Virus record (IMG/VR): IMGVR_UViG_3300017963_000286
Coordinates: 1-63,440 of that record
DNA: 63,440 bases
From: a virus
Taxonomy: Duplodnaviria; Caudoviricetes
Strand: one strand, 5' to 3'
Part shown: positions 1-63,440 of the stretch, piece after piece
Position numbering within the stretch: the stretch's first letter is position 1
How the letters are laid out: every line of letters begins with the position of its first letter
Program-made: the position numbers and the translations under genes
Notes under the pieces: model-generated
The model's input: the letters and a program-made list of their open reading frames with translations, nothing else
Told to the model about the DNA's origin: nothing
The model's database searches: none

Positions 1-352
1 ACCCGTCGACAGACGTCGGCGTGAAGTGGAGGGTGATCCGGGGGTCAATCCGACTCTGGGCAGTGAGGCCGATATAGGCGTGACCGGCGCCGCGCAGAAG
101 GCCGTACTGGTCGCGCACCGACTGCGGACCGCCCAGCTGCTCCTCGATCTGCTCGATGCAATCAATCAGGGAGTCGACCTGGACACCTTTCTCGCTGGCG
201 AGCCATCCCTCGTCCTGATCCCATCGGAATCCGAGATTTTGCTTAAAGGCATAGCCATTCGCATCCTGATCCCAAAACCCCTGTCCGAACGCAATTCGCA
301 TCCCAGACAATTTATTTTGCGGGGTCCGCTGATTCCGAGTCAGGGGTAGCAT
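1..352 (-). CDS. hypothetical protein, truncated by window edge (MLPLTRNQRTPQNKLSGMRIAFGQGFW...)
   Basis: Not in the ORF track. ATG at 352-350 overlaps the TGA of the preceding gene (TGATG) and the frame stays open to position 1. Confidence 0.6.
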   Translation of the reverse strand, partial: MLPLTRNQRTPQNKLSGMRIAFGQGFWDQDANGYAFKQNLGFRWDQDEGWLASEKGVQVDSLIDCIEQIEEQLGGPQSVRDQYGLLRGAGHAYIGLTAQSRIDPRITLHFTPTSVDG

Positions 353-912
353 CACGTCCTCCCTTTGGCTTTACGCCTCTGCTTCATGCGTGCCATGCGA
401 TCACGAGCGTTGCGCGCGACGCGTTTAGATTCTCTTGCCGCGAATCGGGCCTGGTCAAGTTGCGGTGTCCAGAGCTTGTTGACTACGCCATTGTACCGAC
501 CCTTCTTCTTGTTCGCGACTTTCTCGCGCTGATGGCAGCGATTTCGTCTCATGCCACGGCCGGTCATGTTGATGGAGCCACGGCCGCTCAGGTAACCGTG
601 CTTGGCGAAGGTCGCGCAGCAGATATTGAAGGCAGACAGGAATTGCTCCTTTGGCGTCCCTCGCAGCTTCCGCCTCTTTTTGAACATCACGGCCAGGACA
701 CAATGCTTGATCATGGTCGGCACTTTATTTGTCCGGATCATCTCGAGCATGACCGATTCGGGGACAATCAGCTTTTTGCCGACACGACCCTCGATCTTCC
801 GCTGACGAGCTGCCGCGTCGGCGGCGAAGCGGTCTCCTTTTGCCTGGCCGCGCCGCCGCTGCTGCAACTGCTGCATGCGCAGGATGTAATTCCCGGATTT
901 CTTGTTCGCCAT
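352..912 (-). CDS. very basic hypothetical protein, possibly DNA-binding or virion core
   Basis: 186 aa, R/K-rich, coupled to neighbours. Confidence 0.65.
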   Translation of the reverse strand: MANKKSGNYILRMQQLQQRRRGQAKGDRFAADAAARQRKIEGRVGKKLIVPESVMLEMIRTNKVPTMIKHCVLAVMFKKRRKLRGTPKEQFLSAFNICCATFAKHGYLSGRGSINMTGRGMRRNRCHQREKVANKKKGRYNGVVNKLWTPQLDQARFAARESKRVARNARDRMARMKQRRKAKGRT

Positions 913-1139
913 TTAGATCGGCCTCAGATCGAGGGGCTCCTCGAGCGAGTCGCGCCAGTCGCGGTCGTCGATGCCAACCCAAGGATCAGTGCCGCCGACG
1001 GGAAGGATCATGAGGGCGTCGGCCGGAAGGTGACTCGTCATGGCCCGATGAAGGCCGACCAGCTGTGTCGACCGCTTGATAGGACAGCCGGGACGTTGGC
1101 AGGCGGCAGCACGGCCGCAGCTGATGCAGACCGAAAAGT

Positions 1140-2003
1140 TCAAGCGCGGTCCTCCAAGCACAAGGGCACGACGGTCATGTCAACCGGCGTCGAGCAGGCG
1201 CTTGGCGCGCGATCCATCATCGACTGGTCGAGAACCCGTAGAGCGTCGCCGATCGCGCCCGATAGCTCGATCCGCTCCGACTGCGACATATAGCCGTTGG
1301 CGAACAGCACGTCGCCAGCCTGGGTGAAGGCACGATGGACCGCCGCGATCAGGACCGAGAAAACGGTCGGGCTCGCCGGCTGCTCGAGAATAGCAGGGCG
1401 GGCCGGCGCTGGCGCCGGGGGCGGCGCTTCGGCGTCGTCAGCCACGATGCCGGGGACCTCAGTCGAGACGTCAATAACTGTGGGGCTCGATGACGCGCCG
1501 ATTGCGAAGTCGAGGGCCTCCATCAGACCACGCATAGAAAACTCCTTCCATGCCACGATTGGCCCAGTGCCGGGGTTCGGGCCGGCCGGGACACCCGGCG
1601 CGTTAATGCCGCCTGGGCCGGGGTAGGCCGGCGAACTCGGGGATGGGCTTTGCCCGGCGGCCCCCTGGGCGACGTTATCCTTGGGCAACGTGGCGCCGCT
1701 ATGGCCCTTCCCGTCGCCGTAGAGGGGGGCGAAGGCCCACGCGCCGTCATCACAGGCGCATCGGCCGTCAGCGTCGACCTGGCCGCAGGGGCACTTCTTC
1801 TTTTTGCCAAGGGCCGCGTCGACCGGCTCGAAGTCCATGGGCGGGCCAGCCGACTCCTTCATGTTCTGAAAGATATGGTTGACCAGGGCATAGTCGTCGT
1901 CCTTGAGGGCGTCGACGTCCTTCTTGAGCGACTTGGCGGCAGCGGCCTTGGCTCGGCCCCATGCCTTTTCATCAGCAGCTGTTTTCACGAGATTGGCTGG
2001 CAT
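1140..2003 (-). CDS. hypothetical head-associated protein with Pro/Gly-rich linker
   Basis: Start MPANLVKT coupled to the upstream stop (TGATG); small CxC..CxC motif. Confidence 0.6.
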   Translation of the reverse strand: MPANLVKTAADEKAWGRAKAAAAKSLKKDVDALKDDDYALVNHIFQNMKESAGPPMDFEPVDAALGKKKKCPCGQVDADGRCACDDGAWAFAPLYGDGKGHSGATLPKDNVAQGAAGQSPSPSSPAYPGPGGINAPGVPAGPNPGTGPIVAWKEFSMRGLMEALDFAIGASSSPTVIDVSTEVPGIVADDAEAPPPAPAPARPAILEQPASPTVFSVLIAAVHRAFTQAGDVLFANGYMSQSERIELSGAIGDALRVLDQSMMDRAPSACSTPVDMTVVPLCLEDRA

Positions 2004-2518
2004 CAGCGGCGACCCTTCCATTCGTAAGACGACTCTTCAACGCCGGTTTCGCCAACAACCTCATATGTCTGCGCGTCATCGACATACTTGAGGATGTTCC
2101 CTCGATGGTCGGTCGCCTTCCACTTAACGACCCCCTCCTTCGTCGCGGCTCCAAACTCGCCCGTGTCATTCCGCAGCATGATTTGACCATGGCGATCGAT
2201 GGTAAAGCTCCGGTCATCGAGATTCCCGATGCGCTCTTCGATCATCCTGCGAATGTCACCGACCGATTGCTCCAACTCCGATTGGTCGCTCTTGCTGGCG
2301 TTCCGCGCTCTATAGGCGTCGGCGTACCGCTGCCATGACGGCTCATCTATCCATATCTTGATTCCAACCTGGGCCTGCTGCGCGCGTGTGATGACCTCGT
2401 GCCGAATCACCGTGTAGGATAAATCCTTGGACGCAGCTCTGACGGCAGCCGAAGACTTTTTCGGACCGCCGATTCTACCGAGAGCGGCGCTGGTCGCTCG
2501 CCTTATCTTTCTTGGCAT
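2003..2518 (-). CDS. hypothetical protein
   Basis: 171 aa ORF tiling the minus-strand operon. Confidence 0.6.
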   Translation of the reverse strand: MPRKIRRATSAALGRIGGPKKSSAAVRAASKDLSYTVIRHEVITRAQQAQVGIKIWIDEPSWQRYADAYRARNASKSDQSELEQSVGDIRRMIEERIGNLDDRSFTIDRHGQIMLRNDTGEFGAATKEGVVKWKATDHRGNILKYVDDAQTYEVVGETGVEESSYEWKGRR

Positions 2519-2523
2519 CCGAA

Positions 2524-4005
2524 TTACCCCTGATGTGCCGACTCAGTTTTGACCTCGGCAGCGTCCATGAACATCTTGGCTATCTGTTTGCCGAGCTCGC
2601 CTGGGAACACATCCATAGCAGCTCTGGCGCGGCGATGGGCCTTTTCGCGACTCGCCTTACTGCCGCCTCGGGCGATTGCGTTAGCCATGATCTTCGCAAG
2701 CTGTAAAGCCTTCGCGTCCGAACCGTTGGCTTTCATCATGATGTCGTCCATGCGCTCATAATCTTTGTCGCCTGGACGCTTGCCCTTGATGTCCTTGTAT
2801 CCGAGGAAGGTCGTGGCGCCCTCGTCGATCTCGGCATCTTGCAGACTGCTCAATTCCTCAAGCATGCCATCGATCATGCCCTCGATACTCTCGCTCCGTC
2901 GACCGGCCGAGGCTCGCATGATCGCCTTTTGAATCTCCCAGTAGCCATCCTCGATATTGTCGAGGGTAGCCGCGACATCGTCGTGACCATTCTGATTTGC
3001 CGTCGCCCGCATGTCATCGATGGCCTTGAACATGCGCTTGGCCACGCCATTGTAGCTGGACGAGCGCGCCGGCTTCTCGGCCGGCTCAGCAGGATATTCG
3101 TCCTCGTCGACTACCTCGGGGGCATCGTGGTCGACTTCGTCGTCGCCTTCGAACGCCTCGCCGTAGTGGCCCGTCGGCTTGACACCCTCGTCTCGCGCCT
3201 TGCCAGCGAGCCACAGCGTCACTTCAGACTTGCGTAATTGCGTGATTTCTTCTCGGGACGAAATCTGCATCACGACAAAATTGGAGGCGTTCCGCTTGCC
3301 GCTTGCCGGGATCGCCGCGAAGTCACTGCCTGGAACCATAAGGACGTCGACCCCGTCGATCTTCGTCCATGCGGCGTCCCAAACAGGAGGGTTAGATGCC
3401 TCGCTGATCCCAAACAGACGCGCGACCTCCTCGTCCGTCGGCTCTGCGTCAGCATCGTCGCAGCAGCACTCCTCCTGCTCCTTGGGGGCAAGCCCGAGGC
3501 TCTGCATGACGACATCTTTCTTGGGATCGACATGCATCGAGTCGGCATCCATGAAGCTCGGCAGACCGGCCTGGACGTTGATCCAATCCCAGTCAGTCAC
3601 CTCACCATCCGGGTCATGCTTGGTCTCCGTGTCGACGCCGCCTGGAAGGTCTACGCGGAATCCATAGACCTTCAGAGTAGATCCATCATCCATCGTGATC
3701 AGCTTGCTATCCATCGGCGAGAGTTGGTCTGGGTCAAGTTTGATCCCCGTCTCCTCCTCGACCTCTCGAAGAGCCGCTTCGACAGGGGTTTCGCCCGGGT
3801 CTGCGTGGCCGCCGGGAAGCGTCCATTTTCCATTATCGTTACGCTTGCCCATGCAAAGCCCGCCATTTGAAAAGATGGCGACCTTGCAGACAACGCGGTC
3901 GGCTTCCGGCTCATCTCCCTCGATCAGACGACGGCGTCCGCTTTTGAGACCGCTCAGCGATAGGCCGAAGTTGCTTTCAGCGAATAGATTTTTGATCCTG
4001 TGCAT
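2524..4005 (-). CDS. multidomain protein with N-terminal Nudix hydrolase domain, probable internal head protein
   Basis: Complete Nudix box GGHADPGETPVEAALREVEEETGI; acidic linkers; SD GGGAGAGG. Confidence 0.85.
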   Translation of the reverse strand: MHRIKNLFAESNFGLSLSGLKSGRRRLIEGDEPEADRVVCKVAIFSNGGLCMGKRNDNGKWTLPGGHADPGETPVEAALREVEEETGIKLDPDQLSPMDSKLITMDDGSTLKVYGFRVDLPGGVDTETKHDPDGEVTDWDWINVQAGLPSFMDADSMHVDPKKDVVMQSLGLAPKEQEECCCDDADAEPTDEEVARLFGISEASNPPVWDAAWTKIDGVDVLMVPGSDFAAIPASGKRNASNFVVMQISSREEITQLRKSEVTLWLAGKARDEGVKPTGHYGEAFEGDDEVDHDAPEVVDEDEYPAEPAEKPARSSSYNGVAKRMFKAIDDMRATANQNGHDDVAATLDNIEDGYWEIQKAIMRASAGRRSESIEGMIDGMLEELSSLQDAEIDEGATTFLGYKDIKGKRPGDKDYERMDDIMMKANGSDAKALQLAKIMANAIARGGSKASREKAHRRARAAMDVFPGELGKQIAKMFMDAAEVKTESAHQG

Positions 4006-4016
4006 GACCTCTCCCG

Positions 4017-4295
4017 TCAGCCTGAATTAATCCGCTCTTTCAAAATATCCTGGACGTATTGGAGAAGGCCGAGCATCGCGAGCGTCTCTTCAGCTCCGCC
4101 TGCCGGGGCTATAAAGTGTCCAAAGCCATCTTCGCGCCTATAAACCAGCACCGCTGTGCCCACCTCTCCGGAAGCCGCTTGGTCCGCAAGTCTGAGTAAA
4201 AAATCGGCGAGCCTGTGATTCGGTTCCCAACGTGTCCGCTTGCGCGGAGGATGAAGAAGTCGGAGTTTCTGGTCAGCGTCGTTTTCATCGCTCAC
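4017..4295 (-). CDS. hypothetical protein
   Basis: 92 aa ORF, SD AGGAGG. Confidence 0.55.
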   Translation of the reverse strand: MSDENDADQKLRLLHPPRKRTRWEPNHRLADFLLRLADQAASGEVGTAVLVYRREDGFGHFIAPAGGAEETLAMLGLLQYVQDILKERINSG

Positions 4296-4312
4296 TGGCC
4301 CCTCCTTGTTGC

Positions 4313-5044
4313 CTACCCGATTACGATCGAGATAGGCATTTGACTATCCGCTATCTCCTCGTTGAGCTTCTCTTCCTCTTCTCGAGCTTCCTCGAGCAGT
4401 GCTTGGCCGTCCATTTGAACGGTTCCGCCAGCCGCAGCGTAACTGTCGTACTTGCTGCGGATTCGACCGAGACGTCTCTTCGCTTCGATCACGCAGCGTC
4501 GATAAATGAAGTCTTCGTCGCGATCGCGAAGATCCTCGATGCTCCAGGCGTCCCGTGCCTTTTTCCAGATCACCAGCATAAGCCCAGACGGAACGCGGCC
4601 CGGTAGGACCAGGACGCGCCGAGCCTCGTCCCATATCCACTCACGGTCGCCGCCAAATAGGCGGTTCGCCATCTCGAGCTTCTGGCGAATCTGGACGTAG
4701 TCGCCATGCGACATCAGTGTGTTGGCTACCCTCAGGCCGCCGGTCATCACATCGGCTGGAACGATGTCCTGAAAAAATCCAAGGGTCGCAAGGCATCCAA
4801 GCCCTCCCACCCCTCCTCCAGGGAACGCCACATCCAGCGGCGATTCCGCCTCGGCGGGGAGAACGACCTCTCTCGCCGCCGACTGCAAGCCGTACCCGAG
4901 CGCCCCCTTGCGGGCCTGAAACCATCGCTTGGCTGCGTCAAAGATCCCTCGCCGCCCAGACCACGCCGACTCATCGAGCTCGACCTTTACGGTCGGTTCG
5001 CCGAGCTCGCCAAGGATCGACTCTTTGATATCAGCCTCTTTCAC
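4313..5044 (-). CDS. neck/head-completion protein, T4 gp13-like
   Basis: LGEPTVKVELDE and LGRIRSKY...GGTVQMDGQALLEEA are gp13-family signatures. Confidence 0.8.
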   Translation of the reverse strand: MKEADIKESILGELGEPTVKVELDESAWSGRRGIFDAAKRWFQARKGALGYGLQSAAREVVLPAEAESPLDVAFPGGGVGGLGCLATLGFFQDIVPADVMTGGLRVANTLMSHGDYVQIRQKLEMANRLFGGDREWIWDEARRVLVLPGRVPSGLMLVIWKKARDAWSIEDLRDRDEDFIYRRCVIEAKRRLGRIRSKYDSYAAAGGTVQMDGQALLEEAREEEEKLNEEIADSQMPISIVIG

Positions 5045-5062
5045 GGCCCCCCCTACCCTCGA

Positions 5063-5575
5063 TCAGCCCGGTTGACCTTCTGATTCTGGATCGTCGCCAC
5101 TCGCGGCTTCGGGAGCGTCAGCCTCTTGGCTCGCCTCAAAAAGACCCGCTAGCATCTCGTATGATGAGCGGACCTTGAAGAAGACGTCATTCAAGACGGG
5201 GATGGCCTGATCGCCAAACCGCGCCGATAGCTCCGAAGTCATCTCCTCGATGGCGCTCACCATGCCTTGGGCGGCCGTGAGGTTCATCAGTAGAAAGCTC
5301 ACCGGAACATCGACGCCCGCAGCCGACTGCGGTGCCACGTCAGGAACGGGGTCCTCCCCAGGCTCAAGCCCGACCTCTTCGTCATCAGCCTCGGACGGGG
5401 TCGCTGCAGCCAGAGCCCTCTTTTCGGCGTCTGAGCCAGGCATAACTTGAGGCGCCTCGGGATCGACCTTGGCATCGGCCGCCGCGACCGTGTCGGATTC
5501 TCCCTCTTCGGTCCTGCCATAAATCCTCTCGGATAAGGCGCCAGCTTTCACGAGTTGTCGAATGAGTTCGGACAT
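5063..5575 (-). CDS. acidic hypothetical protein, possible core/scaffold component
   Basis: 170 aa D/E-rich; SD GGAGG. Confidence 0.6.
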   Translation of the reverse strand: MSELIRQLVKAGALSERIYGRTEEGESDTVAAADAKVDPEAPQVMPGSDAEKRALAAATPSEADDEEVGLEPGEDPVPDVAPQSAAGVDVPVSFLLMNLTAAQGMVSAIEEMTSELSARFGDQAIPVLNDVFFKVRSSYEMLAGLFEASQEADAPEAASGDDPESEGQPG

Positions 5576-5614
5576 TCGCTCAATCCTCCATCGCCCTGTG
5601 GGCCTTCATTCCAT

Positions 5615-5630
5615 GCGAACGCGCGTTCAC
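5615..5630. repeat. dispersed palindrome copy GCGAACGCGCGTTCAC
   Basis: Overlaps the CHAP gene stop; 40 nt upstream of the next start. Confidence 0.9.
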
Positions 5631-6268
5631 GTGGCGGGCCGAATGCCCCAAGGTCTTAAGAATCCCTTGACTCTCATCGTACCCGAATCGTTGATCCCCC
5701 GCACGCGGCGGTGAACCCCATCCCCCTCGCGGACCACCGATCGGCCATCGCTCGTGTTCCCTTCGATGGTCTCGAACTTACCGGGGGATAATACGCGCGC
5801 GACGATCCCGGCATGTCCCATAGCCGTCGGCTTGCCGTTCTTGAAGTGCTGCCAAATGATCAAATCTCCCGACCGCACATCGAGCGCCTGGATCCTGGCC
5901 GGCATGAGCGTTCGATTCCAGCACGTCATGACGTGCTCCGTTTTGAAAAGCCACGTCTCCGGTCCGTCGACCGCCTTGTCGACCGCTTCAATACAATAGA
6001 AGACAAACGCCAAGCACCACGGCTCACCAACCGCTCGCCCGTCGACCGCCTTCTGAAAGGCTTCGACTTCTGGACCGCGATTTGACCCCTTTTCGCGGAC
6101 CCCAACCCAGTGGGACGCCTCCGCGACAAGCGCCTTCATCTTGTCGTCGATCGTGCGCAGCGTCTGCCTCTTAGATTCTAAGTCTTGGGACTTGTTTTGG
6201 GACCTACTATAAGGCGCCCATCGAAGCTCGTCACGTGTTGGCTCTTTGGCCTTCTTGCTCCGAGTCAT
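5627..6268 (-). CDS. CHAP-domain peptidoglycan hydrolase (endolysin candidate)
   Basis: PWCLAFV (catalytic Cys), GHAGIV (His), TIEGNT. Confidence 0.85.
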   Translation of the reverse strand: MTRSKKAKEPTRDELRWAPYSRSQNKSQDLESKRQTLRTIDDKMKALVAEASHWVGVREKGSNRGPEVEAFQKAVDGRAVGEPWCLAFVFYCIEAVDKAVDGPETWLFKTEHVMTCWNRTLMPARIQALDVRSGDLIIWQHFKNGKPTAMGHAGIVARVLSPGKFETIEGNTSDGRSVVREGDGVHRRVRGINDSGTMRVKGFLRPWGIRPAT

Positions 6269-6289
6269 GGGCGCCTCCGTGTGAGGGGA

Positions 6290-6898
6290 TCAGCGCGGTC
6301 GACCTACCAGGATCTTGGCGTGCTTCGAGCCGGCGATCTCGCGCTCATACCAGCCATCGTAACCGGGGTAGTGCGGGTCGGCGCCGATCCAGCGGACCCT
6401 TTTGCCGAGGACGCGCTCGACCTCGGCGTGGTCGCCGACGAATGGGACTGAATAGCGCGTGATGAGGACATGGGCGAGAGCGCCGGAAACCTCGGAGTAA
6501 TTCCCGGCCTTGTTGAGAAGCTCGACGGCGCGGTCGAACATCGCCGCCTTCGCGGTCGACGACCCGTCCGTGGCGAAGCCGGTCATCTTGCGACCGCGCG
6601 CCGTCGTCTTGCCGAAGATCGTCAGGTCGGGATCCGGATCGGCGTCGACATCGACGATCTTCCAGAAGTCGGAATCACCGGGGATGTCGTCGGCGTTGCG
6701 GACGTTGGCGTGACCGCCGATCTTGGCGTAAGACGCCGCAACGAGATCGTAGAGCTCGTCGGTCACGTCGCGGTTTTTGGGATCGCGCAGCGCAGCGAAA
6801 TCGCCCTGGCCAAGGGTGTGGAACCTCCCTTTGCCAGGGCTCACGTCAGCGTAAACGCCCTCGATCAGACCGAGGGCTGCAGCAGCTGCAAAACGCAT
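6290..6898 (-). CDS. hypothetical protein with AALGLIE leader, probable internal head protein
   Basis: Start MRFAAAAALGLIEG after SD GAGGAG; leader shared with 32615-33004. Confidence 0.65.
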   Translation of the reverse strand: MRFAAAAALGLIEGVYADVSPGKGRFHTLGQGDFAALRDPKNRDVTDELYDLVAASYAKIGGHANVRNADDIPGDSDFWKIVDVDADPDPDLTIFGKTTARGRKMTGFATDGSSTAKAAMFDRAVELLNKAGNYSEVSGALAHVLITRYSVPFVGDHAEVERVLGKRVRWIGADPHYPGYDGWYEREIAGSKHAKILVGRPR

Positions 6899-6911
6899 CG
6901 AGATGATCTCC

Positions 6912-7517
6912 TCAGTTGTTCCGCGACTTGGCGCCACTCTTGATAAGCTTCGAAAGCTTCACAAGGTACTCCTTACCCATGTCAGACGTGTTGGAGTCCC
7001 ACAGCCAATCAGTGGCCGAGCTGTCGTAACCGAGCGCCGTCATCTCTTTGACCGCATCGCGCACAACCTGGCCAGCGTTCTCGTTGGCCTTCTGGACGCG
7101 GATCACGATATCGAGGGCTTTCATGATCGTGTTTTTGTCGGCGACTTCGGCGGGCGCCGATTTCTTGGGCTTGCCTCTCCCTTTCGGAGAGATTTTCGCG
7201 ACGTAGCGCGCATAATCGTACCCCTGCGTGTCGACGAGGTAAGCCTCCGCACCTACCGTCACGATGCAAAGGTATCCGGAACTTTCTGCCGCCCTAGCCA
7301 TCTCGGGATTCTTGTCCATGGGACTTGGCTTGCCGCGAACAACCGGCAGGCCCTTGATGATGCTCACGACGCTGAACGGCATCGAAGCAAGCGGAACCTC
7401 ATCCCATGAGTCTGGCTTCACTGTAAATTTGACTGCGCCGCGCACAGCGTCGGCATCCACCCTGTCGATGGCCTCAATGACCCCGTAACCAAGAGCTTCA
7501 GCTATGATCCTCTTCAT
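6912..7517 (-). CDS. hypothetical protein, probable internal head protein
   Basis: Leader MKRIIAEALGYGVIEA; coupled ORF. Confidence 0.6.
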   Translation of the reverse strand: MKRIIAEALGYGVIEAIDRVDADAVRGAVKFTVKPDSWDEVPLASMPFSVVSIIKGLPVVRGKPSPMDKNPEMARAAESSGYLCIVTVGAEAYLVDTQGYDYARYVAKISPKGRGKPKKSAPAEVADKNTIMKALDIVIRVQKANENAGQVVRDAVKEMTALGYDSSATDWLWDSNTSDMGKEYLVKLSKLIKSGAKSRNN

Positions 7518-7548
7518 TTATCCACCCTCTTTTCGAGATTGTTTACGG

Positions 7549-8910
7549 CTAAAGTCCGCTGAGCGACCGCGCCAGCGCGGTTATCTCGCGGTCCTCGCCG
7601 AGACCAAAGCAACGCTTGATCTCTTCTTCGGTCGGCTCATCAGACGCGGCGTCGACGGGTGCCTGGTCCTGACTGGACCCTGGGAGTTTGCGAATCCATG
7701 CTGTCGCCTGCTCGAGGGCGTCGCCTGCGCCGGTCGAATCGCCCGAGGACAGGCGCAACAACGCGCCAGACACCATCTGGAGAACCGTACCCATGTCGGG
7801 GTCCTCGGCCTTGGTCGCGTCCATCGAAGCCTTGGCCATATCCTGCGCTGCCTTCTCGACAGCCGCAGACGAATCCTTGCTTTCAGTCACCGCTCTCCGC
7901 GACCGCGCCTCGTCGATCCCGGGCACCACAAAATATCGCGTCGTCAGTTTCTTTTCGTTCTTCAATGCCGACGACGTCCTGTAGTAGAAGTCGGAACCCG
8001 CGATGAATCCAGGGATAGTCATCGGATACATGCTGTACTTATCCCGGACGACGATCGTGCGAGTAGCTTCCTTGCCTGCGCGAGACGCCTTGTCGAACTC
8101 GGCCTTCGGCACTTCCTTGGAGGCGGCGGCGCCCTCAACAATTGCGCCGGTTTTGGGTCGAGATGACTCGTCCATAGAAACCGGCCCGAATTCGACTCTA
8201 CTATTCTCTGATTGCTGCCGGATATTTGTGTATCCCGCCGGCTTCAGGACCTTGTCTACCAAGGATTTCATCATTTTGATCTTTTTTGACTGATCATATG
8301 GGGACACCACGCCATATGCCGTGAAATAGTCTTCGTTCTTCATAGGGGCGCCGAAACTGACGATGAACTTGTCACCGTTATCTAGCGGCATCGTCAGGTC
8401 GTATGTGGCGCCCTTTTTCCTTTTGGACTTGAACCCAAATTTCTTGAGCAATGGAAGCATCTTTGACAGCGCACTATCCAGTGCAGCGATGTCGTAAACA
8501 CCTTCGGATATGACGCGCCCGCGATGATTGATCGACTCGTCCTGCTCTTCATCTTCGTCGGCATCTAGTTCCGACTCGAAATCTCGCGAAGTGTATAGCT
8601 CGCCGTTGCTTGGGATCACGCGCGACTTCTTCAGCATCCATTCCAGTCCCTGGATGTCACGCTCATTTCTCATGTGCCCGTCTTCGACCTCGGGGACCTC
8701 CCCGGTCTCTTCGTCGCTTCTGATCTCGTAGACAGTTTCGCCATCTTCGTTACGGACATCCGCGTAGAATTCACCGCGCTCGTTCTTGTTAATGTAATAG
8801 CCGAAAATTGGCTTTTTGTTTTTCGCCTCAGTAATCGGCTCGGCGCCTTGCAATACGCCTTCCAGTAGCTCGACCTCAGACCGAATGCTGCCGCCGCTGA
8901 TGTGACGCAT
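7549..8910 (-). CDS. multidomain hypothetical protein with MRHISGGSI leader
   Basis: Leader shared with 8938-9360; repeated (I/V)xE-(A/G/S) sites between domains. Confidence 0.7.
   Translation of the reverse strand: MRHISGGSIRSEVELLEGVLQGAEPITEAKNKKPIFGYYINKNERGEFYADVRNEDGETVYEIRSDEETGEVPEVEDGHMRNERDIQGLEWMLKKSRVIPSNGELYTSRDFESELDADEDEEQDESINHRGRVISEGVYDIAALDSALSKMLPLLKKFGFKSKRKKGATYDLTMPLDNGDKFIVSFGAPMKNEDYFTAYGVVSPYDQSKKIKMMKSLVDKVLKPAGYTNIRQQSENSRVEFGPVSMDESSRPKTGAIVEGAAASKEVPKAEFDKASRAGKEATRTIVVRDKYSMYPMTIPGFIAGSDFYYRTSSALKNEKKLTTRYFVVPGIDEARSRRAVTESKDSSAAVEKAAQDMAKASMDATKAEDPDMGTVLQMVSGALLRLSSGDSTGAGDALEQATAWIRKLPGSSQDQAPVDAASDEPTEEEIKRCFGLGEDREITALARSLSGL
8883..8910 (-). repeat. 28-bp direct repeat copy 1, encodes MRHISGGSI
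   Basis: gaatgctgccgccgctgatgtgacgcat, one mismatch to 9333-9360. Confidence 0.9.
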
Positions 8911-8937
8911 TTCACCGCCTCTGTAATTTTTCATAGG

Positions 8938-9360
8938 TTAGTTCCCCTCTTTGATCTCGGGATGAGCGTCTCGGTAGTTGTCCATGTCGCTATAGGCGTT
9001 CGGGTCGGAATCGACATCGGCATGAATATAATCAGCGATCTGCCTCTCTGAAGGATCGCCGTAAACTGTTGTCTTGCTCCATGATTTTTCAGGACGCCGG
9101 TAGTATAGCTTCGAGGCAGCCATCTCCGGATCGACCTCAAAATTTTTTCCCTTAACCAAATAATACTGCCACGCGTATTTCATCTTTCGATTCATCGAGC
9201 TTGTGGTCGTCACCTTGCCTGGCCTGTCCTTAGTGAACTTCCAGACATCCCCCTTCGCCTCCTGCACGGCATTCTTATGAACCGGATTTTCAGCCTGACT
9301 TATGATGTTCGCTAGCAGTTGAACCTCGGCGAGAATGCTTCCGCCGCTGATGTGACGCAT
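8938..9360 (-). CDS. hypothetical protein with MRHISGGSI leader
   Basis: Likely start 9360 (SD GAGGG); shared leader. Confidence 0.65.
   Translation of the reverse strand: MRHISGGSILAEVQLLANIISQAENPVHKNAVQEAKGDVWKFTKDRPGKVTTTSSMNRKMKYAWQYYLVKGKNFEVDPEMAASKLYYRRPEKSWSKTTVYGDPSERQIADYIHADVDSDPNAYSDMDNYRDAHPEIKEGN
9333..9360 (-). repeat. 28-bp direct repeat copy 2
   Basis: gaatgcttccgccgctgatgtgacgcat. Confidence 0.9.
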
Positions 9361-9399
9361 GGGATTGACCCTCGTGTGAATCGCGATTTTGTGAAATAT

Positions 9400-9415
9400 G
9401 CGAACGCGCATTCGC
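9400..9415. repeat. dispersed palindrome variant GCGAACGCGCATTCGC
   Basis: One mismatch; intergenic, 40 nt upstream of start 9360. Confidence 0.7.
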
Positions 9416-9426
9416 CCCGGTGGTGA

Positions 9427-10356
9427 TCAGTAGTCGGTCGGCACATCGGCGATGGCATAGCCCTCATCGGACCCGCCGCGCTCGCGCCGCTCGGCCGCCT
9501 CTTTCTGCTCTTCCAGGATCTCGCGCCGCGCTTCCATAATCGCCTGGCGCGGCGAGGCGCCATGGGCGACCACCAATGCGACCACGTCACGGAGCGTCCC
9601 AAACCCGGCGCCTTTAGTGTTGCGCGCCATCGCCTCACAGATGTGATCTGGAATGCGAGCGCCTGCCACGCCCTTGATGTAGGAGTAGCGCTGGTTCAGG
9701 TCCGGCATGGGGCAGTGGATCTTCTCCTCAAAGCGCCCCTTGCGGCGCAGCTTCATCGGCAGCGCCTTCAGATCGTTGACGGTCGCAAGGAAGAGAACAT
9801 GCTGCGGTGCATCCACGCCATCAAGCATCTGGTTCATCCGTTGCGTGCCGCCGTACTTCACAAGCTCGTCAAAATCTTCAAGCACGACGACCACGTCACG
9901 GCGCGCGTCAGACTGCCGGAAGGTCTTCAACGATCTGGTGATCGTCTGTGGATCATAGGCGTAAAAAACCACCTTTCCCTGATCCGCCCACCGCTCGGCC
10001 TCCTCGCGCACCATCGTCGACTTGCCGGACCCAGGAGGTCCATGAAGGACGATCCCACGCTTGTGGAGGATTCCGGATTTCGCATATCGGTCTCTGGCAG
10101 CGAAAAATGAATCTACCGACTCACGAAGCGCGTCGTATGCGCCCCCCGTCATCTCCACGGGGTCGTCGCAGTTGTACTCGAGCTGCTTTAGCCTCGGAAC
10201 GCGCCCCTCCTCGAGCGAATCCCACAGCGTATAAACGCCGGGCTCAACTCCCATCTTGAACCGATGCCCGTGCGCCGGCCTCTGGATCCTTACCTCCAAA
10301 ATGCTTCGAAGGTCTTCGTAGTCCATCGGCTCAACACGATCAAATGGCTCTTTCAT
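9427..10356 (-). CDS. AAA+ ATPase (single domain, classic AAA clade)
   Basis: Walker A GPPGSGKS, Walker B VVVLEDFDE, SRH-like ATVN...RRKGRFE. Confidence 0.9.
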   Translation of the reverse strand: MKEPFDRVEPMDYEDLRSILEVRIQRPAHGHRFKMGVEPGVYTLWDSLEEGRVPRLKQLEYNCDDPVEMTGGAYDALRESVDSFFAARDRYAKSGILHKRGIVLHGPPGSGKSTMVREEAERWADQGKVVFYAYDPQTITRSLKTFRQSDARRDVVVVLEDFDELVKYGGTQRMNQMLDGVDAPQHVLFLATVNDLKALPMKLRRKGRFEEKIHCPMPDLNQRYSYIKGVAGARIPDHICEAMARNTKGAGFGTLRDVVALVVAHGASPRQAIMEARREILEEQKEAAERRERGGSDEGYAIADVPTDY

Positions 10357-10400
10357 TGGGTCTCCCCAGGGCTTTGAGATTTCTTGAGGCGTTGAGCCCT

Positions 10401-10429
10401 ATTGTCGCGCCTGAGGGGAGATTAGACAA
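10401..10429 (-). promoter_or_regulatory. putative sigma70 promoter for the AAA gene
   Basis: TTGTCT-17 nt-GACAAT on the minus strand. Confidence 0.4.
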
Positions 10430-10447
10430 GGGCCGGGCTCCGGGGCT

Positions 10448-10470
10448 GGGAGGGGCCGCAAGGCTCTCCC
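10448..10470 (-). terminator. hairpin after the LAGLIDADG-MTase gene
   Basis: GGGAGAGCC-TTGC-GGCCCCTCCC imperfect stem; no clear U-tract. Confidence 0.35.
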
Positions 10471-10476
10471 GGATCA

Positions 10477-12309
10477 CTAGACCGCCGTGGGGAGGCTGGC
10501 TCTAGGTTTGAAGACGACCCTGGTCTCCAGAAAGTCCGACGGATGAATCTGCGATCTCTTGGCGTGGAAGGTGTCAGCAGAAACCTCCAAACCGAGCCCC
10601 GAAAGATACGCGACTACGTCGTCCGCCATCATGTAGTTCGTCTGCTCGACGCGGAGATTTTTACAGAAAATGACGCCGAACTTGGTCGTTCGTGCGGCAA
10701 CGAAGCGAAGTACCGGGTAGATCAGCGATTCCATGAAATCGGCATAACCCGAGAAGTAGTGAGGCTGACCTGGGTCATCTGAGTAAAACTCTTTGACCCA
10801 GTACGGCGGACTCGTCATGACGGCCTCGAACGATTCCGGAATTCCGCTGATCGCCCCGGCCGCGACATGAGCCGCATTTGCATGAATCACCTTGGCGTTC
10901 TCAGCACGCTCGCCGAGCATGTCGATCCATTTACGCAATTCGACGATGAGCGATCGATTGAGGTCGACCCCGATGTAGCGACCCGAGCATGCCAGCGTCC
11001 CAGTAAGGCGAGCGCCCCATCCCGCAAAAGGATCAAAAACGGTCCATCCCGGCTCGAATCCCATCGCTTTCAGTGTCTCGATCGCAAGGCGCACTGGGAA
11101 CCACGAGACCGTTCCGACCCGAAAGTTGCTTCTCGCTGCCTTCACCGCAGTCTTGACGCTAGCCTCTGTGCCATCAGTAACGATGGAATTAGCTCGCATA
11201 AACTCCCCAGGCGACACCTTCATGTCGTAGCGCGCCTCAAGAAAAGATCGGATCGTCAATTTCAAGGCCCAGTCGACGTCACGATTCCTTCCAGCGTCGA
11301 GCGCGGCCAGCACTTTGGCGGGATCAACCTCGACCAGAGAGATGTTCCGCGACCGCATCATGTGGTCCTTGCACAAAGACCGCGCATATGACTCTCGACC
11401 GCAGATCAAACAGAGAGAATCGACCGTCGATGACGCCTGGCCGTCATCCGTCCGAAACAAGGTTAGGCGGGACGACTCGTACTCGCGAAACTTCCGATCG
11501 CAGCGCATCCCCTCGCTGTCGGCATAGATGAGGTCAAGCCACCGAATCGAGTTTTCACGGTTGGTAAACCGGATTTCGGTCTTGACCCCCGTGGGCCGGA
11601 TCGTGAATTCCCGACCCTCGACCATTCCAGTCATCCTCGTCACGTCAGCGCCGACCGCTCGAATCAGAATCGGAGCCTTCATGCCCAGGAATGCCCGGCC
11701 GTCATTCATTCCGATATGGCCGTCGGTGTCCCAGAGTCCGCGCAGAAGGTGCGGCCTGAATTCCGCTGGCAGATCAGGGTAGGCGAGATTTACTGACTTC
11801 TTTCCAGACACGCCGCCCATCTTCCGACTGAACCATCCGGCGACCTCCACGCTACTAAAGTGGGCGCGATGGCCTCCGGCGATGAGGGTAATCGGAACGG
11901 ATGGCATGATCATGTCGCGCACGCGCTCTGTGAGATCCCGATCCCCCGAAACGAAAAAGCACCGCGCCGCGACGCGATTGCCCGCCTTGGTGACCGCCTG
12001 CTGCGCCCTGACATGGCCGTCGCCCATCATGGCTCCGAGAAGCCAAGCTTTCTGCGGAGTCCAAGCGTCGCTCATGTCTAAGGCGATGGCATGACGCCTG
12101 TTCGAGAGATCTGCTCCCTCGCGCTTCGCCTTGCGCCTCCACCGCATATAGCAGTTTCTGCAAAGGCCGCGGCGCAAGGTCGCCGACGGCGTTGAGCATT
12201 CGGAGCACGTAACTGCGACGTCATGCATTGGCTTTGTCTCCTCCATGTTTCGGTCGTTTTGCTTGGAGGAGATTGCCCGATCAGGCGCGTAACGTCCACC
12301 TCTTTTCAA
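10477..12309 (-). CDS. fusion of Zn finger, double LAGLIDADG endonuclease and amino-type DNA methyltransferase-like domain
   Basis: CSEC..CRNC; AWLLGAMMGDG and LLRGLWDTDG; FDPFAGWG (motif I) then TSPPY (motif IV). True start may be near 12246. Confidence 0.8.
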   Translation of the reverse strand: MKRGGRYAPDRAISSKQNDRNMEETKPMHDVAVTCSECSTPSATLRRGLCRNCYMRWRRKAKREGADLSNRRHAIALDMSDAWTPQKAWLLGAMMGDGHVRAQQAVTKAGNRVAARCFFVSGDRDLTERVRDMIMPSVPITLIAGGHRAHFSSVEVAGWFSRKMGGVSGKKSVNLAYPDLPAEFRPHLLRGLWDTDGHIGMNDGRAFLGMKAPILIRAVGADVTRMTGMVEGREFTIRPTGVKTEIRFTNRENSIRWLDLIYADSEGMRCDRKFREYESSRLTLFRTDDGQASSTVDSLCLICGRESYARSLCKDHMMRSRNISLVEVDPAKVLAALDAGRNRDVDWALKLTIRSFLEARYDMKVSPGEFMRANSIVTDGTEASVKTAVKAARSNFRVGTVSWFPVRLAIETLKAMGFEPGWTVFDPFAGWGARLTGTLACSGRYIGVDLNRSLIVELRKWIDMLGERAENAKVIHANAAHVAAGAISGIPESFEAVMTSPPYWVKEFYSDDPGQPHYFSGYADFMESLIYPVLRFVAARTTKFGVIFCKNLRVEQTNYMMADDVVAYLSGLGLEVSADTFHAKRSQIHPSDFLETRVVFKPRASLPTAV

Positions 12310-12343
12310 AAAGAAACAGCGTCGCCGTTACCAGCGACGCTGT
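12308..12343 (-). terminator. intrinsic terminator after the major capsid gene
   Basis: ACAGCGTCGC/GCGACGCTGT stem followed by TTCTTTTT on the minus strand. Confidence 0.8.
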
Positions 12344-12360
12344 CTAGAAGGTCAATGATT

Positions 12361-13779
12361 TCAGAGGCTGGTCACGTTGATGGTTCCGAAAAACTCCGGT
12401 CTAACCATCTTGGTCGCGTACCGCGTGCGAAGGCCCTTGCGGTATTGCATGTCGTTAGGGTCTAAGAACGTGGCGGTGACCTGCAGCGGCACATACGGCG
12501 CCCAGACGTAACCGGCATCGAGGAACGTCGGTCCCTTGTAGCCGATCAGGATCTTTCCGGATCCCGAGCCGCTTCCGGGGTTCACGACCGGGAAGAACGG
12601 ATCTTTGTAGAGACCGTACTTCGCGCTCACCGTGCCAGCGTACATGACGCCGAAGGTGTGGGGCTGCTGTACCGGAGCCTGCGGCGCTTCGCTCGGCGCG
12701 GCGACGGCCGGGCGGAAGTCGCCGTGGGTCGTCAGCTGCTCGAAGTACGCGCAAACATCCGGCGAGGAGACGGCGAAGTTCGCCGGGCCACGCAGGCTGT
12801 TCTTGTGGATACGGTTGGCGCCGATCGTCAGTGCCGTGATCAGGTTCCGATAGTGGTCGATGGCCGAGGCGCCCGAGGGAACCGCGACATCGTAGGTGCC
12901 CGAGTAGCCAGTCGCGCCGAGGCGCAGGTCATCGATGATCTCGCGGTCGAGTTCCAGGGCGATCTCGGCGGCGATGCCGGCGACGAGCTCGGCTTCGGCG
13001 TCGAGGCCGTGGAATGCCTTGAGGTCATCGGCTGCTTCCGAGCACCACAGGGCCTTGAGCTTGCGGCTCTTGGCCTTGATCTCGAGAAGCTCGATGTCGA
13101 TGTTGACCTGAGGAATGTTGGAGTTGCACTCCATGTTGTAGTCGTACTCGACGACCACTTCGACGCCGCCGCCGACCGGAGACGTGTACGCGAGAGCGAT
13201 CGCGCCGGTGGTGTAGTCGATGGTTCCCGAAACTCCCGTCCCCGAGATGTTCCCGAGGCCGTCATCCGTTCCGACGACGGTGTCGGCAGTGACGGTGACC
13301 GTCGATGCCTTGACCGGCGTGAAATCGAGGGTGGAGGAGAAGTTCGATCCGGCTCCGGTTCCGACCACTTCCTCGTCGATGTGCTCCGACGAATAGTAGG
13401 CGTTGAAGTCCTTGATGAGCTTCTGTCCGGCAGTGACCTTGCCCTTGGTCGTGCCGTACTTGAGCTCGTAATAGAAAATGCCGCCGATCGGGGCCGTCAT
13501 CGGCTGAACCGAGACGATCTCGTTGGCGATGAGGGTCGGGAAGACGCGACGCAGAACCGGGAACACAAACTTAAGGAAGGAGCCGACGTTGGTCGACTTC
13601 GTCTCTTCGTTCAGGTTCTGAAGGTATTGGCTCTGGTTCTCATAGAGCACCGCCATGACGTTCTTCGTGTGCTCAGTGCGGACGCCCTTGAGCAGGGGCT
13701 GCCACTTTTGTACCAACCCCTGGACGTAGCTCTGATCTTGGATCGACCGAGCTTCCGTCAACTGCTGACGCCTTTTCAT
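12361..13779 (-). CDS. major capsid protein, T4 gp23-like
   Basis: VSVQPMTAPIGGIFY, KSRKLKALW, ELDREII, AGYVWAPYVPL, GLRTRY; strong SD AAGGAGG. Confidence 0.95.
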   Translation of the reverse strand: MKRRQQLTEARSIQDQSYVQGLVQKWQPLLKGVRTEHTKNVMAVLYENQSQYLQNLNEETKSTNVGSFLKFVFPVLRRVFPTLIANEIVSVQPMTAPIGGIFYYELKYGTTKGKVTAGQKLIKDFNAYYSSEHIDEEVVGTGAGSNFSSTLDFTPVKASTVTVTADTVVGTDDGLGNISGTGVSGTIDYTTGAIALAYTSPVGGGVEVVVEYDYNMECNSNIPQVNIDIELLEIKAKSRKLKALWCSEAADDLKAFHGLDAEAELVAGIAAEIALELDREIIDDLRLGATGYSGTYDVAVPSGASAIDHYRNLITALTIGANRIHKNSLRGPANFAVSSPDVCAYFEQLTTHGDFRPAVAAPSEAPQAPVQQPHTFGVMYAGTVSAKYGLYKDPFFPVVNPGSGSGSGKILIGYKGPTFLDAGYVWAPYVPLQVTATFLDPNDMQYRKGLRTRYATKMVRPEFFGTINVTSL

Positions 13780-13837
13780 ACTGCCAAACCTCCTTAAAAC
13801 TCGGTCCCAAAGTCACGACGGACCACCCGCCTGACTT

Positions 13838-16063
13838 TCACACCCGAGAGAGTCGCTCCACTTCGCGCACATCGAGTTCGACGCCCTCACCGAGCGAGAT
13901 GGTCTCATCCTTGCTCGCCGGTAAGCGGGCACGGACGGAGTCCTCGACAACGGTCGCAGGCGCCTTCCGAAGGGACGAGATGCCCCGACGGATGCGTTCG
14001 AAGTCACTGGTTCCACGACTCTCCGACGAACGGCGTTTCCACCCTTCGACGAGCTGGTCGACAGTCTGCTTGTTCTTGTTCTCTAGTTTCTTGAAATCAG
14101 CGCGGATCGCAATTGCCTGCGGCATGCCGGCGATCGACCGCTCGAGATACGTCTCGAGAAGAGCGTCGCGCGCCTTGGCCATCGCCGTATCCCGCTCCTG
14201 GGTCAAGACCTTGTTGGCGTCGCTAGCGCGCTGAACACGCTCGGATAGGGCGCGAACGCTCTCCTCGAGCTTCTTCTCGCGGGTCGCGGTTCCGGCCTTG
14301 CGGGTCTCGGTCAGCTGCTTGGCGGCTGCGACATGGGGAGCCAGCGCCTCTTGGAGAGCCTCCACCGACTCAAAGCGGTTGAGGTCGCCGATCTGAGCGA
14401 TGGCTTCGGATGCCTTGGGATGAGCAGCCAACGCGTCGCGGGCGACGAGCGTGAAGCCGAGGTCTTTGACTGCGCGCGAAAGCGTGTCGCGCTCCTCGGT
14501 CAAAGCCTTGATCTGGTCAGCCACGTAGGCATTGGCATCTGCGAGAGCAGCCTTCTTCGCCTCGGCAAGTACCTGGGCGCGAACGCGTTCGATGGCTTCG
14601 GAGACGTCTTCCAGCTTGGCGTTACCTGCCGAAAGGTAATACATGCCGGGATTGCGTTGCGGCCCACCAGCTTTCTTCAACAGAGCGTTGAATTCTCTTG
14701 CGGCGGCAATCATGTCGGCCGTTTCGCCGCCACGAACCTGTTTGGCATATGCCTCATACGCCTTCCACAACTGCGACCTAGCATCCGATCTGTCTAGGGC
14801 CTCGCCCATCGCGTCGATGACGTCAGCTGCCTCCGAAAGACCGATGGCCTTACGGAATTGCTGGGCGAGATCGGCGTCCGGAAACACGTAATTGAATCCA
14901 GCAAGCGAATCACTTCGCTTTGCCTTCTTCGCGAGAGCCATGGCGGCAGGCGACCACGGGATCGTCTTGTCATGGTCCTTGCGACTCAAGAAAACCGAGG
15001 TATCTTTGCCCTCAGAGACCGGGGCGTCGTCTGCCGCGTCCGCATCCGACACAGCCGGATCCTCGACGCCCTCAGCATTCGGATTCGGACGGCAGGAACC
15101 ATCGGGGTTCGTGAGCACGCCGGGAACGTACTTCTCTTCCTTGATCACGCCACTAACGGAGCCCATCGCTCCCCAGCGGAAGTTTCCACCGAGCGAGAAG
15201 GAGATCTCCGGATACTGGATGACCAGGGAGCCGTTGTCTGCAAAGACCCGGCGTGGCTTCTGGCCGTTAAGATCATCGGCAAGGGCCTTGAGGTCGACAA
15301 AGGCTTCGGTCAGGCGCTCGCTGCTCTCGACCGTGCGCGGCTTGTCCGCCTCACCAGAGGCCACAGGGGCGTCACCGGCCGCCGTGAGGCCGCCGCCGTC
15401 AGCGTCCTGCTCAGGAGAGGCCCCCTCGGAGCCCTCGCCCTCGACGGGAAGGGCCGGGGGAGCTGCCTCCTGGACCTGCTCTTCGCCCTCGTCGCCCTCT
15501 TCCTTGGCGCCACAGTCGCCCTCGGACAAGACTGGCGCCGCAGGCGTCGTCTTCGCCTCAACCGTCATGTCAGGGTAGGCCGTGCGCTGAGCAGGGTCCG
15601 CCACAAAGTCGAAGGTATCGAGCTGAAAGTCGTCCTGCACCACGTCGACCCCGTCCTCGTTGCGTGTGACCGAGCCATAACCCCGGCTCGAGACACCGAT
15701 CGATGCGCCGGCCTCGTAAAGAGCGCGGATCGTCTTGCCGGCATCAGTGTTCAAGACCTCGGCCGAACCCGTGATCTCTCCCTCGGGGGAAAGCTCAAGG
15801 CCCGTGATCAGGTGAGATACACGAGTCAGCTTGGTCTTGCCGTCCGCCGGATGATCGCACTCGCCGAAGACCTTGCGGGCAGCGATGCTCTCCGCGAGGC
15901 GCCTGATCTCGCGCTCCATGATAGCCGTCGGATAGACCCGGCGGTTTTCAGTCGGGCGATCGGCAAAGCCAAACTGGCCACGCGCTACGAGCTTCCCACT
16001 CACCGAATCCTCGGTGAGCGAAAAGCGGAATGGAACCTTATCAATCAGCAACTGCCTTGCCAT
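13838..16063 (-). CDS. prohead protease (T4 gp21-like) fused to a long acidic/coiled-coil scaffold region
   Basis: NRRVYP, GECDHP, IGVSSRGYGS, FDFVADPA; start MARQLLIDK after SD GGAGGG. Confidence 0.9.
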   Translation of the reverse strand: MARQLLIDKVPFRFSLTEDSVSGKLVARGQFGFADRPTENRRVYPTAIMEREIRRLAESIAARKVFGECDHPADGKTKLTRVSHLITGLELSPEGEITGSAEVLNTDAGKTIRALYEAGASIGVSSRGYGSVTRNEDGVDVVQDDFQLDTFDFVADPAQRTAYPDMTVEAKTTPAAPVLSEGDCGAKEEGDEGEEQVQEAAPPALPVEGEGSEGASPEQDADGGGLTAAGDAPVASGEADKPRTVESSERLTEAFVDLKALADDLNGQKPRRVFADNGSLVIQYPEISFSLGGNFRWGAMGSVSGVIKEEKYVPGVLTNPDGSCRPNPNAEGVEDPAVSDADAADDAPVSEGKDTSVFLSRKDHDKTIPWSPAAMALAKKAKRSDSLAGFNYVFPDADLAQQFRKAIGLSEAADVIDAMGEALDRSDARSQLWKAYEAYAKQVRGGETADMIAAAREFNALLKKAGGPQRNPGMYYLSAGNAKLEDVSEAIERVRAQVLAEAKKAALADANAYVADQIKALTEERDTLSRAVKDLGFTLVARDALAAHPKASEAIAQIGDLNRFESVEALQEALAPHVAAAKQLTETRKAGTATREKKLEESVRALSERVQRASDANKVLTQERDTAMAKARDALLETYLERSIAGMPQAIAIRADFKKLENKNKQTVDQLVEGWKRRSSESRGTSDFERIRRGISSLRKAPATVVEDSVRARLPASKDETISLGEGVELDVREVERLSRV

Positions 16064-16079
16064 GGTGTCCCTCCGGAAA

Positions 16080-17528
16080 TCAGCGCTTAGTTCTCTTGCC
16101 CTGACGCGACTCCTGAGTCGCTTCTGGTGCGCTGCTGGCCGCGCCGTCGACTGCGTCACCAGTCTTAGCGCCGCCTTCCGGGGTCGGAGTTGAGATGGCG
16201 GTCTGTCCGTCCGGCATGCCGTCTCCGATCACCGTCGGGTCAGACCCCAACGAGTTCGGGGGGAGCTCGCCGCCGGCCTGCGGGGGATTGTCCTGGCCGA
16301 TGTAGCCAATGTCCCCAAGGTGCTGGACCAGCTGGTTGTAGAGCTTCATGGCGCCGCCAAGATAGGAGACCATGTCGCCCATCAGGTCGGCAGCCTGCCC
16401 CATCGAGACGTTGCCCTGTTGCAGATTGAGGGCGACTTCGGCGGCCTCGACGCGGATCGCGGCGAGCTCGTGATCCATCGGGAATTCGATGCTTTCGTTG
16501 ATCGAACGCCCCTTGCGCTTGCGCGTACGCGACTCGAAAACGTCCTCGTCACCGAAATCGTCGTCGTCCTCAACTTCATCGTCGTCGCCGAGATCGTCGT
16601 CACCGAATTCGTCTCCGAATTCGTCGTCCATGTCCGAATCGCAGTCGAAATCGTCGTCCATGTCAGAGTCGTCTGCGTCGTCCATGTCGAGATCGTCATC
16701 ATCAAGGTCAGCGTCGAGGTCGAGATCAAGACCGTCGTCGAGGGTCGGATCTTCCTCAGTCATCTCCGGAGCCGATGGCTCCTCGTCACCCTCGAGCTTG
16801 TCGCCCGTCGGCGCCGCCGTCGCCGGCTTGTCCCCGGCGTAATCGGTGACTTCTCCGCCAGACTTTTCTGCGGAGCCTTGATTGGCCTCGCCGGATTCCC
16901 AGCCATAGGCGGATCCCGCATGCATGACATCGATGCCGAGAGCGGTCTCTTCGTCGAGAAGTGAACTCTCGAGCACTGCAAATCGGCGCCCCAGAGCGCC
17001 GGCAAGCTGGGAGACCTTCATCATGGCCTCGGCTACCTGCTTGCGAGCCGAGCCCCGAGGAGCTTTGGAAACGATGTGGTGTACGTTCACCGACTCCAGC
17101 ATCGTTGCGGCCCGCTCCATTCCCTGAACGAGGCGGAAGCGCATCCGAGGACCGGCGCTCTTGCCCTTGGTCATCTTCTTCAGCTTCGCCATCCGCTTCT
17201 TATATCCCGCCTTCTTACGGGCGAGGCGACGCTTGCGGTTGTTCTTCGCTTTGTTCTTGCGAGCGGCCTGGCGGGCTTTAGCCTTCTCGCCAGACTTCAT
17301 CTTCTTGACCTTGACTCGCTCGAGGCCCTCGACCGTTGCCGGGGCGTCTTCCTCGCCAGGGACCTCTTCTTCAGCGGCCAGCTCTGGCGTGTCGAGTTGT
17401 TCGCCTTCGTCAGATTCAATGAGCTTACGCCTGGCAGGACGAGACTCGTTCAGGCCAAGCGTGGCACCACTGATGCCGATCTTCGCAAAGTCTTCGGCCA
17501 GCGACGAAATGCGACGAAAATGCTGCAT
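16080..17528 (-). CDS. prohead core protein with basic and highly acidic blocks
   Basis: K/R block then D-rich block; position between portal and protease as for T4 gp67/gp68. Confidence 0.65.
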   Translation of the reverse strand: MQHFRRISSLAEDFAKIGISGATLGLNESRPARRKLIESDEGEQLDTPELAAEEEVPGEEDAPATVEGLERVKVKKMKSGEKAKARQAARKNKAKNNRKRRLARKKAGYKKRMAKLKKMTKGKSAGPRMRFRLVQGMERAATMLESVNVHHIVSKAPRGSARKQVAEAMMKVSQLAGALGRRFAVLESSLLDEETALGIDVMHAGSAYGWESGEANQGSAEKSGGEVTDYAGDKPATAAPTGDKLEGDEEPSAPEMTEEDPTLDDGLDLDLDADLDDDDLDMDDADDSDMDDDFDCDSDMDDEFGDEFGDDDLGDDDEVEDDDDFGDEDVFESRTRKRKGRSINESIEFPMDHELAAIRVEAAEVALNLQQGNVSMGQAADLMGDMVSYLGGAMKLYNQLVQHLGDIGYIGQDNPPQAGGELPPNSLGSDPTVIGDGMPDGQTAISTPTPEGGAKTGDAVDGAASSAPEATQESRQGKRTKR

Positions 17529-17602
17529 CGCGGGGCTCCCCTCGGTGTGGCGGTAACCGCTCAAAGGCGGGATAGATTGAAACGTGAGGTCTACAACTCG
17601 GG

Positions 17603-17611
17603 ATTGTACCA
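17603..17611 (-). promoter_or_regulatory. putative extended -10 promoter (TGGTACAAT) upstream of the core/protease/capsid genes
   Basis: TGnTAnAAT-type element in the intergenic gap. Confidence 0.4.
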
Positions 17612-17651
17612 CGACAAACAGGAAGTCGATCAACCAGAGCTTGCGGTCTAC

Positions 17652-18029
17652 TCAACGCATCAAGAAAATAATGTCGTCATCGGCGATCTCCCGATTCGAC
17701 ATCGTCGCCTCGTAAACCCTGTGCAGAGCGGCTTTGCGCTCTTCCCCAAGGTCTGATTCGGACAGGGTGCGTCCGGGGCACCGCTCCCTAAAAGTCACAT
17801 AGAGGGAGCCGTCTTTGGCCTCCCGTAGGGAGTATCGATGCAGGCCGCCGGCCGCGTCGGCGATGACCGCCTGACTGGGGAATGTCGCGACGATCGAGAA
17901 CGGCGCTGGCAGTCGGTCGGTCGTCGATTCCTCGTGCCGAGTCACCGCGCAATAGGCGCGTTGGCGCATGTCCTCGTGACTGCCACGCATGATTTTCGCG
18001 AGCTCAGAAGCTCGAATATAGCGTTTCAC
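17652..18029 (-). CDS. hypothetical protein
   Basis: 125 aa, GTGA-coupled. Confidence 0.55.
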   Translation of the reverse strand: MKRYIRASELAKIMRGSHEDMRQRAYCAVTRHEESTTDRLPAPFSIVATFPSQAVIADAAGGLHRYSLREAKDGSLYVTFRERCPGRTLSESDLGEERKAALHRVYEATMSNREIADDDIIFLMR

Positions 18030-18463
18030 GTAGTCTCCAATGGCTTGCTTGCCTCAGCGATCAGCTTATCGAGATAGGATCTAGCTTTCTTCAGGGCGAC
18101 CACGCCCCCAGTTTTTCGCCAACAGATTAGGCTCCAACAGATGTTCCCTTCGAGAAATCCCATTTTCTGATCGATGATGAATCCTAAAATCTCTTCTGAT
18201 TCTTCAATATCGACCGTCGATTTCTCTCGCGAGCCAGAGGGACGCTTGGCTTTAGCGCGGTCAATCAATCGACGCACTTCGGATGCAACATGCTGCTTCT
18301 GATCGCTAACAAACTGACCGCTCGCGTTCCGAGACCTTGCCTTTTTGTCCGGGATCGCCGGCTTGTCCCTAGGACCGGGTTTGAAATACCCAACATCGTC
18401 CGAAACCTGACGATCCTTAGCCATAGGTATTCCCATATGTGTTGGGGTGACGGGTGTCATCAT
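18026..18463 (-). CDS. DUF3310-like protein (degenerate)
   Basis: MGFLEGNI...WRKTGGVVALKKARSYLDKLI resembles DUF3310. Confidence 0.55.
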   Translation of the reverse strand: MMTPVTPTHMGIPMAKDRQVSDDVGYFKPGPRDKPAIPDKKARSRNASGQFVSDQKQHVASEVRRLIDRAKAKRPSGSREKSTVDIEESEEILGFIIDQKMGFLEGNICWSLICWRKTGGVVALKKARSYLDKLIAEASKPLETT

Positions 18464-18469
18464 ACCAGA

Positions 18470-18850
18470 TCATTCGCGCGTATCGTAATCGTCCTCGTTA
18501 GAGGCTGGTCCCTCGTCGTTATCGAATAGAAGCCAAGAACAATTGTTCCAAAGCAAATAGGCCAGCGGCTTTTCCAGTTTATGGACGAGCCAATGAGGCA
18601 CCTCGAACCCGTAATCCTCCTCCGCCGCATGAACTAATTCATGAACAAATGTCTCAAGGCGGGCGAAAGGCTTGAGACCCTTACGGATCAATATTAGACG
18701 GCTATCGGGAAGCGTCAGCCCGTCGATCAACTCGTCCGGGTGATCGCCATCCTCGACGTCGGGCTTGATGCGAAGGACGAAGCGAATGCGCCAAGGGGCG
18801 GCGTCATGACGAAGATGCACTTCCCTAGGGAAATCCTTCTGCCTGCGCAT
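18470..18850 (-). CDS. small HExxH metallopeptidase-like protein
   Basis: ETFVHELVHA. Confidence 0.65.
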   Translation of the reverse strand: MRRQKDFPREVHLRHDAAPWRIRFVLRIKPDVEDGDHPDELIDGLTLPDSRLILIRKGLKPFARLETFVHELVHAAEEDYGFEVPHWLVHKLEKPLAYLLWNNCSWLLFDNDEGPASNEDDYDTRE

Positions 18851-19570
18851 TCAACCAACATCCTCCATTTGATAGTCGTCGAGCGGGACGAAGATCGGGC
18901 GCAGGCCATCATCCACGGCAACGCCGCAGCCAAGGATCGGTCGGTTCCGTTGTTCTTTATTATATCGGAAGGCATAGGCTTGCTCATCTATTAGGCAGCC
19001 GACGTTTAGCCCCCAGCAGTACTTGTCGTGCGTGCGGATGTGGGCGACGCCCGCGTTCGAATGAAGGTGCCCAAAAACCACGTTGATGTTGGAGTCGAGC
19101 GCCGCTGTCCGATAAGCGTACATCCCACCATAGCCGACCCCGTGCATGACCTTGATGGGGTATTTGCATTGGATCAGCCACTGCTTGCGCCAAACCCAGT
19201 TCTCCGGCGCCTCGATCAGCTCCTGGTAAGCCTTGAGCATCATCGAGGGGATCTCGGCAGCCGTCGCCTTCTTTATCCAGCGATCGCCGTGGTTAGATCG
19301 GCATACCTTCATCATCGGGAACGCCGCGTACCACTCCTTCATTTTTTCGATCGTGTCGCGGATCTCGGAGAGAGGGGAGTGCCAGGCGTCCGGGTCCTTG
19401 GTGTACATCGAGCCGAAATACTGGTCGACCTCGTCGCCGACATGGAAGCAGTTCTCGTTCGGTATCCCGTATTCTCGCTGGACGTCTTTGCAAAACTGAA
19501 TGGCTCTATGGTGGGCGAATGGTTCCTGCGTGTCGGAAATAAACAAAAATCGGTCATGGCGCGGCGTCAT
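18851..19570 (-). CDS. calcineurin-like metallophosphoesterase
   Basis: SDTQ, GDEVD, SNH, HG and GHLH motifs. Confidence 0.88.
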   Translation of the reverse strand: MTPRHDRFLFISDTQEPFAHHRAIQFCKDVQREYGIPNENCFHVGDEVDQYFGSMYTKDPDAWHSPLSEIRDTIEKMKEWYAAFPMMKVCRSNHGDRWIKKATAAEIPSMMLKAYQELIEAPENWVWRKQWLIQCKYPIKVMHGVGYGGMYAYRTAALDSNINVVFGHLHSNAGVAHIRTHDKYCWGLNVGCLIDEQAYAFRYNKEQRNRPILGCGVAVDDGLRPIFVPLDDYQMEDVG

Positions 19571-19645
19571 CCGGACCCTCCAGTGCGGGCGGTCTCGTGT
19601 CCGTCGTGCAGATCGATAGAAGAGCAGGGAAATGCGAATGCTTAA

Positions 19646-19676
19646 ATCATACGCGAGGAAGGATGGCGGCTGTCAA
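19646..19676 (-). promoter_or_regulatory. putative sigma70 promoter
   Basis: TTGACA-19 nt-TATGAT (spacer is long). Confidence 0.4.
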
Positions 19677-19721
19677 ATTACCGACCGATTTTCACCTGAT
19701 CGAGCCCTAGGCGCATTGAGA

Positions 19722-19973
19722 TTATCGATCTTCTTCCCTTAGTTGAAATCCGCGATCTGCGAAGCAATATTGATGACCTGACCAGAAGCCTGAGGCGTCG
19801 CTTACAGCCTCCACCTCATGATTTTTGTGCTTATCAAGCCACTCTTTCTCGTCTCCTCGTTCATAGACATCTGTAAGCCAACCGACATGGTCCTTAGCCT
19901 TTAAAGCTGGTGTGAATGTGTCGTTGGTTTCCTTGCACGTATGGCAGAGAAGAATTACTTGGGAGCTCATCAA
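19722..19973 (-). CDS. small putative Zn-binding protein
   Basis: CHTC...HKNH. Confidence 0.5.
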   Translation of the reverse strand: MMSSQVILLCHTCKETNDTFTPALKAKDHVGWLTDVYERGDEKEWLDKHKNHEVEAVSDASGFWSGHQYCFADRGFQLREEDR

Positions 19974-19976
19974 GCC

Positions 19977-21140
19977 TCATATCTTAACGAGAACGTCGAA
20001 CTTGCCGTTCTGGGCCTCCGATGGGCGTATAAATGGTATATAGCCGATCCGGCGGAGCTTTGAACTGATCTCTTTGGCCGTCCGCTGAGTAACAGCGGCA
20101 GAGTGCGTTTTGACCCTCATGCCATGGTGGCTCGTCGCCTCGTTAACGAGCAAAGCAGGGATCCCTCGTCGCTCGGCCGACTCCTTGGTCGATCGGATCT
20201 CGGCCTTCATGCGGGCTATCGCGCGATCAAGCGTCGCCTCATAGTCAGCATCAAAGCGCTGGCTCGCGAGGTAGTCGACCAATTCGGAGACAGAACTCGT
20301 CGGCAATCTGAAACCGTAATCTTTGCCGCCCTTGAACGTGAATCGAAACGGTTCGATATGGACCACTCCGGATGGCTCCACGGAGACTTCGATTGCCGTC
20401 GTCAACTCACGGCCATCGTATGGGGATCGCCTTTTGAGGCGCTCATACTCAATCGAAAATCCGGTCATCTTATTCCAAGTCCTGCCGATCGAAGCCCCGT
20501 CGGTCTTCTTCTTCAAACGCTCGGATGCGGCCTTGAGAACCTTTTTCAGGTCTCCTGCCTTTGTCGCCGAGGCGGCATCCTTCGGCCACGGTCCAAGCAA
20601 CTTGTGAATTTCCACGGCCATCGAAACGGGGGCGAGCAGATATTCCTTTTGATCGAAATGCAGGCAATTCTTTTTGACAGAGTCTGGTAAGTGCTCCACG
20701 TCAATAAGGATGTCGTCCGGCTGTACCGTGGCCTTCAGGATGATCCCCAGAGAACCTTCCTCTCGGCCGGCGATTGAGTGCAGCCCAGCGAACGGCTCGG
20801 CTTCGGATGGATCGCTCGTCCACGATTGCACCTTGCTGGACTTGTAGACTCCCTTGGCGCCTTCCTTGGCCACGAGCTTCGACTTCTTAAGGAACGCCGC
20901 GCCGGTCAGCTGGTCAAAGCCAAGGGCGCGATAGAGGACGACGGGATGCTTGACCTTGAATGGAACGAATGGGTTGTCAACGCCAAACCCGAGCTTCCGA
21001 CCCGCTTTCTGGTTGTATCGCGACAGCTCGTCGCACGCCCACGATGGAATCTCGGCCTCGACCGCCTCCACGAACGCGCGTTCGCATTTAGGAGGGACCG
21101 TTTCAAAGAGCAGCTCGCCGCGTAGCTTTAGCGCTTCCAT
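19977..21140 (-). CDS. putative R-S-E ADP-ribosyltransferase-fold protein, probable internal head protein
   Basis: LYR, SWTSD...AEPFA, IILKA and DQKEYLL in ART order; overlaps the portal stop. Confidence 0.6.
   Translation of the reverse strand: MEALKLRGELLFETVPPKCERAFVEAVEAEIPSWACDELSRYNQKAGRKLGFGVDNPFVPFKVKHPVVLYRALGFDQLTGAAFLKKSKLVAKEGAKGVYKSSKVQSWTSDPSEAEPFAGLHSIAGREEGSLGIILKATVQPDDILIDVEHLPDSVKKNCLHFDQKEYLLAPVSMAVEIHKLLGPWPKDAASATKAGDLKKVLKAASERLKKKTDGASIGRTWNKMTGFSIEYERLKRRSPYDGRELTTAIEVSVEPSGVVHIEPFRFTFKGGKDYGFRLPTSSVSELVDYLASQRFDADYEATLDRAIARMKAEIRSTKESAERRGIPALLVNEATSHHGMRVKTHSAAVTQRTAKEISSKLRRIGYIPFIRPSEAQNGKFDVLVKI
21070..21085. repeat. dispersed palindrome copy ACGAACGCGCGTTCGC
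   Basis: In CDS (reads ERAF), about 55 nt after the start. Confidence 0.85.
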
Positions 21141-22834
21141 TTCCCCATGCCCTCCGTTCGTACCTGCCGCTTAGGCAAACTGCGTTTGACCTCGTTGACG
21201 AGCAGCTTCAGCTCTTTGAGCCGACGGGCCGTATCGGTTCGGCCCTCGCGGAACTCCTTGAGAGCGGCGTCAGCCTTGTGCTCGTTGAGGCGGGCCGCTG
21301 CGGCGACCCTCTCGCGGCTGACATCGGCTTTGATTCGCTCTCGCGATTCGGCCGACAGCCCCCCGTCCCGATCCTCTTGCTGGATCTTGGATGCCGCAAT
21401 CTCGTCATCAGACATGCCGAGAATTCGAGAGTTGATCCAGTAGTCCGAAAAGCCAGCGTTTCGGTAACGATCAGCCAGATCCATCTTGGCGGTCTGGACC
21501 TCCATCTGGGCCATCTCGAGCACGCCGGACGGGACGTTCATCATCGAGCGATACTCGACCACGTCTGGGTCGATATTTTTGGCGGCGAGATCGACCCTGG
21601 CGACCTGATCGAACCCGTTCTTTATGACCCTTTGAGTGCGCATGACGGACCTGGCCATGCGCACGTCGAGTTGGGCAAGGTTAGCGCGGCCGACTGTGTC
21701 ATCCCCCGCGAGGTAACTCTTGGGGACCTTGAGCGATGCGATCAGCTTCTCTTTGAAATACTCGACGTCTTCGGTCTGCTGTCCTTCGGGACCAGAAAGC
21801 ACCTCGACCTCAGTCGATCGCTTCTCCTTGCGGACGGCCAGGAAGAGATCCTCGTCTGCGGAGAGAGGATTGTAGTCAAAGTTGACCTTGCCGGATTGGT
21901 CAATGAATTTGGTCTTCTTAAACTCGTTTTTGACCTGCTGGAGGAGGCGCTTGGCCTCGCGAGGCGGCACGTCGCCAACATCAACGTAGAACGCGTACCT
22001 CTGAGGGCTCCGCGATATTTTGTACACCATCATCGCGTCTTCCATCATCATCAGCCGCCGCCATGCGTAACGGGCTGAGTCGACGATAGAGAGGCCATAG
22101 AGGTCTGCGGCGTCCTTCGATCGCATTCGAAAGTGAACGACCTCCCAAGGCTCGTAAACTCGGGTCAAGTCCGACTCGAGGAGGCCCATCTCGCGACGAC
22201 GCCAGTCATCGTCGACCGCGCGCGTCCGTAGACGCCTGAAGAACTCATCGGTTGAAATCGTGAATCCGAGGTTTGGATCGAAGATAAATCCATAGTGGAC
22301 GTTATCCTCATCCTGGATCCGGCGCATCGCTGGGACATACATCGGTCGGAGCTCGACGACCCCGGCGCCATCGACGGCAATGATCTCAGAGAAATTGTTG
22401 CCCCACTGACAGGTCTGCCGCGCGATGTCCCATAGGTCCTCATCAACTCGAATCTGTTTGACGAGCATCTGGTTCAGGATCTTCTGAACCGAATCATCGG
22501 GCGCTTCGTACCATAGCGCCTTGCCATCAAGAACGTCCGAGATCGTGGCGTCGTCGGCGAAAAGGTCGAGAGCTGTTGAAATCTCAGGGTAATTCGACAT
22601 GAGTTCGTAATCCTCGTACCTTGATACGAGGTCGTTTTCGATCGCGAGAGCATCCGACATATGGTTCGAGACGCCGCCGGCCACGACGCCGAGAGCAGAT
22701 CCCCCCAACGCCATCCCGCGTCGCGGTGATGTTGGCGATACCATCATGTCAGCTGACGTCGGAGCGCCAGGGATCATTTGGTCGCGCCGAAACACGCGGC
22801 GGATCATATCGAGGCTGTTAGAAGCGAAGCTCAT
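21128..22834 (-). CDS. portal protein, T4 gp20-like
   Basis: MEDAMMVYKISRSPQRYAFYVDVG, EDVEYFKEKLIASLKVPKSYL. Confidence 0.93.
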   Translation of the reverse strand: MSFASNSLDMIRRVFRRDQMIPGAPTSADMMVSPTSPRRGMALGGSALGVVAGGVSNHMSDALAIENDLVSRYEDYELMSNYPEISTALDLFADDATISDVLDGKALWYEAPDDSVQKILNQMLVKQIRVDEDLWDIARQTCQWGNNFSEIIAVDGAGVVELRPMYVPAMRRIQDEDNVHYGFIFDPNLGFTISTDEFFRRLRTRAVDDDWRRREMGLLESDLTRVYEPWEVVHFRMRSKDAADLYGLSIVDSARYAWRRLMMMEDAMMVYKISRSPQRYAFYVDVGDVPPREAKRLLQQVKNEFKKTKFIDQSGKVNFDYNPLSADEDLFLAVRKEKRSTEVEVLSGPEGQQTEDVEYFKEKLIASLKVPKSYLAGDDTVGRANLAQLDVRMARSVMRTQRVIKNGFDQVARVDLAAKNIDPDVVEYRSMMNVPSGVLEMAQMEVQTAKMDLADRYRNAGFSDYWINSRILGMSDDEIAASKIQQEDRDGGLSAESRERIKADVSRERVAAAARLNEHKADAALKEFREGRTDTARRLKELKLLVNEVKRSLPKRQVRTEGMGKWKR

Positions 22835-22865
22835 CTAGTCGTCCCTCACGAGCATTAGCTGTTTT

Positions 22866-25800
22866 TCATCCCCTGATTAGAAGCTCCTCAGGGTCGAACA
22901 CCGCCGTCACTTGTCGCATGTCTTCCACTCTACCGTCTGTCCGCCTCCGGTTGTAGCTCGGAGGGACTGACCGAGGAATCTTGCGGATCTCCACGGGCGG
23001 GGCATCGGACTGTGATGCCTGACCTTGGTGCTCGATCGCCCGATCCGCCAAGTCAGCCGACACGACTGGATCGGAGCTTTGGATGAAGGACCCCGGCGCC
23101 GGCAGCGAAATCCCGCGCTCCGGAAGGTTGGGGGTTCGCCCAAGGGCGTGCTCGAGGACATGATAGACGACATGGCAGACCGCATCCGCGCAATCCTTGG
23201 AGCTGTCGGCCCGGTGGTCAATCTTCGACGGCCCCTCCTCCAAGCTCTTGAGCTCGTGATAAAGGACCGGATAGTCATAACAGGAGAAGCGCCCGTCATA
23301 GATCAAGGCTCGGAAGAGGCGGTATGGATCCTTGGTGGTATCAACAGAAAATATCTCCGCCTTATACCCCTGAGCCTCGAGCGCCTGACACATTTCCCGA
23401 GATTGATAGCTATCTGTTGTAAAGCGCGCAAAATGGAACCCATGCGCTGCGAATTCGTACAGTAGCTTTCTGACATTTCGGAAAACGACCTCTTCTCCTC
23501 GCCGCCCTTTGATGCGCAAGACAAAGTCGATATGAACCGTCGGTAGCATCTCGACGATCTGATTCCCATCAGCCGAATCCTGAACCATTGGGATGGGGTC
23601 GCCCGCACATCCGAAAGCCAGGCCGAAGGCGTCGCCCGTCGAAGCCGGGTCGAGCCCAACGAATCGCGGCCGGTCGGGGAACCGCAACGGCTCCCACTCC
23701 CCGTCGGGACGCTGTCGCGCGATCTGCGGCCATTGGATGCGGTAAGGAAGTCTGGAGTCCCATTCGGATGTTTGATTATAAAGCGGGCACAGGAACGGAT
23801 GCGATCGCGCGGTATCCTTCGACTTTTCGATGAGGTCGACCCGAGACATGAAGCTCGATATCGCCACGGTCGAGACGCCCATAAGGTCGCGCAGCGCTTC
23901 CTCCATGTTGTTCTCGAAATCAGGACGAAGGTCGACTGGAACATCGATGATCAGCGCCTCTCGCCCATACTGCTTGAGGTTCTCGTCCGGGGGGAGAATG
24001 CGGGATGGATACGATTCCGTCCCGACTAAGAGCTTGAAAGTCTCCTTTGAGAACTGATCCCGCTTGACGTCAACAAGCGATCGGTCGCGCACAAAGATGG
24101 TCTTCTCTCCATCCGCAATGGCCTTGTTGATGATCTGCTCTGTAAAGGAGTCGTTCGTCGTTTTCGACGACAAGACGCACAAAATACCAGGGACCTTGCC
24201 GTTGCGGTTGAAGCGCGACTTCATTCGCCGAATGACTGACGTGTATAGGCGCATCGCCTTCTGGTAATTCTTGGCGCGGACATGCGAGGACACCATCGCA
24301 TTCGATCCGTAGGACGAGCTCGTCCGGACGAAGTTGCCCTCGTCGAAGATGCCCCCGAAAATGTTCATGCCAATGATCGACGTGTCGGTTGATGATCCGG
24401 CAATGATCTGAAGGTTTTTCGGGAAAACGATTTCGTCCTTCGTCTCCCGCTTGGGCGGAAAGACGTCTCGGAAATAATAGCTCTCCCTCATCTTGGCTGA
24501 AATGCCCTCAAAAACGACGCGGCGAGCCGTCTCCTTTGACGAAGCAATCGTGCAAAAGCCGATGACTGAGCCCGAAGCGAGGCCGTAGCTGCGAGCGGGG
24601 TCCTTGAGGCAGCTGGCCTCGTAAATCATTCGAAGGATGACAAGGTGCGAGAAGAAGCTCTTGCCCGTGTTATGGGTGTGAACGCCGTCGACCAAATAGG
24701 CGTTCCCGTTGGGGACCACGAGGTCATAGGTCTCGACCTCAAGTCCATCCTGGACTACCTCGTTGACCGACTCCCACAAGACCTCTGGGTCGTAATGCGC
24801 CTCGGCAGCATGCTCCAGCATCGCCGGATGCTCCGCCAGAAATTCGCCCATCTTGAGATGAGTGACTCGCCGCGTCTTGCCGACGGCTGAGCTTTGCCAG
24901 CAAGCATACCGGCTGCCTCGCGGCCGCTTGACGCCGTGGCGCTTGATCCAGTCGCCGGCCTCAGCCCACGTCAATGGCAGTAAGTCAGCATTGGAATTTT
25001 CATTTTTCGTAGCGATATCATCGATAAGTGCCTTCCAACGCTCCCCATGCCCGTCGACAGGACAGCCGATGGCGGCGTTGAACGTCTCCAGATTTGAGAT
25101 GCCACGGATCTCACAGTGCCACATCGTCCGCTCATTCGACCGACCGCTGTGGCTTGAAAAGACCCGGCCACGGATGCCAAACCGCTTGAGTAGCAGCCAG
25201 GTCTGCTTGATCAGGACCTCGTTGGCCAGAGATAGCGTCACGCCATAGACAGCCTTTTTGCCGGCCCGGGTCTTGGCGTCAAGCGCCCACTGCGCGTCGA
25301 GGAATAGACCTCGAAGGTAGGCGGCGACAATTGGGAGAGGCGAGCGCGTCACGAGGGGGCTAACCTTTTTCTCCCAGGCGCGAGTGCCCCGAAGCCCGTG
25401 GCGGTCAATAAGCTCGTAGCTCATGCTATGGCAGCAGATCGCGCGAGCCTTTGACCTCGTGGCCTCCTCCCGCCAGGTGATCCCCAGTTGCGAGGACAGT
25501 CGGCAAAAGCGCTCTATGACCGCATCGTCGGCCTTATGGAATGAGTTGCCGTGGGCCTCTCTAAGGCTGCCATCGGCCGTCACCATGCCGACCCACTCAG
25601 CCTCGGCCTCCGAGACGGTAAAGACGTCCGAAAGAACTCGGATCGTCCTGGGCGTGCGGACGCGGTCTCGCGACGGGTCGAGATCCTTTGCCTCAATCCA
25701 TCCCCGCTGCGTCATGAACTTGTGATCCGGAGTGCATCGGACCTCAAAGCCATGGCCGAAGCGGACCAGAATCGTCCGCTGGCGGCCGGTCGCCTTGCCG

Positions 25801-26234
25801 ACGGCACGATGGTGCGCGTCAAACAGGGCCACGAGGTCCTCGCCGCCGACCATGCTTTCGATCGGCCGGATAGCTCCATTGGCAGCCTGGACGAGATGGC
25901 CGGCGGCCAGGCATCCCGTCGATCCGGTGATCACTGCCTGCGAATAGAGCCCGGTCCCGAACATCTCGATCAAATCATCACGCCAGACCGAATACAGATT
26001 CGATGTGATGTCGCCCATGAAATACGGGTCGAAAAGCCAGGTCTCAACGTCAACGCACTCCCGATCGTATTCGTGCGCCGCGAGCACCGCCTCGAGATCA
26101 AGGTTCTCAATCGCCCCGTAAAATACAGAGCGCTCTTCCTCGGTCATAGCTTCGACTTCAGCGAGCAGAGCATCTTCGAAATCGGCGGGCAGCGTCAAGG
26201 AAGTGGTTCTATATGAATCCTTCAGGATCGGCAT
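22866..26234 (-). CDS. large terminase subunit containing an intein
   Basis: Walker A GSTG|TGKS split by the intein; Walker B IFDE; nuclease GLDPA...SKDCADA. Confidence 0.92.
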   Translation of the reverse strand: MPILKDSYRTTSLTLPADFEDALLAEVEAMTEEERSVFYGAIENLDLEAVLAAHEYDRECVDVETWLFDPYFMGDITSNLYSVWRDDLIEMFGTGLYSQAVITGSTGCLAAGHLVQAANGAIRPIESMVGGEDLVALFDAHHRAVGKATGRQRTILVRFGHGFEVRCTPDHKFMTQRGWIEAKDLDPSRDRVRTPRTIRVLSDVFTVSEAEAEWVGMVTADGSLREAHGNSFHKADDAVIERFCRLSSQLGITWREEATRSKARAICCHSMSYELIDRHGLRGTRAWEKKVSPLVTRSPLPIVAAYLRGLFLDAQWALDAKTRAGKKAVYGVTLSLANEVLIKQTWLLLKRFGIRGRVFSSHSGRSNERTMWHCEIRGISNLETFNAAIGCPVDGHGERWKALIDDIATKNENSNADLLPLTWAEAGDWIKRHGVKRPRGSRYACWQSSAVGKTRRVTHLKMGEFLAEHPAMLEHAAEAHYDPEVLWESVNEVVQDGLEVETYDLVVPNGNAYLVDGVHTHNTGKSFFSHLVILRMIYEASCLKDPARSYGLASGSVIGFCTIASSKETARRVVFEGISAKMRESYYFRDVFPPKRETKDEIVFPKNLQIIAGSSTDTSIIGMNIFGGIFDEGNFVRTSSSYGSNAMVSSHVRAKNYQKAMRLYTSVIRRMKSRFNRNGKVPGILCVLSSKTTNDSFTEQIINKAIADGEKTIFVRDRSLVDVKRDQFSKETFKLLVGTESYPSRILPPDENLKQYGREALIIDVPVDLRPDFENNMEEALRDLMGVSTVAISSFMSRVDLIEKSKDTARSHPFLCPLYNQTSEWDSRLPYRIQWPQIARQRPDGEWEPLRFPDRPRFVGLDPASTGDAFGLAFGCAGDPIPMVQDSADGNQIVEMLPTVHIDFVLRIKGRRGEEVVFRNVRKLLYEFAAHGFHFARFTTDSYQSREMCQALEAQGYKAEIFSVDTTKDPYRLFRALIYDGRFSCYDYPVLYHELKSLEEGPSKIDHRADSSKDCADAVCHVVYHVLEHALGRTPNLPERGISLPAPGSFIQSSDPVVSADLADRAIEHQGQASQSDAPPVEIRKIPRSVPPSYNRRRTDGRVEDMRQVTAVFDPEELLIRG
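24669..25913 (-). mobile_element. intein (415 aa) with LAGLIDADG homing endonuclease
   Basis: Starts CLAAG, block B CTPDHKF, WVGMVTADG / YLRGLFLD, ends THN with +1 Thr. Confidence 0.92.
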
Positions 26235-26331
26235 GAGTTCTCCGCGTTGATATCGAACAAGGTCGTTCCCGCGATGAACCCGAGCACCATTGGCCAGGTC
26301 ACGACTGCGGTCCAGTATTCGATCGACCGCA

Positions 26332-27072
26332 TCATCCCTCCTTGAGGGCGGCGCGGCCGGTGAAGCGCTCCCATCTATCGACGATTATCGAGGCGTAGAC
26401 TGGATCGATCTCGACCGCATAGCATCTGCGCCCCGTCTTCTGAGCGGCGATGATCGCCGTCCCCGAACCGGCAAATGGCTCATAAAGAAGATCGCCGACC
26501 ACCGTGTGATTCTCGATCGGCTTCTCGTAGACAGCCGTCGGCTTCTGTGTCGGGTGAGGCGTGCGGTCCTCCTTCGAGCCCGACATGATGTGGTTGGGCG
26601 GTGCGATGTCCCAGACGGTAACCTGCTTGCGGTCGCCGACCCAGTTAGCGTCCTTGCCTTTTTTGACGGCATAGATGCAGGGTTCGTGCTTCCAGTGATA
26701 GGCCGATCGGCTCAGCACCATGATCGTCTTGTTCCAGATGATCTGCTGGCGGCAGTCGTAGTCGGCATCTCGCAGTGACTTCATCACGACATCCGTGAAA
26801 GCCGAGGCGTGCCAGATGTAGGCGACCTGAGCGTTTGATAGTTGCCAGACCTCGGTCCAATCGGCTTTATCGTCGGAGGTGACCTTGCCGGTCCGGCTTC
26901 CGCCGAATCGAGTAGCGCCGGCTTGCTCGCGCCACTCGGCGTCATACTCGACCCCGTAAGGCGGGTCGGTGACCATGAGGAGTGGCGTTTCGCTGTTGAG
27001 GACGCGGCCGACATGTTCGGGGTTCGTGGAATCGCCGCACAGGAGACGATGGGAGGACTTCAGCCGCATCAT
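26332..27072 (-). CDS. N4-C/N6-A DNA methyltransferase catalytic subunit (beta order)
   Basis: HRLLCGDST, TDPPY, HPTQKP, EPFAGSG. Confidence 0.9.
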   Translation of the reverse strand: MMRLKSSHRLLCGDSTNPEHVGRVLNSETPLLMVTDPPYGVEYDAEWREQAGATRFGGSRTGKVTSDDKADWTEVWQLSNAQVAYIWHASAFTDVVMKSLRDADYDCRQQIIWNKTIMVLSRSAYHWKHEPCIYAVKKGKDANWVGDRKQVTVWDIAPPNHIMSGSKEDRTPHPTQKPTAVYEKPIENHTVVGDLLYEPFAGSGTAIIAAQKTGRRCYAVEIDPVYASIIVDRWERFTGRAALKEG

Positions 27073-27785
27073 GCAAGCACCGCCTTTTCACCGGAAAACG
27101 CCTCAAAGCGAGCCAGAATTACGTCGCAATAGTGAGGGGCTAACTCTATGCCAAAGCATTGCCGCCGGGTCTTTTCGCAGGCGATAAGGGTCGAGCCCGA
27201 TCCGAGAAAAAGGTCGACGACGCGCGTGCGGCCTTCGCCCCACCGCTCAAAAAACCATTCCGCTAGCTTCACCGGCTTTTGGGTTGGATGAACGCGCTTG
27301 TCTTTTTCTACGCTGCAGATCCCAGAATGAACCATACGGCAGATAAGCCTCTGGTGCTTTGCGCGTGACCAGCACAGCTCAAACTCCGAAGTTGACATCG
27401 CTTGTACGATCGGACCATCGGCAGCATATCGCTTGTCCCAGACGACCCAGCTGCCATCGTTTTTCTTCGGCAAATGCTCAGCGAAATAATCAGCGCCCCA
27501 GATAAATGTCTCCCCACAACCGAGGTCGAGAATGGCCTTAATAAGGTCAGGAGAAAAGTCATCATGATCGCCAATGACGTGGCCGTGCTTTTTGCCCTTG
27601 TTGCCGAGAGTAGAGTGCGAGCCCCCGAACGACTTTGCTTTCGACCAGTCGGTGTCAAGCTTCATTCCGTATGGCGGGTCGCAATAGACCAAGTCTGGCT
27701 TCTCTCCTCCGAGCAGACGCTCGACGCTCGCGGCGTCCGTCGAATCGCCGCAAAGCAGGCGATGCCTCGATTTCAAGCGCAGCAT
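27069..27785 (-). CDS. N4-C/N6-A DNA methyltransferase catalytic subunit (beta order)
   Basis: HRLLCGDST, CDPPY, HPTQKP, DLFLGSG; SD AAGGAG before ATG 27785. Confidence 0.9.
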   Translation of the reverse strand: MLRLKSRHRLLCGDSTDAASVERLLGGEKPDLVYCDPPYGMKLDTDWSKAKSFGGSHSTLGNKGKKHGHVIGDHDDFSPDLIKAILDLGCGETFIWGADYFAEHLPKKNDGSWVVWDKRYAADGPIVQAMSTSEFELCWSRAKHQRLICRMVHSGICSVEKDKRVHPTQKPVKLAEWFFERWGEGRTRVVDLFLGSGSTLIACEKTRRQCFGIELAPHYCDVILARFEAFSGEKAVLA

Positions 27786-28390
27786 TTGGAGCACTCCTTG
27801 TCAACCTGGGCAGCGTCATAGTCGGTGATGTGACCGCACTTGTCGCACTCCAGGTACGCGCCGAGGAGCCACAGGTCGCCCGGCTTGACCCTAGTCTCGC
27901 CGGCCTCAGGAATCTCATCCGGATCGGTGTTGCCGCCGGCAGGCTCTTTCGTCTGGAGATTGAGAAGGTTCACCTCGGGCAGGCGAAACGTCTCGTTGAG
28001 CTGCAGCGGAGTGAGGTTGAGGTCAGCGACGAACGCCTCGAGCCCCTTCTTCTCGACCACGCCATATTGAGAGGCGAGGGCCAGGACCTTCTCTTTGGCC
28101 TCCGACTCGCTCGCGGCGCCAACCTCGACGGCCGGATAGGCGGACGGGACCTCGACCCCTTCGCGAGCCATCCGGGTGATGACGGCGAGCCGCTGGTGAC
28201 CGTCGAGGAGCTTCTTCTCGCCGCTTGGGGCGACCCAGACGTGGAACGGGGACGAGAAGCCGAGCTTCAGCATCTGCGCGCTGAAGCGCTTGTAGTTCTC
28301 CTCCGACAGGCTCTTAAGCTCGCCCTGGAAGTGGACGAGGTCTGCGAGCGCGACGGTGGTCGAACCAGTGCATTCGATGCGCAAGGTCAT
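27773..28390 (-). CDS. stand-alone ParB/sulfiredoxin-like domain with C-terminal Zn ribbon
   Basis: LDGHQRL; paralog of the N-terminal half of 28387-29643; ends PGDLWLLG-AYLECDKC...CSKCC. Confidence 0.85.
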   Translation of the reverse strand: MTLRIECTGSTTVALADLVHFQGELKSLSEENYKRFSAQMLKLGFSSPFHVWVAPSGEKKLLDGHQRLAVITRMAREGVEVPSAYPAVEVGAASESEAKEKVLALASQYGVVEKKGLEAFVADLNLTPLQLNETFRLPEVNLLNLQTKEPAGGNTDPDEIPEAGETRVKPGDLWLLGAYLECDKCGHITDYDAAQVDKECSKCCA

Positions 28391-29643
28391 GCGAGTTTCT
28401 CCGCCTTCTGGCCTGTGAACTGTTCAAAGCGAGCGACGATGACAGAAGCATAGTGGGGGTCGAGCTCGATAAGGCGCGCGCGGCGTCCGAGCTGCTCGGA
28501 GGCGATCATCGTGGTGCCTGATCCGCCGAAAAGGTCGAGGACGATCTCGCCAGGAGCGGTGCTGTTTTGGATGCAATAGGCGACCAGCTCGACCGGCTTC
28601 ATCGTCGGATGCTCGCCGTTGCGCGACGGCTTGTCGAATTCGAGGACGGTGCTTTGCTTGCGGTCGCTGTGCCAAGAATGGGCGCCGCCGGGAAGCCACC
28701 CGTAGGCGATCGGTTCATGCCTCCACTGGTAGTCTTGCCGGCCCATCACGAGGCTCGACTTGACCCAGATCAAACACTGCTTCATCAGAAGGCCGGCATC
28801 TCGCAGACCGCCTCGAAAGTTGTAGCCCTCAGAATCGGCATGAGCGACATAGAAGGCAGCGCCGGGGCGCATGACGCGCGCCATGTTGGTAAAGACGGTA
28901 GTCAGGAAGGCCCTGAAGTCGCCGTCGCTCATCTTGTCGTTCATGACGACCAGGCCGTCGGTTCGACGATTGCGAGCAGCTGCCTCCTCAGGCGTCTCCA
29001 TGCCGAGCGCCACGTTGTAGGGAGGGTCGGTCCAAACGCAGTCGGCCTTCTCGCCGGCCATCAGGCGGTCGACGTCCTCGGGCTTGGTGGAGTCGCCGAC
29101 GAGCAATCGATGGCTCCCCAGCTGCCAAAGCTCGCCAGGCTGGCAGCGCGGCTCAGGCTTCTCGGGCACATCGTCAGGATCAGCGTTGCCAGCTGCAGGC
29201 GGCGTGTCGAGCGCCTTCAGGTCAACGTCTAGCAGGCGGAATTCGCTCTTGATCTCGAGCTTCGAGAGGCCGGCCTCGAGTGCGAAAAGCCTTAGACCCT
29301 CGCCGTCAATCTTGCCGTACTGCGAAGCGAGCGCCAAAACCTTTTGCTTGGCCTGCTGTTCGTCGGCCGCAAAGACCTCCACCGCCGGAAACGCGTCCGG
29401 CATCTCGACGCCTTCCTCCGCCATGCGGGTCAACGTCGTGAGGCGCTGATGACCATCCACCAGCTTCCATGCCTGATCGGGCGCCTGCCAGAGATGGAAG
29501 GGGCTCGAGAAGCCGAGCTTGAGCAGCTGCGCTTTGAACGCCTGGTAGTTCTCTTCGGGCAGAGTTTTCAGTCCGCCTTGAAACCGCACCAGATCGCCGA
29601 GCGTCATCGCCTTCGTGCCTGTGCATTCGATCCTGAGCTTCAC
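28387..29643 (-). CDS. ParB-like domain fused to N4-C/N6-A DNA methyltransferase
   Basis: VDGHQRL; PGELWQLGSHRLLVGDST; TDPPY; HPTMKP; DLFGGSG. Confidence 0.92.
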   Translation of the reverse strand: MKLRIECTGTKAMTLGDLVRFQGGLKTLPEENYQAFKAQLLKLGFSSPFHLWQAPDQAWKLVDGHQRLTTLTRMAEEGVEMPDAFPAVEVFAADEQQAKQKVLALASQYGKIDGEGLRLFALEAGLSKLEIKSEFRLLDVDLKALDTPPAAGNADPDDVPEKPEPRCQPGELWQLGSHRLLVGDSTKPEDVDRLMAGEKADCVWTDPPYNVALGMETPEEAAARNRRTDGLVVMNDKMSDGDFRAFLTTVFTNMARVMRPGAAFYVAHADSEGYNFRGGLRDAGLLMKQCLIWVKSSLVMGRQDYQWRHEPIAYGWLPGGAHSWHSDRKQSTVLEFDKPSRNGEHPTMKPVELVAYCIQNSTAPGEIVLDLFGGSGTTMIASEQLGRRARLIELDPHYASVIVARFEQFTGQKAEKLA

Positions 29644-29963
29644 CAGATCACCTCCCCATTACGTACCCAGCCGTGAAACTTGCAGGCGCCGCCCGTCGTG
29701 CAGTTGATCGACGGCTCGACCGTTACGTTTTCAAATCCGCCGCCCTTCAGGCCCGAGGTCAGCCGCCAGTAGGCGCGACTCGGGTAGATCGGCTCGCCCC
29801 AAAACTGAGGCATGATGGCGTGCCCGTCGTCGCACGCGGGGCAGCTGAACATCAGGCCCTCGTCGGTCCAGAGGGGGTCGAGATCCTTGAGCGGTCGACT
29901 ATTCATCCAAACCTCCGCGAACGCGCGTTCGCAATCAGCGGCCTCGTTCATCCATCTCGGCAT
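29640..29963 (-). CDS. DUF6527-like small Cys/His protein
   Basis: FSCPAC..H...TVEPSI...CKFHGWVRNG. Confidence 0.55.
   Translation of the reverse strand: MPRWMNEAADCERAFAEVWMNSRPLKDLDPLWTDEGLMFSCPACDDGHAIMPQFWGEPIYPSRAYWRLTSGLKGGGFENVTVEPSINCTTGGACKFHGWVRNGEVIW
29917..29932. repeat. dispersed palindrome copy GCGAACGCGCGTTCGC (perfect)
   Basis: In CDS (ERAF), about 30 nt after the start. Confidence 0.9.
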
Positions 29964-30267
29964 TCCTGAGGTTTACAGCCGGAACCCATACGGGACTGCA
30001 AGCCTCAAGGAAGACCTGGACCGCTGTCGCCAACACAACAAACGGCAGTAGGAGGCACCAAGCTGGGTAAATCAAGACGAACGCGGCGCTCGACAAAAAC
30101 ACCTTCATAGAAGCACCGCGCCGCAAATTTGGCAGCATAAACCAACGCACCTACGTGTCGCAGTCAAAGGTCATCGCTCCGATCGATTGAAATCGTTTGA
30201 TTATTCTACGATCGGAATGCGAGGAGCGCCAGCCTCAGTCAGATGGGCTTGAGGCTCACGATGACAA

Positions 30268-30846
30268 TCAACCGCCGAGAGCGGCCTTGACCCGCTCGTA
30301 ATCCGCCCGGGTCGCTTCCGCGTCGCCGGCCTGCCAGAAGAAGAAGGCGCCAATCCCGAGAAGCGGATGCCACTCCGGCAACACGATGTGCGCCCAGTCG
30401 GGCAGCTCGTCCGGCTTCCAACAGCACTTGTGAGCCTCTGGATTGGTCGCCGTCTCGTCGACCATCCAGGGATCGAGCGGCGTGAACAGGATCTGCTTTC
30501 TGGAAAACCCCTGCATGCGCTGAAGCAGAATCCTGCCCTCTGGCTTGTGGACGTGCTCGATCCCGTCAAGGCAGAGCGCGACATCATACTGACGGCGCAG
30601 GACCTCGTGGTCGCCGTGGATCACGTCAGCATGGACGAATTCGAGACCAGCAAACTCTGAGACGTAATTGCCGATGTCGACAAAGGTCGAGCGAGCGAAT
30701 GGCAGACGCCGCGTGAGTCGTGCGACGTGCGAAAAGAGGTCGATCATCGACTGTGACTCGAGACCGGGGCCGACGATGGCCCGCACAATATCCAGAAAGC
30801 GCTCATAGGTGCCGGCGCCGCCCTGACGAATGATCATCGCATCCAT
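30268..30846 (-). CDS. class I SAM-dependent methyltransferase-like protein
   Basis: FVDI...HADV...YDVALCLDGIEHV. Confidence 0.65.
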   Translation of the reverse strand: MDAMIIRQGGAGTYERFLDIVRAIVGPGLESQSMIDLFSHVARLTRRLPFARSTFVDIGNYVSEFAGLEFVHADVIHGDHEVLRRQYDVALCLDGIEHVHKPEGRILLQRMQGFSRKQILFTPLDPWMVDETATNPEAHKCCWKPDELPDWAHIVLPEWHPLLGIGAFFFWQAGDAEATRADYERVKAALGG

Positions 30847-31619
30847 GCCTTTTTCTCCTCTGCTCTAGCTGCGATCCAATCGGCCATACGACGCGGGTGA
30901 TGGACTGGAATGGGCGCGAGCTCGGCGCGGTCGATCAGGCGAAACGGGTCATGATGGCCGGTCGCCTTCATGTCGACGCACCTGGGATCGGCCTGCCCCG
31001 GGCCATGGAACCAAGACTGCATGTCGATGCTCTTGTCGAGCAGAGCTTCGAAACGGCGCACCAGGCCATAGTGGAAGATCTGGACCTCATCGACATGATC
31101 CCACGAGACGGCGTCCATTCGAAGAGATTCGGCATCTCCCATGGCCGGGGCGCCGGTGTGCCCGAGTCGGACAGGCATATCGCTGCACGGCTTCTTCGAG
31201 GAGGTCAGGGACACCATATGGTCGAAGTCGCCGAATAGGTTGAATCTACGAACGGCGAATGTCCGGTGCTTCTGGGACGTCATCAGCCGGCGAACCGCCG
31301 CGAAGCTATCCTCATGCAAGACCTCGTCAGCCTGGAGCATGAAGTGCCAGTCGGTCCTCAAGTAGGATCGGGCCTGATTGGCAAGGACCGCCAGGCGCTC
31401 GTGCTTGGGCGCGCAGTCCCAGCGGGCTCCCTCGATCAGCCGCACCTTGGCGCTCGCTGCGGCGATCTGGCGCAGGGCCTCGAGCGTTCCATCGGTGCTC
31501 TCGGCATCAAGGATTACAACCTCATCACATAGATCGATCAAAGACCCGATTGCCTCGCGAAAACAGTAATCAAACGTGTCGACGTTATGCGTGAAGATGC
31601 TGCCTCCTAACCCCGGCAT
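30834..31619 (-). CDS. glycosyltransferase family 2
   Basis: DEVVILDAESTDGT, QADE, HYG. Confidence 0.88.
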   Translation of the reverse strand: MPGLGGSIFTHNVDTFDYCFREAIGSLIDLCDEVVILDAESTDGTLEALRQIAAASAKVRLIEGARWDCAPKHERLAVLANQARSYLRTDWHFMLQADEVLHEDSFAAVRRLMTSQKHRTFAVRRFNLFGDFDHMVSLTSSKKPCSDMPVRLGHTGAPAMGDAESLRMDAVSWDHVDEVQIFHYGLVRRFEALLDKSIDMQSWFHGPGQADPRCVDMKATGHHDPFRLIDRAELAPIPVHHPRRMADWIAARAEEKKAWMR

Positions 31620-31640
31620 CCGGACCTCCTTTTGATTGTG

Positions 31641-32615
31641 TCACGCACGCATAAACTCCATGCCCCACCACACGCCAAACGTGCGGCGCAGGAGGTTGGG
31701 GGTCCATATATCCGTCGATGAGACGCTCGGTCTTCCAGACAACTCTCCCCAAAACCGCCCACTCAAGACATGGCGTGGATGCACGTCTGTATAGCCATCC
31801 CACCAGGGATGGAGGAGCGTCTCGCCATATCGACCACAGACTTTCGCTTCGTGGCAGAACGACGACGAAAGAGAAACGACTCGGTCGACATTGGGATCCG
31901 CGAGCAAGCGATATGGAGTGAACTCGCATCCGTGAATAGATAGCGGAAGACCGATCCCGCGAAGAAGGTCGACGTCCTCTGCGACTGACTCTTTGTCGGC
32001 ATATGGATGAGGCCGATAGATCAGCGCCTTGGCTGACTGCCCGAGGCGCGTTCGGAAGTCAGATAGTCGCGCAAACCGCGCGCCGGAAACCACGGACCTG
32101 TCGCGCCTCGTCTGGCCGACAACGAGCGTGGTGCCGCCTACCGTTGGGAATGCCGGGGTACGGATCGACGCGGCAAGGCACGCTCCCGCTTGCGCCTGGA
32201 TCCATGCCGGATCGGCCGCAGCCCATGCGGGGATCTCTAACAACCCGGACGTTCTGATTCCAAACAAAAGGTCATCGCAGAAACGAATCGGCGAAATTCG
32301 GATATCGACAAGGGGAATGGATCTGCGCCGACAAGTCTCGATGAGTTTTGCGTCCGGCTCGAAAGCGACATAAATGGCATCCTCGCCGTGGCGATCGACC
32401 TGCCAAGCATCGGCGCCAATCCGCTCTGGGAACGACTCGCGAGCAAGCCAGGATCCCTCATCCAAAATGGTCGACTCATCAGACAATAGGACCGGAGTTA
32501 AACCGGCCATTTTGATGTGAGGCTGCACGAGGTGGAATATCACCTCGACGTTGCCGCGCTGTGATAATGGGCGGCGGGTGTCGCCACAAATGACAACCTT
32601 CGTCGACATTTCCAT
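31641..32615 (-). CDS. GT99/KpsC-like (beta-Kdo-transferase-like) glycosyltransferase
   Basis: PIRFCDDLLFGIRT, GQTRRDRS, RPHPY, SSSFCHEA. Confidence 0.65.
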   Translation of the reverse strand: MEMSTKVVICGDTRRPLSQRGNVEVIFHLVQPHIKMAGLTPVLLSDESTILDEGSWLARESFPERIGADAWQVDRHGEDAIYVAFEPDAKLIETCRRRSIPLVDIRISPIRFCDDLLFGIRTSGLLEIPAWAAADPAWIQAQAGACLAASIRTPAFPTVGGTTLVVGQTRRDRSVVSGARFARLSDFRTRLGQSAKALIYRPHPYADKESVAEDVDLLRGIGLPLSIHGCEFTPYRLLADPNVDRVVSLSSSFCHEAKVCGRYGETLLHPWWDGYTDVHPRHVLSGRFWGELSGRPSVSSTDIWTPNLLRRTFGVWWGMEFMRA

Positions 32616-33004
32616 TAAGCCTTGAGGTCGAGCCGAAAGGCTCCCTTGCCCTTGCCGATCTTTTTCAGCGCAGCAAGAACCTCATCGACCTTCTCGGCTG
32701 AGCCCTGGATCGTCAGGTGCCCGGTCTCGGCGCCGGGGAGCGGGTCCTTGGCATCGTCGGCCGGCCAGCTCTGATCGTCAGAGGGGTAATAGGCGCTCAT
32801 CATGATGAAGTCTTTGCGGTGCGGTGTGTAGATCCAACTCCCCCTCCACCCTTGACGGCTCCCGTCGGCGGGGTCGCCCATCCCATACCTCTGCATGAAG
32901 CCGAGCCAGTCATCAAAGCTCTTTGCCTTGAACTCCGTGAAACCCGCGCTCACGGCGCCGGAGGACTCGATCAGCCCAAGGGCCGCTCTAGTCGCCAATC
33001 TCAT
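32615..33004 (-). CDS. hypothetical protein with AALGLIE leader
   Basis: MRLATRAALGLIES; SD AGGAGGAG. Confidence 0.6.
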   Translation of the reverse strand: MRLATRAALGLIESSGAVSAGFTEFKAKSFDDWLGFMQRYGMGDPADGSRQGWRGSWIYTPHRKDFIMMSAYYPSDDQSWPADDAKDPLPGAETGHLTIQGSAEKVDEVLAALKKIGKGKGAFRLDLKA

Positions 33005-33717
33005 ACCATCTCCTCCTGCTCCTGAAGCGACGCAAAACCGTTAATCGTTCGAGAGTCCCACGCTGTGCGCCAATGCGCACGCGCGTTCGCTATATCCTGA
33101 GGAGTCACCGTCATGACCCCCATCGTCTCGCGCAGAGCGAACGGAATCTCGCTGGCCCCCAAAGCGTCTCGATAAACATCCCAGACTAGCTCTGAACAGT
33201 AGAAGGCCCGCCGCTTATGAACGACCTGTCCAATATTCGCGGTCTTCAACCGATCGATCTGAAAAAGATAGTCATATGGACTGCCAACAGCCGCTAGAGC
33301 GGCCTCGGCAGCGCGCTCCATGTCCCGATCTGCGCAAAACAACGGAGTCATAGCGATCACCCGATCCTTCCCGGAGAAAAAAGTAGCTAGATCCGTGATT
33401 CGAACCAGTGGCGATACCGCCTCCACGACACACGGCAAAACCAAGATGTCGCGGCTTCCAGGCATCACGACCCGACGATGGCCGACATAAACCGCCGCGT
33501 GAGTGTACTCGCCGGATATAAGGAGATTGCTGAACTCGCCATTTTTTCTAGTGAGGAGGGGTTGTCCAGGGATGAGGCGACTAATGGCGTGATGATAATG
33601 AATGCCGGTGACGGCGTGATGCGTCCATGGCGCGTGGATCCTGCCAAGAATTCTCGTCACGGGGATCGCGGCATTCAAAATGGAGAGACGGATGTGCGCG
33701 AGCGTCGTCATAGTCAC
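33001..33717 (-). CDS. permuted NlpC/P60 (YiiX/YebB, C92-like) cysteine hydrolase
   Basis: YTHAAVYVG before FYCSELVW; PYD; VTPQDI. Confidence 0.85.
   Translation of the reverse strand: MTMTTLAHIRLSILNAAIPVTRILGRIHAPWTHHAVTGIHYHHAISRLIPGQPLLTRKNGEFSNLLISGEYTHAAVYVGHRRVVMPGSRDILVLPCVVEAVSPLVRITDLATFFSGKDRVIAMTPLFCADRDMERAAEAALAAVGSPYDYLFQIDRLKTANIGQVVHKRRAFYCSELVWDVYRDALGASEIPFALRETMGVMTVTPQDIANARAHWRTAWDSRTINGFASLQEQEEMV
33075..33090. repeat. dispersed palindrome variant GCGCACGCGCGTTCGC
   Basis: One mismatch; about 70 nt upstream of start 33004. Confidence 0.6.
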
Positions 33718-33720
33718 TCC

Positions 33721-34866
33721 TCATGTTCCCGATGGACTAAGTTGTACATAGAACGTCGCAGTCGCGAGCTTCCCATGATTTGCCGTGAGCTCCGAATCCC
33801 CTTCCAAAATAAGCCGGAACACCGTGCCCATCTGACTGTCGATAACAAAAGACTGCAGGTAATTAAACGGCACGACCAACGTCTCTGTTGTTATCTCAGA
33901 GCAAACAGGGATCGTCCCCTTCCCCTCATTCGCTGCATTGATGATATCCGTGAAATTTCGATAGCGAGACCGATGCTGGCCCATAGCCGTCGGTCCATTG
34001 GGCCAAGCACTACCAAAATATGGCTCGGCCCAAGATACGCCGTCATAGGCGGCGACATTCGTGACCTTCGGAGACCCCGTAGTGAACGCGGGATTCGCCC
34101 ATATTTCGAATCGAATGACGTCCGAGAATGCTCCGATGTCGATCGAAAACTGCATTTCTACGTGTTCGACGACGTACTTATAGCCAGCCGGCGGAGTCAA
34201 GATCCACTCGCTGGCGCGCGAAACTTCATTCAGGTGATTGAACGACGCCGTGACCGTGTCGCCGGGGTCGAGGGGGGAGTCGAATGTCACCTTCCCAAGC
34301 AAGTGATCGACAGAAAATCCAGAGGACTGCACAACCCCATTTTTCATGACGATGACGTCAAAGTCGGAATGCTTCGCGAACGATCCGGTCCGAAGCGGAA
34401 TCATGAACTCGTTGTAAAACAGATACGGATGCCGAATGTTTATCCAAGGAGCCAATGCCGAGTATGACTGATGGTCTCCGGAATCGGTGAGTGCTTGATC
34501 TGTAACGCGAACCGATCGCTGATACCATGTCGTCTTGTCAGTCAGAAGAGGCGTGAGTAGTGACATCCCCCGCGTTCCAGGGGCGCCGACCCGCAACGAT
34601 GGCTCCACCATCATCTGACCGCGTGGGTTTTGCGGAAATCTTTGAGGCGAACCTTGAAATCGCAGCCATCCATCAGCCGGGTCCGTGAACGTCGTCGCAC
34701 CGTCATCGAATTGAACCGTTCCGTTTGAGAACCATTCAAACATCTGCGTATCGAGCATTCGATCAGCGGTGTCCGGCGATATGTCGTTGAATCCTGGAGC
34801 GAGGCTGGTTCCACTCGCGATATGCAAGACGTAACCTTCGGTCGTATTTTTTAGTCGTCGAGCCAC
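33721..34866 (-). CDS. putative virion structural protein
   Basis: 381 aa beta-rich (VDHLLGKVTFDSPL...VTASF), within the fibre cluster. Confidence 0.6.
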   Translation of the reverse strand: MARRLKNTTEGYVLHIASGTSLAPGFNDISPDTADRMLDTQMFEWFSNGTVQFDDGATTFTDPADGWLRFQGSPQRFPQNPRGQMMVEPSLRVGAPGTRGMSLLTPLLTDKTTWYQRSVRVTDQALTDSGDHQSYSALAPWINIRHPYLFYNEFMIPLRTGSFAKHSDFDVIVMKNGVVQSSGFSVDHLLGKVTFDSPLDPGDTVTASFNHLNEVSRASEWILTPPAGYKYVVEHVEMQFSIDIGAFSDVIRFEIWANPAFTTGSPKVTNVAAYDGVSWAEPYFGSAWPNGPTAMGQHRSRYRNFTDIINAANEGKGTIPVCSEITTETLVVPFNYLQSFVIDSQMGTVFRLILEGDSELTANHGKLATATFYVQLSPSGT

Positions 34867-34874
34867 GTATTACC

Positions 34875-35444
34875 TCACCTCGGAACTACAAATATCCCAA
34901 CGACCGCGTTCGCTGCCGCACTGTTCGCCGCGCCCGTCTTATAGTAAACCGAAATTTCCTCATCATGATTCAAATCGATAGACAGAATGGCAGTCGCGCT
35001 ATACGAGCCGACGGGAATGGTTATTTCGGCCCCTGGAATATCTGTAAACGTCGCAACCCCAGTTCGGCGCTGAACTTGAAAAACGACCTCTGTGTTTGTG
35101 ACATTCCCGCTGAGTGAAACTGTGATTTTAGTTATTTTGTTTGTGCCGGGAATCAGTTGGCCTGTATTCGAGCTCACCACCGATCCGACCTGCAGATACG
35201 ATCCCGGATTCAACGAGCCAGCTCGAGTAAAGAAAAACGGCGGCGTGACGCCGGATCCACCGCCGACGCCGTACCCGACCTGGGTCCATTCCGTCGCGCC
35301 CGATCCAGTTTTCTGCCATACTCCGCCGCCGTCCTTCATTGCCAGCGAACCCGTTGGCGCGTCCGCGCCGCCCAACGTCGTAGGGTCGGCGTCGACCTCG
35401 ATGACGATGATCTCGTTAACAGTGATTCGCCCCTTCTCGCTCAC
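34875..35444 (-). CDS. putative fibre/decoration protein
   Basis: N-terminus similar to 35933-37246 (TVN..IEV..P...GS.AM...KTGS.T.W). Confidence 0.6.
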   Translation of the reverse strand: MSEKGRITVNEIIVIEVDADPTTLGGADAPTGSLAMKDGGGVWQKTGSGATEWTQVGYGVGGGSGVTPPFFFTRAGSLNPGSYLQVGSVVSSNTGQLIPGTNKITKITVSLSGNVTNTEVVFQVQRRTGVATFTDIPGAEITIPVGSYSATAILSIDLNHDEEISVYYKTGAANSAAANAVVGIFVVPR

Positions 35445-35860
35445 GCCTCGTCCTCAACGATGAATTCGAGGAAGCAAAAATCCTCAGGGGTGAGGAGATC
35501 CAAGGTCTCCAGGTCGATGACCGATATCGGAATCGTTGAGATGCCAACCTTGAGCTCCTGCAGTTCCTTCAGCTTTTGCTTACACTCCTCAGCCTTATCC
35601 TCGCGGAGCTCAACTCCGCGCTTGCCATCGCCAAGGTCGGACATTTTTAGTTTGCCGTCGTCTCCGCGCTCGCCATACTCGGCGATATAGGAGTCTTTGA
35701 TTTCGTTATACTTTGCTAGCTCGGTATCAACGGATCGCTTGACCCCCCGCAGTCTGAAACAGGTCGCGGTCGGAAGTGTCATCGACTTCATCAACTTCGA
35801 CATCGAAGCGCCGAACTGTGGGTGAAGCAATGTTCCAAGACTCATCTCGATTTTTTGCAC
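35441..35860 (-). CDS. putative fibre assembly chaperone
   Basis: Helical charged protein after a fibre gene; GTG start with SD GGAGG. Confidence 0.55.
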   Translation of the reverse strand: MQKIEMSLGTLLHPQFGASMSKLMKSMTLPTATCFRLRGVKRSVDTELAKYNEIKDSYIAEYGERGDDGKLKMSDLGDGKRGVELREDKAEECKQKLKELQELKVGISTIPISVIDLETLDLLTPEDFCFLEFIVEDEA

Positions 35861-35932
35861 TCTCTGTTCCTCCGAAAAGAACGAGCCAGAAGACGAGGCC
35901 GTCCTCTGGCTCGCCGAAAGCATTCAATCCCA

Positions 35933-37246
35933 TTAGTTGAGAGTATAGACCCGGTACGTTACGGTCCAATCAATGTCCTTGTCCGTTTGACCGGCAACAC
36001 GGATTCTGACGTTTGTCGTGTTGATATCATAATCAACAGACCATGGATTATTGTCCTCGTCTGTCCAGTCGGTCTGCGTATTCTTGGGCTGCGTGACCGT
36101 GCCGCCGATGTTGCGGAAGCGCGCGGTGCGCCTATAGCCTGCCGAGTCGCCCGGAGTGCCCGCGACACCGCCCGTCTGACGAGCCAGGACCATCGCTTCG
36201 ATGACGACCTCCGAATCGGTTGGGATCGCAATCGTTGCCAAAGTCGTAGTCGTATTGTCAGTTGTCGATACCTGGGCCTGCAGCTGCTCCCATTGCGCCT
36301 TGGTCGCCGTCGCATCCTGCTGCTTGATGGCTCCGTGGAAGATCGAGCTTCCATCGACATCGAGCATCCGGGTCGGGGTGTTCGTGCCGATTCCGAGACG
36401 CTTGGTGGAGTTGTCCCAGAAGAAATCAGCGTCCGAAATGATGTTGTTGGCGTCCGAGAAGAACGAAACCTGACCCGCGACCCCGGGAGTTCCCGTGGGA
36501 CGAACCACGAACGTCCCCGCGCTGTCCGGAACGCTGATCTCGCGACCGGCTGTCAGCTGAGTCAGGTCGAGCTCAAACTCGAACGCCACGTTTGGAGCAA
36601 GGAAGACCCAGCCGTTACGATCGGCCGACGTCTTGAAATATCCAGTGACAAGTCCGTCCTCTTCGACCTCAAAGCCACTGCCGCCGCCAGATGCTGCCGC
36701 TCCGCCCTTATTCAGCCGGATAAGCTTGTCGGTCACTTCCAGGTTGGTGGTGTTGATCCAAGTGAGAGTCCCGTTGACCGTCAGGTCTCCCTGGATGACG
36801 ACGTCATCGCCAAACGTCTTGTCACCGTTAATCGTCTGGACGCCCTCGGTCAGGACAAAATCGGCCGCAGTGACAGCGTCTCCCGGATTCGGGATACGGT
36901 ACGCGATGTCAGCGGATCGAGTCGGCTGCGCCTCAATAAAGACGTTAATCAGCTGGCTGTTTTGCGTGACTTCGTCATCAACATGATAGCCGTTCGGGCT
37001 CAAATCGTAGATCGGCAGGCGCATGAAGGTGCCCTGACCCACGAGATTGCCGTCTCCGACGGTGACAAACTGCGCCCAGGCCGTGTCGGCTGAGCCGGTC
37101 TTGAGATACATCTTGCCGGTGCCAGAGTCGTCCAGCATCGCGACAGAGCCGATGCTTGACACCGTGCCGCCGCCGGCCCCCGGGGCCGAGCCAACCTCAA
37201 GGATGTCCTTATGGTTGACTGTCTGCAAACCAGTGATCGCCGCCAT
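35933..37246 (-). CDS. tail/head fibre-like protein
   Basis: G/T-rich; QTINGDKTF, GDLTVNGT, DKLIRLNKG, RLGIGTNTP. Confidence 0.8.
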   Translation of the reverse strand: MAAITGLQTVNHKDILEVGSAPGAGGGTVSSIGSVAMLDDSGTGKMYLKTGSADTAWAQFVTVGDGNLVGQGTFMRLPIYDLSPNGYHVDDEVTQNSQLINVFIEAQPTRSADIAYRIPNPGDAVTAADFVLTEGVQTINGDKTFGDDVVIQGDLTVNGTLTWINTTNLEVTDKLIRLNKGGAAASGGGSGFEVEEDGLVTGYFKTSADRNGWVFLAPNVAFEFELDLTQLTAGREISVPDSAGTFVVRPTGTPGVAGQVSFFSDANNIISDADFFWDNSTKRLGIGTNTPTRMLDVDGSSIFHGAIKQQDATATKAQWEQLQAQVSTTDNTTTTLATIAIPTDSEVVIEAMVLARQTGGVAGTPGDSAGYRRTARFRNIGGTVTQPKNTQTDWTDEDNNPWSVDYDINTTNVRIRVAGQTDKDIDWTVTYRVYTLN

Positions 37247-37298
37247 GTGGTCAGCCCTCCTTTAAAACGATTGTCGCATTAATGGGCATGGCCAAAGG

Positions 37299-37706
37299 TC
37301 AAACGTACTTGAGGCTCACGCATCCAGTCCAAGATACGGTGGACGCCGAAGCCGCCTTGACGCGGAACCGAACATTCTCAGCGTTGAGTTGAAAATCGAG
37401 ATCGAACCCTGGGGATGATCGTTCTGTGAATATTGTATGCCATATCCTCTGGATTTGCACATCGCCCCCCTCGCGATAGAACAGGCCGATCCTGCGGAAG
37501 GCGGCGCGCCCCAGACCATCCACGCTGCGACAGATCACGTCTACTTCGACGAGAGCGACCTGGCCGTCGTCGATCGGCACGGTCACGGCATCTGTGAAAG
37601 CGGCCGACATCGTCAGGACATCAAACGCTACGGTCTGCTTGCAGGTCGCCCCGAGCAGGACCGACTCAAGAATTCTAAGCCTTGTTCCTAATGACTCACA
37701 GCTCAA
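37299..37706 (-). CDS. small beta-rich protein resembling the fibre C-terminal domain
   Basis: Similar to the last ~110 aa of 35933-37246. Confidence 0.55.
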   Translation of the reverse strand: MSCESLGTRLRILESVLLGATCKQTVAFDVLTMSAAFTDAVTVPIDDGQVALVEVDVICRSVDGLGRAAFRRIGLFYREGGDVQIQRIWHTIFTERSSPGFDLDFQLNAENVRFRVKAASASTVSWTGCVSLKYV

Positions 37707-37804
37707 TTGGCGCCCCTGGAACGCAGGCCGGGCAGGCGCCCACTGCGCGAGATCGGGTCAAAGATCAGTGGCCGATTCAGATTTGTCCCAGGATACCACC
37801 GATC

Positions 37805-38917
37805 TCAGCTCGTGACCTCCTTGACCCACGGCAACAGATCGACACGACCAAGCATGGCGTGGGCGAACACCTCGGCCCAGAACTCGCCGGAATTGACCAA
37901 GGCATACGAGGACACGGCGAATGGGTGCTTAGGAGGAAGGGGCGGTCCATCAACGATGTCGTAATCGGAGATCCCCTCTCCCGCTCGCCAGGTGGAACGC
38001 AAGCCAGCGGGGCGGTTCGCTTCGTGCTCATAGTTGCCGCGATACTGCAGCTTGCCTCGAGCGAATTCGACAGCCGTGATGACCAGGACCTCGCCGCTCT
38101 TAGGGTTACGCACCTTGTGCCCTACCTGGAGCCTCGGGCGGTCCTTCTTGACCTCTTGAAACATGCGCTCGATTTCAGGGCGGTTCAGCTTGAACTTGTG
38201 ATAGAGGCGGTGCCCGAGCTCGTGCATCGCGGTTCGCACGACGCGATCGTCAGTCTCGCTCTTGAGGGTGATCCGGATCTGGTCGGTATCCGGGGCATAG
38301 TCGGCTAGGAGAGTCCGCTTGGTGCCGCCCTTTGAGGCGAGGATGACCTCCCCATAGCAGAGGTAGCCAAACCCATGTGACTTGAGGATGGACGCGGCCT
38401 TCGTCAGAATCTTCTGGATTCTCGCCTCATCCTTGCTCGATGCCCCGATGACCTTGAAGCAGGATGCCTGGAGCGCCCCTTCGCTGTCGCCGAGATTACT
38501 GTGGATCTCGGGGAAGGCGAACTTGAACATGACCGTCGACATGCCCTCCTTGTTCAGAAACAGCTTGATTAGGTCCTTCTCGCTGATCCCCGTGGCGACA
38601 CTTTTACTTATGCCCCTCTGCTGCGCATAGGTCGCTGCGATGGCGAATAGCTTCTCCGGGGTCGGGGCGTTAAGCGCGGCAGCCAGAGTGCTGAGCACTG
38701 TATGCCCGAAGACATTGTTGTTTTTCAAAATCAGAACATCGTACTTTTTGGCATCGGCGCGAACCATCGCCAGAGCCCCTCGGCCCCGGCCGTAAAGGAA
38801 GAGGAGCCCATCTTTTTCCTTTTTGCCGGAGTAGTCGCGCTCCGTCAGATGGCCGAGGAAGGTCGTGACCTGGATGCTGTTTCCCAGATACGGCTTACCG
38901 AAACCCCATCCCCACAT
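37805..38917 (-). CDS. zincin-type metallopeptidase domain protein
   Basis: MHELGH...VSSYALVNSGEFWAE. Confidence 0.75.
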   Translation of the reverse strand: MWGWGFGKPYLGNSIQVTTFLGHLTERDYSGKKEKDGLLFLYGRGRGALAMVRADAKKYDVLILKNNNVFGHTVLSTLAAALNAPTPEKLFAIAATYAQQRGISKSVATGISEKDLIKLFLNKEGMSTVMFKFAFPEIHSNLGDSEGALQASCFKVIGASSKDEARIQKILTKAASILKSHGFGYLCYGEVILASKGGTKRTLLADYAPDTDQIRITLKSETDDRVVRTAMHELGHRLYHKFKLNRPEIERMFQEVKKDRPRLQVGHKVRNPKSGEVLVITAVEFARGKLQYRGNYEHEANRPAGLRSTWRAGEGISDYDIVDGPPLPPKHPFAVSSYALVNSGEFWAEVFAHAMLGRVDLLPWVKEVTS

Positions 38918-38940
38918 TTCGATGGCTCCCTTTTGTCCAC

Positions 38941-38956
38941 GCGAACGCGCGTTCGT
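38941..38956. repeat. dispersed palindrome copy GCGAACGCGCGTTCGT
   Basis: Intergenic, 24 nt upstream of the zincin start. Confidence 0.9.
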
Positions 38957-39322
38957 TCACTCAAGTCGGTCGATGATATCCGAAAGCGAGTCAGGAAGAG
39001 ATTCCGGATCCGGTCTCGATACCGCGAGACCGGCTTCGCAAAATGGACACATGGCGAATGCCTCGGCGATATCGAAGATCCAATGCTGGAGGGTCTTTAC
39101 CTCCTGCGCGGTCTCTTGCCCGCACTCCGGGCAAACGTAGACCAAAATCAGCATCAATCTTCCGTGGACTGCCGCATCATCCATTTTAACTCCCGTGACG
39201 CGGCGGCAAGTCCCGCTTGTCGTGCCTGGGAAGGCGCCAACACATATTGCCGAGATTCCATCCGGCGAGAAACCCGACGCATCCGACAACGACATAAAAG
39301 ATCACGCCGATCATAAATTCTA

Positions 39323-39661
39323 TCATCTGATCCCCGTGAGTTCTTGGGACTCGGCCTGAGAGCTGGCGACCCTCTTCAGGAACTCCTCGGTGCGACTCGT
39401 GTCGATCCCGCGTGGCCACACCTGCATGCGGATTTCACACTCGCGGATTCGGTAGAAGAGAGCCCAGAAGGTGTGGGCAGAAATGAGTTTGAAGTCACCC
39501 ATGCCGGTACTGATAACCGCGTCGCTCTGTACCGTTGCCATCCATGACACGTCGGAGCTTTCCACACCGCTGTCAAAGCCATGGCGGTATGCGGTCCAGA
39601 TCAGAAAAACGACGAGCCCCACCAAGACAATCGCCAACGGGATCGTGATCTCGACGACCAT
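39323..39661 (-). CDS. membrane-anchored hypothetical protein
   Basis: N-terminal hydrophobic helix. Confidence 0.55.
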   Translation of the reverse strand: MVVEITIPLAIVLVGLVVFLIWTAYRHGFDSGVESSDVSWMATVQSDAVISTGMGDFKLISAHTFWALFYRIRECEIRMQVWPRGIDTSRTEEFLKRVASSQAESQELTGIR

Positions 39662-39737
39662 AAGGCCCGGCCCTCCCCTTGATTGTCAAATGCGGATGCC
39701 TTCAGCGTAGCATGGCCGGGCAATGGCTGCGCGAGGA

Positions 39738-40352
39738 TCAGTCGTCGCCGAAACTGGCGCTAGCGTCGGAGGAGTAGGAGCCGCCGCTGTCGGGCGCGCC
39801 GTCGTCGGGGTCTGCAGTTGGCGGCGCCTGACCGTCGTCGTCGAAGGCCGCGCTCGCCAGGGCGCCCATCGCCAGGCCCCCGACCATGCCGGCAACAGCG
39901 GCCGTTCCTGGGGCCACACGGGCCGATTCTGAGGCCGCCCCGCCGCCCAGGGGGTCGTCACGCCTGGAGACCAAGTATTTGACCACCAGCCCCCTGAGAA
40001 CCAGGCCGATCCCCACGATCGCCACAGGCGCAATAATCCAGTAGGTGATCCCCCCACCCTCGGGCGGATCTGCGACCTTGGCCGGCGTCAGGGCGAGCTC
40101 GCTGGCCTCGGTCACTTCATTGATCTGATAGCCGCGCGGAACCAGGACCACCGGCCTACCCTTTGCCTCACTCCAGGAGAGCGTCGGCTTCTCGACAAGG
40201 CCCTCGTAGACCTCCGTGGTGTCGTTATTCAAAGCGCCCTCGGGGCAGGCGTCGACCTTTTCTGCAAGACGCACGATGAAGCGGTCGCCTGCTTTGACAA
40301 CCTCACGGACAGGATAGGTCGTGAACTTGTCGAGCGTGCAAGTGGTCGTCAT
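39738..40352 (-). CDS. membrane protein with low-complexity Gly/Asp/Ser tail
   Basis: TM segment ITYWIIAPVAIVGIGLVL. Confidence 0.6.
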   Translation of the reverse strand: MTTTCTLDKFTTYPVREVVKAGDRFIVRLAEKVDACPEGALNNDTTEVYEGLVEKPTLSWSEAKGRPVVLVPRGYQINEVTEASELALTPAKVADPPEGGGITYWIIAPVAIVGIGLVLRGLVVKYLVSRRDDPLGGGAASESARVAPGTAAVAGMVGGLAMGALASAAFDDDGQAPPTADPDDGAPDSGGSYSSDASASFGDD

Positions 40353-40387
40353 TGAATTTCGCCTCCGCGACGATGGCTCGCATTACT

Positions 40388-40720
40388 TTACGACGCCGAG
40401 GCGCGCCTTACCAGAAGAGCCACCGCCGCATCCTCCCGTACATGGGGGTTAGCGCGCCGCCAGCTTCCTAGATGCCCGATCTCGAGATGGCAGCTGCGCT
40501 TGCCGTCACAGAGCGTAATGAAATTGCTCGGCACCAGCTCAAGCGAACGATCCTGACTCACGGGCACTATGTGATGCACCTCGAGCTTCTCCGACGTGCC
40601 GCAGGCGCAGCAGTTCGGTTCTATGGCCAAGTGCTGCTTGCGAGCGGCTCGCCATAGGGGGGATCGGCGGACAATCGGCTTCCCGGCCAGAAAGTCTCGG
40701 GCCAGCTTCATCAACCGCAT
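40388..40720 (-). CDS. HNH endonuclease
   Basis: CCACG, LEVHHIVP, NFITLC...CH. Confidence 0.85.
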   Translation of the reverse strand: MRLMKLARDFLAGKPIVRRSPLWRAARKQHLAIEPNCCACGTSEKLEVHHIVPVSQDRSLELVPSNFITLCDGKRSCHLEIGHLGSWRRANPHVREDAAVALLVRRASAS

Positions 40721-40950
40721 CGGTTCTCCCCTCCATCACTATTACAATCAAGCCACTGGACCACCGTTCTCCCGCCGTGCTCATGAATGGTAATAAGGGT
40801 TTCAATGTCATCATAGATGGCGACTGAAGTATACCGAGTCAGCCAATTAAGAGCGCACTTGCCGTTGGCGAACTGAACCCCCTCGGCGACAACGCCCGTG
40901 CCACTCACGCCACTTACGTCTTCTCGGCGGACGAGATGAAAGAGCCTCAT
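40711..40950 (-). CDS. conserved small phage protein
   Basis: EDVSGVSGTGVVAEGVQF...IHEHGGRT. Confidence 0.7.
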   Translation of the reverse strand: MRLFHLVRREDVSGVSGTGVVAEGVQFANGKCALNWLTRYTSVAIYDDIETLITIHEHGGRTVVQWLDCNSDGGENRCG

Positions 40951-41738
40951 GGTGCCTCCTGAGCTTCGACATCGATCGTCTCGGCTTCTTCTGCGGCCTG
41001 CCGTTCTTCGCGACGCTGCAGCTCTTCCGCCTTTTCGGCGTTGAGATTCAATATCTCGGACAATTTCTCGGAATTGCCTCGACGGACACGCTCGAGGGCG
41101 TTAAGGATGCGGCGGCGACTCTCGTCGCTCATTATCGCACGGGCCGCTGACGATCCATAACGCTGCTCATATGTCTGGCGCAGAAAATCCAGCTGGGCGA
41201 TTACCTCGCCAGGTCCCTTGTTGCCACTGCTGGACGGCGGAGGCGGGGCGTACCGACGCTTCTTCGTGTCGATCTCGGCCATGGTTTTCAGGATGTCATG
41301 ACTCAAACGAATGGCGTCGTTGTTGAGCTTGGTCATACGGCCTGAGCGTTTTTCGGACACATAAAGGTCCCGGACGCGGTCGAGCTGAAACGCCAAAAGC
41401 ATATTGAGCCCATCCAGGGGATCGACCCGCCCCGGGGTAGAACTGATCAGCGGAACGTGCCCGACCGGAGCTCGCTCCCCGACAGACGCCTTGTCTCGCT
41501 TGATCCAATAGTAAATCGCCGATTCAACGGCGGCCTGGGTCGACTCGAGATATTCCCCGCGACCGTGAATGTAAATCGCGATCTTGGAGGCCGACTCTCC
41601 GTTTTCGATCATCGTCAAAACATCGGGCCAGCACTTCAGTCGCTCGAGCTTATAGGCCGTATAACGAGTTTTTGTCGGGCGGGGTGTGTCCTGGTGTGCC
41701 GGCGGTGCCGGGACAACATTCTGTTGGTCGTCGCTCAA
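40947..41738 (-). CDS. helical protein, candidate small terminase subunit
   Basis: HTH-like N-terminus plus helical region and ETIDVEA tail; function inferred. Confidence 0.45.
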   Translation of the reverse strand: MSDDQQNVVPAPPAHQDTPRPTKTRYTAYKLERLKCWPDVLTMIENGESASKIAIYIHGRGEYLESTQAAVESAIYYWIKRDKASVGERAPVGHVPLISSTPGRVDPLDGLNMLLAFQLDRVRDLYVSEKRSGRMTKLNNDAIRLSHDILKTMAEIDTKKRRYAPPPPSSSGNKGPGEVIAQLDFLRQTYEQRYGSSAARAIMSDESRRRILNALERVRRGNSEKLSEILNLNAEKAEELQRREERQAAEEAETIDVEAQEAP

Positions 41739-42204
41739 GATTTATCTCCAGTGCCGCGCGCGTCACGGTTCGGAAAGACCGGAGCGGCAGTCATCGTAGC
41801 CGTCTGCGACGCCAACCTTGTAGGCGACGAATGGGGCGAGACACAGGAACAGAAATGCTATCCCCCAAGCCCATTTATCGCATTCCGGATGATTTTGATT
41901 CTGGTTCATGGTCGCCTCCTGATCGGGGTTACCTCGGCCCCATCCAATCGCCTGAGGTCCTTACGATTGGCCCAGACTTCGAACAGGTAAATGACCGAGA
42001 CATCATATCCGACAATCGTTCTCGCGGTCTTCTCAGCGACGGCTCGAGTTCGCCGCAACACGAGCTCGAAACGATCAATCGGTCTGTATCCCATTTCGAG
42101 AAGCTTCGTCGGAACGAGCTGAGCGGCGGAGTGATAGACGCTACTCGGATGGTGCGATGTTAGCTCGAATTCTAAAATCAAATCATCCATCCAGTCGTCC
42201 CCCT

Positions 42205-42459
42205 TCATAACGTCATTGTTATCTCGATCAACTCCTGATTGATGATGCACGCGACAGCAGCGATATAGCTCGCGACTTGATCGACGCCCGGCGCGGTCGA
42301 CCCTGCCTCCCAGGACAGGACCACCGACTCCGACACGCCAACCTTTCTGGCCACCTCGCGGGGAGAAAGGCCGGAAGATGCCCTGAGGCTCCTTAGCCGA
42401 ACACCGATGACCCTCATGGCATTCTGCCTCGTCAACTTCGTCAATTCGTAAACGTCCAC
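42205..42459 (-). CDS. XRE-family HTH protein
   Basis: LRSLRASSGLSPREVARKVGVSESVVLSWEAG. Confidence 0.85.
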   Translation of the reverse strand: MDVYELTKLTRQNAMRVIGVRLRSLRASSGLSPREVARKVGVSESVVLSWEAGSTAPGVDQVASYIAAVACIINQELIEITMTL

Positions 42460-42959
42460 TTCACGGCCTCTTCGCTACTGTCACGACGACTTCGTGAGCT
42501 AGATAATCATACTTCACTGCAGACACTGTTCCGGTGATCGTGCGCCCCCCAGACAGATTGAAGCAAGCGAGCGCTCCAACCGATGGGATCGGGTGACAAT
42601 ATGCGGCGAGCGTCAGCGTCTCGCGCTCTTTTGTCGGGGTCTGCAAAACCAGATGCCAACTGTCCAGATTCATTTCATTTGTTCTCCGGGGGGTTGAGCC
42701 TTTGAATCCCATAGTCGGGATCGCCATCTCAAGCTGGCGCATCCAATCCACGACAGGAGATCGCGACAGCGCTCGCGTCACAACCGCGAAGCAGAATTCG
42801 CAATCGGCGGGCGTATCGCAAAGGCCGTCAGCGTGAATGATGCAGGCATACCGCATCACGCCCTGAAGGTCGCCGTGAAGTACCTCTGCTACTTCAGCGT
42901 GACCTTCAAAATACGAAGCGATTTTGATCACCCTGCCGCGACGGGGGCGCCGCCGCTTG

Positions 42960-43277
42960 TCACCCGATCCGACCGACCGCGACATGCTCCCCGCCAACCA
43001 GATTTGCTTGCTTGAGTGTGTCCGATGGTCGCAGGAATCGACGGCCGTTGTCTACGAAGAACGTCCAGATGCCTAGGCCGTCGTCCTGGAGCCTGAGCGC
43101 CGCCGCAGCCTGCTCGGCCGCTATCTCGACAGTGGAGTCGTCATCGAAGAAGGCGACGACCTTTTTGTCCCCCTTGGCCGACCAGCATACGAGCTTCACC
43201 TTGGGCCTCCTCTCGCCTCTCCTTGAGGCCGGGACGAAGGCGCTCGATCGACTGGCGCTCGATCGACTGGCGCTCAT
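42960..43277 (-). CDS. putative ubiquitin-like (beta-grasp, EsaB/YukD-like) protein ending in Gly
   Basis: KVKLV..VVAF.DDSTVE..A..L...LRPSDTLKQANLVGGEHVAVGRIG. Confidence 0.5.
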   Translation of the reverse strand: MSASRSSASRSSAFVPASRRGERRPKVKLVCWSAKGDKKVVAFFDDDSTVEIAAEQAAAALRLQDDGLGIWTFFVDNGRRFLRPSDTLKQANLVGGEHVAVGRIG

Positions 43278-43540
43278 CGGCACGGGCTCTCGTTCATAAT
43301 GCTCACCGCAGCCATTACGTTGTCGACCTCGATGGCCGACCGAATCCAATCCGTGCTCAGGCATTCAACGACAGCTAAATTTGGCCGCCGTCCTTTCAAG
43401 CTGCTGAGATAGTGGTTCAAATCCGAATACATCGTGCCGCCTAGTCTTTTCAGAATGACCTCCGTTATCGGCGGAATAAAAAGCGAACGCGCGTTCGCGC
43501 CATCGCGCTGGACGAAGGCTACCCAGGAACGGTGGGTCAT
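43274..43540 (-). CDS. hypothetical protein
   Basis: ATGA-coupled ORF. Confidence 0.45.
   Translation of the reverse strand: MTHRSWVAFVQRDGANARSLFIPPITEVILKRLGGTMYSDLNHYLSSLKGRRPNLAVVECLSTDWIRSAIEVDNVMAAVSIMNESPCR
43483..43498. repeat. dispersed palindrome copy GCGAACGCGCGTTCGC (perfect)
   Basis: In CDS (reads NARS). Confidence 0.9.
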
Positions 43541-43873
43541 GGGTCCTCGCCGTCGTCACAGATATCGCGGATCGCATCGGCATACTGCGAGATCGTCAGC
43601 TGGCGGCGGTGATAGGCTTCAGAAAGGATCTCCCGAGCGTGCTCGGGAGTGCCGGCCGCCATCGCCTTGATGAGCACGGAGTCCTTGACTGAATCCTCGG
43701 TCATGAGAGCCCCCCAAACAGAGCCTCAAGAAGGCCGCCGATCGCGATTAGCCCGACAAACGCCCAGACCAGCCCCATGAACAGTATGCTCGCCATGGCA
43801 GCGCCTCCACGTTTGGGATCGATCCTAACCATGAGCATAACAGATTGACGGCTAAATCTCCGCTGGGACGAGC

Positions 43874-44155
43874 TTACGCTGGCTCATAGGTAAGCTCGAA
43901 GATATCTGGTTTGCATGGGTAGACTTCCCCTTTAATACCCATGATCACCCAATCACCTACTTGCGCGGTCATCCTACCCTCTAGCGTCTGTATGCAGAGA
44001 GAGCTGTCTATGCCATCGGCAGCATCGTCATAGTCGGCAGAAGACATCACGGGGATATCAATGTCCCTGTGATGTCTGAACGGTTCCGGTATCTCCCACG
44101 ATTTACCGGACCATTTGAAGGCTTCGATGACTACTGGTTTCTTGCGGTATTTCAT
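43874..44155 (-). CDS. PGDYG-like conserved phage protein
   Basis: MKYRKKPVVIEA...TLEG...GDWVI.GIKGEVYPCKPDIF. Confidence 0.8.
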   Translation of the reverse strand: MKYRKKPVVIEAFKWSGKSWEIPEPFRHHRDIDIPVMSSADYDDAADGIDSSLCIQTLEGRMTAQVGDWVIMGIKGEVYPCKPDIFELTYEPA

Positions 44156-44369
44156 CCTACCCCCGGCTCTTCTCATTCATCACTGGTCTCCTCCTCCTTG
44201 CGTCCCAACTTCCGCTTTTCGTATTCGTTAGCAGCTTGAACGAGATTTTTGAGATACACCGTTTCTGCAGTCGCGGGGCCTTCTCGGAGAGCCGCCCCGA
44301 CCAACATCATGATCGCTGTCATGACATGGCCGTGCGCCGGATGAAGAGCCATTCGCGGGTTCGCGGTCG

Positions 44370-44834
44370 TCATAGATCCTCCTGAGATCGCCGTAATGCT
44401 TCCAGAGATCGCATCAGCTGCGCCCTCCTCTTTCCAAAAGGAGAATGAGTGACTTCCACCGAGCTCTCGCCGGGTTTAGCTCGCCTTTCCATTCGTGGAT
44501 CGATCACCGAAATGTCGACCCAAGGTCCACCCATATGAACCGTCCACGCCCGCCGGCCGAAGGGCTTCTCGGCGACCCGCTCGTCGAGGAATCCACCGAA
44601 CTCCTCGGCGATCATGGTAAGCAGCGCGCGGGCATCCGAAGCACCTTCGATCCACGGCACCGCGACGATGTCGCAGTCGCGCCGTAGGCTCCCGTGCAGC
44701 CCGAGGCACCAGCCTAGCTCGCGCGCCCGCTCGACCGCTCGCCCATAATAGGCGGCGTAGCACACCGGCAGGTGCGGCTTGTCACGCAGGTCTTCCGATG
44801 CCTTAGTCTCTCTCAAGAGCCCTCCAAATAACAA
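44370..44834 (-). CDS. minimal nucleotidyltransferase-like protein
   Basis: LHGSLRRDCDIVAVPW...WVDISV. Confidence 0.5.
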   Translation of the reverse strand: MLFGGLLRETKASEDLRDKPHLPVCYAAYYGRAVERARELGWCLGLHGSLRRDCDIVAVPWIEGASDARALLTMIAEEFGGFLDERVAEKPFGRRAWTVHMGGPWVDISVIDPRMERRAKPGESSVEVTHSPFGKRRAQLMRSLEALRRSQEDL

Positions 44835-44933
44835 CCAGCGCCGCCGTCACTGGATCAGCCCCTAGGTAACGAAGCACGATCCAGTCGTTCTTGATGGCGA
44901 CCAAATATGTCCAAATCCTCTTCATGAGTCGCC

Positions 44934-45242
44934 TCAAAGGCTGCCCTCGAACTCGTGCTTGTAGGTCTCGCCCTCGACGAAGGGGGCGTAGTTCTTGAAC
45001 ACCTTCTTGAGATCGACGCCGCAGAACGGGCAGAAGTTGAGTACCGACAGATAGCCGAGCTCAAGGTCGCCAAGCGCCATGGCAACATGCGGACTGCCAT
45101 CCCGACCCATCGGAACGTCCCTGCGGCTCCAAATCCAATTGCGGCGCATCGCCTGATAGAAAGGGCGGCACGCGGCGTCCGCCGAGCACTCGGCGCCTTC
45201 CACAACCTTGTGGGTGTGAATCTGAATCACCTTGTCGTTCAA
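44934..45242 (-). CDS. hypothetical Zn-ribbon protein
   Basis: NFCPFCG. Confidence 0.5.
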   Translation of the reverse strand: MNDKVIQIHTHKVVEGAECSADAACRPFYQAMRRNWIWSRRDVPMGRDGSPHVAMALGDLELGYLSVLNFCPFCGVDLKKVFKNYAPFVEGETYKHEFEGSL

Positions 45243-45542
45243 GTCCTTGTCCTTTCGAAGTCAAAACCGGCCTCACCCGCCTCTCCCTTCAGCGTGGACG
45301 CAGGGCCATCGAGGATGCAGCGAGCGTCCACTCGTCGTCGGTCATGCCGCCAATCAAATTTATGAATGCCCCAAGGGTGTGGTGCGTCGGCATCAAGACC
45401 TCGTCCCCCTCGCCGTTCCTGCCGATCAGGCACAAGTCAAACCCGGCCTCCTCCGTCAGCCCCATGACCCATGTCGTTTGGCCAACCTTGATTCGACCGC
45501 CATCCAGCAGAAATGTCAGAGCCCGGCCGGCGCGATGCGAAA

Positions 45543-45890
45543 TCATAATTCCCCTTCCTGGATGGCATACACCACGAATGCCCACGCCTCTTTGTCGTCA
45601 AAGCCCTCGGCTCTGCAAAGATCGAGCAATTTTTTCGCGTTACTCTTCTGATAAATACCCAGCAGCGCCTCGTAAGACGCCGACGAAACCAACGCATCGA
45701 CGCTGATCCCATGAAACTTCGCCGCAGCAGCATTAAGCGACGCCTGATCAAAAACCGGCTGACCGTCATCGAGCGCAGTGATTTTGGCTGCGAATGCGTC
45801 CCCATCCATTTTTTCTAATTTAGAACTGACTCGAAGCATCGCTAGCATCAGGTCCATCCTGCTGTAGGGACATTGAATTCCCATCGTCAA
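45543..45890 (-). CDS. hypothetical protein
   Basis: Coupled ORF. Confidence 0.5.
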   Translation of the reverse strand: MTMGIQCPYSRMDLMLAMLRVSSKLEKMDGDAFAAKITALDDGQPVFDQASLNAAAAKFHGISVDALVSSASYEALLGIYQKSNAKKLLDLCRAEGFDDKEAWAFVVYAIQEGEL

Positions 45891-46270
45891 GCTTCCCTTC
45901 TTCGTAAATCTGGAGCTCCGGCCAAATCCTGAGCGTGACGCAATCTTGCCTGCCTCTCGCGAGCCAGCTCGCCGTTGATCTGTCGGCGATAGAAAACGGG
46001 CGTCATAAATGTCACGATCTCCATCCAGTCCCTCCGAAAGATCACCACGATCGGCTCGGCGCTCACCGACTTATCCAGCACAAAATAAACCTCGGTGCCA
46101 TCCCCGACCCCGCGCTGCATCGCGACCAGCCAAGCGTTATGACCCGAATCGATCTGGCGATGAAAAGCTGCGCGCATCTTCGGCGTCAGCTCCTGACCAT
46201 ATCGCTCACGAAATCGCTTAGCCGAATGAACACGAATATGCTCCTTGTGTAGCGTTCCTCCGTCAGTCAA
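45887..46270 (-). CDS. hypothetical protein, possible RelE/DUF4258-like fold
   Basis: HSAKRFRERYG...IVTF. Confidence 0.5.
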   Translation of the reverse strand: MTDGGTLHKEHIRVHSAKRFRERYGQELTPKMRAAFHRQIDSGHNAWLVAMQRGVGDGTEVYFVLDKSVSAEPIVVIFRRDWMEIVTFMTPVFYRRQINGELARERQARLRHAQDLAGAPDLRRREA

Positions 46271-46722
46271 TCCGCCCCCCTTATCAACCGATCCGCCCTA
46301 TCTATCGCATCGACCACCGTTTTTTGCGTCAATCCCTGGCGTCTCTCCCGCAGTATCTTGCAAGCCCATCTGCCCTTCTGAACGCGCGACCTCACCCGGT
46401 TATCACATCGGCAGCACACGGACTTCGGAACCCAGGCCATGCCGTCTAGAACCGGATGATCCGAGCCATAAGACTCCACATCCGGGCAACAGTACGCGAG
46501 CGCATTGAGCTTGACGGCCACGCGTCTCCCGCGATCATCGTCCTTTGCGGAGATGACGCGACGAGCAAAATCGGTCGATTTGTCGCCACGACGCGCAGCG
46601 AAGTCAGCGATCATCCGCTCTAGTTGAGCCGGCGATTTGATAAAGACCCACCTATGGGTCCGGAGCCGTATCGCCCCGTCCTCGCTGGCGATGAGACTCT
46701 TGAAAAGGTGGGCGATACTCAT
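46267..46722 (-). CDS. Cys-rich hypothetical protein
   Basis: YCCP...CCRC...C. Confidence 0.5.
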   Translation of the reverse strand: MSIAHLFKSLIASEDGAIRLRTHRWVFIKSPAQLERMIADFAARRGDKSTDFARRVISAKDDDRGRRVAVKLNALAYCCPDVESYGSDHPVLDGMAWVPKSVCCRCDNRVRSRVQKGRWACKILRERRQGLTQKTVVDAIDRADRLIRGAD

Positions 46723-46932
46723 TGACGGACCACCGCAAACCAAACCACGGCGATCAGCGCGACTATAAGCGCCGACGTCATGATTCCGAAAACGACCGCA
46801 GCACACCCGCCAACGTCGCGCTTTGTCGCCTCTAACATTTCATCGTTGTTCTTCAAAAGTTACCCTCCGCCACTTGCCAGCATTCCAGTCCTAGTTCACG
46901 CCACATCTTGACATCGACGATGATGGCGGGTG

Positions 46933-47247
46933 TCATTGCATCTCCTGAATGCGCTTATTGAGCGTCGCCCCGAGCTGCTCCATAGCACCAGGGGCGTCGC
47001 GGTCGAAGAAGTCGATCGAGTGCGCGACCTTGCGCAGCGTCTCGGGGATCGGCGTACCATTGGGCGCCACCACCATGATTGGCTTGTCGAGCAAGATGGC
47101 CAGCCCGAGCTGAAGGACCGGAAGGGGCTCCTTGTGGTAGTTAGCGGAAAGCATCGATACGAAGATCCGGCTCTGCTCGATCTTCTCACGATTGCGCTTA
47201 ACGGCTTCTGAAAGCTCCCGCTCAAAATCCTGCATATTATCCTCCAA
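46933..47247 (-). CDS. small TIR/Rossmann-like hypothetical protein
   Basis: IEQSRIFVSMLSANY...LQLGLAILLDKPIMVV (TIR-like pattern, catalytic E replaced by Q). Confidence 0.45.
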   Translation of the reverse strand: MEDNMQDFERELSEAVKRNREKIEQSRIFVSMLSANYHKEPLPVLQLGLAILLDKPIMVVAPNGTPIPETLRKVAHSIDFFDRDAPGAMEQLGATLNKRIQEMQ

Positions 47248-47276
47248 AGTTATTTGGCCACAGCGGGTCGTGTCGA

Positions 47277-47828
47277 TCAGTACTCCGCCGCAGCATACCG
47301 CGCATCGCTTTCAACCATCTTCTCGAAACAGGCGCGACATGGACGATCGTTCTCGTCGCCGTAGTCGTCCCCACCAAGAGCCTTCAGGTCGTCGAGCGAA
47401 AGGGCGGGCTTCTTCTCGCAGCGATAGCAAGACGGGACGTGCGAACGCGCGTTCGCGGACATCGCCCCGACCTCACGGCACGCATCCGGCGAGACGCGGC
47501 CGAAGACAATCAGGGGGCGAAGCTCATCCGCCGTGAGCTTGGCGTCAGCCGCCTCACCGGATCGATCGCTGCCGCATAGGATGCCGCATCCGGCAAAGAA
47601 GGATTGATGCGGCGAGCGGGCGGGGCCATCCACCAGACGGACGATGAATCCATAGTCGACATCCTTGCATAGGCCGTCGCCGTCGACGTAGATGCAATCG
47701 TGGTTGTCGAAATAGACGGCGCCGTCGATCGAATCGCATTGGATGCGGTCGTAAATCGCCTGCAATGACCCATCCGTCTCGACGTCGACCACCCGCTGTC
47801 GATAGGCGTCAATCAATACCGCCTTCAT
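47277..47828 (-). CDS. DUF3846-like protein with C-terminal Zn finger
   Basis: SLQAIYDRI.C...IYVDGDGL; CYRC...CRAC. Confidence 0.6.
   Translation of the reverse strand: MKAVLIDAYRQRVVDVETDGSLQAIYDRIQCDSIDGAVYFDNHDCIYVDGDGLCKDVDYGFIVRLVDGPARSPHQSFFAGCGILCGSDRSGEAADAKLTADELRPLIVFGRVSPDACREVGAMSANARSHVPSCYRCEKKPALSLDDLKALGGDDYGDENDRPCRACFEKMVESDARYAAAEY
47441..47456. repeat. dispersed palindrome copy GCGAACGCGCGTTCGC (perfect)
   Basis: In CDS at a domain junction (reads NARS). Confidence 0.9.
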
Positions 47829-47840
47829 AATCCCTCCGTG

Positions 47841-48065
47841 TCAGTATTTGACGACCCATCCCGCGACGCCCCCGGTTCGATGGAATGTGCCGTGCGCGGC
47901 GCGATAATACGCCTGCCCGCCTGGCTCGCCGTTCTCGCCGAGAGCCTGGACGTATCCAAGTACGCCCCGTGCGGTCGCCTCGCAGACGGTCATCATGCAG
48001 GCGCGGAACATTGGGTTTTCTGTCTTAACTGGGTCCAGTTGAACGATCTCGCCGATTTGAATCAA
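47841..48065 (-). CDS. small hypothetical protein
   Basis: GEIVQLDP...GVLGYVQ. Confidence 0.55.
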   Translation of the reverse strand: MIQIGEIVQLDPVKTENPMFRACMMTVCEATARGVLGYVQALGENGEPGGQAYYRAAHGTFHRTGGVAGWVVKY

Positions 48066-48724
48066 GGGTAGGTCCTTCCTGAACGAGAAGTGATGGGCAC
48101 GTCTCTAGTGACAAAAGATCCGCAGCGCAAGCAGCGGGAATGAAAGACAAGGTATCCGGGGCCAGGCTTGACTGCCATAAGGTCGAGGCCGCCCGCATGA
48201 ACGCAGAGAGCACGGCGGATGACGCCAATCAGTATTTTGAGAAAGGTCACGGCATCCATCCCTTGGCGCGAGCGACCTGGCGGGGTCTCGGTCTCGGCGT
48301 CACATCCACAGCTTCGAAATATTCATCAGCCCGATGCTCGGGATCACGCGCATTGATGATCGAGGCATAGGCCGCGATGTCGTCCAAAAGCTCTTGGCTC
48401 GGAACACGACCGTCATCGCGCATAGCGCACAGCAAGCGATGCTGGTCACGGACGACCGCAATAGAAACCAGCTCCACCTGGCGCTCGCCTAGCCATTGGT
48501 CATTCAAGGTCATCACTACGTCTGCGGCATTCGGGTCACCAATGTTGCGGGTCACAAGGAGCCCTCCCAGGGGTCCGACTCGCGCTTCGGCTCCCAATCT
48601 TCAACGTCCAGATCCTCGACCTCCGGGTGTGTGGCCTCGGCGGCAAACCGAATCCATTCTCCCCCCCTCGACGGACTTCGCACCCAGCCCTCAAAAGCCT
48701 GCTTGCGCGCCTCTACCAAATTCA

Positions 48725-49009
48725 TCACCGCTTCCTCCATTTGATAAGACCGTTTTCCCGCGCCCACACGATGTATGGCAGCTGCTCGCCGTAGGTATCG
48801 TAGAACCCCCGACACATCACATTCCCCCACTCGTGACAGGTGAAGTGCCTACCGCTGGCCAAAGCCGCAAGCGCCTTACGCTCACCGTAATCCCACGGGA
48901 CATGAGGGCGAGCGCCGAAAAGACATCGACCGCACGACCGCTCACACACGTTCAGGCCATCGTTGGGGGCCTCGGGGCGCGCCTCGACAGGGCTAAGCTC
49001 GTCACCCAC
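48725..49009 (-). CDS. small Cys/His protein
   Basis: CGRCLF...FTCHE...CRGF. Confidence 0.55.
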   Translation of the reverse strand: MGDELSPVEARPEAPNDGLNVCERSCGRCLFGARPHVPWDYGERKALAALASGRHFTCHEWGNVMCRGFYDTYGEQLPYIVWARENGLIKWRKR

Positions 49010-49876
49010 GGGCGATCACCTCAGCTTGAGCCATTACTTCCGAGAGTGTCACGTCGCGAGACCGCAACTCCGCTTTCACCCAGTTGCCGAGAGTCAGGAC
49101 GCCCATCCCCATAGAAAGCTCACGAACCTTCTTGCGGACGTCCGCGTTCGAGAAAATGCCGTCTATGATCTCGCGATCACTATAGTCCCCGCGCACGAAA
49201 ACCATCTTGAAGCTCACTGCACATTCCTCCGGTCCACCAGTTGATAGCCGAGTTTTGCGAACGCCCTCTGCAGCATTGCCAACGAAACCTCGGAGACGAT
49301 CTTGACCGCCCCGGTAGCTCCGTCCGTCATGTCAAACGCAAACGACGCCCCTCCCATAGCCCCGTCGGCTTTGTGATGAAGCCCGGTGATCACCGATATC
49401 AGATATGGGCCTTCGCCGAGATCGATCTTCTCGACGCCCCAATCACGAACCTCGAGATCGCTGATTACTCTGGCCACACACCCCTCCCGATTTTTGATTT
49501 TCGAGGCGAAAACTAGAATCTTTGGGGGGAAAAAGAAAGGCCGACGTGCCGCATCGGGCGCGCCGGCCATAACTATCTAACATGTTTCACTTCAGTGAGG
49601 ACCCCGACGGCTCATATGACTCGCCTGGATCCTCTTCCAGCGCCGGTTCGTCCATCCATGCGTCGGGATCCGTACCAGTCGCCGTACCAGTCGCCGTCGC
49701 CGTGTCGGTCGCGGTCTCCGATGACATTGGCGCCGCGCCGACCGCATCCTTAACCTTCGCTTCGTAAACCAATACAAGAATCGCGAGCAAGGGCAGCAGA
49801 ATCATGAGCAGGATCTTCGCCAACTTCATACCAGCTCTCCCTATGGTGAATCGGGAAGCGAAATGCTCGCCCGAAA

Positions 49877-50032
49877 TCATTTGCGCTTCGCTGATCGAGG
49901 CAGGAGCGGTCTGACGTAGCGTCTAACTGGCTCGCGCTCGCCGCCGCACTGGCAGACGCCGCAGGTGCGGCACTTGTCGCAGCCCTTGCATATCTCACAG
50001 CAGTACTGGCGGAAGGTCGGCGGGAGAGTCAC
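49877..50032 (-). CDS. 51-aa Cys-rich peptide (MTLPPTFRQYCCEICKGCDKCRTCGVCQCGG...)
   Basis: Below the ORF-track cutoff; GTGA overlap with an upstream stop; 8 Cys. Confidence 0.5.
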   Translation of the reverse strand: MTLPPTFRQYCCEICKGCDKCRTCGVCQCGGEREPVRRYVRPLLPRSAKRK

Positions 50033-50268
50033 GGGCGATCAGGACCATGCTCGGGGCGCCATTTGTCAGCCCGTTTGACTGCAATCACTTCCTCTTCCTC
50101 TTCCTTTGACGGCGGCGGCACGCCTTCGCGTCGATGCACGACACCGGGGACCGATGATGAATCGATCCCTCTATATTCAACTCGCCGGGTGGGCGAGTGC
50201 ATCCGCACCGAACGCAAACCTTGTCCGGCCAAAGTATCCCGTGGTCCACGTTAACGCTATGGCTCACT

Positions 50269-50571
50269 TCACCAACTCCGCCGATTAATAGCCGACTCGA
50301 GAAGGACGAGGCACGAGGTCGCGACCTTTTGAACCTCAACCCTCAAGCGCTCAACCTCACAGATGAGCTCGGTCACGTCCTCGCGGGCATTAGCGACGAA
50401 GGCCGCGTTCTCGTGCATCCCGGCGTAATGTGTCGTCCGCATCAAAATACCACCATCGTCGTTCATGATATACGGAACGTCCATCGTCGAGGCCGGCTCA
50501 CCGACATGCCACGGGCCGGCCGTCGCGTTCGCGCATCGCATCTTGATTTCGTTCAAGCGATTAGGATTCAT
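50269..50571 (-). CDS. Ead/Ea22-like phage protein
   Basis: ATAGPW...NAAFVANAREDV..LI.EVERLR. Confidence 0.65.
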   Translation of the reverse strand: MNPNRLNEIKMRCANATAGPWHVGEPASTMDVPYIMNDDGGILMRTTHYAGMHENAAFVANAREDVTELICEVERLRVEVQKVATSCLVLLESAINRRSW

Positions 50572-50906
50572 TCGGCAGCCTCAAAGGTCGAGCCATTCTT
50601 TAGCCGCTCGCGCACAACAGCGCGATAGACCTCGCGCCAGTTTTTGTACCATCGATCCACTAGATCCATGAACTTGTTCATAGGGAGACTGGCCGCTGCC
50701 TCGTTTTCTCGCTCGATGGCGCCGAGATAGAACCGGCTTGCCGGTCCTTCGATGGCCCACATCAATTCCTCGCGAGAAGGGCTCACCTCGGCGTGCATCT
50801 TGGTGAGCGCCGCGTAGGCGTCGTCAACAAGGCGGTACTTGTCGGCCAGGTCGATAGGGTCACTCATATCGACCGCCCGTCGATGATCGCTAGAAGCCGC
50901 CGACAC
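50568..50906 (-). CDS. hypothetical protein
   Basis: Coupled ORF. Confidence 0.45.
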   Translation of the reverse strand: MSAASSDHRRAVDMSDPIDLADKYRLVDDAYAALTKMHAEVSPSREELMWAIEGPASRFYLGAIERENEAAASLPMNKFMDLVDRWYKNWREVYRAVVRERLKNGSTFEAAE

Positions 50907-51241
50907 TTCACCTCGTCGAACATCGCGATATGCGCCTCGTCTTCGTCGAGCTCAAGGGCCTCGCGCATCCATCGGTACGCCTCCTTGCGCTTCATGCGCC
51001 CGGTCCGCCAAATGGGATCGAAGGCCGCATGACACACCTTGCGAAGCCATCGGAGCTCGCCATTCGCGAGCGATCCGAGCGGCTTGGTCGTGCCGCGATG
51101 CGTCCCCACGTAAGCATTGCAAGTCGGATAGTTGCCGCAGATATAGACAGGGCCATAGCTGACCCCGCCATAAATCACCGCGCTGTCTCTCAGAACAGAA
51201 CGGGCACCGCAATATCCGCAGATGGGGGCTTCGTCGCTCAT
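50864..51241 (-). CDS. DUF3268 zinc-finger protein
   Basis: CGYCG...CNAYVGTH...PLGSLAN..LR..R...HAAFDPIW. Confidence 0.8.
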   Translation of the reverse strand: MSDEAPICGYCGARSVLRDSAVIYGGVSYGPVYICGNYPTCNAYVGTHRGTTKPLGSLANGELRWLRKVCHAAFDPIWRTGRMKRKEAYRWMREALELDEDEAHIAMFDEVKCRRLLAIIDGRSI

Positions 51242-51482
51242 TCGCCGACCTCCTCCACCTCCTTGGGCTCCTCGATCCGGTCGGCAATGATCCTGAAGAT
51301 CGCAACGGCAAGGTCGGCGTCGACGCTTCTGCGCACGAGATATTCAATCCCCGAGGCAAGAACGGCGCGATCCTCGAGCCAGTCCGCGCTCGGGATCAGC
51401 AGGCGCTGGCTCGCCATCCACTTCGTGATCCGGAGCGAGTAGTCCGCGATCACGCCTCGGTCCTCGATTGTAAAGGAACGCT

Positions 51483-51860
51483 TCACCATTGCGTCACCTC
51501 CACCCACGCTTTCGCGTCCCATCGCCGTCGACCGAGCCCGACGATCTCTTGGGGGTCGATGAGCGTCACTTTGCGAAACCGCCGCTCTTGAGCGTGGGAC
51601 GTACGCAAAGGCGCGTGCGGGTCTTCATTGCCGGAAAGCGACTGCCAATCCCCAGGCTCGACTTCGAAGAAGGAATAGATTCGTTCCGGGTGGGAGGCGG
51701 CAGGAGGCAGCCGATCATCAACCTGAATGTCGAGAGCGCCGGCAATCCTTGCCAACGCCTTGATCTCGTCCTTGCTCCCAACGAAAACCCGAATACCGTC
51801 CGCGAACGCGCGTTCGCCATCAATCAAATGCTCCGTCTCAGTCACTGGCACCTCGTGCAC
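51483..51860 (-). CDS. hypothetical protein
   Basis: Coupled ORF. Confidence 0.5.
   Translation of the reverse strand: MHEVPVTETEHLIDGERAFADGIRVFVGSKDEIKALARIAGALDIQVDDRLPPAASHPERIYSFFEVEPGDWQSLSGNEDPHAPLRTSHAQERRFRKVTLIDPQEIVGLGRRRWDAKAWVEVTQW
51802..51817. repeat. dispersed palindrome copy GCGAACGCGCGTTCGC (perfect)
   Basis: In CDS (ERAF), about 43 nt after the start. Confidence 0.9.
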
Positions 51861-52105
51861 TCTTCAATTGTGGGTTTGTTATGATCGCCACGGTATCTCC
51901 ACCATTGCGCTAACTCAATGCCAATCAAAATAAGCCAGTTGGCGGCGAGGGGCCACAGAGCGTAGTGCCAGGTGTAGACCAGCTTCACGACGCATCCGAC
52001 CAGGCCCAACAGGTGGAGGAGGCCGCGATCCTTGACCAGGAAGCTGGCAAGGAAGATCGACGTGCCCGTCCATCCCAGGGCAGTCCACATGGCTTCCGTC
52101 ATCAT
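51842..52105 (-). CDS. small 3-TM membrane protein (YgjV/PQ-loop-like)
   Basis: Three hydrophobic segments. Confidence 0.55.
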   Translation of the reverse strand: MMTEAMWTALGWTGTSIFLASFLVKDRGLLHLLGLVGCVVKLVYTWHYALWPLAANWLILIGIELAQWWRYRGDHNKPTIEECTRCQ

Positions 52106-52680
52106 TTGGCAAACACCACCACCCAAAAATTATTGAGGACCGCTCCTCCCATGACGCGATTGTTTGGCTCGAGCATCGCCGCCCGGTGGGGCGGACTGTT
52201 CAGCCAGCCGATGACCGCTGACTCTGGGCTCCGATGCCCGCAGGCGAGGATCTCGCTCCCGGCGCCAATCCGGAATCCACAGGTCGACGCGCGCTGGACA
52301 AAGTTCGACCCGTCCGACCCCGTGTGGCTACACGACCTCGAGGCGCCCACGTCCGAAGCGTGGCGGTCCGCCGCGCAGGCCAGCTGGTCGTCGATGGGAA
52401 TCAGAGGCAGGGCATGCTTCGCGCGCTCGAGGTTGATCGCCACATAGAGGCGCTCCAGATCTCCGAGGGGCACTGGGACATCCGGCTCCGGCGATTGATC
52501 GCCGTCACCCGGTTCGCCGCCTTCCGAGGGCGGAGCCTGGCCCTCAGGCTGGGGCTGCGGTTCGCCGCCCCGGTCGTCGCTACAAGCGGTCACGATGAAC
52601 GCGGCCAAGAGTAAGTAGATGAATCTATCGAAAACGATAGATCTGCCTACCGCCAAAAGCGCCCTCCCCTTTAGCATCAC
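52102..52680 (-). CDS. CAP/SCP-domain lipoprotein
   Basis: Lipobox-like IVTAC; AADRHASD, SHTGSDG, WLNSPPHRAAML. Confidence 0.85.
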   Translation of the reverse strand: MMLKGRALLAVGRSIVFDRFIYLLLAAFIVTACSDDRGGEPQPQPEGQAPPSEGGEPGDGDQSPEPDVPVPLGDLERLYVAINLERAKHALPLIPIDDQLACAADRHASDVGASRSCSHTGSDGSNFVQRASTCGFRIGAGSEILACGHRSPESAVIGWLNSPPHRAAMLEPNNRVMGGAVLNNFWVVVFAK

Positions 52681-52995
52681 CGTTCCCCCTTTCCCTCACG
52701 TCCTAAGCAACCCCACCATGGCCGACACTATGACGGCCAAGGATAAAGTCTGGTTTGTGTCCGCGCCCAACGATCGCGCGAAGTGCGCCGCTCCGAACAC
52801 GGCGGCGGCCGAGAAGAGGATCGCGATGGTCCGGCCAATCAAATAGAGGACCGTCGGTCGAGCGTAGGTGTCGGTTGTTCTGTGCGCCGAGGGCGGGGGC
52901 GACGATAGCTGCATGGACGGGCTCCTCCAGCGAACTAGCTGCGCGCTCGGAGCTAGGAGCCCGGGGCGCCTAGTCCGTTGGGAGAATCATAGGGA

Positions 52996-53295
52996 TCACT
53001 GCTTCGAGAGAAAGAGGGCGAAGGCTTCGTCGAATTCTTCTTGTCGGAGATCGCGTCCGGTCGCTAACCACCGATCAATCACTGAGCGGATCAGAGCTAT
53101 GGCGCCCAGGCTCCGGTTGAAGCCTTCAAGGCGGAAGAGAACTCGGCGTTTCTTGAAGTCGGACCCGAAGATTTGCACCTGATAGTTGCCGATCTCAGAG
53201 GTGCCGCTGAGGTCATTATATATAAGGAAGCGCGCGATGTTGTAGCGGGCCTTGCGAGAGCCGGACGGGAGAACCCTAATGGTCAGCTCAAGCAT
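52996..53295 (-). CDS. hypothetical protein
   Basis: Plausible phage ORF. Confidence 0.5.
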   Translation of the reverse strand: MLELTIRVLPSGSRKARYNIARFLIYNDLSGTSEIGNYQVQIFGSDFKKRRVLFRLEGFNRSLGAIALIRSVIDRWLATGRDLRQEEFDEAFALFLSKQ

Positions 53296-53774
53296 AGGCC
53301 ACTCTAGTCATCCAAGGAGTAGCTGCCTTGAGCCCTTACTCTCCTGGACCTTTGGGGATGGCGCGGCTTCGTCGCCGTTGAGCGGCTTGCCTTCCGCTGC
53401 CTTGGTCGTTTGCTTTGCGATGGCTTCGCCTTCGTCTTTTGGATCTTTGTCATCCATGACTTCGCACAAGCGCTTGGAATCCATGGTGTCCTCCGGACTT
53501 GTTGTCGGCGCCATCACAAACTTTCAGGGAAAGCGGTCCTGCAATGATACCACGCCTCGGCTTTCCGACACCAAGAAAAACGCCCGTTGTTTTCTTGAAA
53601 ACATCAAGAGAAACAAGGGCGTGTAACAAGGGACGCGGCCGACCCTCTGGGCGGGAATCTAATGTGCGGCTCGTGAATTTCACGTGGCCGTGGGTGAGAT
53701 TTCAAGGGGCGGGTAGACTAGGACGGCTTTCCGATCGACGGGAAGGAAGGGTCGTGCCGCGATGTTTGTCGTGG

Positions 53775-54191
53775 TTAGGTCTCCTGGATCGACACGGCAG
53801 CGGAGCGATCGAGACGAGCGCGCTCAACGGGCGTTAAGCGCCGAGCTGCGGCCCACCCCCTATCGACGAACCATTGATACAGCTTCCGGACCGCCGACAG
53901 GCGGATGGCGATAAACTGGGCTCCAGGGGGGTAATCATTGCGCTCGACGAAGAGGGTCATGTGCTGAGCAATGATGCTGCCCTCGCGCATCTGCCCGATC
54001 CCAACGCTGAGGTTTTTGATCGTCGTCACGTAGAGGGGGATGAAGGCGCGACGGATTCGGTCGTACTCGCCTCGGCGCTCTTCGTCTGTCCAGCGTTCTG
54101 CTGAGGGGACCTGGACGACCGGCGATCCCTTCCGGACATTGGTTTGAGCGCTGCTGAACATTGTTGATTCTCCCGTGGCTAGGCCGCGCAT
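53775..54191 (-). CDS. hypothetical protein
   Basis: Plausible ORF. Confidence 0.45.
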   Translation of the reverse strand: MRGLATGESTMFSSAQTNVRKGSPVVQVPSAERWTDEERRGEYDRIRRAFIPLYVTTIKNLSVGIGQMREGSIIAQHMTLFVERNDYPPGAQFIAIRLSAVRKLYQWFVDRGWAAARRLTPVERARLDRSAAVSIQET

Positions 54192-54370
54192 CTTGCCCTA
54201 AACGGGGAAAAAAGAAAGCCGAAAATCGGTGAGTTGAAGCGAAAATCAAGGATCACGATCGTCGTCGTCATCCCGTGTGATAACGATAAATACCAATATC
54301 ATTAAGAGCATAGCCGACATGCTGGCGATTTGATGCCAGGCAATGTCGAGAATGAGCTCACCTGCATTTG

Positions 54371-55999
54371 TCAAACCACCTCGGCCTCCCCGGTCGCGAC
54401 CGGCGCCCAGGGGACCAGCCCTGCCTCGATCGCCTCGCTGCGATAGTTCCCGGACGCATCTTTGATCCCGCTCAGTCGCATAAAAGCCTCCCTTACTTGC
54501 GCAGGGACCACGGCGTTACCAAGCGCCCGAATCTGCTCCACTCGAGAAGGGAACCCTGTCACTGTGCGCGGCACATCAGGCCACTCACTCCACCACACGT
54601 CACCTACGGCAGCTGCGACGACAAGCCAGTCCTGGTGCGCTGACCCAAGAGAATCCCAGATGTTTTCAAGAGGCGTTGGGTGCTTAGCGAACGAAGAAGC
54701 AAAAGCATCGTCGAGGCGATGCGCGGGGCTCATCGACTGAATCGCGTGGTGCGACCGTGCGTAAGTAAAGTATGCCACAATTTGCACAGCGATGCCAAAC
54801 GGAAGCGAGCCCTCCTGATACCCCCCGTCAAGCTTGACCCCTGACAAGCTTGACCCCTGACAGCGGTGCTCATGAACAGCCCTAAGAATCGCCTCAGGAG
54901 AAAGGGTGGCTACGACTTCTTGATCTTGCGAACGGCCTTCTTCGCCGCCAGCCAAGCGTTCCATCCCATCGTGTCGAGCTCGGTCCAGCCCGCCGGAAAG
55001 TTCATGAGCCAGCAGACGAACGTCGGATTGAGTACCCTCGGCTTCTTCTGAAACTCGCCCGGCGGCAGGGGCCACGGGTCCTTCTTCAGGACGTGCTCGT
55101 TGAGCGGCGCCCCGCCCTGCCTCGAGTAGCTCTCTTCGGTCGCCGTCACTCCCGAGCGGTGATCGCGCGAGGTCGGGGTCGGGAAGATCTCCCCCGCTGC
55201 CCTGGCGGCATCGGTCAGCGTCGTCCCCGGATGCATGATTCCCGTCGTCGTCGTGTGTCGACCCGAACTCTTGGCGTCGGTCGAGGTCGGGGTCGGCCAC
55301 ATGCCGATGCCGGTCGACGTCACCGTGCAAGGTATGGGCGAGTATTCGACGCGCGAGTTCGGCCAGAGATCCTTTGACGCCATCGTGTCGAGGGAGACGA
55401 CCTGGCGCTGCGTGCCCTTCCTGATCCCGTTGCCGCCCGTCCCGTAGCGAGCGGCGGTCGGCGTCGGAAGCAGCGGCTGGCCCGATTCGGTGTGCGTGGG
55501 CAAGTAAGAACCACCTGTCACGGATATGCGGCGATGCCACATCTGCAGCGGCCAAACAATCCCATCGACAGTCATACCCGAGCGCGGCCAGCTCTTTGAC
55601 CACTCGCTCTCCGCCACGGGTCCTAATCGCCGCGACATTTTCAAGGAAGACGAAGCTCGGCCTGACTTCGTCAACGAGCCTGAGTATCTCGAAAAAAAGC
55701 CTGCTTCGCTTCCCTTCCAAACCAGCTTGAACGCCTGCGGAGGAGATATCTTGACATGGAAATCCCCCAAAGATGATCTCAGGCCGCTCTGGCAACTCTC
55801 TGCCTTGGAGTGTGGAGACGTCATCCCAGATTGGCGCGGGGTCGAGCCTGCCATCGCGCATTCTCGACAAAAGCACCTGTCTGCAGAATGAGTCGATGTC
55901 GCAATATGCGACCGTTCGGACCCATGGCCGCAATGCGACAGCGATTCCGCCGATCCCCGAAAAGAGGTCCAACCCGGGCATCCTTCGGGAAATATCCAT
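54371..55999 (-). CDS. C5 cytosine DNA methyltransferase, main frame (motifs I-VIII and X)
   Basis: LDLFSGIGG, GGFPCQ, FLENV, PHIRDRWF, RALGNAVVP. Confidence 0.9.
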   Translation of the reverse strand: MDISRRMPGLDLFSGIGGIAVALRPWVRTVAYCDIDSFCRQVLLSRMRDGRLDPAPIWDDVSTLQGRELPERPEIIFGGFPCQDISSAGVQAGLEGKRSRLFFEILRLVDEVRPSFVFLENVAAIRTRGGERVVKELAALGYDCRWDCLAAADVASPHIRDRWFLLAHAHRIGPAAASDADRRSLRDGRQRDQEGHAAPGRLPRHDGVKGSLAELARRILAHTLHGDVDRHRHVADPDLDRRQEFGSTHDDDGNHASGDDADRCRQGSGGDLPDPDLARSPLGSDGDRRELLEAGRGAAQRARPEEGPVAPAAGRVSEEAEGTQSDVRLLAHELSGGLDRARHDGMERLAGGEEGRSQDQEVVATLSPEAILRAVHEHRCQGSSLSGVKLDGGYQEGSLPFGIAVQIVAYFTYARSHHAIQSMSPAHRLDDAFASSFAKHPTPLENIWDSLGSAHQDWLVVAAAVGDVWWSEWPDVPRTVTGFPSRVEQIRALGNAVVPAQVREAFMRLSGIKDASGNYRSEAIEAGLVPWAPVATGEAEVV

Positions 56000-56004
56000 G
56001 TCAT
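54910..56004 (-). CDS. nested alternative-frame polypeptide with PTP repeats and a motif IX-like segment (beta-subunit candidate)
   Basis: Same-strand overlapping ORF; four PT(P/H)T repeats; LNPTFVCWLMNFPAGWT. Confidence 0.65.
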   Translation of the reverse strand: MTWIFPEGCPGWTSFRGSAESLSHCGHGSERSHIATSTHSADRCFCRECAMAGSTPRQSGMTSPHSKAESCQSGLRSSLGDFHVKISPPQAFKLVWKGSEAGFFSRYSGSLTKSGRASSSLKMSRRLGPVAESEWSKSWPRSGMTVDGIVWPLQMWHRRISVTGGSYLPTHTESGQPLLPTPTAARYGTGGNGIRKGTQRQVVSLDTMASKDLWPNSRVEYSPIPCTVTSTGIGMWPTPTSTDAKSSGRHTTTTGIMHPGTTLTDAARAAGEIFPTPTSRDHRSGVTATEESYSRQGGAPLNEHVLKKDPWPLPPGEFQKKPRVLNPTFVCWLMNFPAGWTELDTMGWNAWLAAKKAVRKIKKS

Positions 56005-56633
56005 TGAACCCCTCTCGACGCGTGATGGACCGCGATGCGGCGCAGCCAATCGATCCATTTATCAAGCGGCATGTCCCGCTTCAGAAAATTACAGGTCTTG
56101 CAGCAAGGTACGCAGTTTCCTTCGACGTAACCCAAAGCGTTGTCTTGCCTGTCAATTCCGTTTATTCCCTCTCGCGCGCCGCAATATTCGCAAGCTCCTC
56201 GCACTAGCTCAGCGAAAAGATCAAACGAAAGGTCAAATGACCGTCCGCGCTTGGGAGCCTCTTTGCGATACTGCCGAAATCGCAAACGTACCTTAGCTTC
56301 GTCGCCAAGAAGTTTTCGCGGATTTGGTAAGCAGCCGCACGACCTTGTATTACCTGATCTGAGATTGGTGCTTCGAATGGCCGCCCTGTTGCCGCAATCA
56401 CAAGCGCACAGCCATTTGAACACTCCCGATGAGTCGGGAGCAGACGGCTCTAATGCTGTCAATCGCCCAAATCTCTGCCCTGTGATGTCTATATACGGCT
56501 TGACCTTCCTGGGCTCTCGTTGGCGATCCTTGTTAGCGGCACGATAAGCAGCTCGCGTATCCTTAACACGGTCCTTATTCCGCTCCCTCCACGAGCGCAC
56601 GGCAGCCGCTTTATCCTCTCTCGTTTTCGTCAA
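56001..56633 (-). CDS. HNH homing endonuclease-like protein
   Basis: GQRFGRLT...WLCACDCG...SCGC; CEYCG..GIDRQDN..GY..GNCVPCC..CN. Confidence 0.85.
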   Translation of the reverse strand: MTKTREDKAAAVRSWRERNKDRVKDTRAAYRAANKDRQREPRKVKPYIDITGQRFGRLTALEPSAPDSSGVFKWLCACDCGNRAAIRSTNLRSGNTRSCGCLPNPRKLLGDEAKVRLRFRQYRKEAPKRGRSFDLSFDLFAELVRGACEYCGAREGINGIDRQDNALGYVEGNCVPCCKTCNFLKRDMPLDKWIDWLRRIAVHHASRGVQ

Positions 56634-56658
56634 CTTACAACCGCTCCCGTCTCAGCGT

Positions 56659-56674
56659 GCGAACGCGCGTTCAC
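56659..56674. repeat. dispersed palindrome copy GCGAACGCGCGTTCAC
   Basis: Intergenic between the tRNA 3' end and the HNH start. Confidence 0.9.
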
Positions 56675-56680
56675 ATGGAG

Positions 56681-56766
56681 AGATGCGGGCTGGATTCGAA
56701 CCAGCGATAGAGCAAGCGCTCGCGGGCTTTGCAAACCCGCCCCTTCGGCCGCTCGGGCACCGCATC
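56681..56766 (-). tRNA. tRNA-Cys(GCA) with long variable arm (86 nt)
   Basis: Acceptor GATGCGG/CCGCATC, U73, D-arm CCC..GGG, anticodon arm CGGGT-TTGCAAA-GCCCG, T-arm GCTGG-TTCGAAT-CCAGC. Confidence 0.88.
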
Positions 56767-56779
56767 AGCCATCAGTCAT

Positions 56780-57892
56780 TCAGAGCTCAGTCGAATCTTC
56801 GTCGCGACTCCTTAGATAAGCCCTGATCTGATCACGCAGACACAGCATCCGATCGCTGCCGTCGTCGTTGAGCATCCAAAGGCCCTGCCAGTCGCGAATC
56901 AAGTCGGTCGTCGGATCGAACTGGTTTTCGGTCAGTATCTTCCAGCGGTCCCAATAGAACCGTTTTCGCTTGCTCCCATGGAACGCGTGGGTGATGACCC
57001 CGGGAACGCATCCGACGTTTCGACGAATGTATCGCTCGGCTCGAGCCTGCCACTTCAGCACAGTGGCGCGATAGGCGGGCGTCACATCCGTCGGCATCGC
57101 CTCGTCGCCTCGGCCGAGAAGAGCCAGAGCCATATGATGGTCCCCAGCCCCAAGAATGCCGGTATCGAGCAGGCCGCCCACTGCATTGAACGCTTCGCGA
57201 CGAGCGGCCCATCCGTAGCCGGGATGCCAAAAAACTCTGTTGCCGGGGAGGCCGGCGCCCAGCCGATAGGGGCCGTTGGTCTCGCCTTTTATGTGCGACG
57301 ACGTGAACCTCTGCGGATTTAGCTTTCCATCCACAACCAAAGGCGGGATCTCAGGATTGTTAAACTGGTTCAAATAGCAGTGGTTCATCCCGATGTTGGT
57401 GCCAATGACATCGAGCGCGGGGGGAGGCCCGATGTCTATGGCCTGTGAGAACATCTGAACGAAGTCGTAATGCTGCAGCTGATGAATCGTCTCCTGAACC
57501 CAGTCGGGTCGAACGAAGTCGATGTCAGCATCGAGCCACGCCACGTACTTCCAATCAGGGATTGGGATCCGTGATACGCCGATATTTATCGCGCATTCCT
57601 TGTGCCACATCTCCTCGCGCGTGCGCAGCTGCACGTGCCAAGGATTGCCAGCCTCGGTGATCTCAAACGGGCGCTCGCCATACGCGAGCTCGACCGTCAG
57701 CAGCTGGGCGCCGCTCTCCTCTACGTGCTTGGCAAACTTCCGGTAGAGGTTGTAACGCGTGCGGTAGCGGACCGGGTTCGACACCATCGTGACCACGACA
57801 AACTTACTCAGGTCGATCGGCGTCAGGTCACTGCGATGGATGCTGCGGTACCCAAGGTCATGGAAATGACCCGGAGAGGTAGGCGTAGCCAT
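56780..57892 (-). CDS. GT-A fold glycosyltransferase-like protein
   Basis: WHKECAINIG, YVAWLDADIDF (DxD), GAGDHHMA, HAFHG. Confidence 0.7.
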   Translation of the reverse strand: MATPTSPGHFHDLGYRSIHRSDLTPIDLSKFVVVTMVSNPVRYRTRYNLYRKFAKHVEESGAQLLTVELAYGERPFEITEAGNPWHVQLRTREEMWHKECAINIGVSRIPIPDWKYVAWLDADIDFVRPDWVQETIHQLQHYDFVQMFSQAIDIGPPPALDVIGTNIGMNHCYLNQFNNPEIPPLVVDGKLNPQRFTSSHIKGETNGPYRLGAGLPGNRVFWHPGYGWAARREAFNAVGGLLDTGILGAGDHHMALALLGRGDEAMPTDVTPAYRATVLKWQARAERYIRRNVGCVPGVITHAFHGSKRKRFYWDRWKILTENQFDPTTDLIRDWQGLWMLNDDGSDRMLCLRDQIRAYLRSRDEDSTEL

Positions 57893-57949
57893 TCAGGAGA
57901 GCCCTCGGTCAGGGATTGTTTGCCCAAGAATAGCACGCCGCCGGATGAG

Positions 57950-58489
57950 CTATCCAGGGATAGAAGGCTTATTTTTGAGGAGCATCCCAGCGATGTCCGC
58001 CAGCTGCACCTCGCCATAGAACTCGACGCCGCCGTCGTGCTCACCCGTATATGCGTCGTAGCTCGACCAGTAGCCTAGAGCCTCGATCCAGCGAAACGAC
58101 CGGATGGGAAGCTCGGTCTGGCGCGGCGCGGCCAAAGGGTTTTTGGCGAGTTCGGCGTACTCGTCACGCTTGAGAGTCGCCTCCTTGATCAGCTCCTCGA
58201 CGGCGCCCCTGATCCAGTCGGTACCCATCTCGCGCTCTTCGTACTCGACGCCCGTCGAGTAGCCATAATCGCAACGGCCTTCGTGAATGAGGCTGTAGGT
58301 GATCGCGCAGGCGTCCTCCTCAAAGACGACATCGTCGGCCAGGTCGTCATCAAGAACGTCCTTCGGGATGTCCTTGGTGACGTCTGCGTAGTCGCCGTTC
58401 CAAAGCATGCTCTCTAGCTCGAGAGCGCTGGAGGTGTCGCCGGCATAGAAAAAATGAGCGGTGAACTCTACAAGTGAACAGATTTTCAT
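57950..58489 (-). CDS. acidic hypothetical protein, probable paralog of 59758-60294
   Basis: STGVE / LADIAGML motifs. Confidence 0.55.
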   Translation of the reverse strand: MKICSLVEFTAHFFYAGDTSSALELESMLWNGDYADVTKDIPKDVLDDDLADDVVFEEDACAITYSLIHEGRCDYGYSTGVEYEEREMGTDWIRGAVEELIKEATLKRDEYAELAKNPLAAPRQTELPIRSFRWIEALGYWSSYDAYTGEHDGGVEFYGEVQLADIAGMLLKNKPSIPG

Positions 58490-58773
58490 TCGTCATCCGA
58501 TTTGTCGTCGTCGACCAGGTGAAGGTGACTCTTGGGCCTGACCGACGCAGCCGCGAGATAGCGAAGGCGGCGCGCTCGAGCCTCCTCGGGCGATTCGCGC
58601 GCAAGGTGGTGCATGAGATACAAACGGGCCATCTCCACCAACATGCCGATCAAGGCGAGTATCGCAATCAATCCGAACCCAAACGACACGACAGCCGCGC
58701 CGCCTGGGTCCATCTCGTTGATGACGACGCCCGTTACAGCGACCATGATGATGGGGACGAGCACGGGCGCCAT
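58486..58773 (-). CDS. 2-TM membrane protein
   Basis: Two hydrophobic helices. Confidence 0.5.
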   Translation of the reverse strand: MAPVLVPIIMVAVTGVVINEMDPGGAAVVSFGFGLIAILALIGMLVEMARLYLMHHLARESPEEARARRLRYLAAASVRPKSHLHLVDDDKSDDE

Positions 58774-58781
58774 GATCCCGT

Positions 58782-58797
58782 GCGAACGCGCGTTCAC
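58782..58797. repeat. dispersed palindrome copy GCGAACGCGCGTTCAC
   Basis: Overlaps the stop of 58794-58982 and lies just upstream of the next ATG. Confidence 0.9.
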
Positions 58798-58978
58798 AGC
58801 CCCAACCACCCCTGCTGCTCCTCGGTCAGATCCTCAGACCGGATCGCAAACATAATAGTCGTCGAGCGGCGCCCCGCCCCACGCTCCTTCGCCAGCCACA
58901 CTACCGGATGGTCATAGGTGAACACGTTGCGGGTCGATCCATCCACCCAGTCATACACCGTCAGCATCCAAGGCCGCA

Positions 58979-59761
58979 TCACTTCGCCCCCGACTGCGGC
59001 AGCATGTTGAGCAGCGGCGCGCCCTGGCCGAGCGTCAAGATGTGCGGCGGCTCACCATTCCACTTCTTGAGCGCCTGAACCATCTCCCACTCGACGAGTC
59101 CCTTGTTCTTCGAAAGCGCCTCAGAGCGGATCGTCATCGACTCGGCTTCGGCCTTGGCGGCGATCACCTGTTGATTAGCCTGCTCCTGGATCTCGACCGT
59201 CTTGTTGCGGGCTTCTGCCGCCTTTTGGATGGCGACCACCTTCGCCTCGACCGCCTTTTCGTAGGCGTCGTCGAAGTCTAGGTTTGTGAAATCCAGTCGC
59301 GTCGCTACAACCTGACGTGACTCAAGAACCTTGCGCACTTCCTCAAACGCCTTTGTACGCGCTTCGTCTCGCTTCGCCACTAGATCGTCAGCGATGTATT
59401 GTCCGGTCACGTCTTTGATCGCGCCCAGCAGCGCCGGACCGACAATCGTATTGGGCCAATCCACGCCAAATTGTCGGAAGAGCTTATGAATCACGGCTGG
59501 ATCCGGATAATACGTGATAGCGAAATCGATATCGACGCGCTGAGTGTCGCGTGTGAAACATGATGTTCTCGCTTCCCATTTCACTTCTCGAACCGATATC
59601 TCGGAAATGGTCGTCGTGAACGGATTGTAGAAGTAAAGCCCCTCGGGGAGAGGCTCCCCCTGGATCTCGCCGAAGCGGGTCTCAATCCCGCGAGATCCTG
59701 TATCGACCTGCTCGCACCCGATCAGCCCAGTCATCGTCAGAAAAATCGCCAAGTACCTCAT
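58979..59761 (-). CDS. SPFH/prohibitin (band 7) protein
   Basis: VDTGSRGIETRFG, PEGLYFYNPF, AVEAKVVA.Q, KWNGEPP. Confidence 0.9.
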   Translation of the reverse strand: MRYLAIFLTMTGLIGCEQVDTGSRGIETRFGEIQGEPLPEGLYFYNPFTTTISEISVREVKWEARTSCFTRDTQRVDIDFAITYYPDPAVIHKLFRQFGVDWPNTIVGPALLGAIKDVTGQYIADDLVAKRDEARTKAFEEVRKVLESRQVVATRLDFTNLDFDDAYEKAVEAKVVAIQKAAEARNKTVEIQEQANQQVIAAKAEAESMTIRSEALSKNKGLVEWEMVQALKKWNGEPPHILTLGQGAPLLNMLPQSGAK

Positions 59762-60294
59762 CCTACCGCGCCCTCCGCTATCTTTAATTTTTTCTCGCGC
59801 AACATCTCCGCGATGTCCTCGAGACCGAAAAATCCGACAATGACGGGATCACTTCTGTATTGAAGCGATCCCGGCGAATCCGTTGACTCCCAACTAAAAT
59901 CCCGGGCTACCAAAGCCATCATCCGCAACATACTCGGTCGAGGATTATCGACTTCCCTGCGAAGCTCGGCCAATCGAGCTGCCGCTTCGACCACTATCGC
60001 CATCCGCAAAGGCTCTATCGCCTTCTCCAGTCCATAAAGCTCGATGTCCGCTTCGAAGCCAGTCGAATGCGGGCAGTCGTGACAATCCCCTACGGCGAAG
60101 GCCGAGACGCCCCAAAACGATCGAGCGGCCAGGTCCGGCTCCGTGCCGGACAGAAAATCGCCCCGATCATCAATTAAGACCATTCCATCGAGCATGTGCG
60201 GCTCAAAATCAAACCCGGCCGGTCCGAATCGAGTAATACCGAACTCAACGATAGCGTCTTGGCTGCGGCCCTCAAACATCACCGTCATCGTCAT
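59758..60294 (-). CDS. hypothetical protein, probable paralog of 57950-58489
   Basis: STGFE / LEDIAEML motifs. Confidence 0.55.
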
Positions 60295-60457
60295 CCCTCT
60301 CTTTTCTACGATCCGGGCGGTCAAATCGCACGTCAGATTCGGCTTTACATCCGATCCGGACTTGCTTCCCCCGTATCGCCAACACTGTAATGAAGACCTC
60401 GCGATCTCCAATCACGATTCTCACCTCTTCGCCCAATCGACGTGTCAAAACCAGCAT
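60272..60457 (-). CDS. csrA: CsrA/RsmA carbon storage regulator homolog
   Basis: [14 protein letters not shown]...[16 protein letters not shown]...V. Confidence 0.85.
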
Positions 60458-60609
60458 TCAATTCACCATGCGAAAAACGATAACCGCGACAACAACGACA
60501 ACAATGATGAAACGACGCACCACAATTCTAGTAATCTCGTGCTCGTCGACTCCGCCAAAACCACTGGCGCCAATCGTGTATGCCCCTTCAAAACAAACGA
60601 GGAGCAGGA

Positions 60610-60966
60610 TCATCGCAAAGAGAGAGTCGATAGCCATCCCTTTATCCTCCAAAGCACTCGGCGTAAGCGCGATTCAGGATGCGCCCCGATCTCCGCAAAT
60701 AGATCGGGAGATATCTCCTCCTGACCGCCAAGACCCTCCTCGGCGGCGTTTCGGCACGCAGCTATTGCTTCGGCGCAGTCGCGATTGCACAATTTGCATG
60801 ACAAGACGAAATTCTCGTCATCGTTTGTGCCGCCCAATGAGATCGGGATCCTGCGATCAACCGTGGTCTCATGCCACGCTAGCCGGCGTCGGCATCGGTA
60901 GCACTTGGGGTCGCGCTTAAATAAGCGGTCGCGAACTTCAGCGTAAAAAAACGACTTTGCTCTCAT
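60610..60966 (-). CDS. HNH endonuclease-like protein, possibly inactive
   Basis: CYRC...TVDRRIP.S.GG...NFVLSCKLCN; the usual DH is DR. Confidence 0.7.
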   Translation of the reverse strand: MRAKSFFYAEVRDRLFKRDPKCYRCRRRLAWHETTVDRRIPISLGGTNDDENFVLSCKLCNRDCAEAIAACRNAAEEGLGGQEEISPDLFAEIGAHPESRLRRVLWRIKGWLSTLSLR

Positions 60967-61309
60967 CCTGAGAACCTCTCGGCGCATCAAATGCGATGGG
61001 TCGCAAATATCGAAAAAGGGATAAGCTCCGTTACCACCCATCCCATTAGAGAGTCCAGCGAATTCTAATCTTCTGGTTCCGGCTCTGAGCCGGCCGTCTT
61101 TTCGGCGCCTTCCGGAGAGACGTCGATCAGACCAACCAACACCACACGCATAGTCCGCCGAACAACCAGCCCCTCGCAAGCGAACGTCGCTGATCCACCC
61201 CGGCGATTCGCTCGAGCGGGCCGGCGCAGCCATCGTCGCCATCGACGAGGAATTTTGTAACGGCCCACGGCGCTCCCTTGGCTGCGCGGGGCCACTCGGC
61301 AGCGCCTAG

Positions 61310-61558
61310 TTAGTTACGGGATTTGGCGTACTCGATACGAATGCTCCGACCCTTTAACTCGCGATGATGCAGTGCGCGCATTGCGTCTTCCGCTTCTCCG
61401 GCGGTCGCGAATTCGACGAAGCCAAAGCCTCGGCTGCGGCCGGTGTCGCGATCTTTCACGACCTGCGCTTTGATGACCTCGCCGTATGCCGAAAATGCCT
61501 CCAGCAGAGCGTCGTCATCGATTCCCCATTGCAGATTGCTAACATAGAGCTTTCGCAT
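61310..61558 (-). CDS. single-RRM RNA-binding protein
   Basis: RNP2 LYVSNL, RNP1 RGFGFVEF, DRDTGRS. Confidence 0.92.
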   Translation of the reverse strand: MRKLYVSNLQWGIDDDALLEAFSAYGEVIKAQVVKDRDTGRSRGFGFVEFATAGEAEDAMRALHHRELKGRSIRIEYAKSRN

Positions 61559-61699
61559 CGATTGTCCCTGATATTGCGGCGGCCGGCACCGCCAGCACAA
61601 CGACTACCACCCAACAGTCCGTCTGTCGGGCGCCATCTTCCGTCTAGAATGGAATCGCTTGAAGTCAGACTACCAGGGCAGTAGGGCAGGGCGCAAGCC

Positions 61700-61760
61700 G
61701 AGCCAGAATTTGCTTTAAATAGGCATTATGGTTTATGAAGACCGAGAAAAGGAGAACCCA
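61700..61760 (+). promoter_or_regulatory. AT-rich divergent control region with putative promoter and SD
   Basis: TTGCTT..TATGAA-like elements and AAGGAG SD at the strand switch. Confidence 0.4.
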
Positions 61761-61762
61761 TT

Positions 61763-62404
61763 ATGACCGTTGCCAAGAAGAAGTTTGACCCGCTTGCAAA
61801 CGCCCGTGTCGTTGGAGCAAAAACAAAAGGCCGGGAGGCCCTCGACCGCATCGAGATCCAAGATCAGGCCGTCGCTCGATCCGTCACGGAGTACGCTCGG
61901 CTCGACTCCCAAAAGAAGGAGGCGGAGGCTGCCGCTAAGCCGCATAAAGAAGCCATATTAGCTCAAGCGAGAGCGGCATTCGCTAACCGCCTGGCGTCGT
62001 CCGATGACCCCAGCTCATTCATGCTGACCGCTGGTGACACATCCATACAAGTGACGATTCCTCGAAAAATCGCTTCCCTCGGCGATCCAGAACTGAAAAC
62101 ACTCACCGAAGATTTCGGACGCGATGTCGTCGACGACTTACTCGAAAAGGGTGACAAGGTCGGTCTCAATCTTAAGGTCTGGGAAGCTCACGCAGACGTG
62201 CTCATCAGCGCTCTCAACGCGCTCGGGCCGGACGGCAGGCGACTCGTCCCGACCGAAGTCTTGTCAGCCCTGTTCATCCGAGACATGAAACCACGGGAAG
62301 ATATTTTTCAGCGGATCGTCAAACGAACTAATAAAAATCCCGAACAAATTCAGACACTATTGTTTGGCAAACTGGGCATCACGCCGACGCTTTCCGTGCG
62401 TTGA
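61763..62404 (+). CDS. hypothetical protein
   Basis: Strong SD, 213 aa. Confidence 0.7.
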   Translation: MTVAKKKFDPLANARVVGAKTKGREALDRIEIQDQAVARSVTEYARLDSQKKEAEAAAKPHKEAILAQARAAFANRLASSDDPSSFMLTAGDTSIQVTIPRKIASLGDPELKTLTEDFGRDVVDDLLEKGDKVGLNLKVWEAHADVLISALNALGPDGRRLVPTEVLSALFIRDMKPREDIFQRIVKRTNKNPEQIQTLLFGKLGITPTLSVR

Positions 62405-62999
62405 AACTCCTCCCTTGGGCGGGCCTTCGTGCTCGCCCGATCCCCCTCGGACTGATACCCTCCAATTCATGTCCCTCACTATGCCAGCTTTCCGTGACTT
62501 TGCGTCGCCATGCCGATCGTTGATTAAGAGTCTCGTCAACGATCATGGATGGGTCGGCCAGCCGTGGCTCGGCTTTGCGCGCGTGGCGATCAAAATCGAT
62601 GCGAATGGCGTGATAGGATGCGTGTCGCCCGAGGGGCGCGACAGCATCAATGCTCTCGACGCCGAGACGCGGGCTATGATTCGGACAGCACTCACCCCGA
62701 AAACGCGAAGCAACGTCTACTTCGCGCTACGGGGGCGACGACCTGGCGAAAAGATATGGATCATGGATTGTCTCCGCGCCGAGGGCCGTGATCTGACGTT
62801 TGCGAGCTTTGCGGAACGATGGGAGGAGATCCCGAAAAATTTCATCTCCCCCAAGCTCAAGCTCGCCGCTCCGTTGCGGACCGATCACGCATGCTGGGAG
62901 GCGACCGCTGTCGGGAAAGTCCTCATGCGCAATCCCAACGCATGGGGATGGTTTCCGTCTTCCTCGCTCATTCTGCGATCACGAGACAGGTCACCCTGA
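62364..62999 (+). CDS. ATP-dependent DNA ligase-like domain lacking the catalytic Lys (start uncertain, possibly 62469)
   Basis: WVGQPWLGFARV ~ WxxEPKxDGxR; IMDCL..EGRDL...FAER; VLMRNPNA. Confidence 0.55.
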   Translation: MANWASRRRFPCVETPPLGGPSCSPDPPRTDTLQFMSLTMPAFRDFASPCRSLIKSLVNDHGWVGQPWLGFARVAIKIDANGVIGCVSPEGRDSINALDAETRAMIRTALTPKTRSNVYFALRGRRPGEKIWIMDCLRAEGRDLTFASFAERWEEIPKNFISPKLKLAAPLRTDHACWEATAVGKVLMRNPNAWGWFPSSSLILRSRDRSP

Positions 63000-63215
63000 C
63001 ACGCCCGCGAGGCCGAAAGGCATCTCGTATATGGGCTCGAAGTCGCCCGAGACAGTTTCGCTAAACGAAAAGCGATGATAAATCATCTCTCGATCGCGCT
63101 GCCCATCCACAAGCGTCCGCCCGGTCACCAGCTCCTTCCTGACATACCCTACCGCTGAGACCGTATCGACCCACGCCGGCCCTATCTGACTCAGAAATTT
63201 GACCTCCGTCGCCAT
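62991..63215 (-). CDS. hypothetical protein
   Basis: SD GAGGAGG; convergent with the plus-strand unit. Confidence 0.55.
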   Translation of the reverse strand: MATEVKFLSQIGPAWVDTVSAVGYVRKELVTGRTLVDGQRDREMIYHRFSFSETVSGDFEPIYEMPFGLAGVSG

Positions 63216-63440
63216 TTTAGTCCTCCTCGTCCCCGCCCCGCTCCAGGAGCGTCGGGATGGCCTCGGCCGTCTTCAGAAGGATCTCAAAGCGCTCGCGAGT
63301 CATGCCGATATTGCGAGCGAGGATCGGCAGCATCGCGGCTGTCGGGTTCGGGAAGGAATCTTTGAAATTGGCGACGAGCTCGCGGAGATCTGTCTCTGTT
63401 AGGCCCCGCGCCTGTCCTTTTTCGTCCTGTTCACGCTCGC

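What the first reader, a model, noticed from the sequence alone, without database searches (positions are those of the whole stretch)
5615..58797. Dispersed 16-bp palindrome GCGAACGCGCGTTCRC: an unexplained protein-binding or RNA-hairpin element
Seen: the 12-bp core GAACGCGCGTTC occurs exactly in 16-mers starting at 5615, 21070, 29917, 38941, 43483, 47441, 51802, 56659 and 58782. One-mismatch copies sit at 9400 and 33075. A rough base-composition estimate gives far below one chance copy per 63 kb. It occurs intergenically and inside genes in different frames (ERAF vs NARS), so selection acts on the nucleic acid. Ten of 11 copies lie within about 75 nt of a start codon, and some overlap stop codons. 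Spacing is about 4-5 kb between 38.9 and 56.7 kb. Known: the 16-bp palindromic layout recalls parS/NBS sites, GAAC-N4-GTTC is the Firmicutes/Actinobacteria LexA box, and mycobacteriophage L5 stoperators are dispersed repressor roadblocks at gene junctions. Inference: this is a phage-wide operator/roadblock, a genome-organisation or packaging site, or a 6-bp-stem GCGC-loop RNA processing signal. Candidate binders are the XRE protein (42205), the ParB-like proteins, the RRM protein or host LexA.
Basis: partly seen in the sequence, partly recalled or inferred. Interest (0 to 1): 0.88.

Follow-up and report, generated by a model that had tools for sequence, protein, structure and literature searches.

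The report
Evenly spaced 16-bp palindrome in phage
A marine T4-like phage repeats one 16-letter DNA palindrome about every 5,000 letters, mostly just after gene ends; it is most likely a docking site for an unidentified paired DNA-binding protein of the phage.

Summary
GCGAACGCGCGTTCGC occurs 4 times exactly and 7 times with one mismatch, and there are no copies with 2-3 mismatches. Shuffles give about 0.3-0.4 copies. The window is a 31%-complete T4-like phage record with nearly all genes on the minus strand. Seven of 11 copies lie between genes. Six of those start 0-11 nt after, or overlap, the upstream stop codon or tRNA end. Copies are spaced more evenly than chance, never closer than 2.1 kb.

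A related phage, G006, has 22-24 copies of a different word with the same 6+4+6 layout, placement and spacing. G003 has a similar word, CGAA-N-GCG-NN-TTCG. Two other relatives' fragments have none.

My best reading, at about 0.5, is a lattice of docking sites for a two-fold symmetric phage DNA-binding protein. An RNA hairpin remains a rival at about 0.2. ParB/KorB, LexA, PeSL, REP and terminator readings each failed a test or lack support. This scan has noted similar lattices on other phage DNA. In print, the closest case is the Cluster O 17-bp repeat (PMC4351075).

The parts
5615..5630 (.). Copy 1. Minus strand reads GTGAACGCGCGTTCGC. Intergenic.
   Evidence: The TGA stop of the CHAP-domain gene 5627-6268 occupies motif positions 2-4. 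The next ATG (5575) is 39 nt downstream.
9400..9415 (.). Copy 2. Minus strand reads GCGAATGCGCGTTCGC (one mismatch). Intergenic.
   Evidence: It starts 11 nt after the TGA of the AAA-ATPase gene 9427-10356. The mismatch creates an ATG (9411). A second possible ATG lies about 40 nt downstream.
21070..21085 (.). Copy 3. Minus strand reads GCGAACGCGCGTTCGT. Lies inside ORF 19977-21140 near its 5' end.
   Evidence: It lies about 40 nt past the portal gene's stop codon (portal 21128-22834) and is read as C-E-R-A-F-V. G006 also has a copy overlapping its portal stop.
29917..29932 (.). Copy 4, perfect. Intergenic.
   Evidence: It starts 2 nt after the TGA of ORF 29935-30150. GGAGG follows at once, then the ATG (29906) of a DUF6527 gene, upstream of the methyltransferase cluster 26332-29643.
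33075..33090 (.). Copy 5. Minus strand reads GCGAACGCGCGTGCGC (internal mismatch). Lies in the 3' end of a gene.
   Evidence: It lies inside the C92 amidase gene 33001-33717, 68 nt before the next ATG. The changed arm can pair with the following bases as GTGCGC-ATTG-GCGCAC.
38941..38956 (.). Copy 6. Minus strand reads ACGAACGCGCGTTCGC. Intergenic.
   Evidence: It abuts the TGA of ORF 38957-39295. An AAGGGAG ribosome-binding site and the ATG (38917) follow, 23 nt downstream.
43483..43498 (.). Copy 7, perfect. Intergenic. The only copy followed by a T-run.
   Evidence: It starts 38 nt after a TGA and is followed by TTTTTATT. The next ATG is 50 nt downstream.
47441..47456 (.). Copy 8, perfect. 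Lies mid-ORF.
   Evidence: It lies inside ORF 47277-47828, after its DUF3846 domain (residues 1-93), and is read as A-N-A-R-S-H. An in-frame ATG lies 3 nt upstream.
51802..51817 (.). Copy 9, perfect. Lies within the first ~20 codons of ORF 51483-51860.
   Evidence: It starts 24 nt after the TGA of ORF 51842-52126 and is read as G-E-R-A-F-A.
56659..56674 (.). Copy 10. Minus strand reads GTGAACGCGCGTTCGC. Intergenic.
   Evidence: It starts 5 nt after the 3' end of tRNA-Cys (56680-56766, minus strand). A TTG start (56633) lies 25 nt downstream.
58782..58797 (.). Copy 11. Minus strand reads GTGAACGCGCGTTCGC. Intergenic.
   Evidence: The TGA of ORF 58794-58982 occupies motif positions 2-4. The next ATG is 8 nt downstream.
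42205..42459 (-). Candidate reader only: an 84-aa XRE-type helix-turn-helix protein.
   Evidence: Pfam HTH_31 E=2.4e-10 and HTH_3 E=3.3e-8. PHROGs families of transcription regulators also match. No homologue was found in G001-G003 or G006 by tblastn at E<=1e-3. Nothing links it to the motif.
10477..12309 (-). Candidate reader only: a 610-aa fusion of a two-motif LAGLIDADG domain with an amino-methyltransferase module.
   Evidence: Pfam LAGLIDADG_3 scores 22.6 bits (cut-off 22.5) and N6_N4_Mtase scores 24.1 bits, below its 26.7-bit cut-off. The motifs GDG, DxDG, FDPFxGWG and SPPYW are conserved in all 4 aligned proteins. The same fusion lies just downstream of the capsid gene in G006. It is absent at that place in G001 and G002 and absent from G003. 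The AlphaFold model was too poor to use.

Best explanation
The 16-bp palindrome is a lattice of docking sites on double-stranded phage DNA for a two-fold symmetric protein encoded by the phage, either a dimer or a pseudo-dimer. Each site has two 6-bp arms whose centres lie 10 bp apart, which is one helical turn. Sites are kept letter for letter. They sit in the little non-coding DNA available, usually in the first bases after a stop codon, and are written into coding sequence where needed. They are spread so that no two lie closer than about 2 kb and most segments of 4-9 kb hold one.

Shown: the enrichment, the sharp family boundary, the placement, the even spacing, and equivalent arrays with different spelling in related phages. 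That action could be marking, organising or loading onto the chromosome, or punctuating the long one-directional transcription units.
For: 1. Enrichment and boundary. There are 11 copies against 0.28-0.44 in shuffles, and none with 2-3 mismatches.

2. Full dyad symmetry. The central GCGC, which a hairpin loop does not need to be symmetric, is invariant in 11 of 11 copies.

3. Selection on nucleotides. Four copies are read in two different frames inside ORFs.

4. Placement. Seven of 11 copies are intergenic, while about 5% of the window is non-coding by my ORF calls. The binomial P is 5e-6 even at an assumed 8%.

5. Even spacing. In the window, CV is 0.54 and the minimum interval 2123 bp; against random gene starts, P is 0.02 for CV and 0.011 for the minimum. 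In G006, CV is 0.44-0.51 and the minimum 2084 bp, with P<=5e-4.

6. A related array. G006 (capsid protein 62-63% identical) has GTCTAA-N4-TTAGAC. It occurs 9 times exactly and 22 times at <=1 mismatch, against 0.2 in Markov sequences. It has the same 6+4+6 layout, one copy per ~5.2-5.7 kb, and the same placement at stop codons.

7. G006 looks like a DNA site. Its flanks are symmetric on both sides: AAA at the 5' side in 14 of 24 copies and TTT at the 3' side in 9 of 24. Of 17 non-Watson-Crick arm positions, 13 break the sense-strand RNA pair, and only 4 keep it as G.U. Two copies are followed by separate canonical GC-rich terminators, so the palindrome is not itself the terminator.

8. Specificity to the phage. 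The exact 16-mer is found in 44 stretches of 2.9 million IMG/VR contigs, in at most two of them on any one contig. It is single in each of the 80 genome hits listed.

9. Weak conservation of position. Only the site next to the portal gene is shared between the window and G006. That fits a function that depends on distribution rather than on particular genes.

10. Precedent. The Cluster O authors read their 17-bp dyad repeats as probable sites for dimeric proteins (PMC4351075, section 8).
Against: No reader was identified and there are no binding data.

In the window, 5 of the 7 non-Watson-Crick arm positions keep a G.U pair on the sense strand and only 1 does so on the antisense strand alone. 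That leans towards RNA, although 3 of the 5 are the same C-to-T change that creates a TGA stop.

In G003, all 10 copies of CGAA-N-GCG-NN-TTCG point the same way as the genes. A symmetric reader does not explain this.

A position just after stop codons also suits an RNA 3'-end element. Part of it is forced anyway, because the ribosome-binding site needs the last bases before the start.

The two closest relatives by capsid identity, G001 and G002 (fragments of 40 and 56 kb), show no such array, so the trait is patchy.

Three ParB-family models found nothing.
Confidence: 0.5

Rival explanations
1. The element is an RNA hairpin on the sense transcript, with a 6-bp stem and a GCGC loop. It would sit at the 3' end of the upstream cistron as a barrier to exonucleases, a processing mark, or the binding site of a phage RNA-binding protein.
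For: All genes near the copies are on one strand, so every copy is transcribed in the same sense. Six of the 7 intergenic copies start 0-11 nt after, or overlap, the upstream stop codon or tRNA end. The perfect copy folds at -7.2 kcal/mol, and the sense-strand variants keep the hairpin at -4.9 to -5.8. The antisense form of the GTGAAC variant does not. Five of the 7 non-Watson-Crick arm positions are sense-strand G.U pairs. The G003 word has a GCGA (GNRA-type) loop and points with transcription in 10 of 10 copies.
Against: The z-score against shuffles is only -1.1. A loop need not be palindromic, yet GCGC is invariant. The G006 hairpin is weak, at -3.4 kcal/mol or -1.5 with the common variant, and 13 of its 17 non-Watson-Crick arm positions break the sense RNA pair. 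No compensatory double changes occur among copies in any genome. Copies in mid-ORF (47441) have no 3'-end role. Two G006 copies sit just upstream of real terminators. There is no Rfam match.
Confidence: 0.2
2. The copies are recombination or cleavage sites: junctions for cassette exchange as proposed for PeSLs and Cluster O repeats, or targets nicked or cut by a phage endonuclease (LAGLIDADG or HNH).
For: The window encodes LAGLIDADG and HNH proteins. A 4-bp centre between symmetric arms is the layout of targets of dimeric endonucleases; I recalled this and did not test it. Cluster O repeats flank insertions and deletions (PMC4351075, section 8).
Against: Even spacing, strict conservation and copies inside genes are not expected of passive recombination scars. 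The relatives available are too distant to show insertions or deletions at the sites. No conserved promoter accompanies the stem, so these are not PeSLs. Only assembled contigs could be laid on the window, so nicks could not be seen.
Confidence: 0.1
3. The copies are host LexA (SOS) boxes of the CGAAC-N4-GTTCG type that tie phage expression to DNA damage.
For: The core matches the Gram-positive/Actinobacteria-type LexA box. The consensus is recalled, not from a call.
Against: All 16 positions are fixed, including the N4 centre and the outer G and C. Copies sit at gene ends, not at promoters, and promoter-like sites occur at chance level. G006 has an equivalent array with unrelated arms. The host is unknown, and genome hits to the 16-mer are scattered singles across many phyla.
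Confidence: 0.04
4. The copies are ordinary intrinsic transcription terminators.
For: The copy at 43483 is followed by TTTTTATT and was picked up by the terminator scan. In G006, 9 of 24 copies are followed by TTT.
Against: Only 1 of 11 window copies has a T-run. The stem is short. Terminators need no shared sequence. The one strong terminator in the window (12345-12314, a 14-bp stem after the capsid gene) is unrelated. In G006 the A-run on the other side is more frequent than the T-run.
Confidence: 0.03

Closest known systems
17-bp dyad repeat of Cluster O mycobacteriophages, 5'-TGTTCGGNNNCCGAACA (Cresawn et al. 2015, PMC4351075; I read section 8 and passages)
   Same: Both are short inverted repeats with invariant arms that occur many times per genome. 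Copies lie in short intergenic gaps, near 5' ends of genes and inside genes. The word is absent from other phages. The authors proposed sites for dimeric proteins, found no clear link to promoters, and left the function unknown.
   Different: The phages and hosts are unrelated: siphoviruses of Mycobacterium against a marine T4-like phage. The layout is 7+3+7 rather than 6+4+6. Density is about one per 2 kb (34 in Corndog) against one per 5.8 kb here. The section I read does not discuss even spacing or closeness to stop codons. This is a resemblance in kind, not homology.
KorB and its OB operators on IncP plasmid RK2 (McLean et al. 2025, PMC11790492; abstract and outline only)
   Same: A palindromic site dispersed over a replicon is read by one protein that acts at a distance. 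The abstract states that KorB slides up to 1.5 kb from its loading site. A reader of that kind would make even spacing useful.
   Different: KorB is a ParB-family CTPase clamp. ParB_N, HTH_ParB and KorB models find nothing above cut-off in the window, G003 (complete) or G006. This is a working analogy only. The number of OB sites is recalled, not read.
Stoperators of Cluster A mycobacteriophages such as L5
   Same: Both are many near-identical sites at gene junctions across a phage genome, and the spelling differs between related phages.
   Different: As I recall them, stoperators are 13-bp asymmetric sites oriented with transcription and read by the immunity repressor of a temperate phage. 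The sites here are perfect palindromes in a T4-like phage, and I noticed no sign of lysogeny but did not search for one.
PeSLs, promoter-early stem-loops of T4-type phages (Comeau et al. 2014, PMC4122927; abstract, introduction and passages)
   Same: Both are conserved stem-loops in intergenic spaces of T4-type phages, and their spelling is specific to each lineage.
   Different: A PeSL is a composite of a stem-loop, a sigma-70-like -35/-10 promoter, a ribosome-binding site and a start codon. PeSLs cluster in hyperplastic regions. Here there are no conserved flanks, gaps of 20-50 nt are too short for a promoter, promoter-like sites occur at chance level, and copies are spread evenly, including through the structural genes.
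REP elements with RAYT (Y1) transposases (recalled)
   Same: Both are species-specific palindromes placed after stop codons.
   Different: No Y1_Tnp gene was found in the window, G003 or G006. As I recall them, REPs are longer and imperfect.

Membership tests
Cluster O-type dispersed dyad repeats (a descriptive class) | A short inverted repeat with invariant arms, present many times per genome | tested here: met
   There are 11 copies in 63 kb with at most one mismatch in 16 positions. G006 has 22 copies at <=1 mismatch in 129 kb.
Cluster O-type dispersed dyad repeats (a descriptive class) | Copies lie both between genes and inside them, and the word is absent from other phages | tested here: met
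   Seven copies are intergenic and 4 are in ORFs. Four relatives (G001-G004) have 0 copies. The 16-mer occurs in 44 IMG/VR stretches, at most two on any one contig.
ParB/parS or KorB/OB system | A ParB-family protein (ParB_N CTPase domain plus a site-reading HTH) is encoded by the replicon | tested here: not met
   PF02195, PF17762 and PF08535 give no match above cut-off in G000, G003 (100% complete) or G006. The window is only 31% of its genome, so absence there is not proof. Its 'ParB-like' parts are methyltransferase N-domains that match ParB-like PHROGs only at E~1e-3 to 1e-4.
ParB/parS or KorB/OB system | A 13-16 bp palindromic site dispersed over the replicon | tested here: met
Cluster A stoperators | An asymmetric site oriented with transcription | tested here: not met
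   The window motif is a perfect palindrome. The defining features are recalled.
LexA box, CGAAC-N4-GTTCG type | The core consensus is present | tested here: met
   CGAAC-GCGC-GTTCG is present in 6 of 11 copies. The consensus itself is recalled.
LexA box, CGAAC-N4-GTTCG type | Sites overlap promoters of damage-inducible genes, and the centre and flanks vary between sites | tested here: not met
   The centre and outer bases are fixed. Sites lie at gene ends. Promoter-like matches occur at chance level.
LexA box, CGAAC-N4-GTTCG type | The host LexA binds the site | not testable with these tools
   The host is unknown.
PeSL (T4-type promoter-early stem-loop) | A stem-loop followed by a conserved -35/-10 promoter, a ribosome-binding site and a start codon | tested here: not met
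   No flanks are conserved. Distances from motif to start are 8-50 nt. Promoter-like sites number 5, 2 and 6, against 5.1, 5.9 and 6.8 in shuffles.
REP/RAYT | An associated Y1 (IS200/IS605-type) transposase | tested here: not met
   PF01797 gives no match in G000, G003 or G006.
Intrinsic terminator | A GC-rich stem followed by a U-tract | tested here: not met
   A TTT flank follows 1 of 11 copies. Only the copy at 43483 passes the scan.
Known RNA families (Rfam 15) | A match at the gathering score | tested here: not met
   There are 0 matches in the window.

The most novel reading that the evidence does not exclude
The palindromes are the long target sites of the phage's own fusion of a LAGLIDADG domain with an amino-methyltransferase (10477-12309). 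In this reading a homing-endonuclease fold is reused to aim a methyltransferase, or a nickase, at one 16-22 bp word written every few kb. The result would be a sparse, evenly spaced 'self' mark or nick lattice on the chromosome.

For: the fusion lies just after the capsid gene in both phages that have stop-codon arrays, the window and G006. It is missing at that place in the two array-less relatives. Its DNA-reading half is not aligned by BLASTP between the two phages, while the methyltransferase half is 27% identical, which parallels the complete respelling of the palindrome.

Against: G003 has an array but no such fusion. The only other IMG/VR contig with the fusion, G010 (27 kb), shows no significant array. 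The structure model failed.
Probability: 0.1. Interest if true: 0.85.

Novelty: new member of a known kind. Interest (0 to 1): 0.6.

Why it matters
Dispersed dyad repeats in phage genomes have been in print since at least 2015 (Cluster O, PMC4351075) without a reader or a function. This case adds four testable regularities in a different phage group:
- the 6+4+6 layout is kept while the spelling changes between related phages;
- copies sit at stop codons;
- copies are written into coding sequence where needed;
- copies keep a minimum distance of about 2 kb.

Together these point to one phage protein that must reach the whole chromosome. That would be a level of phage genome control or organisation that is not understood.

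Tried and rejected
Closer relatives. I therefore could not test whether sites are conserved against synonymous drift. A single-protein portal scan of IMG/VR found nothing.

Expression. No RNA holder was listed. Contigs of three DNA runs laid on 38900-58850 were identical to the window or did not cover the sites, so they said nothing about variation, nicks or ends.

Host repeat. I saw no multi-copy genome among the 80 listed.

Periodicity. A Rayleigh scan over periods of 1.5-9 kb was not significant (P 0.34, 0.37 and 0.11). The spacing is even but not phase-locked.

Stop-codon type. All 7 upstream stops are TGA, but TGA makes up 81% of stops, so P is 0.22.

G010. GCAATTGC occurs 5 times at intervals of 4.0-4.5 kb, but the count is not significant (P 0.26).

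Structure. AlphaFold on the LAGLIDADG-methyltransferase with a 4-sequence alignment gave mean pLDDT 42.9. I judged it unusable and ran no fold search. A PDB sequence search of its first 300 residues gave nothing better than E=0.67.

Related arrays in other phages. Of the 80 rows shown, all but one held a single copy.

Literature. Searches for the exact words found only one unrelated paper. A keyword search returned the Cluster O and Cluster K papers but no description of such arrays in T4-like phages. This does not prove that none is in print. I did not ask for supplements, and they may bear on the Cluster O and PeSL comparisons.

Rows dropped. In G006 I kept 24 of the 27 hits at <=2 mismatches. 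I dropped 35381, 66640 and 94179 by eye as chance-like; about 5.5 such hits are expected by chance. The spacing result holds for the 22 hits at <=1 mismatch and for all 27. The G003 set of 17 sites mixes three word classes that I chose by eye.

Gene calls. In all genomes the gene calls are my own greedy longest-ORF calls, not a gene finder. Start codons may therefore be placed too far upstream.

Full report
What the window is. The window is a whole IMG/VR virus record of 63,440 bp with no end repeats, which CheckV rates 31% complete. It has 58.6% G+C. By my greedy longest-ORF calls, nearly all genes lie on the minus strand. It is a distant T4-type phage. It has a major head protein (phrog_138, E=1e-70), a prohead protease (phrog_207) and a portal (phrog_213; Pfam PF07230, T4 Gp20 type). 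Near-identical DNA occurs in coded runs labelled sediment and seawater metagenomes. No phage in the GenBank phage collection is similar at megablast level.

The observation. All eleven coordinates are correct. On the coding (minus) strand the copies read GCGAACGCGCGTTCGC four times. The one-letter variants are GTGAAC... three times, and ACGAAC......GTTCGT, GCGAAT... and ...GTGCGC once each. Shuffles give 0.44 copies (dinucleotide-preserving) and 0.28 copies (codon order within ORFs), with a largest count of 3 in both. There are no copies with two or three mismatches, and the eight with four mismatches are at the chance level. The family has a sharp edge, as expected if every position is under selection or the copies are young. 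Nothing outside the 16 bp is conserved.

Placement. Reading the three frames around each copy shows seven copies between genes. In two of them (5615, 58782) the upstream gene's TGA lies in motif positions 2-4. One copy abuts the TGA (38941). Others follow it by 2 nt (29917), 11 nt (9400) and 38 nt (43483). One follows the 3' end of tRNA-Cys by 5 nt (56659). The next start lies 8-50 nt further on. In six of the seven the copy is nearer the upstream end than the next start, and 9400 is ambiguous. Two copies lie in the first ~20 codons of an ORF (21070, 51802; both read E-R-A-F). One lies in the last 30 codons of a gene (33075). One lies mid-ORF after a DUF3846 domain, 3 nt past an in-frame ATG (47441). 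About 5% of the window is non-coding by my calls, so seven intergenic copies out of eleven is far from chance (P=5e-6 at an assumed 8%). The tighter rule is 'at the upstream gene's end', although part of that is forced because the ribosome-binding site needs the last bases before the start.

Spacing. The intervals run from 2123 to 11670 bp, with CV 0.54. Random sets of gene starts reach so low a CV in 2% of trials and so large a minimum in 1%. There is no phase-locked period.

Relatives. The exact 16-mer is rare in IMG/VR: 44 stretches, at most two of them on any one contig. In one-per-species prokaryote genomes it occurs as scattered singles. The phages nearest by capsid protein are 58-69% identical. 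None of the six searched for it (G001-G004, G006, G007) holds this word or its CGAA-N-GCG-NN-TTCG form.

Two of these relatives do carry arrays of their own. G006 is 129 kb and 38% G+C, with genes on one strand. It has GTCTAA-N4-TTAGAC 9 times exactly and 22 times at <=1 mismatch, against 0.2 expected. This is again 6+4+6, about one copy per 5.2-5.7 kb, never closer than 2084 bp (P about 1e-4). The copies mostly lie 1-2 nt after, or overlap, the upstream stop codon. One overlaps the portal gene's stop. In the window a copy lies about 40 nt past the portal stop.

G003 is 157 kb, complete, with terminal repeats and 40% G+C. It has CGAA-N-GCG-NN-TTCG ten times against none expected. That word matches the window's word in 11 of its 14 core letters. 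However, its copies are mostly inside ORFs, all ten point with the genes, and a second class shares only AGCGATTTCG. I treat G003 as probably related but not the same in detail. The fragments G001 (40 kb) and G002 (56 kb) show no repeated inverted repeat. Two more distant T4-type records (G008, G009) showed only tandem coding repeats.

DNA or RNA. For DNA:
- The whole 16 bp is symmetric, including the centre.
- In G006 the symmetry extends into both flanks (AAA at the 5' side in 14 of 24 copies, TTT at the 3' side in 9 of 24).
- Of the 17 non-Watson-Crick arm positions in G006, 13 break the sense-strand RNA pair.
- The G006 hairpin is weak, at -3.4 kcal/mol.
- Two G006 copies lie just upstream of separate, canonical terminators.
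- Arm centres 10 bp apart suit a dimer on one face of the helix; this last point is general knowledge, not a test.

For RNA:
- Every copy is transcribed in one sense.
- The copies sit at cistron ends.
- In the window, five of the seven non-Watson-Crick arm positions are sense-strand G.U pairs against one antisense-only. Three of those five are the change that makes a TGA.
- Sense-strand variants keep the fold.
- G003 copies are oriented.

No copy shows a compensatory double change. I put duplex-DNA docking at about 0.5 and an RNA element at about 0.2.

Who reads it. I could not tell.
- ParB/KorB: Pfam ParB_N, HTH_ParB and KorB give nothing above cut-off in the window, G003 or G006. The window's 'ParB-like' pieces are methyltransferase N-domains.
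- XRE: the protein at 42205-42459 is a true HTH protein. It has no detectable counterpart in the relatives.
- LAGLIDADG-methyltransferase: this is a more interesting candidate. The fusion (10477-12309) has two LAGLIDADG motifs that keep their acidic residues, and motifs I and IV of an amino-methyltransferase. The same fusion lies just after the capsid gene in G006. It is missing there in G001 and G002. Its N-terminal half is not aligned by BLASTP between the two phages, while the methyltransferase half is 27% identical. Against it, G003 has only intein-type LAGLIDADG domains. The one further IMG/VR contig with the fusion, G010, has no significant array. The protein is rare, with 3 hits in the large protein search. 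The model was too poor to use. I keep this as the novel case at about 0.1.

Other families. Each fails a defining feature.
- Terminators: a T-run follows 1 of 11 copies.
- PeSLs: no promoter accompanies the stem.
- REP/RAYT: there is no Y1 transposase.
- Rfam: no match.
- LexA: the core matches the recalled CGAAC-N4-GTTCG box, but the fixed centre and flanks, the placement at gene ends and the respelled array in G006 argue for a phage-specific reader.

Comparison with what is known. In print, the closest case I could read is the 17-bp dyad repeat of Cluster O mycobacteriophages. It has 34 copies in Corndog, invariant arms, copies both between and inside genes, no clear link to promoters, and a proposed dimeric reader of unknown role (PMC4351075, section 8). 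KorB on RK2 is a working analogy for why spacing could matter (PMC11790492, abstract), but the family test fails here.

Earlier notes of this scan report evenly spaced palindromes in many other phage genomes (20 notes in at least 20 genomes matched the first word search). Many attribute them to ParB-like readers, and one reports a T4-like phage with CGAAATCGATTTCG. I had computed the spacing before reading those notes. The notes gave me the two paper identifiers and the ParB lead, which my tests did not support for this phage group.

Verdict. The element is a lineage-specific, evenly spaced palindrome array of a kind that has been described but never explained. It is most likely a set of duplex-DNA docking sites for an unidentified two-fold symmetric phage protein. 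Its mechanism and purpose remain inferred.

Noticed in passing
window 10477-12309 (minus); L278:46-2247 (G006); L279:1935-4163 (G010); P0122: A small, rare protein family fuses a two-motif LAGLIDADG domain and CxxC ribbons to an amino-methyltransferase module (FDPFxGWG ... SPPYW). No intein splicing domain was detected. In two phages the gene lies directly after the capsid gene.
   Followed up: partly
window 22866-26234 (minus): A 1122-aa protein with a weak terminase-large-subunit hit carries an intein (Intein_splicing plus LAGLIDADG_3). Portal homologues in relatives also carry inteins.
   Followed up: no
window 56680-56766 (minus): ARAGORN calls an 87-nt tRNA-Cys(GCA), but Rfam finds no tRNA at its gathering score. 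The tRNA is therefore atypical, and the palindrome starts 5 nt after it.
   Followed up: no
window 12314-12345 (minus): This is the only strong canonical terminator in the window: a 14-bp stem followed by a T-run, directly after the capsid gene.
   Followed up: no
window 47277-47828; G003 92255-93025 (L059:12255-13025): In both phages a palindrome copy sits mid-ORF just after a small domain (DUF3846 in the window, DUF5661 in G003) and 3-7 nt after an in-frame ATG. It looks as if two genes had fused, or as if an internal start is used.
   Followed up: partly
window 38915-39295: ORF 38957-39295 and the next gene (ATG 38917) are in the same frame. Only the TGA that abuts the palindrome separates them.
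   Followed up: no
G005 (L068) about 4576, 7511-7555, 11650-11690; L069 (G005 position about 38121): This is a 51-kb, 61.5% G+C viral contig; I did not compare its proteins with the window's phage beyond a tblastn of the window's proteins, in which none matched it. It holds a 22-bp palindrome containing the window's 16-mer. It also has pairs of CGCGCGTTCGCGCC half-words about 24 bp apart, which look like a local operator cluster.
   Followed up: partly
G006 about 32120-32186 and 65760-65898 (minus strand, downstream of the copies at 32187 and 65899): Canonical GC-rich terminators (GCCGCC...GGCGGC plus a T-run) lie 6-30 nt downstream of palindrome copies.
   Followed up: no
window 26332-29643 (minus): A cluster of one complete methyltransferase with a ParB-like N-domain, one free-standing N-domain protein and two catalytic-half methyltransferase genes. 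A palindrome copy and a DUF6527 gene lie directly upstream.
   Followed up: partly
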